Source of the DNA: Vulcanimicrobiota bacterium | GTDB lineage: Bacteria; Vulcanimicrobiota; Vulcanimicrobiia; Vulcanimicrobiales; Vulcanimicrobiaceae | Length of the DNA stretch: 18,918 bases | Assembly (NCBI GenBank): GCA_003133025.1 | Contig: PKZK01000036.1 | Location: forward strand, 1 to 18,918 | Direction: 5' to 3' | In this document: piece after piece, positions 1 to 18,918 of the stretch | Layout: every line of letters starts with the position of its first letter | Numbering within the stretch: the stretch's first letter is position 1 | Translations under genes and position numbers: made by a program | The notes under the pieces: model-generated | Told to the model about the DNA's origin: nothing | Database searches by the model: none | The model's input: only the letters and a program-made list of their open reading frames with translations

Positions 1-1008
1 GGTCCATATGCGGAGGGCGCCGTCGTCTCGCTGGCTTTCATCGACCCGCATGTCGGCCGGCTCGTCGCGCACCAACCCGCAGCCGCGCGCGAGGTTGCCG
101 CGGCCGGCCCGATCGTGCCCGATACGATCTCCGTGCAGTTGTTGAGCGCGGCGCCGCCCTACGAGTGCGGCGAGACGATCGCGCTCTCGTTCGTCGATCC
201 GGCAATTGCACGTATCCACCGCTGGTCGACGGGCGCGGTACGATCGTACGTTCCTGCTCCCGAAGGCGAAGAAATCGCTGCGCGCGAGAGCGTCGCGGTC
301 ATTCGCGACGACGCTCCCGTCCAGACTTCGCACGTTGCTGCCGCCGGCTTGCGCTTGGAATGGAGTGTGGCCCGCGTTGGCCGGCTCCTAGCGCTCAGCG
401 AGAAGTTGCTGTCCATCGACCGCCTGGGCTGGTACAGGCACACGCTTGCGATGCGTCTGCTCCTGCCGGACGAGGTCGTCCTTGCCGACGACAACGCACG
501 AGATGCCGCGGGTCGCCAACTCCGTGCTTTGAAGATCGCCGCTACCGAAGCCCTAGGTACGCCCCTGCTCGCCGCGTTGATGCCGAGTTTCACGCTCGAC
601 GAAGAGTGGTTGCGCTCGATCGAAACGCCCGCTCTCGCGCGCGCAGCGGCCACCCTCCGCGAAACGCTTCGGGAGCACGCGGGCGACGGCGATGCTGATG
701 TCCCGAGCGCCCCGAGCGAACGTCTCAGTACCGGCACCTTGCGCAGAGCGGACGTGGAACGAGCCGAACGGGGCGGCCTCGACGCTTTCCTCGCGGCCCT
801 CATTCCGTGTGAAGGCGCGACGCCGGAGATTGCGGGTACGCTGAGCGACTATAAGGCCGCGCTCGTCGAGTTGTTCGGTCAGACGGCGCAGGCCTCGGCG
901 ACCGTGCGCATCACCCGCTTAGCGACGCCGAATCCGGTCCTCGACGAGCGGTTGAGCGCAGTCGCGCGAGAGATCGATCGAGCCTTCGGCCGGCTTGCGG
1001 TCGCGTGA
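1..1008 (+). CDS. Hypothetical protein, 5' end outside the window; contains an internal repeated motif and a predicted helical C-terminal region
   Basis: Frame +1 is open from base 1 (GPYAEGAVVSLAFIDPHVGRL...) straight into the 115..1008 ORF, so GTG115 is probably not the true start. Stop TGA at 1006-1008. No family recognised. Confidence 0.7.
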   Translation, partial: GPYAEGAVVSLAFIDPHVGRLVAHQPAAAREVAAAGPIVPDTISVQLLSAAPPYECGETIALSFVDPAIARIHRWSTGAVRSYVPAPEGEEIAARESVAVIRDDAPVQTSHVAAAGLRLEWSVARVGRLLALSEKLLSIDRLGWYRHTLAMRLLLPDEVVLADDNARDAAGRQLRALKIAATEALGTPLLAALMPSFTLDEEWLRSIETPALARAAATLRETLREHAGDGDADVPSAPSERLSTGTLRRADVERAERGGLDAFLAALIPCEGATPEIAGTLSDYKAALVELFGQTAQASATVRITRLATPNPVLDERLSAVAREIDRAFGRLAVA

Positions 1009-1015
1009 ACGGGCG

Positions 1016-1669
1016 TTGCTGCAGCCGGTCCCTATCGCGCTCACGACGCTTGCCACCCTCGCGCTTTTCGCCGGAGCGGCCTTACCCCTCAGTAGCGCTC
1101 CAAACGCTCTCCGCGCGCGAAGCATCCTGCGCAGATGCGGGGCAATTATGAGCGAACTCAACGATCGCATCGTCCCGGTCACGCGCAAACGGCTGCGGGC
1201 TCGCCCAAGCGTGCCGACGTGGACCGAGATGCTCGCCAACTCGATCGACTCGGCTTCGCTCGAAGAACGCGCCGCAGCCGTACGTGCTTTGATTGCAGCG
1301 GGGCCACGTCCGGAAGACGGCGCACTCTTGGCACGCATAGCCCGCGAAGAGGAGGGCGACTTACGCCTCCTGGCCTTTCGCAGCCTGATCGCTCAACGCT
1401 ATCCCGAGGGCCGCGACATCTTCAGCGAAGCCGTGCGCTCCGGCAGCGATGCGGAGCGTTCCCTCGCCATCGACGGACTTGCCCGCTTGGGTGCGTTCGA
1501 GGCTCTAGCCGAAGCGTTCTCCGACCGGGTGGAACCTCTGGCGGCGAAGGCCGCCCTGCTCTACTCCGCCGCACACGACCGTCGCACGTTGCTCGAGGCG
1601 CTCGACGAACGCGTCGAACCAACGCGGCGCGACGCGATTCTGAAACTCCTCGTCGGCGTGCTCGAGTGA
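1016..1669 (+). CDS. HEAT-repeat-like protein with N-terminal hydrophobic anchor
   Basis: Hydrophobic segment PIALTTLATLALFAGAALPL followed by HEAT/PBS-like units (ERAAAVRALIAAG, LRLLAFRSLIAQ, ERSLAIDGLARLG). Start uncertain: TTG995, TTG1016 or ATG1148. Its stop overlaps the next gene's GTG (GTGA 1666-1669). Confidence 0.65.
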   Translation: MLQPVPIALTTLATLALFAGAALPLSSAPNALRARSILRRCGAIMSELNDRIVPVTRKRLRARPSVPTWTEMLANSIDSASLEERAAAVRALIAAGPRPEDGALLARIAREEEGDLRLLAFRSLIAQRYPEGRDIFSEAVRSGSDAERSLAIDGLARLGAFEALAEAFSDRVEPLAAKAALLYSAAHDRRTLLEALDERVEPTRRDAILKLLVGVLE

Positions 1670-2742
1670 CGAAGGCGCACGACGATAGCGTTCCGGAGTC
1701 GTTGGCGAACCTGATCGAGCGCGCCCGGAGCGCCCAAGCCACCGACGTCCACGTGGATGCGGCGCAAGGCGTCGCCTTTCGCGTCGCATCGTGTATCCGG
1801 CGCATCTCACGCGCCGCTCCCGCACATGAGGACATCCAGCGCTTCGTGGAGGTCGCGCTCGAACGGTTGCCGCGGGCACGCCTGGACAAACTCGGCATCG
1901 CCGACACCCTCTACGCCGACGACCGGGTCGGCGCGTTGCGCGTGCACGTTTCACGAGGTCTGCGAGGCTATCGGCTGGCCATACGACTCCTCGCACGGGC
2001 GGTTCCCGATTTGAGTACCCTGCGCTTGCCGGCGATCGTGGCCAGCTTCGGGGAGTACCGGTACGGCTTGATCTTGCTGTGCGGACCCAGCGGCTCCGGC
2101 AAGACGACCACCGCAGCGTCGCTGTTGCAACGCGCGAACGAGTCCAGCGCGCGCCACGTCGTTACCTTCGAGGCGCCGATCGAGCACGTCCTCACCTGGG
2201 GTACCTCGGTCGTCACGCAGTATGAAGTCGGGCGCGACGTAGCGACGTACGCGCACGGAATTCGAGGCGCGCTGCGCGCCGATCCGGATATCATCTTCAT
2301 CGGCGAACTCAGCGACGACGATGCCGCCGCCGCGTGCCTCCAAGCTGCCGAAAGCGGCCACCTCGTCCTCGGGGCACTCGACGCCCCGCCGGACGTGCCG
2401 CTGGCGTTGAATCGCTTCATCGGGCTGTTCCCCGTCGACGAACAGCAACGTGCGCGCAACCGGTTGTCGGACAATCTTCGCGCCGTCTTGGCACTCCGCT
2501 TGGTGCCGGCCAGCGACGGTTCGGGCTTGCGTGCCGCCGCCGAAATTCTCCTCAGTAACGATGCCGTACGCCGCATGGTGCGTGACGGTGCGCTGCACAC
2601 GCTCCGTTCCGTTCTTGCCGCTAATAAAAAGGCCGGAATGCAGACGCTCGAAATGAGCCTCGGCGACCTCGTCTCGGCGGGCGACGTCGACCTCGAGATC
2701 GCGCGTTCCATCGCGCTCTATCCCGAAGAGATACGTCCCTGA
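1666..2742 (+). CDS. PilT/PilU-family type IV pilus ATPase homologue, divergent (~358 aa)
   Basis: ATDVHV N-domain motif, Walker A GPSGSGKTT, TFEAPIE, ALRADPDIIFIGE Walker B, AAESGHLV, AVRRMVRD (AIRNLIRE equivalent) and GMQT. GTG1666 overlaps the upstream stop. The extension to 1135 in the ORF track is shadow of the HEAT gene. Confidence 0.9.
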   Translation: MTKAHDDSVPESLANLIERARSAQATDVHVDAAQGVAFRVASCIRRISRAAPAHEDIQRFVEVALERLPRARLDKLGIADTLYADDRVGALRVHVSRGLRGYRLAIRLLARAVPDLSTLRLPAIVASFGEYRYGLILLCGPSGSGKTTTAASLLQRANESSARHVVTFEAPIEHVLTWGTSVVTQYEVGRDVATYAHGIRGALRADPDIIFIGELSDDDAAAACLQAAESGHLVLGALDAPPDVPLALNRFIGLFPVDEQQRARNRLSDNLRAVLALRLVPASDGSGLRAAAEILLSNDAVRRMVRDGALHTLRSVLAANKKAGMQTLEMSLGDLVSAGDVDLEIARSIALYPEEIRP

Positions 2743-3770
2743 GGGGTACGAGCCGGCGACGCGAGGCGACGGCATTCCAACGCCGGCTGCTCGAACTCGA
2801 TCGCGAGCGTCTTGCGGCCTGGAGTTCCGTCGCCACGCTTTCCGGCTTGCACGAAGCGTTCGCCGCAATCTCGACCGCGCGCGATCCCGAGGCGATCGTC
2901 GCGCGCACGCTGACCGCCGCCATCGAGGTTCTCGGCTTCGAGCGGGCGGCGTATTTCACGCACGCCGCGAGCGACGACGCAGGCGCCGCAGGCTTGGTCC
3001 TGTTGGCGTACGTCGACGCCTTGGACGCGCCGCCGCCGACGCTCGACTGTTCGGCCCAACTCTGCACGAACGTCGAGCCGCTCAGCGGCGAGGAAGGCGA
3101 GCTTTCCGCGCCGCTCGTCGACGTGCGCAGACGCTACGTGCTCGCGCCGGTGATCTGCGCGAAGGGACGCCTGGGGATGCTGTATCTCGACGGTCCGCGG
3201 GCGGCCGCCCACCGCGACTCGACCCTGCGTCTCATCGAGGCCTTGTGCGCTATTTCCGCAGCGGCGCTCCAAAACGGACTCGCGTTACAACGCACGCGCT
3301 CGCTCGCGTCCAGAGATCCGTTGACGGGCTTGCTCAATCGGCGTGCCTTTCGCGAACGCTTCGAGAGAGAACTCGCGGCGGCGCAACGGGCGGGGCGTTG
3401 TTGCGCCTGCGTGATGCTCGATCTCGACGATCTCAAACGCATCAACGACTCCGGCGGGCACGCGGTGGGTGACGTCGTGCTCAAGCACCTCGCAACCACG
3501 CTCGCGGCGGCGGCGCGCCCGAGCGACATCGTCGCCCGCTTTGGCGGCGACGAGTTCGCGCTAGCCTTCATCGACGTCGAAGTCGCGCCGGCCCGGGCGC
3601 TCGTCCGTCGCCTCTCCGGATCGCTTGCAGCGGCCGGACTCCGTTGCTCCCTGGGAGCCGCGCTTTCGAGCCCGAGCAGCCTCGACGTGGATGCGCTGCT
3701 GCGAGAAGCCGATCGCGCCCTTTACGCCGTAAAAGCCGCCGGCAAGAACGGCTACGCCTTTGCCGATTGA
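2739..3770 (+). CDS. GAF-GGDEF diguanylate cyclase
   Basis: DPLTGLLNRR, DLDDLKRINDSGGHAVGD, RPSD I-site five residues before GGDEF, EADRALYAVK, and an N-terminal GAF-like region (LGFERAAYF...APVICAKGRLGMLYLD). First canonical start is TTG2847; CTG2739 is proposed (see findings). Confidence 0.9.
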   Translation: MRGTSRRREATAFQRRLLELDRERLAAWSSVATLSGLHEAFAAISTARDPEAIVARTLTAAIEVLGFERAAYFTHAASDDAGAAGLVLLAYVDALDAPPPTLDCSAQLCTNVEPLSGEEGELSAPLVDVRRRYVLAPVICAKGRLGMLYLDGPRAAAHRDSTLRLIEALCAISAAALQNGLALQRTRSLASRDPLTGLLNRRAFRERFERELAAAQRAGRCCACVMLDLDDLKRINDSGGHAVGDVVLKHLATTLAAAARPSDIVARFGGDEFALAFIDVEVAPARALVRRLSGSLAAAGLRCSLGAALSSPSSLDVDALLREADRALYAVKAAGKNGYAFAD

Positions 3771-3795
3771 AAGCACCCGCTAAAGAAATTCGTAC

Positions 3796-3818
3796 AGGCC
3801 GGGGCGTCGACCCGGCCT
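3796..3818. other. Perfect 8-bp inverted repeat / hairpin
   Basis: AGGCCGGG (3796-3803), 7-nt loop, CCCGGCCT (3811-3818), between the GGDEF and CDGSH genes. No U-tract follows. Confidence 0.5.
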
Positions 3819-3831
3819 AATGCCACGCAAC

Positions 3832-4053
3832 ATGTCAGACGTTACGATCAGCATTCGTCCCGGCGGCCCGTACTTGGTGCGTGGTCCCATCCAACTGCTC
3901 GATGCCGAGGGCAACGAGATCCCCGACGCGAGCGGCAAACAGAACATCGCGCTCTGCCGTTGCGGCGCGTCGACCAATAAGCCGTTCTGCGACGGCACGC
4001 ATTCGGCCATCGGCTTCCAAGCCGCCGAACGCGCGGTCGAAGAACAGGGCTAA
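3832..4053 (+). CDS. CDGSH iron-sulfur domain protein
   Basis: GPYLVRG and ALCRCGASTNKPFCDGTH match the CDGSH signature C-x-C-x2-S-x3-P-x-C-D-G-(S/T)-H. Start ATG3832, alternative ATG3820. Confidence 0.92.
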   Translation: MSDVTISIRPGGPYLVRGPIQLLDAEGNEIPDASGKQNIALCRCGASTNKPFCDGTHSAIGFQAAERAVEEQG

Positions 4054-5366
4054 TCCACCCACGGCGCGGGCGCAGGCAGCACCACGCCGCTCGCCTCGCC
4101 CAAGCCGATCGGCACGGCGCCGTCGCGCTCGCAGCGGCCGCGCAGGGTCACGAGGTCGCCGTCCTCGAGAAAGCCGCGCAGGCTGCCGTCGGCGAGTTCG
4201 AGCTTCTGCGTACCCCGCTGCGTGAGTTCGAGCAAACTGCCGTAGCTGCCGGGTTCGCTGCCCGAGATCGTGCCCGAGCCGTTGACGTCGCCGGCTTGCA
4301 CGCGCGAACCGTTGCTGCTCAGGTGCGCGAGCTGTTGCGCCATGGTCCAGTACATCGTGCGAAAATTGGTCTCGGCCACCACCGTCGGCGCGACACCCTC
4401 GCGCTGCATCACCTCCGAGGCCAGACCCACCTCGAGCGCGATGTCGAAGTGGTGATTGCCGCGCGGCGCGAGATAATCGAGCGGCGCGGGCTCTTGCACC
4501 GGCCCCGTCGAGCGAAACGGTTCGAGCGCTTCGAGCGGCGTGATCCAGGCCGCGAGCGACGTGCCGAACGATTTGCCCAAAAACGGCCCGAGTGGCTGGT
4601 ACTCCCACGACTGGATGTCGCGCGCGCTCCAATCGTTCATCAGCGCCACGCCGAAGATGTAGTCTTCCGCCTGCCACACCGGAAACGGCGTGCCCAACGG
4701 CGGCCCGTCGCCGGTGATAAAGGCCAACTCCAACTCGATATCCAGCAGACGGCATGGCCCGAACGAGGGCGCCGGCGCGTCGGGCGATTTGCGTTGGCCG
4801 TTGGGGCGCACGATCGGCGTGCCCGACACCACCACGCCGCTCGAGCGGCCGTGATAGCCGATCGGGATCCAGCGATAGTTCGGCAGTAGCGGATCGTCGG
4901 GCCGGAAAAATCGGCCCACGTTGAGCGCGTGGTTCAACGAAGAATAGAAGTCGACGTAATCGCGCACCTCGATCGGCAGCGTCATGCGCACGTCGGATCG
5001 TGCGACCAGCGCCCGCTGGGCGATGCCCTCGTCGCGCAGGCTCAGATCGCCCAGGCTGAGCAATCGTGAGAGCACCCCGCGCACGGCGCGCCACGTCGTC
5101 TTCGGCCGCTGCAGCAGCGCGTTGAGCGTAGGCTGCGCGAACACCCACGCGGCCTCGGGCAGCGCTTCGTCGAGCAGACCCGCGTGCGCGACCGCATGCA
5201 GGTCGAGCACCTTGTCGCCGATGGCCACGCCCAAGCGCGGCGTCGCTTCGCCGGCGCGCACGAAGGCGCCGTAGGGCAAATGCTGGATCGGAAAATCGCT
5301 GCCCGCGGCGCTGGGCACCCACGACTGCAAGCCCGGATCGGTCGTCGGGTCGAACGCGTCGCTCAC
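4050..5366 (-). CDS. fahA: Fumarylacetoacetase
   Basis: SDFPIQHLPYG, DFYSSLNHA, PIGYHGRSS, LDIELE, NDWSARDIQSWEYQPLGPFLGKSF, GSGTISG, FLEDGD motifs; 438 aa; clustered with hmgA and hppD. Confidence 0.96.
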   Translation of the reverse strand: MSDAFDPTTDPGLQSWVPSAAGSDFPIQHLPYGAFVRAGEATPRLGVAIGDKVLDLHAVAHAGLLDEALPEAAWVFAQPTLNALLQRPKTTWRAVRGVLSRLLSLGDLSLRDEGIAQRALVARSDVRMTLPIEVRDYVDFYSSLNHALNVGRFFRPDDPLLPNYRWIPIGYHGRSSGVVVSGTPIVRPNGQRKSPDAPAPSFGPCRLLDIELELAFITGDGPPLGTPFPVWQAEDYIFGVALMNDWSARDIQSWEYQPLGPFLGKSFGTSLAAWITPLEALEPFRSTGPVQEPAPLDYLAPRGNHHFDIALEVGLASEVMQREGVAPTVVAETNFRTMYWTMAQQLAHLSSNGSRVQAGDVNGSGTISGSEPGSYGSLLELTQRGTQKLELADGSLRGFLEDGDLVTLRGRCERDGAVPIGLGEASGVVLPAPAPWVD

Positions 5367-6307
5367 TGCGGCGCCGTGACCAAGATGCCGAGCGCCGTCA
5401 GATCCTCCACCGGCTCGTCGAAACTACAACTGCCGTAGGAGCGGAACGCGCGTATGCGCGCCGCGCCGATGTCGCCCGCGTGCGCGCTCACGCCGCACCA
5501 CGAGAACCGCTCGCTATCGAGCTTGAAGTGCGTCGGATCTTCGTCGGCGAGCAGCGTTTCGAGCGCACGCCGGTCCAACTCGTGAGCGCGCATCAGCACG
5601 GCCGCGCCGGCCACGTTGAGAAAGCCATGCTGCACGTAGCCCGCCTCCGCGTTGAAATGCCGAAACGGATGGTGCAAACCGGCCGTCGCCTTGAAGGGCA
5701 CGCCCAACCCGTGCGCGAGCGCCACGAAGTGGGCAAGGTTCGAGGGAGAAGGCACCGCGTCGGCGTTCGGGCCGCCGCAGCGCACTTTGGCGCACGCGTC
5801 GCGATCGCTCGCTTCGCGATAGCGGCTCAGTTCGAGCAACCACGATTCGAGCGCGATCGGGTCGGCCACGTCGAGTTCCACGTACAACTCCGGCTCGCCG
5901 GGCAAATCGGCGGCTTCGTAGGCCTCCGCGAGCGCGGCAATCGGCGCGCGTGCTTCGATCGTTTCCACGTCGATGCGGCTCGCATGCGCGCGCACGAGCT
6001 CGGCCACCGCCGGCAGGTCGCGCGCCGCGTCGCTGCCGAGCACGACGCTGAGCGGCAACGGTCCCGGCGCATCGTCGCGCTCCAGCGCCGCGATCAGTTC
6101 GTCGAGGCGCGCCGCTTGCACCACGAAGCGGCCGAGCATCCAAAAATGCGTGCCGCTCTCCGCGCGCTCGTGCGCGGCCAACGCGTCGTCGAGGCCCAGG
6201 CTCGCCGGCGGAAAGAGCGGCGCGTGGTCGATCAGTTCGCCCAAGAACGCGCGCGTCGCGGCACCCTCGGCGTGGGGCTGCGCGCCCCGGGCTCGTCTCC
6301 TGCTCAC
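5363..6307 (-). CDS. Conserved-looking uncharacterised enzyme-like protein coupled to fahA
   Basis: 314 aa with motif blocks LIDHAPLFPP, KVRCGG, PFKATAGLHHP, HGFLN, SYGSCSFDEP. TGA overlaps the fahA GTG (GTGA 5363-5366). Confidence 0.85.
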   Translation of the reverse strand: MSRRRARGAQPHAEGAATRAFLGELIDHAPLFPPASLGLDDALAAHERAESGTHFWMLGRFVVQAARLDELIAALERDDAPGPLPLSVVLGSDAARDLPAVAELVRAHASRIDVETIEARAPIAALAEAYEAADLPGEPELYVELDVADPIALESWLLELSRYREASDRDACAKVRCGGPNADAVPSPSNLAHFVALAHGLGVPFKATAGLHHPFRHFNAEAGYVQHGFLNVAGAAVLMRAHELDRRALETLLADEDPTHFKLDSERFSWCGVSAHAGDIGAARIRAFRSYGSCSFDEPVEDLTALGILVTAPQ

Positions 6308-6403
6308 CCCGCTACTCTGCCGGGGGGCGAGACGGGTTTCCTACGGACGCGGCGCCCCCGGAGACGGAGGTAGGCCAGGCGCGCGGGGCGCACTTGAAAG
6401 GCC

Positions 6404-7072
6404 ATCCCACAAGAACGCACGCCCCCGACGCCCGAGCTTTACGTCTCGCTGGATATCGAAGCCGATGGCCCCTGCCCCGGCATCTTTTCCATGCTCAGTT
6501 TCGGCATGGCCGCCTTCACCCTCGAGAAGGAACTGGTCGGCACGTTCAGCCGCAACCTCGAGACGCTGCCCGAGGCGCGCACCGACGCGCGCACGATGCA
6601 ATGGTGGGCGCTGCCCGAGAACGCGACGGCCTACGAGAAGTCGCGCGTCGACCAAATTCCGCCGCAGCAGGCGATGCGCGAGTGCAAGGCGTGGCTCGAG
6701 AGCATGCGCCGCTTCGGGCGTCCGGTGATTTGCGGCGCGCCCAGCGGCTTCGACTTCACCTTCATCTACTATTACTTCCAGCGCGAATTGGGCGAGAGCC
6801 CGGTCGGCTTCGCCAGCCTCGACCTGCGCAGCTACGCCGCCGCGGTGCTCAAGAAGCAGTACCGTCACGTGGGCAAGCGGCAGTATCCGTCGGATTGGAT
6901 CGACGAAGGCCTGCCGCACACGCACGTGGCCCTCGACGATGCGATCGAACAGGGCTCGATCCTGATCAACATGATCCGCGCCAACCTCGACATGCCGCAC
7001 ATCTTCGAACTCATCGACCTGCGCGAGGGCGCGCCGGAAGGCTCGGCCGCCCTGAGCCGGAGCGTCTCTTAA
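6404..7072 (+). CDS. DEDDh 3'-5' exonuclease/exoribonuclease-like protein
   Basis: ExoI YVSLDIEADGPCPG (DIE at 6452-6460) lies in frame upstream of ATG6491; ExoII GFDFTF; ExoIII HTHVALDDA. Start unresolved because of an in-frame TGA at 6395-6397; ATC6404 used here. Confidence 0.8.
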   Translation: MPQERTPPTPELYVSLDIEADGPCPGIFSMLSFGMAAFTLEKELVGTFSRNLETLPEARTDARTMQWWALPENATAYEKSRVDQIPPQQAMRECKAWLESMRRFGRPVICGAPSGFDFTFIYYYFQRELGESPVGFASLDLRSYAAAVLKKQYRHVGKRQYPSDWIDEGLPHTHVALDDAIEQGSILINMIRANLDMPHIFELIDLREGAPEGSAALSRSVS

Positions 7073-7091
7073 GAGCGGGGAAAGAAAAGCA

Positions 7092-8261
7092 ATGCCCTTT
7101 TACGTGCGGGCCGGCGCGGTGCCCGAAAAGCGCCACATCCAGTTTCGCCGCCCCGACGGCGGCCTCTACGCCGAGGAACTCTTCTCGACCAAGGGCTTCT
7201 CGAGCGTCTACTCGCTGCTCTACCACCTGCGCCCGCCGACTGCCGTGCTCGAAGTGCGGCCCTGGGTGCGCGACCCCATCGCCTACCTGCCCAACGATCC
7301 GCTGCGCAACCGCCATCTGCTGACCAGCCGTTCGTCCACGCCGGGCGATGCCGTCGAAGGCCGCGTGCCGCTCTTGGGCAACGCCGACCTCGCGCTCTCG
7401 ATCGCCGACGTCGACCGGCCCATGGACTATTTTTACCGTAACGCGGGCGGCGACGAGCTGCTCTTCGTGCACACGGGCAGCGGCACGCTCGAAACCGTCT
7501 TCGGCGACCTCGCGTATCGCGCGCACGACTATCTGCTCGTGCCCTGCGGCACGACCTATCGCGTGAAGCCTGCGGAGCCCACGCGCTTCGTCATGTACGA
7601 ATCGTCCGGCCAAGTCGAGATCCCCAAGCGCTTTCGCAACGCCTACGGACAACTCGAAGAGCACGCGCCCTATTACGAGCGGGACTTCCGCGCGCCGCTG
7701 CTGCGCGATCCGATCGACGCGCAAGGCGAATACGAAGTGCGCGTGACCAACGCCGGGCGCAACGCGACCCTCGTGATGCAGAACCATCCGTTCGACCTCG
7801 TCGGTTGGGACGGATTCTGTTACCCCTACGCGTTCAACGTGGCCGACTACGCGCCGATCACGGGCAAGTTGCACCAGCCGCCGCCCGTGCACGCCGTTTT
7901 CGAAGCACCCGGTGCGGCGTTTTGCGTGTTCGTGCCGCGGCTCTTCGATTATCATCCGCTCGCGATTCCGGTGCCGTACAACCACTCGAGCGTCGATTGC
8001 GACGAAGTGATCTACTACGTCAACGGTAACTTCATGAGCCGCCGCGGCGTGGAACAAGGCTCGGTCACCTTGCACGCGGCGGGCGCCACGCACGGGCCGC
8101 AGCCGGGCGCCGTCGAGGGCAGCTTGGGCAAGACGAGCACCGACGAAATCGCCATCATGGTCGACACCTTCGCGCCGCTCAACATCGCCGAACGGGCGCT
8201 GGCTTTCGAGCATCGCGACTACTACCGCTCCTGGCTCGAGCCCGTCGCGGCGGGACGGTGA
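7092..8261 (+). CDS. hmgA: Homogentisate 1,2-dioxygenase
   Basis: GFSSVYSLLYH, YRNAGGDELLFVH, PFDLVGWDG, HQPPPVH, iron-ligand region PYNHSSVDCDEVIYY and HGPQPG; 389 aa. Confidence 0.95.
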   Translation: MPFYVRAGAVPEKRHIQFRRPDGGLYAEELFSTKGFSSVYSLLYHLRPPTAVLEVRPWVRDPIAYLPNDPLRNRHLLTSRSSTPGDAVEGRVPLLGNADLALSIADVDRPMDYFYRNAGGDELLFVHTGSGTLETVFGDLAYRAHDYLLVPCGTTYRVKPAEPTRFVMYESSGQVEIPKRFRNAYGQLEEHAPYYERDFRAPLLRDPIDAQGEYEVRVTNAGRNATLVMQNHPFDLVGWDGFCYPYAFNVADYAPITGKLHQPPPVHAVFEAPGAAFCVFVPRLFDYHPLAIPVPYNHSSVDCDEVIYYVNGNFMSRRGVEQGSVTLHAAGATHGPQPGAVEGSLGKTSTDEIAIMVDTFAPLNIAERALAFEHRDYYRSWLEPVAAGR

Positions 8262-8986
8262 ACGCCGCGGCGCGCGCGCCGTGGTACTTTCGTTATCGCG
8301 TCTTCCTGATCGCGGGCGCTTACGCGGCCGGCTTCGTCATCGGCGACCTGCTCATGCCCGCGAGCGCGCCCACCTTCGTGCGCCTCGGCGCGCTGACGCC
8401 GGCGTGGTTCGGCGCGCAGGGCATGCTCCGGCTGATCGCATTGCTCACGCTCGCCGGCGCGCTCTGGCGGATTTGGGGCGCGGCCTATCTTTCCTCGGCC
8501 GTGGTGCACTCGTGGGACGTGCAAACGGGAACGCTCTACGTGGGCGGACCGTATCGCTTCACGCGTAATCCGCTCTACCTCGGCAACGTGTGTTGGGCGC
8601 TCGCGATCGGCGCGTACGGCACGCCGCTCGCTACGGCGCTGGTGGTACTCTTCAACCTCATCGTCGTCGAACTCTTGATCCGCACCGAGGAACGCGCGAT
8701 GCGCTCGCGCTTCGGCGCGCGCTATGTTGAGTACGAAGCGACGGTACCTCGCCTGTTTCCGCTCTGGTTCAAGGCCGGTCCGCCGGGGCCGGCGCTGCGA
8801 CCCGACTGGCGGCAGGGCCTGCGCTCGGAGCTGTTCGGCCTCGCCTTCGTGGGGCTCACCTTCGCCTATTGTCTGGGCTTCCATCAAGCGGCGGGGCTCT
8901 TCTGGGCCGCCGCGCTCTTGCTGATCGCGGTGGGTTTCGTGCGCGGCCGGACCAAGGGTCTGCCCTCCGGCCCGCCAATCTCTTAA
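8258..8986 (+). CDS. Isoprenylcysteine carboxyl methyltransferase (ICMT/PEMT)-family membrane protein
   Basis: LYVGGPYRFTRNPLYLG, EERAMRSRFGARYVEYEATVPRLFP and several hydrophobic helices; GTGA overlap with hmgA. Confidence 0.88.
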   Translation: MNAAARAPWYFRYRVFLIAGAYAAGFVIGDLLMPASAPTFVRLGALTPAWFGAQGMLRLIALLTLAGALWRIWGAAYLSSAVVHSWDVQTGTLYVGGPYRFTRNPLYLGNVCWALAIGAYGTPLATALVVLFNLIVVELLIRTEERAMRSRFGARYVEYEATVPRLFPLWFKAGPPGPALRPDWRQGLRSELFGLAFVGLTFAYCLGFHQAAGLFWAAALLLIAVGFVRGRTKGLPSGPPIS

Positions 8987-9026
8987 CGGTTCTCTTCTTC
9001 CGCTACTTCCGCATCATGGAGCGACG

Positions 9027-10142
9027 TTGGCTACCGAAACGACGGAGCGCGCCTCCGCGCTCGACCTCCTCGACTGGGACCATCTCCACTTCTTCGTGGG
9101 CAACGCCAAGCAGGCGGCACATTACTACGCGACGGCCTTCGGCTTCCGCATCACGGCCTACGCAGGCCCCGAAACCGGCGTGCCCGAGCGCGCCTCGTAT
9201 CTGCTCGAACAGAACGATCTGCGCTTCGTCGTGACCAGCGCCCTGCGCCCGGACGATCCGGCCGCGGCCCACGTCGCCCTCCACGGCGACGGCATCAACG
9301 ACATCGCGTTGCGCGTGCCCGACGCCGCCGCCGCTCACGCGGAAGCGGTTGCGGCCGGGGCGCGGTCGGTCTCCGCGCCGCAACGCCTCTCGGATGCGGA
9401 CGGCTCGGTCGTGGTCGCGACCATCGCCACGTACGGCGATACGGTGCATACGTTCGTCGAGCGCGATGGGTACGCGGGCACGTTTCTGCCCGGCTTCGTG
9501 AAGGTCGCGACGAGCCAAGCTGCGCCGCACGCGCCCGGCCTGCGCGCGATCGATCACTGCGTGGGCAACGTCGGCTGGAACGAGATGGACGCCTGGGCCG
9601 ACTTCTACGGCAAAGCCTTCGGCTTCAGCCAATTGGTGTCGTTCGACGATACCGACATCTCGACCGAGTACACGGCGCTGCGCTCGAAGGTGATGTCCGA
9701 CGCGCGGCGCCGCGTGAAGTTTCCGATCAACGAGCCCGCCGAAGGCCTCAAGAAGTCGCAGATCGAGGAATACCTCGACGCCTATCGCGGCGCAGGCGTG
9801 CAGCACGTCGCGATCGCGACCGACGACATCGTTGCGGCGGTGCGCGCCCTGCGCGCCAACGGCGTGCAGTTCCTCGACACGCCGGGCTCCTATTACGACG
9901 CCCTCGAAGCGCGCGTAGGCCACATCGACGAAGAGATCGAGGTGCTGCGCGAGCTGAGCATCCTGGTCGACCGCGACGACTTGGGCTACATGCTCCAGAT
10001 CTTCACCAAGCCGCTGCAAGACCGGCCGACGCTCTTCTTCGAAATCATCCAGCGCCGCGGCAGCCTCTCGTTCGGCAAAGGCAACTTCAAGGCGCTGTTC
10101 GTGTCGATCGAAGAGGAACAAGGCCGTCGCGGCAACCTGTGA
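9027..10142 (+). CDS. hppD: 4-hydroxyphenylpyruvate dioxygenase
   Basis: DHLHFFVGNAKQAAHYY, IDHCVGNV, KSQIEEYL, GVQHVA, LQIFTKP, FFEIIQR, FGKGNFKALF. TTG start with GGAG at 9018-9021. Confidence 0.96.
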   Translation: MATETTERASALDLLDWDHLHFFVGNAKQAAHYYATAFGFRITAYAGPETGVPERASYLLEQNDLRFVVTSALRPDDPAAAHVALHGDGINDIALRVPDAAAAHAEAVAAGARSVSAPQRLSDADGSVVVATIATYGDTVHTFVERDGYAGTFLPGFVKVATSQAAPHAPGLRAIDHCVGNVGWNEMDAWADFYGKAFGFSQLVSFDDTDISTEYTALRSKVMSDARRRVKFPINEPAEGLKKSQIEEYLDAYRGAGVQHVAIATDDIVAAVRALRANGVQFLDTPGSYYDALEARVGHIDEEIEVLRELSILVDRDDLGYMLQIFTKPLQDRPTLFFEIIQRRGSLSFGKGNFKALFVSIEEEQGRRGNL

Positions 10143-10153
10143 CGCCGGTCATC

Positions 10154-10162
10154 TGATACCTT
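10154..10162 (+). promoter_or_regulatory. Putative extended -10 promoter element
   Basis: TGATACCTT fits TGnTAnnnT in a locally AT-rich patch; predicted start site about 10169-10170. Confidence 0.4.
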
Positions 10163-10169
10163 AATTCCT

Positions 10170-10218
10170 GCAAAGCGGGCCCGGTGTGAGCGTCCTCGCA
10201 TCGTGGCCCGTTTTGCTA
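10170..10218 (+). terminator. Long RNA hairpin; probable intrinsic terminator, attenuator or small RNA
   Basis: GCAAAGCGGGCC-CGGTGTGAG / loop CGTC / CTCGCATCG-T-GGCCCGTTTTGC gives 21 bp with one bulge and three G-U pairs; TTTT at 10211-10214. Confidence 0.65.
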
Positions 10219-10253
10219 GCAGACGCGCGGCGCGCGCCAAAGCGTCGCGCATC

Positions 10254-10679
10254 ATGCTACAGGCGTTCGCTTTTGCAATCGCCCTCTATGCGGGCACGGA
10301 TCGCTCCGCCGACGCTCGCGCCATGTGGCGCGACCTCAATGCCGTACGCGTCTCGGCGGGCTTGACGCCGCTCGCCTTCGAGCCCCGCTTGTGCGAGATC
10401 GCACGGGCGCACGCGCACGACATGGTGGCGCGGCATTACTTCGATCACCAGTCACCCGACGGCGTGGGGCCGTTCGACCGAATGGCGCGCGCGGGCTGGC
10501 ATTTCGGCTATGCCGGCGAGAATCTCGCGATGGACACCGACGAACGAGGCGCCGAGGCGCACCTCCTGTCCTCGCCCGAGCACCGTCAAAACATGCTCGA
10601 GCCGCATTACGCGCACGTCGGGATCGCGGCGGTCGAGACCGACTCGCGCGAGTATTTCGTCGAAGTCTTTAGCGACTGA
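10254..10679 (+). CDS. CAP (SCP-like) domain protein, probably exported
   Basis: LNAVRVSAGLTPL, ARAHAHDM, YFDHQSPDG, AGENLA, SPEHRQNML, HVGIA. Hydrophobic N-terminus from ATG10254 (alternative GTG10203). Confidence 0.9.
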   Translation: MLQAFAFAIALYAGTDRSADARAMWRDLNAVRVSAGLTPLAFEPRLCEIARAHAHDMVARHYFDHQSPDGVGPFDRMARAGWHFGYAGENLAMDTDERGAEAHLLSSPEHRQNMLEPHYAHVGIAAVETDSREYFVEVFSD

Positions 10680-11526
10680 CCGCGTCGACGGCGAGCACGC
10701 CGACATCCTCGGCACCGTGACCCCGTTCGATCAGTGCGTCGATGCGGGCAGCGATCGTGGGCAACACGTGCAGCGTGCCGCCGCCTTCGGCGATCGTCTC
10801 TTCGATCAAGCGCGCATCCTTCCGGGCCATCGTCAACTCGAAGGCCGGTGAGAAGTCGCCGTGCGCCATCTTCTTGCCGCGTACGTTGAGCACCGCGGTC
10901 AGTTGGAAGTGCTCGAAGAGTTCGTGCGCCTCCGGCGCCTTTATGCCCACGCTCTCCGCGAGCGAATAACTATCGGCCAGCGCGGCCGTCACCGACACGA
11001 TCAGGTTGTTGCCCACGAGCTTGAGCGTGGCCGCTTTGTTGGGACGGTCGCCCACGTACCACAAATCGCCGGTCATCGGCTGTAGCGCGGGCTCGACCTC
11101 GTCGAATACGGCTTGCGAACCGGCGACGAGCATGATGCCGTGGCCGTCGCGGCAACCCTGCGGCGACATGAACACCGGCGCGTGCAGAAACTTCAGGCCC
11201 CGCGCGGCGGCGCGGGCGAAGCGCGCGGCCGTCGGAAACGGCGCGACCGTCGTGTGATCGATGACCACCGTCTCCGGCGCGATCGCGCCGTCGAGTTGCT
11301 CCAGCAACGCATCGACGGCTTTATCGTCGGAGAGGATGATGTGGGCGCGCTCGGCGCCCTGCGCGGCTTCGCGCGGATCGCGCACGGCCCGCGCGCCGAA
11401 TCGCTCGAGGGCCTGGGCTTTTTCGAAGCTCCGGTTCCAGACGACGACCTCGTCGCCTCTGCGCCGCAGCGCCTCCACGAAACCGCTGCCCATCATGCCC
11501 GCGCCGTACCATGCTATTTTCGCCAC
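10669..11526 (-). CDS. NAD(P)-dependent beta-hydroxyacid dehydrogenase (3-hydroxyisobutyrate dehydrogenase family)
   Basis: Rossmann motif IAWYGAGMMGSG, VWNRS, catalytic Lys region AATLKLVGN, FSPAFELTMARKD. Confidence 0.9.
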   Translation of the reverse strand: MAKIAWYGAGMMGSGFVEALRRRGDEVVVWNRSFEKAQALERFGARAVRDPREAAQGAERAHIILSDDKAVDALLEQLDGAIAPETVVIDHTTVAPFPTAARFARAAARGLKFLHAPVFMSPQGCRDGHGIMLVAGSQAVFDEVEPALQPMTGDLWYVGDRPNKAATLKLVGNNLIVSVTAALADSYSLAESVGIKAPEAHELFEHFQLTAVLNVRGKKMAHGDFSPAFELTMARKDARLIEETIAEGGGTLHVLPTIAARIDALIERGHGAEDVGVLAVDAVSR

Positions 11527-11990
11527 GGGTCGGTCAACACGATGGGCGTGCGGCGCGGTTGCGGGATGCCCGTGACCGTCGGGCGCGGCGTGGGCACGGG
11601 CGTCGGCGTGAAGGTGGCAAGCGGCCCCGGCGGCGGCGAGTAACCCGCAAACGGCGTCAGCGTCGCCACCGGAGCGGGCGGCGGGCTCTGAATGGAAAGC
11701 GTATGCGAGGCGGCGTCGTATCGTACGAGGTCGCCCAGTCCGCGCGCGGCCGCGCCGAGCGGCACGAACGCGTCGTCACCCGGAGGTAGGCCCATCGTAA
11801 CGCTTCTGCCCTCGCGCTCGAAGGTGATCGACCCGGCCGACGGGTCGACCGTGATGCGCTGGGCCAGGGCGAAGCCGAAGGGCGCGAGGGGCGCCAACAC
11901 GGTCCCGTCCACGAGCCGGGCCGGCACGGCCGCGTACACGGGACGCCCGTCGACGACGACCGTAACCGGCGGCGCGCTCACGGGTAGCAA
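11514..11990 (-). CDS. Copper amine oxidase N-terminal (stalk)-like domain protein with Pro/Thr-rich tail
   Basis: VTVVVDGRPV...PARLVDGTVLAPL...AFVPLGAAARGLGDLVRYDAASHTLSI, then a PTPVPTPRPT tail. Start TTG11990 or GTG11981. The longer ORF to 12683 is antisense to yihY. Confidence 0.7.
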   Translation of the reverse strand: MLPVSAPPVTVVVDGRPVYAAVPARLVDGTVLAPLAPFGFALAQRITVDPSAGSITFEREGRSVTMGLPPGDDAFVPLGAAARGLGDLVRYDAASHTLSIQSPPPAPVATLTPFAGYSPPPGPLATFTPTPVPTPRPTVTGIPQPRRTPIVLTDPWRK

Positions 11991-11996
11991 CGGCGC

Positions 11997-12824
11997 GTGT
12001 CCAAGCTGATCGCGATCTTCCGCACCGCGGGCAAGCGGTTCTCGGAAGACGGCTGTGCGTTCATGGCCCAGGCGATCGCCTTCAACGCGATGTTCGCCGT
12101 CTTTCCGCTGTTGATGCTGGCCTTCGCGGCATTCGGGTTCATCTACGGCGGTGCCCAAGGCGAGCAGCGCATCCAGGATCTGGTCAAGCATCTGGCGCCC
12201 GCGGTGCAGCCGTTGATCTTCGAGAACGCCCAGCACATCGTCGCCTTCCGCAGCATCTCGGGCGTGACGGCCGTCGTCGGGCTCATCTGGTCGGGTAAGA
12301 ACCTCTTCCAGACCCTGGCGTTCTCGCTCGACCGGGCGCTCGGCGTGACCCAGGGCCGGTCGCTGGTCTTCGACATCCTCGTCGCCTTGGTTGCCCTGCC
12401 GGTTTTCGGCGTGATCTTGCTGGGCGCGACGGCCGTGCCGGTCGGGATTTCGTACGTGGTGACGCTGGGCGGCTTCGCGCACGCCGCTTTCCTCACGCAG
12501 GCGGCGGGATACGCGGCGGGCATTCTGCTCGTTTTCGTCGTAACGATGCTCCTCTACGCGTATCTTCCCAATCGCCGCGTCTCGCCGTGGTTCGGCGTGC
12601 CGGGGGCGATCGTCACGACGATCGCTTGGGAAGTTTCGCAGATCGCGTTTGCGATCTACTCCACGCACGTGGATTTCCGCCACGTGTACGGCGCGCTCGC
12701 AACGGTCGCCGTCCTCCTGCTTTGGTTCTACTACATGGCATTCATCTTCTTGTTCGGCGCGGAGGTCAGCGCCCAGACCCTGGCTTACGACAGCGCGGCA
12801 AAGCCCGTCAGGCGGTCGGCGTGA
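11997..12824 (+). CDS. YihY/virulence factor BrkB family membrane protein
   Basis: AQAIAFNAMFAVFPLL, LYAYLPN, GAIVTTIAWE, VYGALATVAVLLLWFYYMAFIFLFGAEV; about six hydrophobic helices. Confidence 0.92.
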   Translation: MSKLIAIFRTAGKRFSEDGCAFMAQAIAFNAMFAVFPLLMLAFAAFGFIYGGAQGEQRIQDLVKHLAPAVQPLIFENAQHIVAFRSISGVTAVVGLIWSGKNLFQTLAFSLDRALGVTQGRSLVFDILVALVALPVFGVILLGATAVPVGISYVVTLGGFAHAAFLTQAAGYAAGILLVFVVTMLLYAYLPNRRVSPWFGVPGAIVTTIAWEVSQIAFAIYSTHVDFRHVYGALATVAVLLLWFYYMAFIFLFGAEVSAQTLAYDSAAKPVRRSA

Positions 12825-13825
12825 GGCGTTCCCTCAACGCGCGGCGGCTGCTCGGCGTGCTGGCGCTGGCGTTCTTCGGGTTCGTGCCCTTCATGGGCGC
12901 GTACACCTCGGCGCCGCCGGTCGTGATCGTCTATCCGCTGACGGTGGGCTCGGGCGCAAACCCGGAATCGGGCAGCAACATCGCCGTCCTGATCGCGCAA
13001 GGGCTCGCCCAGCACGGCGTAACGGTCAAGCCCGCGCCGCCCGGCACGCAGCGCGCCGACTATCTCACCGTCGCGCAAGCCGCCGGCGCCGACTACTACG
13101 TCACCGGCTTCCTGACCGCGCTCGGCGATGAGGTGTCGATGGTGTTGCAGGCGGTCAGCACCAGCAGCGGCAGCATCATCAACAGCACCACGACCGTCGT
13201 GAAAACGTACGCCGAGGCCGCCGGTCAGGCGCCGTCGCTAGCCGATGCGATCCTGCGCCATTCCGGCCGCGCGCTCGCCCAACTCGACGAACCCAAAGCC
13301 GTCGACAGCGCCACGCCGCAACCGAGTCGCAGCGACAAAGGCAACGAGGCCAACCTCAACGGCTTGGGCGGCATCTTCCACCACAAGCCCAAGGCAGCGC
13401 CCTCACCCGGGCCGGGTACGCTGGCGCTCGCGGAGCGGCGCGTGCTGATCTCGCAAGTCGGCGGCGACGCCGGCTCGGAACTTGCGCAACGCGCTTCGCG
13501 CGCGGTGACCGCGGCAGCAGGCCATGGCGGCGTCGCAACGCAGGCGTTGCCCGTGTCGGCGGCCGAGGTCGAGGCGCACGGCGCGGATTTCTGCAAGAAC
13601 AACGCGGGCACGCAGATGCTCTACGCCACCACGGTCACGCTGCAAAAGAATGCCGCGGGCCAGCCGACCGGCGTCGGCGTCGACGTGGTCACCTTCGATT
13701 GTGCGGGTAACGCCGTCGCGCGGCATCACGGCGAAGCGCCGGCCTCGGGCCGCGGCGGCCTCGATGCGGCGCTCGATCGCGCGGTAGCCGCGGCCCTCGC
13801 CGCCGCGGCGCCGAAGCCGGGCTAA
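12821..13825 (+). CDS. Exported hypothetical protein, possible CsgG/TolB-N-like domain
   Basis: GTG12821 overlaps the yihY TGA. Basic plus hydrophobic signal (RRSLNARRLLGVLALAFFGFVPF) and pattern VVIVYPL...AQAAGADYYVTGFL...VSTSSGSII. Confidence 0.7.
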   Translation: MRRSLNARRLLGVLALAFFGFVPFMGAYTSAPPVVIVYPLTVGSGANPESGSNIAVLIAQGLAQHGVTVKPAPPGTQRADYLTVAQAAGADYYVTGFLTALGDEVSMVLQAVSTSSGSIINSTTTVVKTYAEAAGQAPSLADAILRHSGRALAQLDEPKAVDSATPQPSRSDKGNEANLNGLGGIFHHKPKAAPSPGPGTLALAERRVLISQVGGDAGSELAQRASRAVTAAAGHGGVATQALPVSAAEVEAHGADFCKNNAGTQMLYATTVTLQKNAAGQPTGVGVDVVTFDCAGNAVARHHGEAPASGRGGLDAALDRAVAAALAAAAPKPG

Positions 13826-13838
13826 CGCCGGCGCGCCG

Positions 13839-14264
13839 TTATTTCAGCGAGCGCAGATAGGCGACGATCGCCGTCGCGTCGGCCTGGTTGAAGCGATAAC
13901 CCGGCATCGGCGCCTTCGCTTTGCTCCCATCCGGCAGGGCGCCGGTTCGCAGGAACGTCAGCGCATCGGCGTCGGTCGCGAACATCTTCAGGCCGCGCAG
14001 CGAGGGCACGGTGTCGGCCCACGGCACGCCGGGCCTGGGTTTGACTTTATTGGGGCCACCCTGCAACTGCGCGTTATGGCAATCGGCGCACTGGCCCGCG
14101 TCACCGGTGAGATACTCGCCGCGTGCGAGCAGATCGGCCGGCGCGGCGGTCTGCGCCAGCGCCCGGCTCGCCGAATGCCCTACCGCCAGGGCGACGAGGA
14201 AACCCGCCGCCACGGTCGACAGCAGCATTTGGGCACCGCGCTTCGTCGCGAACGGATTTTTCAT
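13839..14264 (-). CDS. Monoheme c-type cytochrome, exported
   Basis: Signal peptide ending ALA-QT, ARGEYL, heme motif CADCH, likely Met ligand in APMPGY, AIVAYLRSLK. Confidence 0.92.
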   Translation of the reverse strand: MKNPFATKRGAQMLLSTVAAGFLVALAVGHSASRALAQTAAPADLLARGEYLTGDAGQCADCHNAQLQGGPNKVKPRPGVPWADTVPSLRGLKMFATDADALTFLRTGALPDGSKAKAPMPGYRFNQADATAIVAYLRSLK

Positions 14265-14285
14265 GCGCCGCGTATACGACGGCAG

Positions 14286-14792
14286 CTAGAGCAGGCCTTC
14301 GGGCAAATCTCCGACCGCAATCGTGCGCGCTTCGAGGTCGATGGCGCCGATGAAGGCTTTGACCATCGGCACGAGTGCGCGCTGCGGCCCGACGACCAAA
14401 CAGTCTTGGGCCGGAAAGTGTTCGATGCCGACCACTTCGCCCAGCAGCTTTCCCGAGGCGTCGATCAAGCGTAGCCCGATCAGGTCGGCGTCGAGATACT
14501 CGCCCGGCTCGAGATGCACGGCGGCGCGCTCGGCGTAGAGTTCGCAGCCGACGAACGGCTGCGCGGCCTCGACCGTGTGCACGCCTGCGAGCGCGATCAC
14601 GTAGCGCGACTTGTGGCGCCGGATCGATTCGAGCGAGACCCGCTGTGCGCTGGGCCGCGCACTCAGAGCGTATTCCGAACCCGCATGTAACGCGCTCTCG
14701 CCTGCCGACGTCGGGTCGCACTTCAACTCGCCGCGCACGCCGAAGATGCCCGTCAAGCGGGCAATGGGCACGAGCGCTGCGGCATCGCTCAC
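14286..14792 (-). CDS. rimM: 16S rRNA processing protein RimM
   Basis: IARLTGIFGVRGELK, EPGEYLDADLIGL, LGEVVGI, LVPMVKAFIGAIDLE. GTG14792 overlaps the lspA TGA; 168 aa; position in the rpsP operon. Confidence 0.93.
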   Translation of the reverse strand: MSDAAALVPIARLTGIFGVRGELKCDPTSAGESALHAGSEYALSARPSAQRVSLESIRRHKSRYVIALAGVHTVEAAQPFVGCELYAERAAVHLEPGEYLDADLIGLRLIDASGKLLGEVVGIEHFPAQDCLVVGPQRALVPMVKAFIGAIDLEARTIAVGDLPEGLL

Positions 14793-15250
14793 GCGGCGGC
14801 GGTTTCCCGAGCGGGCGGCGTGCGCAGCGAGGCGATCGCCATCAAGACCAGTCCCACCGTGATGCACGCGTCGGCACCGTTGAAGATGTAGAACCAGCGG
14901 GGCGCGATGAAGTCGATCACGTAGTGGTGCAGCACGCGATCGATCACGTTACCGAACGCGCCCCCAAGCACCAAGCCGAAGCCGATCTGCGCGAGCGGCG
15001 ATTCGCGGATGAGATCGCGCAGCATCAGCGTCAAGCCGGCCACCACCACGAAGGCGAGTACGATCAGCAGCCACGAGCGGTCGCCGAAGAGACCCATCGC
15101 TCCGTGGGTATTTTGCGCGTAGGTAAAGTCGAGCACGCCGGGCACGATCGTCCGGCGTTGGCCGGGTACGAACGATGCCGCGATCGCGCGTTTGGTCAGG
15201 AGATCGAAAATGCCCGCGAACGCGAGTGCGAGGGCGATCCGATTGAACGT
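14789..15250 (-). CDS. lspA: Lipoprotein signal peptidase II
   Basis: DLLTK (first helix), NTHGAMG, GGAFGNVIDR, VIDFI, IFNGADACI. The first transmembrane helix lies upstream of GTG15145; ACG15250 is proposed as start. Confidence 0.92.
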   Translation of the reverse strand, partial: TFNRIALALAFAGIFDLLTKRAIAASFVPGQRRTIVPGVLDFTYAQNTHGAMGLFGDRSWLLIVLAFVVVAGLTLMLRDLIRESPLAQIGFGLVLGGAFGNVIDRVLHHYVIDFIAPRWFYIFNGADACITVGLVLMAIASLRTPPARETAAA

Positions 15251-15253
15251 AGG

Positions 15254-15817
15254 TTACGACTCGGTTTCGACGTCGGTCGCCGGCGTATCGTCGACTTCTT
15301 CTTCGTCGTCGTCTTCATCGTCGACGTCGATGATGTCGATCGTGACCCGGCCTTCGGCACCCGCGCGTACCAGCGTGCGCAGGGCCTGCGCGACGCGACC
15401 GCCCCGGCCGATCACTTTGCCCAGATCCTCGGGATCCACTTCGAGTTCGAGCCGCGCGCCGCGGGAATCGGGCACGGTCTCGATGCGGATCGCATCGGGG
15501 TTGGACACCAGGCGCTTGGCCAGGAACGTCAGCAGCTCGACGGCGCGCGGCAGCGCGACCTCGTCGGGAATCGGATCGCGTTTGACCGCCTCGCGACGGC
15601 GCGGCACGAAACTGCCGCCGGGCTTCGCCTCGAACGTCCCGTTGCCGCCCGACGGACCGCGACGGCGCGGCCGGATCGATTCGTCTTCGGGTTCGATCTC
15701 GTCGATGATCGTTTCGCTGGTGTTGATCCGGCGCGCGCCGAGGGTGGAGCGGCGCTCGTCGTCGGCCGCCTCGCCTTCTTCGCCGAAGAGTCCGAACTCG
15801 TCGTCGAATGCGCTCAC
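15254..15817 (-). CDS. khpA: KH-domain RNA-binding protein KhpA/YlqC with long N-terminal and acidic C-terminal extensions
   Basis: LLTFLAKRLVSNPDAI...DLGKVIGRGGRVAQALRTLV (GxxG KH loop), immediately downstream of rpsP. Confidence 0.88.
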   Translation of the reverse strand: MSAFDDEFGLFGEEGEAADDERRSTLGARRINTSETIIDEIEPEDESIRPRRRGPSGGNGTFEAKPGGSFVPRRREAVKRDPIPDEVALPRAVELLTFLAKRLVSNPDAIRIETVPDSRGARLELEVDPEDLGKVIGRGGRVAQALRTLVRAGAEGRVTIDIIDVDDEDDDEEEVDDTPATDVETES

Positions 15818-15820
15818 GGC

Positions 15821-16111
15821 TTAACCCTTCTTCGCTTTGGGCTCGCGCTTCGTCGTCGGCACGAAGCCGCGCTCGACGAGACCCTTCTCCGCCAGGAGAC
15901 GCCGCACCGGATCCGAGGGCTGTGCGCCCTTGGCGAGCCATTCCTTGATCTTCTCGTCGTTGACGACGACGGTCTTCGGCTCGGTGCGAGGGTTGTAATG
16001 ACCCACGATTTCGATGAAGCGGCCGTCGCGCGGCGAGCGCGCGTCGGTCACGACGAAACGGTACGTGGGTTGTTTCTTGGCGCCCATGCGCCGGAGACGG
16101 ATCTTAACCAT
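15821..16111 (-). CDS. rpsP: 30S ribosomal protein S16
   Basis: [41 protein letters not shown]...[14 protein letters not shown] upstream of ATG. Confidence 0.98.
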
Positions 16112-16153
16112 GGAATTCCTACGTCACTTTCGGGTGGTAAATCGGCTCGCCCG

Positions 16154-17476
16154 TTACCGGCCGAGACCAAAGGGAAGGCGCGGCCGTTTCCCGCCGCCCA
16201 ACTGTTTCATCATCTGACGCGAAGCCTCGAACTGTTTGACCAGCCGGTTGACTTCGGCGACCTGCGTCCCGCTGCCGAGCGCGATGCGCTTGCGTCGCGA
16301 GGCGTTGAGGATGTCGGGCCGGCGGCGCTCCTGACGGGTCATCGAGCAGATGATCGCCTCGACCCGTCCGACGTCTTTCTCGTCGATCTCCAGATCCTTG
16401 GGCATCATCTTCTGCATGCCCGGGATCATCTTGACGATCTCGGCCATCGAGCCCATCTTGCGCACTTGACGCAATTGATCGAGGAAGTCGTCGAGGGTGA
16501 AGTCGTTCTTGCGCAGCTTCTGTTCGAGCGCTTTGGCCTGCTCGATCGAATAGACCGATTGCGTCTTCTCGATCAGCGTCAGCACGTCGCCCATGCCCAG
16601 GATGCGCGAGGCCAAGCGATCCGGATAGAACGTCTCGAGCGCCGACAACTTTTCGCCGACGCCCACGAACTTGATCGGCGCGCCGGTCATCGCGAAAATC
16701 GAGAGCGCCGCGCCACCGCGCGCGTCGCCGTCCATCTTGGTCAGGATGACGCCCGTGATCGTGAGTTGCGCGTTAAAGCCCTTGGCGACGTTGGTCGCTT
16801 CTTGGCCCGTCATCGCGTCCGCGACGAACAAGATCTCCTTGGGCTTGACCGCGGCCTTGATCTTTTCGAGTTCGACCATCAGCGCTTCGTCGATCTGCAG
16901 CCGTCCGGCCGTATCCACGATGACGATCGGGATGCCCAGCCGCTGGGCTTCGGCGACGCCGTGCTTGGCGATATCGACCGGGTTCGCGCGCTCCTCGGAG
17001 TACACGGGCAAATCGAGTTGGCGGCCGAGCGTCTTGAGCTGTTCCACAGCGGCCGGGCGGTAGATGTCGGCCGCGACCAACAGCGAACGGCGACCCTGCT
17101 CCTTGAGCCGCAGCGCCAATTTGCCTGCGTGGGTCGTCTTGCCCGAGCCTTGCAAGCCGACGAGCATGATCACCGTCGGCGGTGCGTCGGAGAATTGCAG
17201 CCGCGACTGCGCCCCGCCCATCAGCGCCACCAGCTCGTCGTGCACGATCTTGATGACCGATTGGGCAGGCGTCAGCGACGCCAAAACGTCGGCGCCGACC
17301 GCCTTCTCCTTGACTTTCGCGACGAAGTCTTTGGCGACGGAGAGGTTGACGTCGGCTTCGAGCAAAGCGACGCGCACTTCGCGCGCGACGTCGTTGACGT
17401 CGGCTTCGGTCAGCCGTCCGCGACTCGTCAGACGCTGAAAGATCGCCCCCAGGCGATCGGAGAGCGCTTCTAGCAT
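16154..17476 (-). CDS. ffh: Signal recognition particle protein
   Basis: ALLEADV, GLQGSGKTT, DIYRPAA, DTAGR, TKMDGDARGGAALS, RILGMGD, Met-rich M domain, SRRKRIALGSG. Confidence 0.98.
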   Translation of the reverse strand: MLEALSDRLGAIFQRLTSRGRLTEADVNDVAREVRVALLEADVNLSVAKDFVAKVKEKAVGADVLASLTPAQSVIKIVHDELVALMGGAQSRLQFSDAPPTVIMLVGLQGSGKTTHAGKLALRLKEQGRRSLLVAADIYRPAAVEQLKTLGRQLDLPVYSEERANPVDIAKHGVAEAQRLGIPIVIVDTAGRLQIDEALMVELEKIKAAVKPKEILFVADAMTGQEATNVAKGFNAQLTITGVILTKMDGDARGGAALSIFAMTGAPIKFVGVGEKLSALETFYPDRLASRILGMGDVLTLIEKTQSVYSIEQAKALEQKLRKNDFTLDDFLDQLRQVRKMGSMAEIVKMIPGMQKMMPKDLEIDEKDVGRVEAIICSMTRQERRRPDILNASRRKRIALGSGTQVAEVNRLVKQFEASRQMMKQLGGGKRPRLPFGLGR

Positions 17477-17507
17477 CGCAGGCCGGAGCTACGCCCCATG
17501 GCGCAAC

Positions 17508-17759
17508 TCAGCCCTTCGGGGCGGTCTCGTCGATCTTGCGTACGGCATCGCCGACGGTTTTGATCTTTTCCGCCTCTTCATCTGGAATGTCGATATTGAA
17601 CTCGGTTTCGAACGCCATCACCAATTCGACTTGATCGAGTGAGTCCGCGCCGAGGTCGTCGGTGATCGATGCTTCCATCGTCACCTCCGCCTCGTCGACG
17701 CCCAATTGCTCGACGATGATCTTCTTAACCTTATCGAAGGTGGTCTGAGTATCCGCCAT
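17508..17759 (-). CDS. acpP: Acyl carrier protein
   Basis: [17 protein letters not shown] phosphopantetheine site, [20 protein letters not shown] ribosome-binding site at 17763-17767 (- strand). Confidence 0.98.
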
Positions 17760-17791
17760 GGTCTCCTGTCCTAGGGGCGCCGAGCGCCGAT

Positions 17792-18535
17792 TTACATGAA
17801 AAAGCCGCCGTCGACGACGATCGTTTGACCGGTCACGTAGCGGGCGGCATCGGAGCAGAGGAACGTAACGACCCCACTGACGTCTTCCGGCGTTCCCGAT
17901 CGGCCGAGGGGGATCGTTGCGAGGAAGTGTGCTCGGGCCTGATCCGGCAGCGATTCCGTCATCGCCGTTTCGATGAGACCGGGCGCGACGGCATTGACTC
18001 TTACGTTCCGCGACCCCAATTCCTTCGCTACGGACTTGGCCAGGCCCAAGAGGCCTGCCTTGGCGGCCGCATAGCCGGCCTGCCCGGCGTTGCCGGTGAG
18101 GCCCACGATCGAGGAAACGAGCACGATCGCGCCCGAGCGCTGGCGCATCATGGGCTTGGCCACCGCGCCGCAGAGGTAGAACGCCGACTTGAGGTTGACC
18201 GCCAGCACCTGCTCGAGGTCGGCCGGTTTGAGGCGCACGAGCAGGTTGTCGAGGCTCTGCCCGGCATTGGCCACCGCGATGTCGACCCGGCCGAGCTCCG
18301 CGATCGTCCGGGCGACGGCCGCCTCGACGGCGGCGGCGTCGGTCACGTCGGCTGCGATCTCCAGGGTGCGAGCCTCCGGGCGGGCCGCGCGGACGGCTGC
18401 GGCCGACTCGGCCAGCGCCTCCGTGTCCCGGCCCACCAGCGCGACGTCCGCGCCGGCCCGCGCCAGGTCGACGGCGATGGCGCGTCCGATGCCCCGGCTC
18501 GCGCCGGTCACGATCGCGACCTGCCCGGCGCTCAG
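17792..18535 (-). CDS. fabG: 3-oxoacyl-ACP reductase
   Basis: [30 protein letters not shown] (YxxxK), [26 protein letters not shown]; lies between fabD and acpP. CTG18535 is proposed as start (247 aa). Confidence 0.95.
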
Positions 18536-18918
18536 GCGGGCGCCCCCGCCGAAAGCGATGCGCGCAGCTTTTCGATGCCGGCCTCGTCGCCCACGAACTT
18601 GGCGGGCGGCGCCCCGGGCACGCGCTTCATCATCGGCGCCAGAACCGCAGACCCGCCGAACTCGACGATTGCGTCGAGATTCTCGGCAACCAGCCGCAGC
18701 GCCGCATCGTGCCAGAGCACTTCGCCCGTGACCGAACGAACCAGATTCTCGCGAATGGTTTCGACCGACGTGTAGGGCTTCGCGTCGACGTTGGAAACGA
18801 CGGTGAACCGGGGCAACCTGATCTGCGCCCTCGCGACGAAGGGTGCGAACCGTTCGCGTGCGGGCGCCATCAGGTCGCTGTGCCACGCACCCGACACGTT
18901 GAGCGGCACGACGCGCTT
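18532..18918 (-). CDS. fabD: Malonyl-CoA:ACP transacylase, C-terminal part (runs off the window)
   Basis: [31 protein letters not shown]; upstream of fabG-acpP. Confidence 0.92.

Follow-up and report, generated by a model that had tools for sequence, protein, structure and literature searches.

Near-cognate initiation in bacteria is usually viewed as exceptional, limited to a few regulatory cases in each genome, such as infC (AUU or AUA) and pcnB (AUU), which are found in E. coli and other bacteria (10.1101/063800, PMC2830850). In E. coli, AUA, AUC, AUU and CUG initiate at 1-2% of the AUG level (10.1101/063800). In Deinococcus, N-terminomics revealed an ATC start in dnaA and a CTG start in rpsL, and alignment added two further genes, including Deide_03051 (CTG), to make four in all (PMC2830850). 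Start-codon stringency in de novo initiation compared with reinitiation is listed as open in a 2025 review (PMC12548453).

The window analysed here is the whole 18,918-nt stretch of contig PKZK01000036.1 (assembly GCA_003133025.1), from a peat bacterium (genome G000) of the class Vulcanimicrobiia in the phylum Vulcanimicrobiota (Eremiobacterota). As with infC and pcnB, we find candidate one-mismatch starts on conserved genes, and infC of G000 itself has ATA; however, infC and pcnB are known as one or two regulatory exceptions in a genome, whereas at least 17-29 of 566 scored genes are affected in G000, mostly at stop/start overlaps. As in Deinococcus, the lineage is GC-rich and essential genes appear to have conserved ATC and CTG starts that annotation has overlooked, but the Deinococcus dnaA and rpsL starts are backed by peptides, whereas those of Vulcanimicrobiia are candidates drawn from sequence, and the available text of the Deinococcus account makes no mention of overlaps or of ATA/GTA on TAA/TAG stops (PMC2830850). 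The 4-nt geometry, the internal Shine-Dalgarno (SD)-like motifs and the ordinary frequency of the overlaps are shared with ATGA/TGATG termination-reinitiation (PMC6728339, PMC12548453, PMC2268962). That coupling is described, in the accessible parts of these sources, with canonical starts, while here CTG on TGA and ATA (perhaps GTA or CTA) on TAA/TAG would also take part. A search of the accessible literature found no publication on start codons in Vulcanimicrobiota or on non-AUG pth. The whole class, common in soil and peat, appears to use near-cognate starts for one gene in 20-30, essential enzymes included, and may serve as a natural test of start-codon stringency in de novo initiation versus reinitiation. 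Vulcanimicrobium is reported as a cultured member of the class (PMC9758169), which makes an experimental test feasible.

Candidate near-cognate starts in the window

Table 1. Positions of candidate starts, stop/start overlaps and an SD-like motif in the window.
Feature	Position	Strand	Start or overlap	Basis
GGDEF gene	2739..3770	+	likely CTG start, CTGA 2739-2742 overlapping TGA of PilT-like gene	GGDEF domain match
Rv2179c-like 3'-5' exonuclease	6404..7072	+	likely ATC start, no overlap	
lspA paralogue (signal peptidase II)	14789..15250	-	likely ACG start 3 nt past khpA stop	
fabG	17792..18535	-	likely CTG start, CTGA 18532-18535 overlapping fabD TGA	
Overlap into PilT-like ATPase gene	1666..1669	+	GTGA	sequence
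Overlap into fumarylacetoacetase	5363..5366	-	GTGA	sequence
Overlap hmgA to ICMT-like methyltransferase	8258..8261	+	GTGA	sequence
Overlap YihY/BrkB to hypothetical gene	12821..12824	+	GTGA	sequence
Overlap lspA to rimM	14789..14792	-	GTGA	sequence
hppD SD-like motif and start	9018..9029	+	GGAG, TTG start	sequence

The seven NTGA overlaps listed in the earlier note (five GTGA, two CTGA) are all present, and the codons of the four genes for which it had suggested near-cognate starts were verified in the sequence (Table 1). Upstream of the GGDEF CTG there are 38 open codons without a canonical one, and the first canonical codon downstream is 36 codons away; three syntenic relatives carry ATG, ATG and GTG no more than 1-2 codons from the G000 position. 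For fabG, the nearest upstream GTG lies 117 codons inside fabD, and use of the next GTG, 8 codons downstream, would remove 8 residues, among them positions 1-4 of the Pfam adh_short match. In each of the 28 relatives that could be scored, an ATG, GTG or TTG lies no more than about 5 codons from the fabG start, and, among the relatives compared, the fabG and GGDEF CTG codons were seen in G000 alone. The lspA ACG lies two codons past an in-frame TAA, with the first GTG 35 codons downstream and the Pfam match beginning at residue 13 of the frame. In the closest relative, G010, the identical ACG stands behind an in-frame stop and the codons that follow carry synonymous changes. Gap-free contig pieces cover positions 2739 and 15250 in 4/4 runs of other studies and position 18535 in 3/4, with two runs free of any difference at the latter; pieces whose differences are either fully listed or absent prove these three codons, which they carry unchanged. 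RNA runs also yielded assembled contigs for small shares of the window.

For the exonuclease, the earlier note had offered an ATC or ACG start or a frameshift, of which the ATC is supported and the frameshift is not. An in-frame TGA lies 3 codons upstream of this ATC, and the first ATG (6491), 29 codons downstream, falls beyond the D-I-E motif, which aligns to PDB 7t2s. Of 19 distinct close homologues, 18 have ATC at the equivalent position; some homologues have TTG or GTG 8-25 codons ahead of the motif. A frameshift from an upstream TTG was rejected, since the homologues retain the in-frame ATC and four of them have an in-frame stop just upstream, as in the window. Position 6404 is covered by a gap-free piece in one of four runs, among the pieces listed, and as contig differences there are only partly listed, the case for this ATC is based on its conservation in relatives. 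The public protein collection contains a truncated product of 193 aa from 23 contigs, bearing out in at least one public gene call the N-terminal mis-annotation that had been anticipated. Gene calls in the phylum can lose catalytic N-termini, as here, and we predict the same for the Tmk P-loop, the first strand of Pth and the NrdR zinc ribbon.

Frequency across the genome and the class

G000, a metagenome bin of 80% completeness, is fragmented into 265 contigs. We scored 566 of its genes using orthologue pairs with G010 and with G004, a single-contig genome like G006 and G009. An automatic orthologue rule was dropped as the sole counter after flagging 22 of 72 control pairs, its false flags arising from conserved 5' UTRs, tRNA genes, masked stretches, long ATG overlaps and the selenocysteine UGA of selD; an exact-register tally carried excess noise and was unsuitable for counting. 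A family-model filter was added after the automatic rule, and the final counts also depend on judgement. By this procedure 17 of the 566 genes lack a usable canonical start, no ATG, GTG or TTG being able to yield the conserved N-terminus, and alignment alone gives 12 further cases. We estimate that about 3-5% (17-29/566) of the scored conserved genes probably start at CTG, ATC, ATA, ATT or ACG, all one base away from AUG; several genes have more than one near-cognate codon able to serve. Near-cognate starts are therefore more than an accident of the window, but their share is far under the window's own 17% (4/23), the window being enriched relative to about 5% genome-wide (P=0.026). None of 72 control pairs survived the filter (Fisher P=0.13 against the 17 cases, P=0.03 against the 29), although this control, covering 100 kb per genome at 93% identity, is small, too closely related and underpowered.

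The affected genes encode mostly metabolic and tRNA/rRNA enzymes, essential ones included. Fourteen of the 17 model-confirmed starts lie directly behind an upstream stop, ten of them in the -4 register, while those of the exonuclease, nrdR and deoC neither overlap nor abut one. The codon is conserved across relatives in the exonuclease (18 of 19), in lspA, gmk, nrdR and rsmE (2-3 genomes), and as ATA in tmk and pth. For gmk, CTG is found in G000, G010 and G004, and ATG, GTG or TTG in 19 other family members.

The earlier note had spoken of "this organism", and G000 does have the trait, but on the evidence of pth and tmk it is class-wide, the individual codons being candidates. No canonical start was found nearby for pth in 16 of 22 class genomes, the other six having one, compared with 0 of 18 in the outgroup, where a canonical start lies 2-7 codons ahead of the first strand in every scorable genome, several of them 64-73% GC locally; the relatives in these counts are kin and not independent. 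In 12 of the 16, with spacings that range over 2-13 codons, the stop of the preceding gene falls in the -4 register; other genomes have it in frame. A precedes TAA/TAG in 7/11 compared with 12-19% of uncoupled pairs. In tmk, ATA sits on the upstream stop in 10/10 sister-family genomes, mostly 7 nt past GGAGG or GGA.

Overlaps and the initiation apparatus

Neither overlap density nor SD use sets these genomes apart. Four-nucleotide overlaps make up 24.6%, 25.9% and 28.2% of co-directional pairs in three family genomes and 26.4% (33/125 pairs) in a Gammaproteobacterial control, so that the "heavy" translational coupling read from the window was not upheld (24.6% vs 26.4%). Counted per gene, G000 has 525 overlaps in 3159 genes (17%), near the typical 15% of PMC6728339, though the denominators may differ. 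The scarcity of SD motifs is real in the window but not unusual (35% vs 38% in the same control). GTG use is high, at 82/240 register-matched starts vs 7/51 in the control, with GTGA exceeding ATGA 221:189. Where the first canonical start of a CTGA pair is over 30 nt off, the CTG frame is favoured 30:11 in G000 and 8:1 in G010, although uncoupled CTGA pairs already lean 15:9 the same way, which weakens the 30:11. For NTAA/NTAG overlaps no genome-wide frame excess was found (25:26 and 82:71), and a combined test that applied a coding-score filter did not reach significance (29:19, P=0.10).

We also examined the apparatus that polices initiation. IF3 can be aligned from end to end, across both domains, with three solved IF3s, and infC retains its own ATA, ATC or ATT start in all 29 parsed loci. 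The infC near-cognate start is established autoregulation (PMC2830850), and its retention would make no sense without continuing discrimination by IF3. The 16S anti-SD is canonical in 15/15 relatives with a 16S end, G000 having no assembled 16S; the part-read initiator tRNA stem and the S9 tail showed no unusual change, and a presence check found RsmD, RRF and IF1 in 5/5 genomes. IF3, the anti-SD, the initiator tRNA and S9 thus showed no visible defect, and RsmD, RRF and IF1 no loss, within a tRNA read in part and an anti-SD seen in relatives.

Explanations for the missing canonical starts

Taking these results together, we think it probable that near-cognate starts serve 3-5% of the scored genes of G000, and pth and tmk across the class, with an ordinary-looking apparatus and mostly by reinitiation. 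Most of the codons lie on or just past an upstream stop (CTGA, ATAG, ATAA), where a freshly terminated ribosome would already be in place and could reinitiate despite one mismatch with fMet-tRNA, often with help from an SD-like motif that lies 6-8 nt ahead of the codon. Termination-reinitiation, as suggested from the window, would thus account for the 14 of 17 cases behind a stop, but the exonuclease, nrdR and gmk lack an overlap, so that it covers most cases and not all; these would be weak de novo starts. Near-cognate starts of either kind would probably be weak and IF3-sensitive, and may serve low-abundance housekeeping proteins. Selection across genera may maintain some of them, including the exonuclease ATC and the ATA of tmk and pth, while the fabG and GGDEF starts look like recent drift from ATG or GTG.

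Another way to view the counts is that the starts are real but no more frequent than is usual in GC-rich bacteria, many lineages having 1-3% of them, concealed by gene callers that accept only ATG, GTG and TTG. We consider this unlikely, though it draws support from the Deinococcus starts, from the weakness of the genome-wide control and from the annotation basis, and hence circularity, of low published rates (PMC5622118, 10.1101/063800); the gene-matched pth control (canonical in 18/18 of the outgroup vs 6/22 of the class) and the absence of surviving control pairs stand against it. A similarly low probability attaches to the mechanism of the earlier note, in which a changed IF3, ribosome or initiator tRNA accepts any weak codon near a stop. 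High GTG use and the candidate two-mismatch GTA starts fit such a relaxed checkpoint, and because IF3 excess reduces reinitiation in E. coli, low IF3 would increase it (PMC2268962), but the full-length IF3, the infC start, the canonical anti-SD and the presence of initiator tRNA, S9, RsmD, RRF and IF1 count against it. With subtle substitutions or low IF3 levels, it can coexist with near-cognate reading by an ordinary-looking apparatus.

That the downstream proteins are instead fusions, made by -1 frameshifting or stop readthrough, or begin at canonical codons deep inside the upstream gene, is very unlikely. The -4 register is indeed the -1 frameshift register, and a canonical codon can in some cases be found within the previous gene, 14-117 codons upstream; however, no gene in the same direction closely precedes the exonuclease, nrdR or gmk, an in-frame stop stands before most of the cases, close relatives place ATG or GTG at the identical position in fabG, GGDEF and gmk, and recoding of pth would have to be of two kinds, its upstream stop lying at -4 in some genomes but in frame in others. 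Assembly or sequencing errors, which a fragmented bin might invite, are a still more improbable source of the four window cases, as gap-free contigs from four other studies refute error at three sites and homologue conservation does so at the fourth, and identical codons occur in other genera, including the single-contig G004, G006 and G009.

Given near-cognate initiation of this kind, a tentative extension, which seems to us somewhat more apt to be wrong than right, is that the reinitiating ribosome in Vulcanimicrobiia disregards the third position of the start codon, NUA on UAA/UAG acting like NUG on UGA. GUA (perhaps also CUA), at least two changes from AUG, would then be a natural conserved start of the essential tmk, pth and ribD. 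An E. coli recJ mutant with GUA as its start codon was reportedly suppressed by mutations in IF3 (Haggerty and Lovett, in 1997), which would make GUA a usable, IF3-policed start; that was a laboratory mutation, whereas the GTA codons here are natural, conserved candidates. In G000, the best-placed codon of tmk, pth, ribD and a cobC-like gene is GTA or CTA, though other codons could serve. GTAG/GTAA overlaps may thus provide GTA starts, but TAA/TAG overlaps lack a genome-wide frame excess, G before TAA/TAG is frequent by chance and several of the genes offer ATC or CTG alternatives. In tmk (G000, G010, G021), pth (G000, G004) and ribD (G000, G010), GTA occupies the -4 register and an SD-like motif precedes it by 6-8 nt, and sister lineages have ATA or CTG at these places.

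Probable near-cognate starts in the window

The four near-cognate starts that the earlier note proposed in the window are supported as probable starts (see table), and the seven overlaps it described (five of GTGA, two of CTGA) are present. Assembly error was excluded as their source at three of the sites by gap-free contigs from four other studies, and at the exonuclease ATC by its conservation in homologues. DNA near-identical to the window recurs in metagenomes that many studies obtained from peat and permafrost. The window forms contig C208 of a bin of 3.35 Mb (265 contigs, 66.5% GC), here G000, and we searched 40 relatives, 24 of the same family, 5 of the same order and 11 of the same class. 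Three unpublished genomes supply single rows per tally (G018 for fabG, lspA, tmk and gmk; G020 for lspA and infC; G036 for infC, 16S and gmk); the exonuclease, pth and genome-wide counts were made without them and no conclusion rests on them.

For fabG, a canonical codon (ATG, GTG or TTG) lies within about five codons of the CTG in all 28 relatives that could be scored (of 29 loci, one runs off its contig), and three syntenic relatives of the GGDEF gene have ATG, ATG and GTG at the place of the CTG, so each CTG seems to be a private change at an overlap of the ordinary kind. The ACG of lspA follows an in-frame stop, as it does in the closest relative, G010; in most other relatives the best match lies among different neighbouring genes. 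A second copy is present in both G000 and G010.

Features with coordinates in the window, in G000 and in its relative G004
Feature	Location	Strand	Remark
GGDEF gene, probable CTG start	window 2739	+	
Strain variant G>A	window 2744		in 2 of 4 runs; synonymous in GGDEF frame, just past the CTG
Tyrosine catabolism cluster fahA, hmgA, hppD	window 4050-10142		interleaved with exonuclease, ICMT-like methyltransferase and 314-aa protein
314-aa protein	window 5366-6307		no Pfam match
Exonuclease, probable ATC start	window 6404	+	
lspA, copy with probable ACG start	window 14789-15250	-	between khpA and rimM; paralogue on G000 contig C81
KhpA-like KH protein	window 15257-15817	-	acidic N-terminal extension of ~90 residues and acidic tail; Pfam match to residues 94-153 only
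fabG, probable CTG start	window 18535	-	
IF3 gene of G000	L115:1252-1980		long His/Asp-rich C-terminal tail; tail length varies across the family
infA (IF1), two copies in G004	C1:398319, 1089334		single in four other genomes checked

Genome-wide frequency

With a codon model trained on 3159 genes, we scored 566 distinct G000 genes through reciprocal best hits past filters in G010 (498 of 750; 1.34 of 2.7 Mb fetched) and in G004 (132 of 229; 0.4 of 3.0 Mb). Against G010 an automatic rule picked out 34 G000 genes, and against G004 it picked out 11. Because this rule also catches conserved UTRs, tRNAs and one selenocysteine codon, we applied a second filter, a curated family model starting upstream of the first canonical codon (Pfam for lspA and the exonuclease), which was passed by 17 of the 566 genes (3.0%): moaC, tyrA, nrdR, truA, scpA, tmk, deoC, ribD, hisB, lspA, the exonuclease, rsmE, an aminotransferase, glxK, pth, hisH and a cobC-like phosphatase. 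Twelve further genes, gmk among them, were added by alignment alone, giving 5.1% in all. The rule is blind wherever a GTG or TTG happens to lie close by, as in infC, dapB, holA and ksgA, and fabG escaped it by straddling two fetched pieces; given such misses, 3-5% is more likely low than high. At a genome rate of 5%, the 4 of 23 genes in the window represent a rich patch (P=0.026).

Fourteen of the 17 putative starts directly follow an upstream stop, ten of them overlapping it by four nucleotides, the -4 register (four CTGA, three GTAG, two ATAG, one CTAA), and three probably arise de novo. In deoC of G000 (contig C177) an in-frame stop lies 7 codons before the conserved core and the N-terminal extension of G010 and G004 is missing, so that the gene would have either a CTG start or a truncation. 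A frame test that needs no homology bears this out for CTG alone: where the first canonical start of a CTGA pair is more than 30 nt away, the CTG frame is favoured by 30:11 in G000 and 8:1 in G010, from a lean of 15:9 already present in uncoupled CTGA pairs, and TAA/TAG overlap pairs give no frame excess (25:26).

As a control we used a pair from the family of a Methylotetracoccus record (62-64% GC, 100 kb each), which proved too close (median 93% identity). Of its 72 pairs the automatic rule flagged 22. Nineteen of these have a family model, and the filter removed every one of them (acs by a 3-residue margin); the remaining three carry an ATG or GTG a few codons further downstream, leaving 0/72 (Fisher P=0.13 against 17/566, P=0.03 against 29/566). 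This genome-wide control is weak; a gene-matched control with pth is stronger.

Conserved putative near-cognate sites

A canonical codon within 12 codons of the first strand of pth is lacking in 16 of 22 class genomes, compared with 0 of 18 scorable outgroup genomes (19 fetched, mostly Gammaproteobacteria, the motif not being found in one), a difference whose nominal P=1e-6 is overstated because related genomes are not independent samples. The upstream gene is probably rplY; its stop falls in the -4 register in 12 of the 16, with spacings from 2 to 13 codons, and in three of the remaining four a CTG stands 0-2 codons past an in-frame stop. An A precedes the stop in 7 of 11 TAA/TAG cases versus 12-19% of uncoupled pairs, an excess that points to selection for ATA. 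For tmk, an ATA overlaps the upstream stop in all ten fetched sister-family genomes, five codons ahead of the first Phe (a TTG is also present in two). In G000, G010 and G021 this register holds GTA, in G008 CTA and in G004 CTG, each lacking a canonical codon upstream; G014 has ACG just before the Phe, and most other family members a canonical start. The gmk gene has CTG in G000 (where GGAGGA lies upstream), G010 and G004, and ATG, GTG or TTG there in 19 family members.

Of 19 distinct close homologues of the exonuclease (21 rows before two duplicates were merged), 18 have an in-frame ATC 9-13 codons upstream of the catalytic Y-x-S-x-D motif, and the other has GTG. Reading upstream to an in-frame stop, eight of the 19 show no canonical codon, and five have TTG or GTG 8-25 codons up in addition to ATC; the two outgroup loci with a matching motif start with ATG and TTG. 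Starting at the first ATG would lose the D-I-E motif (aligned with PDB 7t2s), and this truncated form of 193 residues occurs in a public protein collection on 23 contigs. The ATC form is absent from that collection, which means little because it was queried with Ile as residue 1.

Initiation apparatus and interpretation

The interpretation of relaxed starts with heavy coupling stood in part: probable near-cognate starts occur genome-wide at 3-5%, while coupling and Shine-Dalgarno (SD) motifs are ordinary. Four-base overlaps join 450 of 1828 co-directional pairs in G000 (24.6%), 25.9% in G010 and 28.2% in G004, against 33/125 (26.4%) in the control; PMC6728339 puts overlapping pairs at ~15% for most groups and up to 30%. 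SD matches of at least 4 nt precede 69/198 non-overlapping starts versus 13/34 in the control. GTG use is high (82/240 register-matched starts versus 7/51), with GTGA exceeding ATGA (221 versus 189).

IF3, the initiator tRNA and the anti-SD likewise look ordinary. IF3 is complete, both domains aligning to three solved IF3s; the 16S anti-SD is canonical in 15 of 15 relatives with an assembled end (G000 itself has no assembled 16S); and the readable part of the G000 initiator tRNA has C1, three G-C pairs and a CAU anticodon. The S9 tail reads SKR in the four genomes printed, and RsmD, RRF and IF1 were found in 5/5 genomes; PMC3643588 links start-codon fidelity to RsmD and the S9 tail.

The simplest reading is that ordinary machinery uses weak starts. 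With a strong ribosome-binding site in E. coli, CUG, AUA, AUC and AUU give 1-2% of AUG output (10.1101/063800), which could suffice for low-copy enzymes, and reinitiation may lift output above that level. Selection appears to hold the exonuclease ATC and the ATA of tmk and pth, and the fabG and GGDEF codons to drift. IF3 levels or subtle changes may also loosen the start check. The infC start is ATA, ATC or ATT in all 29 parsed loci (30 fetched); this is the classic autoregulatory start, and its retention argues that IF3 still discriminates. In PMC2268962, reinitiation is reported to fall when IF3 is in excess, an effect that an SD weakens. The most daring reading would make GTA a genuine start codon, which we consider rather doubtful: SD spacing fits and three gene series are consistent with it, but there is no genome-wide excess, and ATC or CTG offer alternatives in several genomes.

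Weak starts used by ordinary machinery would resemble the near-cognate starts of infC and pcnB, or those of dnaA and rpsL in Deinococcus (PMC2830850), joined with overlap coupling and here read from sequence alone. Our searches found no paper on start codons in the Vulcanimicrobiota; the new elements here are the spread through the whole class and the overlaps with ATA on TAA/TAG. The rarity of near-cognate starts in annotation-based surveys is circular; of ~69,000 ancestral starts in one such survey, 4 switched to CUG and 2 switched to AUU (PMC5622118).

Two minor observations concern other features of G000. In G000 as in G010, the selenocysteine position of selD (contig C56, and L171) is an in-frame TGA, so the lineage likely makes a selenoprotein SelD. 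Clusters on contigs C19, C25 and C153 duplicate the Lys, His, Arg, Pro, Phe, Asn, Tyr, Cys and Gly tRNA genes and are possibly mobile-element tRNA arrays.

Follow-up and report, generated by a model that had tools for sequence, protein, structure and literature searches.

A predicted TIM-barrel protein encoded directly upstream of fahA as a candidate maleylacetoacetate isomerase

How can a bacterium lead homogentisate through to fumarylacetoacetate when no known isomerase gene accompanies the other genes of the pathway? This question is raised by a stretch of 18,918 nucleotides from a Vulcanimicrobiota bacterium (hereafter the window). A first, sequence-only reading had named hppD, hmgA and fahA in it, and all three names are borne out by profile matches: fahA scores 521.8 bits against TIGR01266 (cut-off 375.3), hppD scores 450.7 bits against TIGR01263 (cut-off 277), and hmgA passes Pfam HgmA_N, its match to TIGR01015 (E 4.5e-17) being below the cut-off. 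The same reading had seen no GST-like or DinB-like gene, and indeed neither the GST nor the DinB/MDMPI families give a match among the 16 main ORFs of the window. A bona fide maiA elsewhere in the genome, which would have spoken against the reading, was also looked for: the genome (80% complete) has no match to TIGR01262 (maiA) or to PF11716 (MDMPI_N), while control genomes were positive. What it does have, coupled to fahA as had been claimed, is an unnamed ORF, here called X (Table 1). X begins with GTG, its TGA stop and the GTG start of fahA share four nucleotides (GTGA, 5366-5363), and its codon-position G+C of 0.74/0.50/0.85 is typical of a coding frame. X is a genuine gene. On the opposite strand, hmgA and hppD lie behind an exonuclease-like gene.

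Table 1. Genes of the locus and conserved residues of X, by window position; conservation among 355 sequences
Feature	Positions	Strand	Match or conservation
X, unnamed 314-aa protein modelled as a (beta/alpha)8 barrel, candidate for the maleylacetoacetate isomerase	5363..6307	-	
fahA, long-type fumarylacetoacetase, start overlaps the stop of X	4050..5366	-	TIGR01266 above cut-off
hmgA, short-type homogentisate 1,2-dioxygenase, source of the proposed substrate	7092..8261	+	Pfam HgmA_N above cut-off
hppD, 4-hydroxyphenylpyruvate dioxygenase	9027..10142	+	TIGR01263 above cut-off
K174, beta-strand 6, aligned (non-significantly) with the Schiff-base lysine K167 of E. coli DERA; proposed imine former	5786..5788	-	353/355
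K206, beta-strand 7 (FKATAGLHH), aligned (non-significantly) with DERA K201; proposed helper lysine	5690..5692	-	354/355
C294 (GSCS), just past beta-strand 8, only near-invariant Cys; proposed nucleophile	5426..5428	-	351/355
H212-H213, loop past beta-strand 7; proposed acid/base or substrate binding	5669..5674	-	354 and 346/355
Span with E118 (5956-5954, beta-strand 4) and E144 (5878-5876, beta-strand 5), invariant acids at strand ends	5876..5956	-	

What, then, is X? The answer that we regard as probable is that X is a maleylacetoacetate cis-trans isomerase acting between HmgA and FahA, independent of a thiol cofactor. The protein belongs to no Pfam or NCBIfam family (no match at E<=0.1) and has no sequence match in the PDB; one of the sequence searches returned two chance matches at E~4. 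Nevertheless it is far from rare: its profile finds 5,941 representatives of 50%-identity clusters, and 5,178 of 7,996 scored candidates proved to be homologues. The closest named relatives come from Vulcanimicrobiota/Eremiobacterota, and the homologues, where they bear a name at all, are called 'hypothetical protein'. The automatic name of one Atlas cluster, 'Transaldolase family', lacks Pfam support and was set aside; the other Atlas clusters are unnamed. In the literature covered, mainly openly accessible papers, no description of the family was found; the accessible text of the GapMind carbon paper contains no 'maleyl' and does not describe it (PMC9007349), and the accessible parts of four further papers do not mention it (PMC10950700, PMC3203155, PMC6498646, PMC11012174). 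X represents a real, unannotated and widespread family, probably of enzymes.

That relatives of X stand beside fahA and hmgA in other bacteria had been suggested in the sequence-only reading, and the neighbourhoods agree. Among the best 80 of 584 confirmed GTDB loci, drawn from Vulcanimicrobiota, Actinomycetota, Chloroflexota, Acidobacteriota, Planctomycetota, Rhodothermota, Gemmatimonadota, Cyanobacteriota, Eisenbacteria and Calditrichia, fahA lies downstream of X in 68, at most 407 nt away and in the same orientation, hmgA is found no more than 8 kb off in 37 and hppD in 43; fahA is missing from 12 loci, three of which end less than 900 nt from X. The association extends to fusion, since four of eight longer X homologues bear FahA domains, although by eye only two of these four have plausible in-frame linkers, one being read-through-like and one frameshifted; the three long homologues that were looked up are singletons. 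Both the closer tie to fahA than to hmgA and the existence of fusions would suit another reading, that X is an accessory or damage-control partner which binds FahA, channels its substrate or strips thiol and amine adducts by retro-Michael reaction, while cell thiols do the isomerisation. We hold this to be unlikely, for reasons that come with the FahA tree and the conserved residues below.

Plasmids tell the same story of linkage. X occurs on 23 plasmid records (Streptomyces 11, Priestia 6, Pseudonocardia 2, Rhodococcus 2, Kovacikia 1, Nonomuraea 1), and in all seven regions examined fahA is next to X. Four of the seven have the order hmgA-X-fahA, one of them (Pseudonocardia) flanked by transposases, one has hppD-X-fahA-hisC-hmgA, and two from Streptomyces have X-fahA with hmgA absent nearby and an MDMPI-N gene ~4 kb off, which speaks against X as the isomerase. 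It is to be noted that a position between hmgA and fahA does not suit an enzyme acting after FahA, for example a Schiff-base acetoacetate decarboxylase. A known enzyme does decarboxylate acetoacetate by lysine-imine chemistry, and in one record (P0127) X is fused to acetoacetyl-CoA synthetase; but three of the seven plasmid clusters already contain genes for CoA-transferase A and B subunits, which would use acetoacetate, and such a role would leave the mutual exclusion of X and maiA described below unexplained, so that we give it hardly any credence.

If X works in this pathway, genomes that carry it should carry the pathway as well, and the co-occurrence with hmgA and fahA that the sequence-only reading had proposed to profile was indeed found. 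In a sample of 201 Actinomycetota genomes, X is present in 10, hmgA in 67 and long-type fahA in 17, and all ten X genomes have hmgA and long fahA, the latter adjacent to X; the hmgA tally takes in four unpublished genomes (G051, G098, G138, G170), none with X, and the fahA tally one (G170), not an X genome. At hmgA loci of X-less actinomycetota, 8 of the 23 examined have a short FAH-family gene within a 1.5-kb flank. Of 121 genomes from the class of the window's own organism, 83 have long fahA, the 76 X genomes all being among them, and 38 have neither gene. In 201 Acidobacteriota genomes, X was found in 34 and long fahA in 38, with both in 32. A cyanobacterial sample was uninformative (long fahA in 1/201, the centre genome itself). 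These profiles are samples, and their Fisher p-values overstate the significance because related genomes are not independent. Pooled over the three samples, 118 of 120 X genomes carry long fahA, a figure that also bears on a third reading, in which X hydrolyses maleylacetoacetate directly to maleate and acetoacetate by a retro-Claisen reaction through a lysine imine, no isomerisation being involved. An aldolase-like lysine pair would suit such C-C cleavage, and direct maleylpyruvate hydrolases of gentisate pathways offer a parallel; FahA, however, would be redundant next to such an enzyme, and a maleate-using gene is annotated in none of the seven plasmid regions examined. We consider direct hydrolysis very improbable.

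Does X take the place of maiA? The anti-correlation that had been predicted was found: none of 50 X genomes (from 50 of the 80 loci) has maiA above the cut-off, weaker GST-like matches occurring in eight, the best with 86 of 171 bits. On the proteobacterial side, where a plasmid collection stands in for whole genomes, a search for long fahA matches 249 plasmid records, and the proteobacterial genera listed account for at least 188 of these. Three different queries gave 23, 24 and 23 records with X, of which none is proteobacterial. A maiA query gave 224 records, and the ten genera most often represented among them all belong to Proteobacteria (another 45 genera lie beyond those listed). In three of four proteobacterial regions examined maiA lies within 4 kb of fahA, Ralstonia being the exception, and the order hmgA-fahA-maiA in Paracoccus mirrors the hmgA-X-fahA of plasmids. 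The exclusion largely follows phylum, which weakens it; the test within a phylum comes down to a single case, one of 201 acidobacteria, which has maiA near hmgA and lacks both X and long fahA. In a quick FahA tree of 60 rows, rooted at the midpoint and with its careful search unfinished, four proteobacterial FahAs nest among the X-linked ones. This nesting allows, but does not show, that X was replaced by maiA. Since the nested FahAs have maiA alongside instead of X, it looks like a gene swap, which speaks against the accessory role mentioned above. Taken as an isomerase, X stands as a strong candidate to fill the place of MaiA without homology to it, with a known reaction on a new fold.

Not every genome with long fahA has X. 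It is missing from 7 of the 17 in Actinomycetota, 7 of the 83 in the organism's own class and 6 of the 38 in Acidobacteriota. A broader profile, for which there was no positive control, found no divergent X in five such actinobacterial genomes, and none was seen beside fahA in 11 regions of X-less long-fahA genomes. In Nocardia farcinica hmgA and fahA are adjacent and X is absent. Five X-less relatives of 94-99% completeness (G453, G463, G467, G533 and G565) combine hmgA and long fahA with a lack of maiA and MDMPI_N, and show an empty slot where X would be; in two of them (G453 and G463) the exonuclease-hmgA-hppD cluster is as in the window and X is cleanly absent before fahA. Since these genomes have none of the three candidates, the step can run without X, and X is not indispensable to the pathway. 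Either another unrecognised enzyme or thiols alone would do the work there; a non-enzymatic glutathione bypass is reportedly at work in mice deficient in maleylacetoacetate isomerase. Such a bypass, and repeated loss of X without replacement (about seven changes on the quick FahA tree), are what an accessory role would lead one to expect. By the same count of changes on this quick tree, the idea that X-less FahAs form a single clade with changed specificity was not supported. In one locus with the order hmgA-X-fahA (L086), the homologue no longer has K174, H212 or C294.

What kind of protein is X? That the step might be done by a different fold was part of the sequence-only reading, and structure prediction with Foldseek now points to a TIM barrel. 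The AlphaFold2 model, made from a 119-row alignment, has a pLDDT of 94.7 and a pTM of 0.92, its strands and helices alternate, and it matches TIM barrels over residues 14-311. The best Foldseek matches are aldolases (E about 5e-4 to 1e-3). A fold search over 48,161 representatives ranked deoxyribose-phosphate aldolases (DERAs) in the first five places, with Z 14.1-13.0, rmsd 3.0-4.0 and 199-224 aligned residues, led by 2a4a (Z 14.1, rmsd 3.6, 210 aligned), and unrelated TIM barrels follow at Z <=12.5. In a second comparison the top 44 rows are DERAs or DERA scaffolds (Z 12.4-14.4), among them KE70, which we take to be DERA-derived, and the next family comes at 11.7. Thus X is predicted to be a TIM barrel nearest to DERA. 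GST, DinB and racemase folds are missing from the lists of the fold searches, which by itself does not exclude them, and likeness of fold is no proof of function.

More telling are the residues. Conservation was counted in 355 non-redundant sequences of 366 aligned, and besides those of Table 1 the near-invariant polar residues are D27 (350), E118 (353), E144 (352), R176 (355), T208 (355), N231 (352) and R284 (351). The active sites of TIM barrels form at strand ends, and in the model D27, E118, E144, K174/R176, K206 and C294 are placed on or just after strands 1, 4, 5, 6, 7 and 8, respectively. All five motifs that had been quoted as enzyme-like are present in X, but not all of their residues are conserved: C177 of KVRCGG is found in 281 of 355 with Thr in 59, and H227 of HGFLN in 336. 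The four sequences without C294 comprise a row with a gap at this position, a degenerate copy and two long records that look like fusions. That the strand ends bear a whole complement of invariant polar residues speaks for catalysis rather than scaffolding, and in this respect too against an accessory role.

How close is X to DERA itself? Both have a (beta/alpha)8 barrel, DERA being the best structural match, and the Asp of strand 1 and the Lys of strands 6 and 7 are in register, though by a non-significant alignment: a profile-profile alignment of X with 24 DERA sequences, including two from unpublished genomes (G575, G597), has an E of 0.051, pairs D27 with D16, K174 with K167 and K206 with K201, and does not place C294. 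K201 is presumably the second lysine at a catalytic position of DERA, on strand 7. The hhalign probabilities are 0.1 and 1.05, and E. coli DERA alone gave no profile-alignment signal. X probably shares the DERA lysines. By contrast, identity is only 10-21%, there is no match to TIGR00126 or to the DeoC Pfam family, X is longer by ~70 residues in the stretch from strand 7 to strand 8, and its invariant HH, R176 and strand-8 Cys set it apart; the organism also encodes a separate deoC. By eye SYGSCSF of X resembles RFGASSL of DERA, a match that the aligner did not produce.

Compared with MaiA/HmgC/GSTZ1, X has in common the clustering with hmgA and fahA, an equal slot in the pathway, the proposed reaction and the logic of reversible thiol addition. 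Maleylacetoacetate is isomerised by zeta-class GSTs when GSH is present, according to the accessible text of PMC10950700. Unlike MaiA, with its thioredoxin-like and all-helical GST fold, X is modelled as a TIM barrel, has no match to TIGR01262 or the GST Pfam families, and occurs in genomes without gshB. Maleate cis-trans isomerase, of the Asp/Glu racemase fold, works without a cofactor through a covalent cysteine adduct and with two cysteines; cofactor-free isomerisation through a Cys adduct is what is proposed for X, which differs in having one near-invariant Cys and a barrel model. MDMPI (DinB superfamily, PF11716) would resemble X as a non-GST cis-trans isomerase of a maleyl-keto acid in glutathione-free bacteria, and a mycothiol-dependent maleylpyruvate isomerase is named for the gentisate pathway in the accessible part of PMC6498646; X, however, has no PF11716 match, has another predicted fold and is not limited to mycothiol producers. 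Fungal HmgX was considered as a counterpart and set apart by its description in the accessible part of PMC3203155, where it has a 771-bp transcript, is an accessory of HppD and clusters also with maiA.

How might such a protein do without a thiol? In five X genomes, gshB was found only in a cyanobacterium (G020), mshC only in an actinomycete (G133) and bshC only in a member of Rhodothermia (G014), and all three are absent above cut-off in G000 and G451 (99% complete). As X is kept in hosts with glutathione, mycothiol, bacillithiol or none of them, dependence on one specific thiol is unlikely; the profile fits a nucleophile borne by the enzyme, and leaves room for promiscuous use of any thiol. 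In the mechanism that we propose, K174, aided by K206, E118 and E144, would condense with maleylacetoacetate at its C4 ketone, beside the cis double bond, to give an imine. The imine would activate the alkene, C294, which may lie close to K174 to judge from the strand ends of the model, would add reversibly to C2, the C2-C3 bond would rotate, and elimination and hydrolysis would release fumarylacetoacetate for FahA. The enzyme's own Cys would thus play the role that glutathione has in MaiA, so that no small-molecule thiol would be needed. A precedent is found in DERA, where, in the accessible text of PMC12937707, an enal (crotonaldehyde) links the active-site lysine K167 to C47 through a Michael addition. 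The sequence-only reading had pointed to the Cys of GSCS or to a His-bound metal: the Cys stands as near-invariant, and the metal is less favoured, since two lysines that probably fall at the catalytic positions of class I aldolases favour imine chemistry. Given isomerase activity, we put this lysine-cysteine mechanism at about an even chance; otherwise X might still isomerise, with the lysines and R176 merely binding and polarising the substrate, or with a metal bound by E118, E144 and H212.

A bolder form of the isomerase reading is that X makes up a third class of maleyl-keto-acid isomerase without structural kinship to the other two, an iminium-forming aldolase barrel with its own Cys, which was the ancestral partner of long FahA until, in Proteobacteria, GST-zeta took its place; this we offer tentatively, as possible but rather doubtful in its entirety. 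In the homogentisate route of tyrosine and phenylalanine degradation, the third enzyme is unassigned in many non-proteobacterial bacteria, and X, if it is the isomerase, fills this gap in at least ten phyla and gives a function to ~5,900 clusters of 50% identity that have no Pfam model. Should the lysine-cysteine mechanism be true as well, X would be a natural iminium/Michael enzyme, using a chemistry that, to judge from PDB titles, engineers have built into DERA. In that case it would also offer a cofactor-free component for the breakdown of aromatics in glutathione-free hosts.

The tyrosine cluster of the window harbors two further genes besides X, the 314-aa candidate maleylacetoacetate isomerase, and its partners hppD, hmgA and fahA. 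One of them, a Rv2179c-like exoribonuclease gene, lies within the cluster in divergent orientation relative to X; it has the same placement in four of the 80 related X loci (the best 80 of 584 confirmed loci), and this placement is retained despite the loss of X in the four near-complete relatives G453, G463, G467 and G533. The other, an ICMT/PEMT-family methyltransferase gene, overlaps the hmgA stop and was detected at none of the 80 loci. Several kb upstream of X, 18 of the 80 loci share a conserved gene (L076:313-1581 and 17 others), which, judged on its sequence, we take to resemble a relative of EgtB of ergothioneine synthesis.

Genes of the window other than the known tyrosine-pathway genes and X
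Gene or genes	Position	Strand	Remark
Rv2179c-like 3'-5' exoribonuclease	6491-7072	+	PF16473
ICMT/PEMT-family membrane methyltransferase	8258-8986	+	between hmgA and hppD
PilT-like ATPase, GAF-GGDEF protein, CAP-domain protein, NAD-dependent hydroxyacid dehydrogenase, BrkB/YihY-family membrane protein, cytochrome c	1135-3770, 10203-14264		ordinary neighbours
rimM, lspA, KH protein, rpsP, ffh, acpP, fabG	14286-18886		presumed, judged on translations

X itself is also found in unusual forms and settings. The copy at L086:1477-2412 is located between hmgA and fahA with the near-invariant residues K174, H212 and C294 all substituted, and its sequence marks it as a putatively decaying or repurposed member of the X family. 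Two longer homologues are fusions, each known from a single record: P0127, present on three contigs, joins X to an acetoacetyl-CoA synthetase, and P0128 joins it to a FAD monooxygenase, possibly as a read-through. On two Streptomyces linear plasmids (L145 and L148), the X-fahA pair occurs without hmgA, and a gene with an MDMPI-N domain is located about 4 kb from the pair. In contrast to these plasmids, X is lacking in four genomes of the sample, presumably Streptomyces-like, whose hmgA and fahA are both of the long type. In many hmgA-positive, X-negative actinobacteria, hppD-hmgA is followed by a short FAH-family gene (among loci L101-L123).

What, then, becomes of FahA where X is gone? In the quick FahA tree, the proteins of G453 and G463 (loci L154 and L155) have a long branch of 0.91, and FahA of this genus scores about 411 bits versus 520 for the window FahA. 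Although long branches are also seen among some X-linked FahAs in the same tree, the specificity of FahA in the G453/G463 genus may have changed after X was lost.
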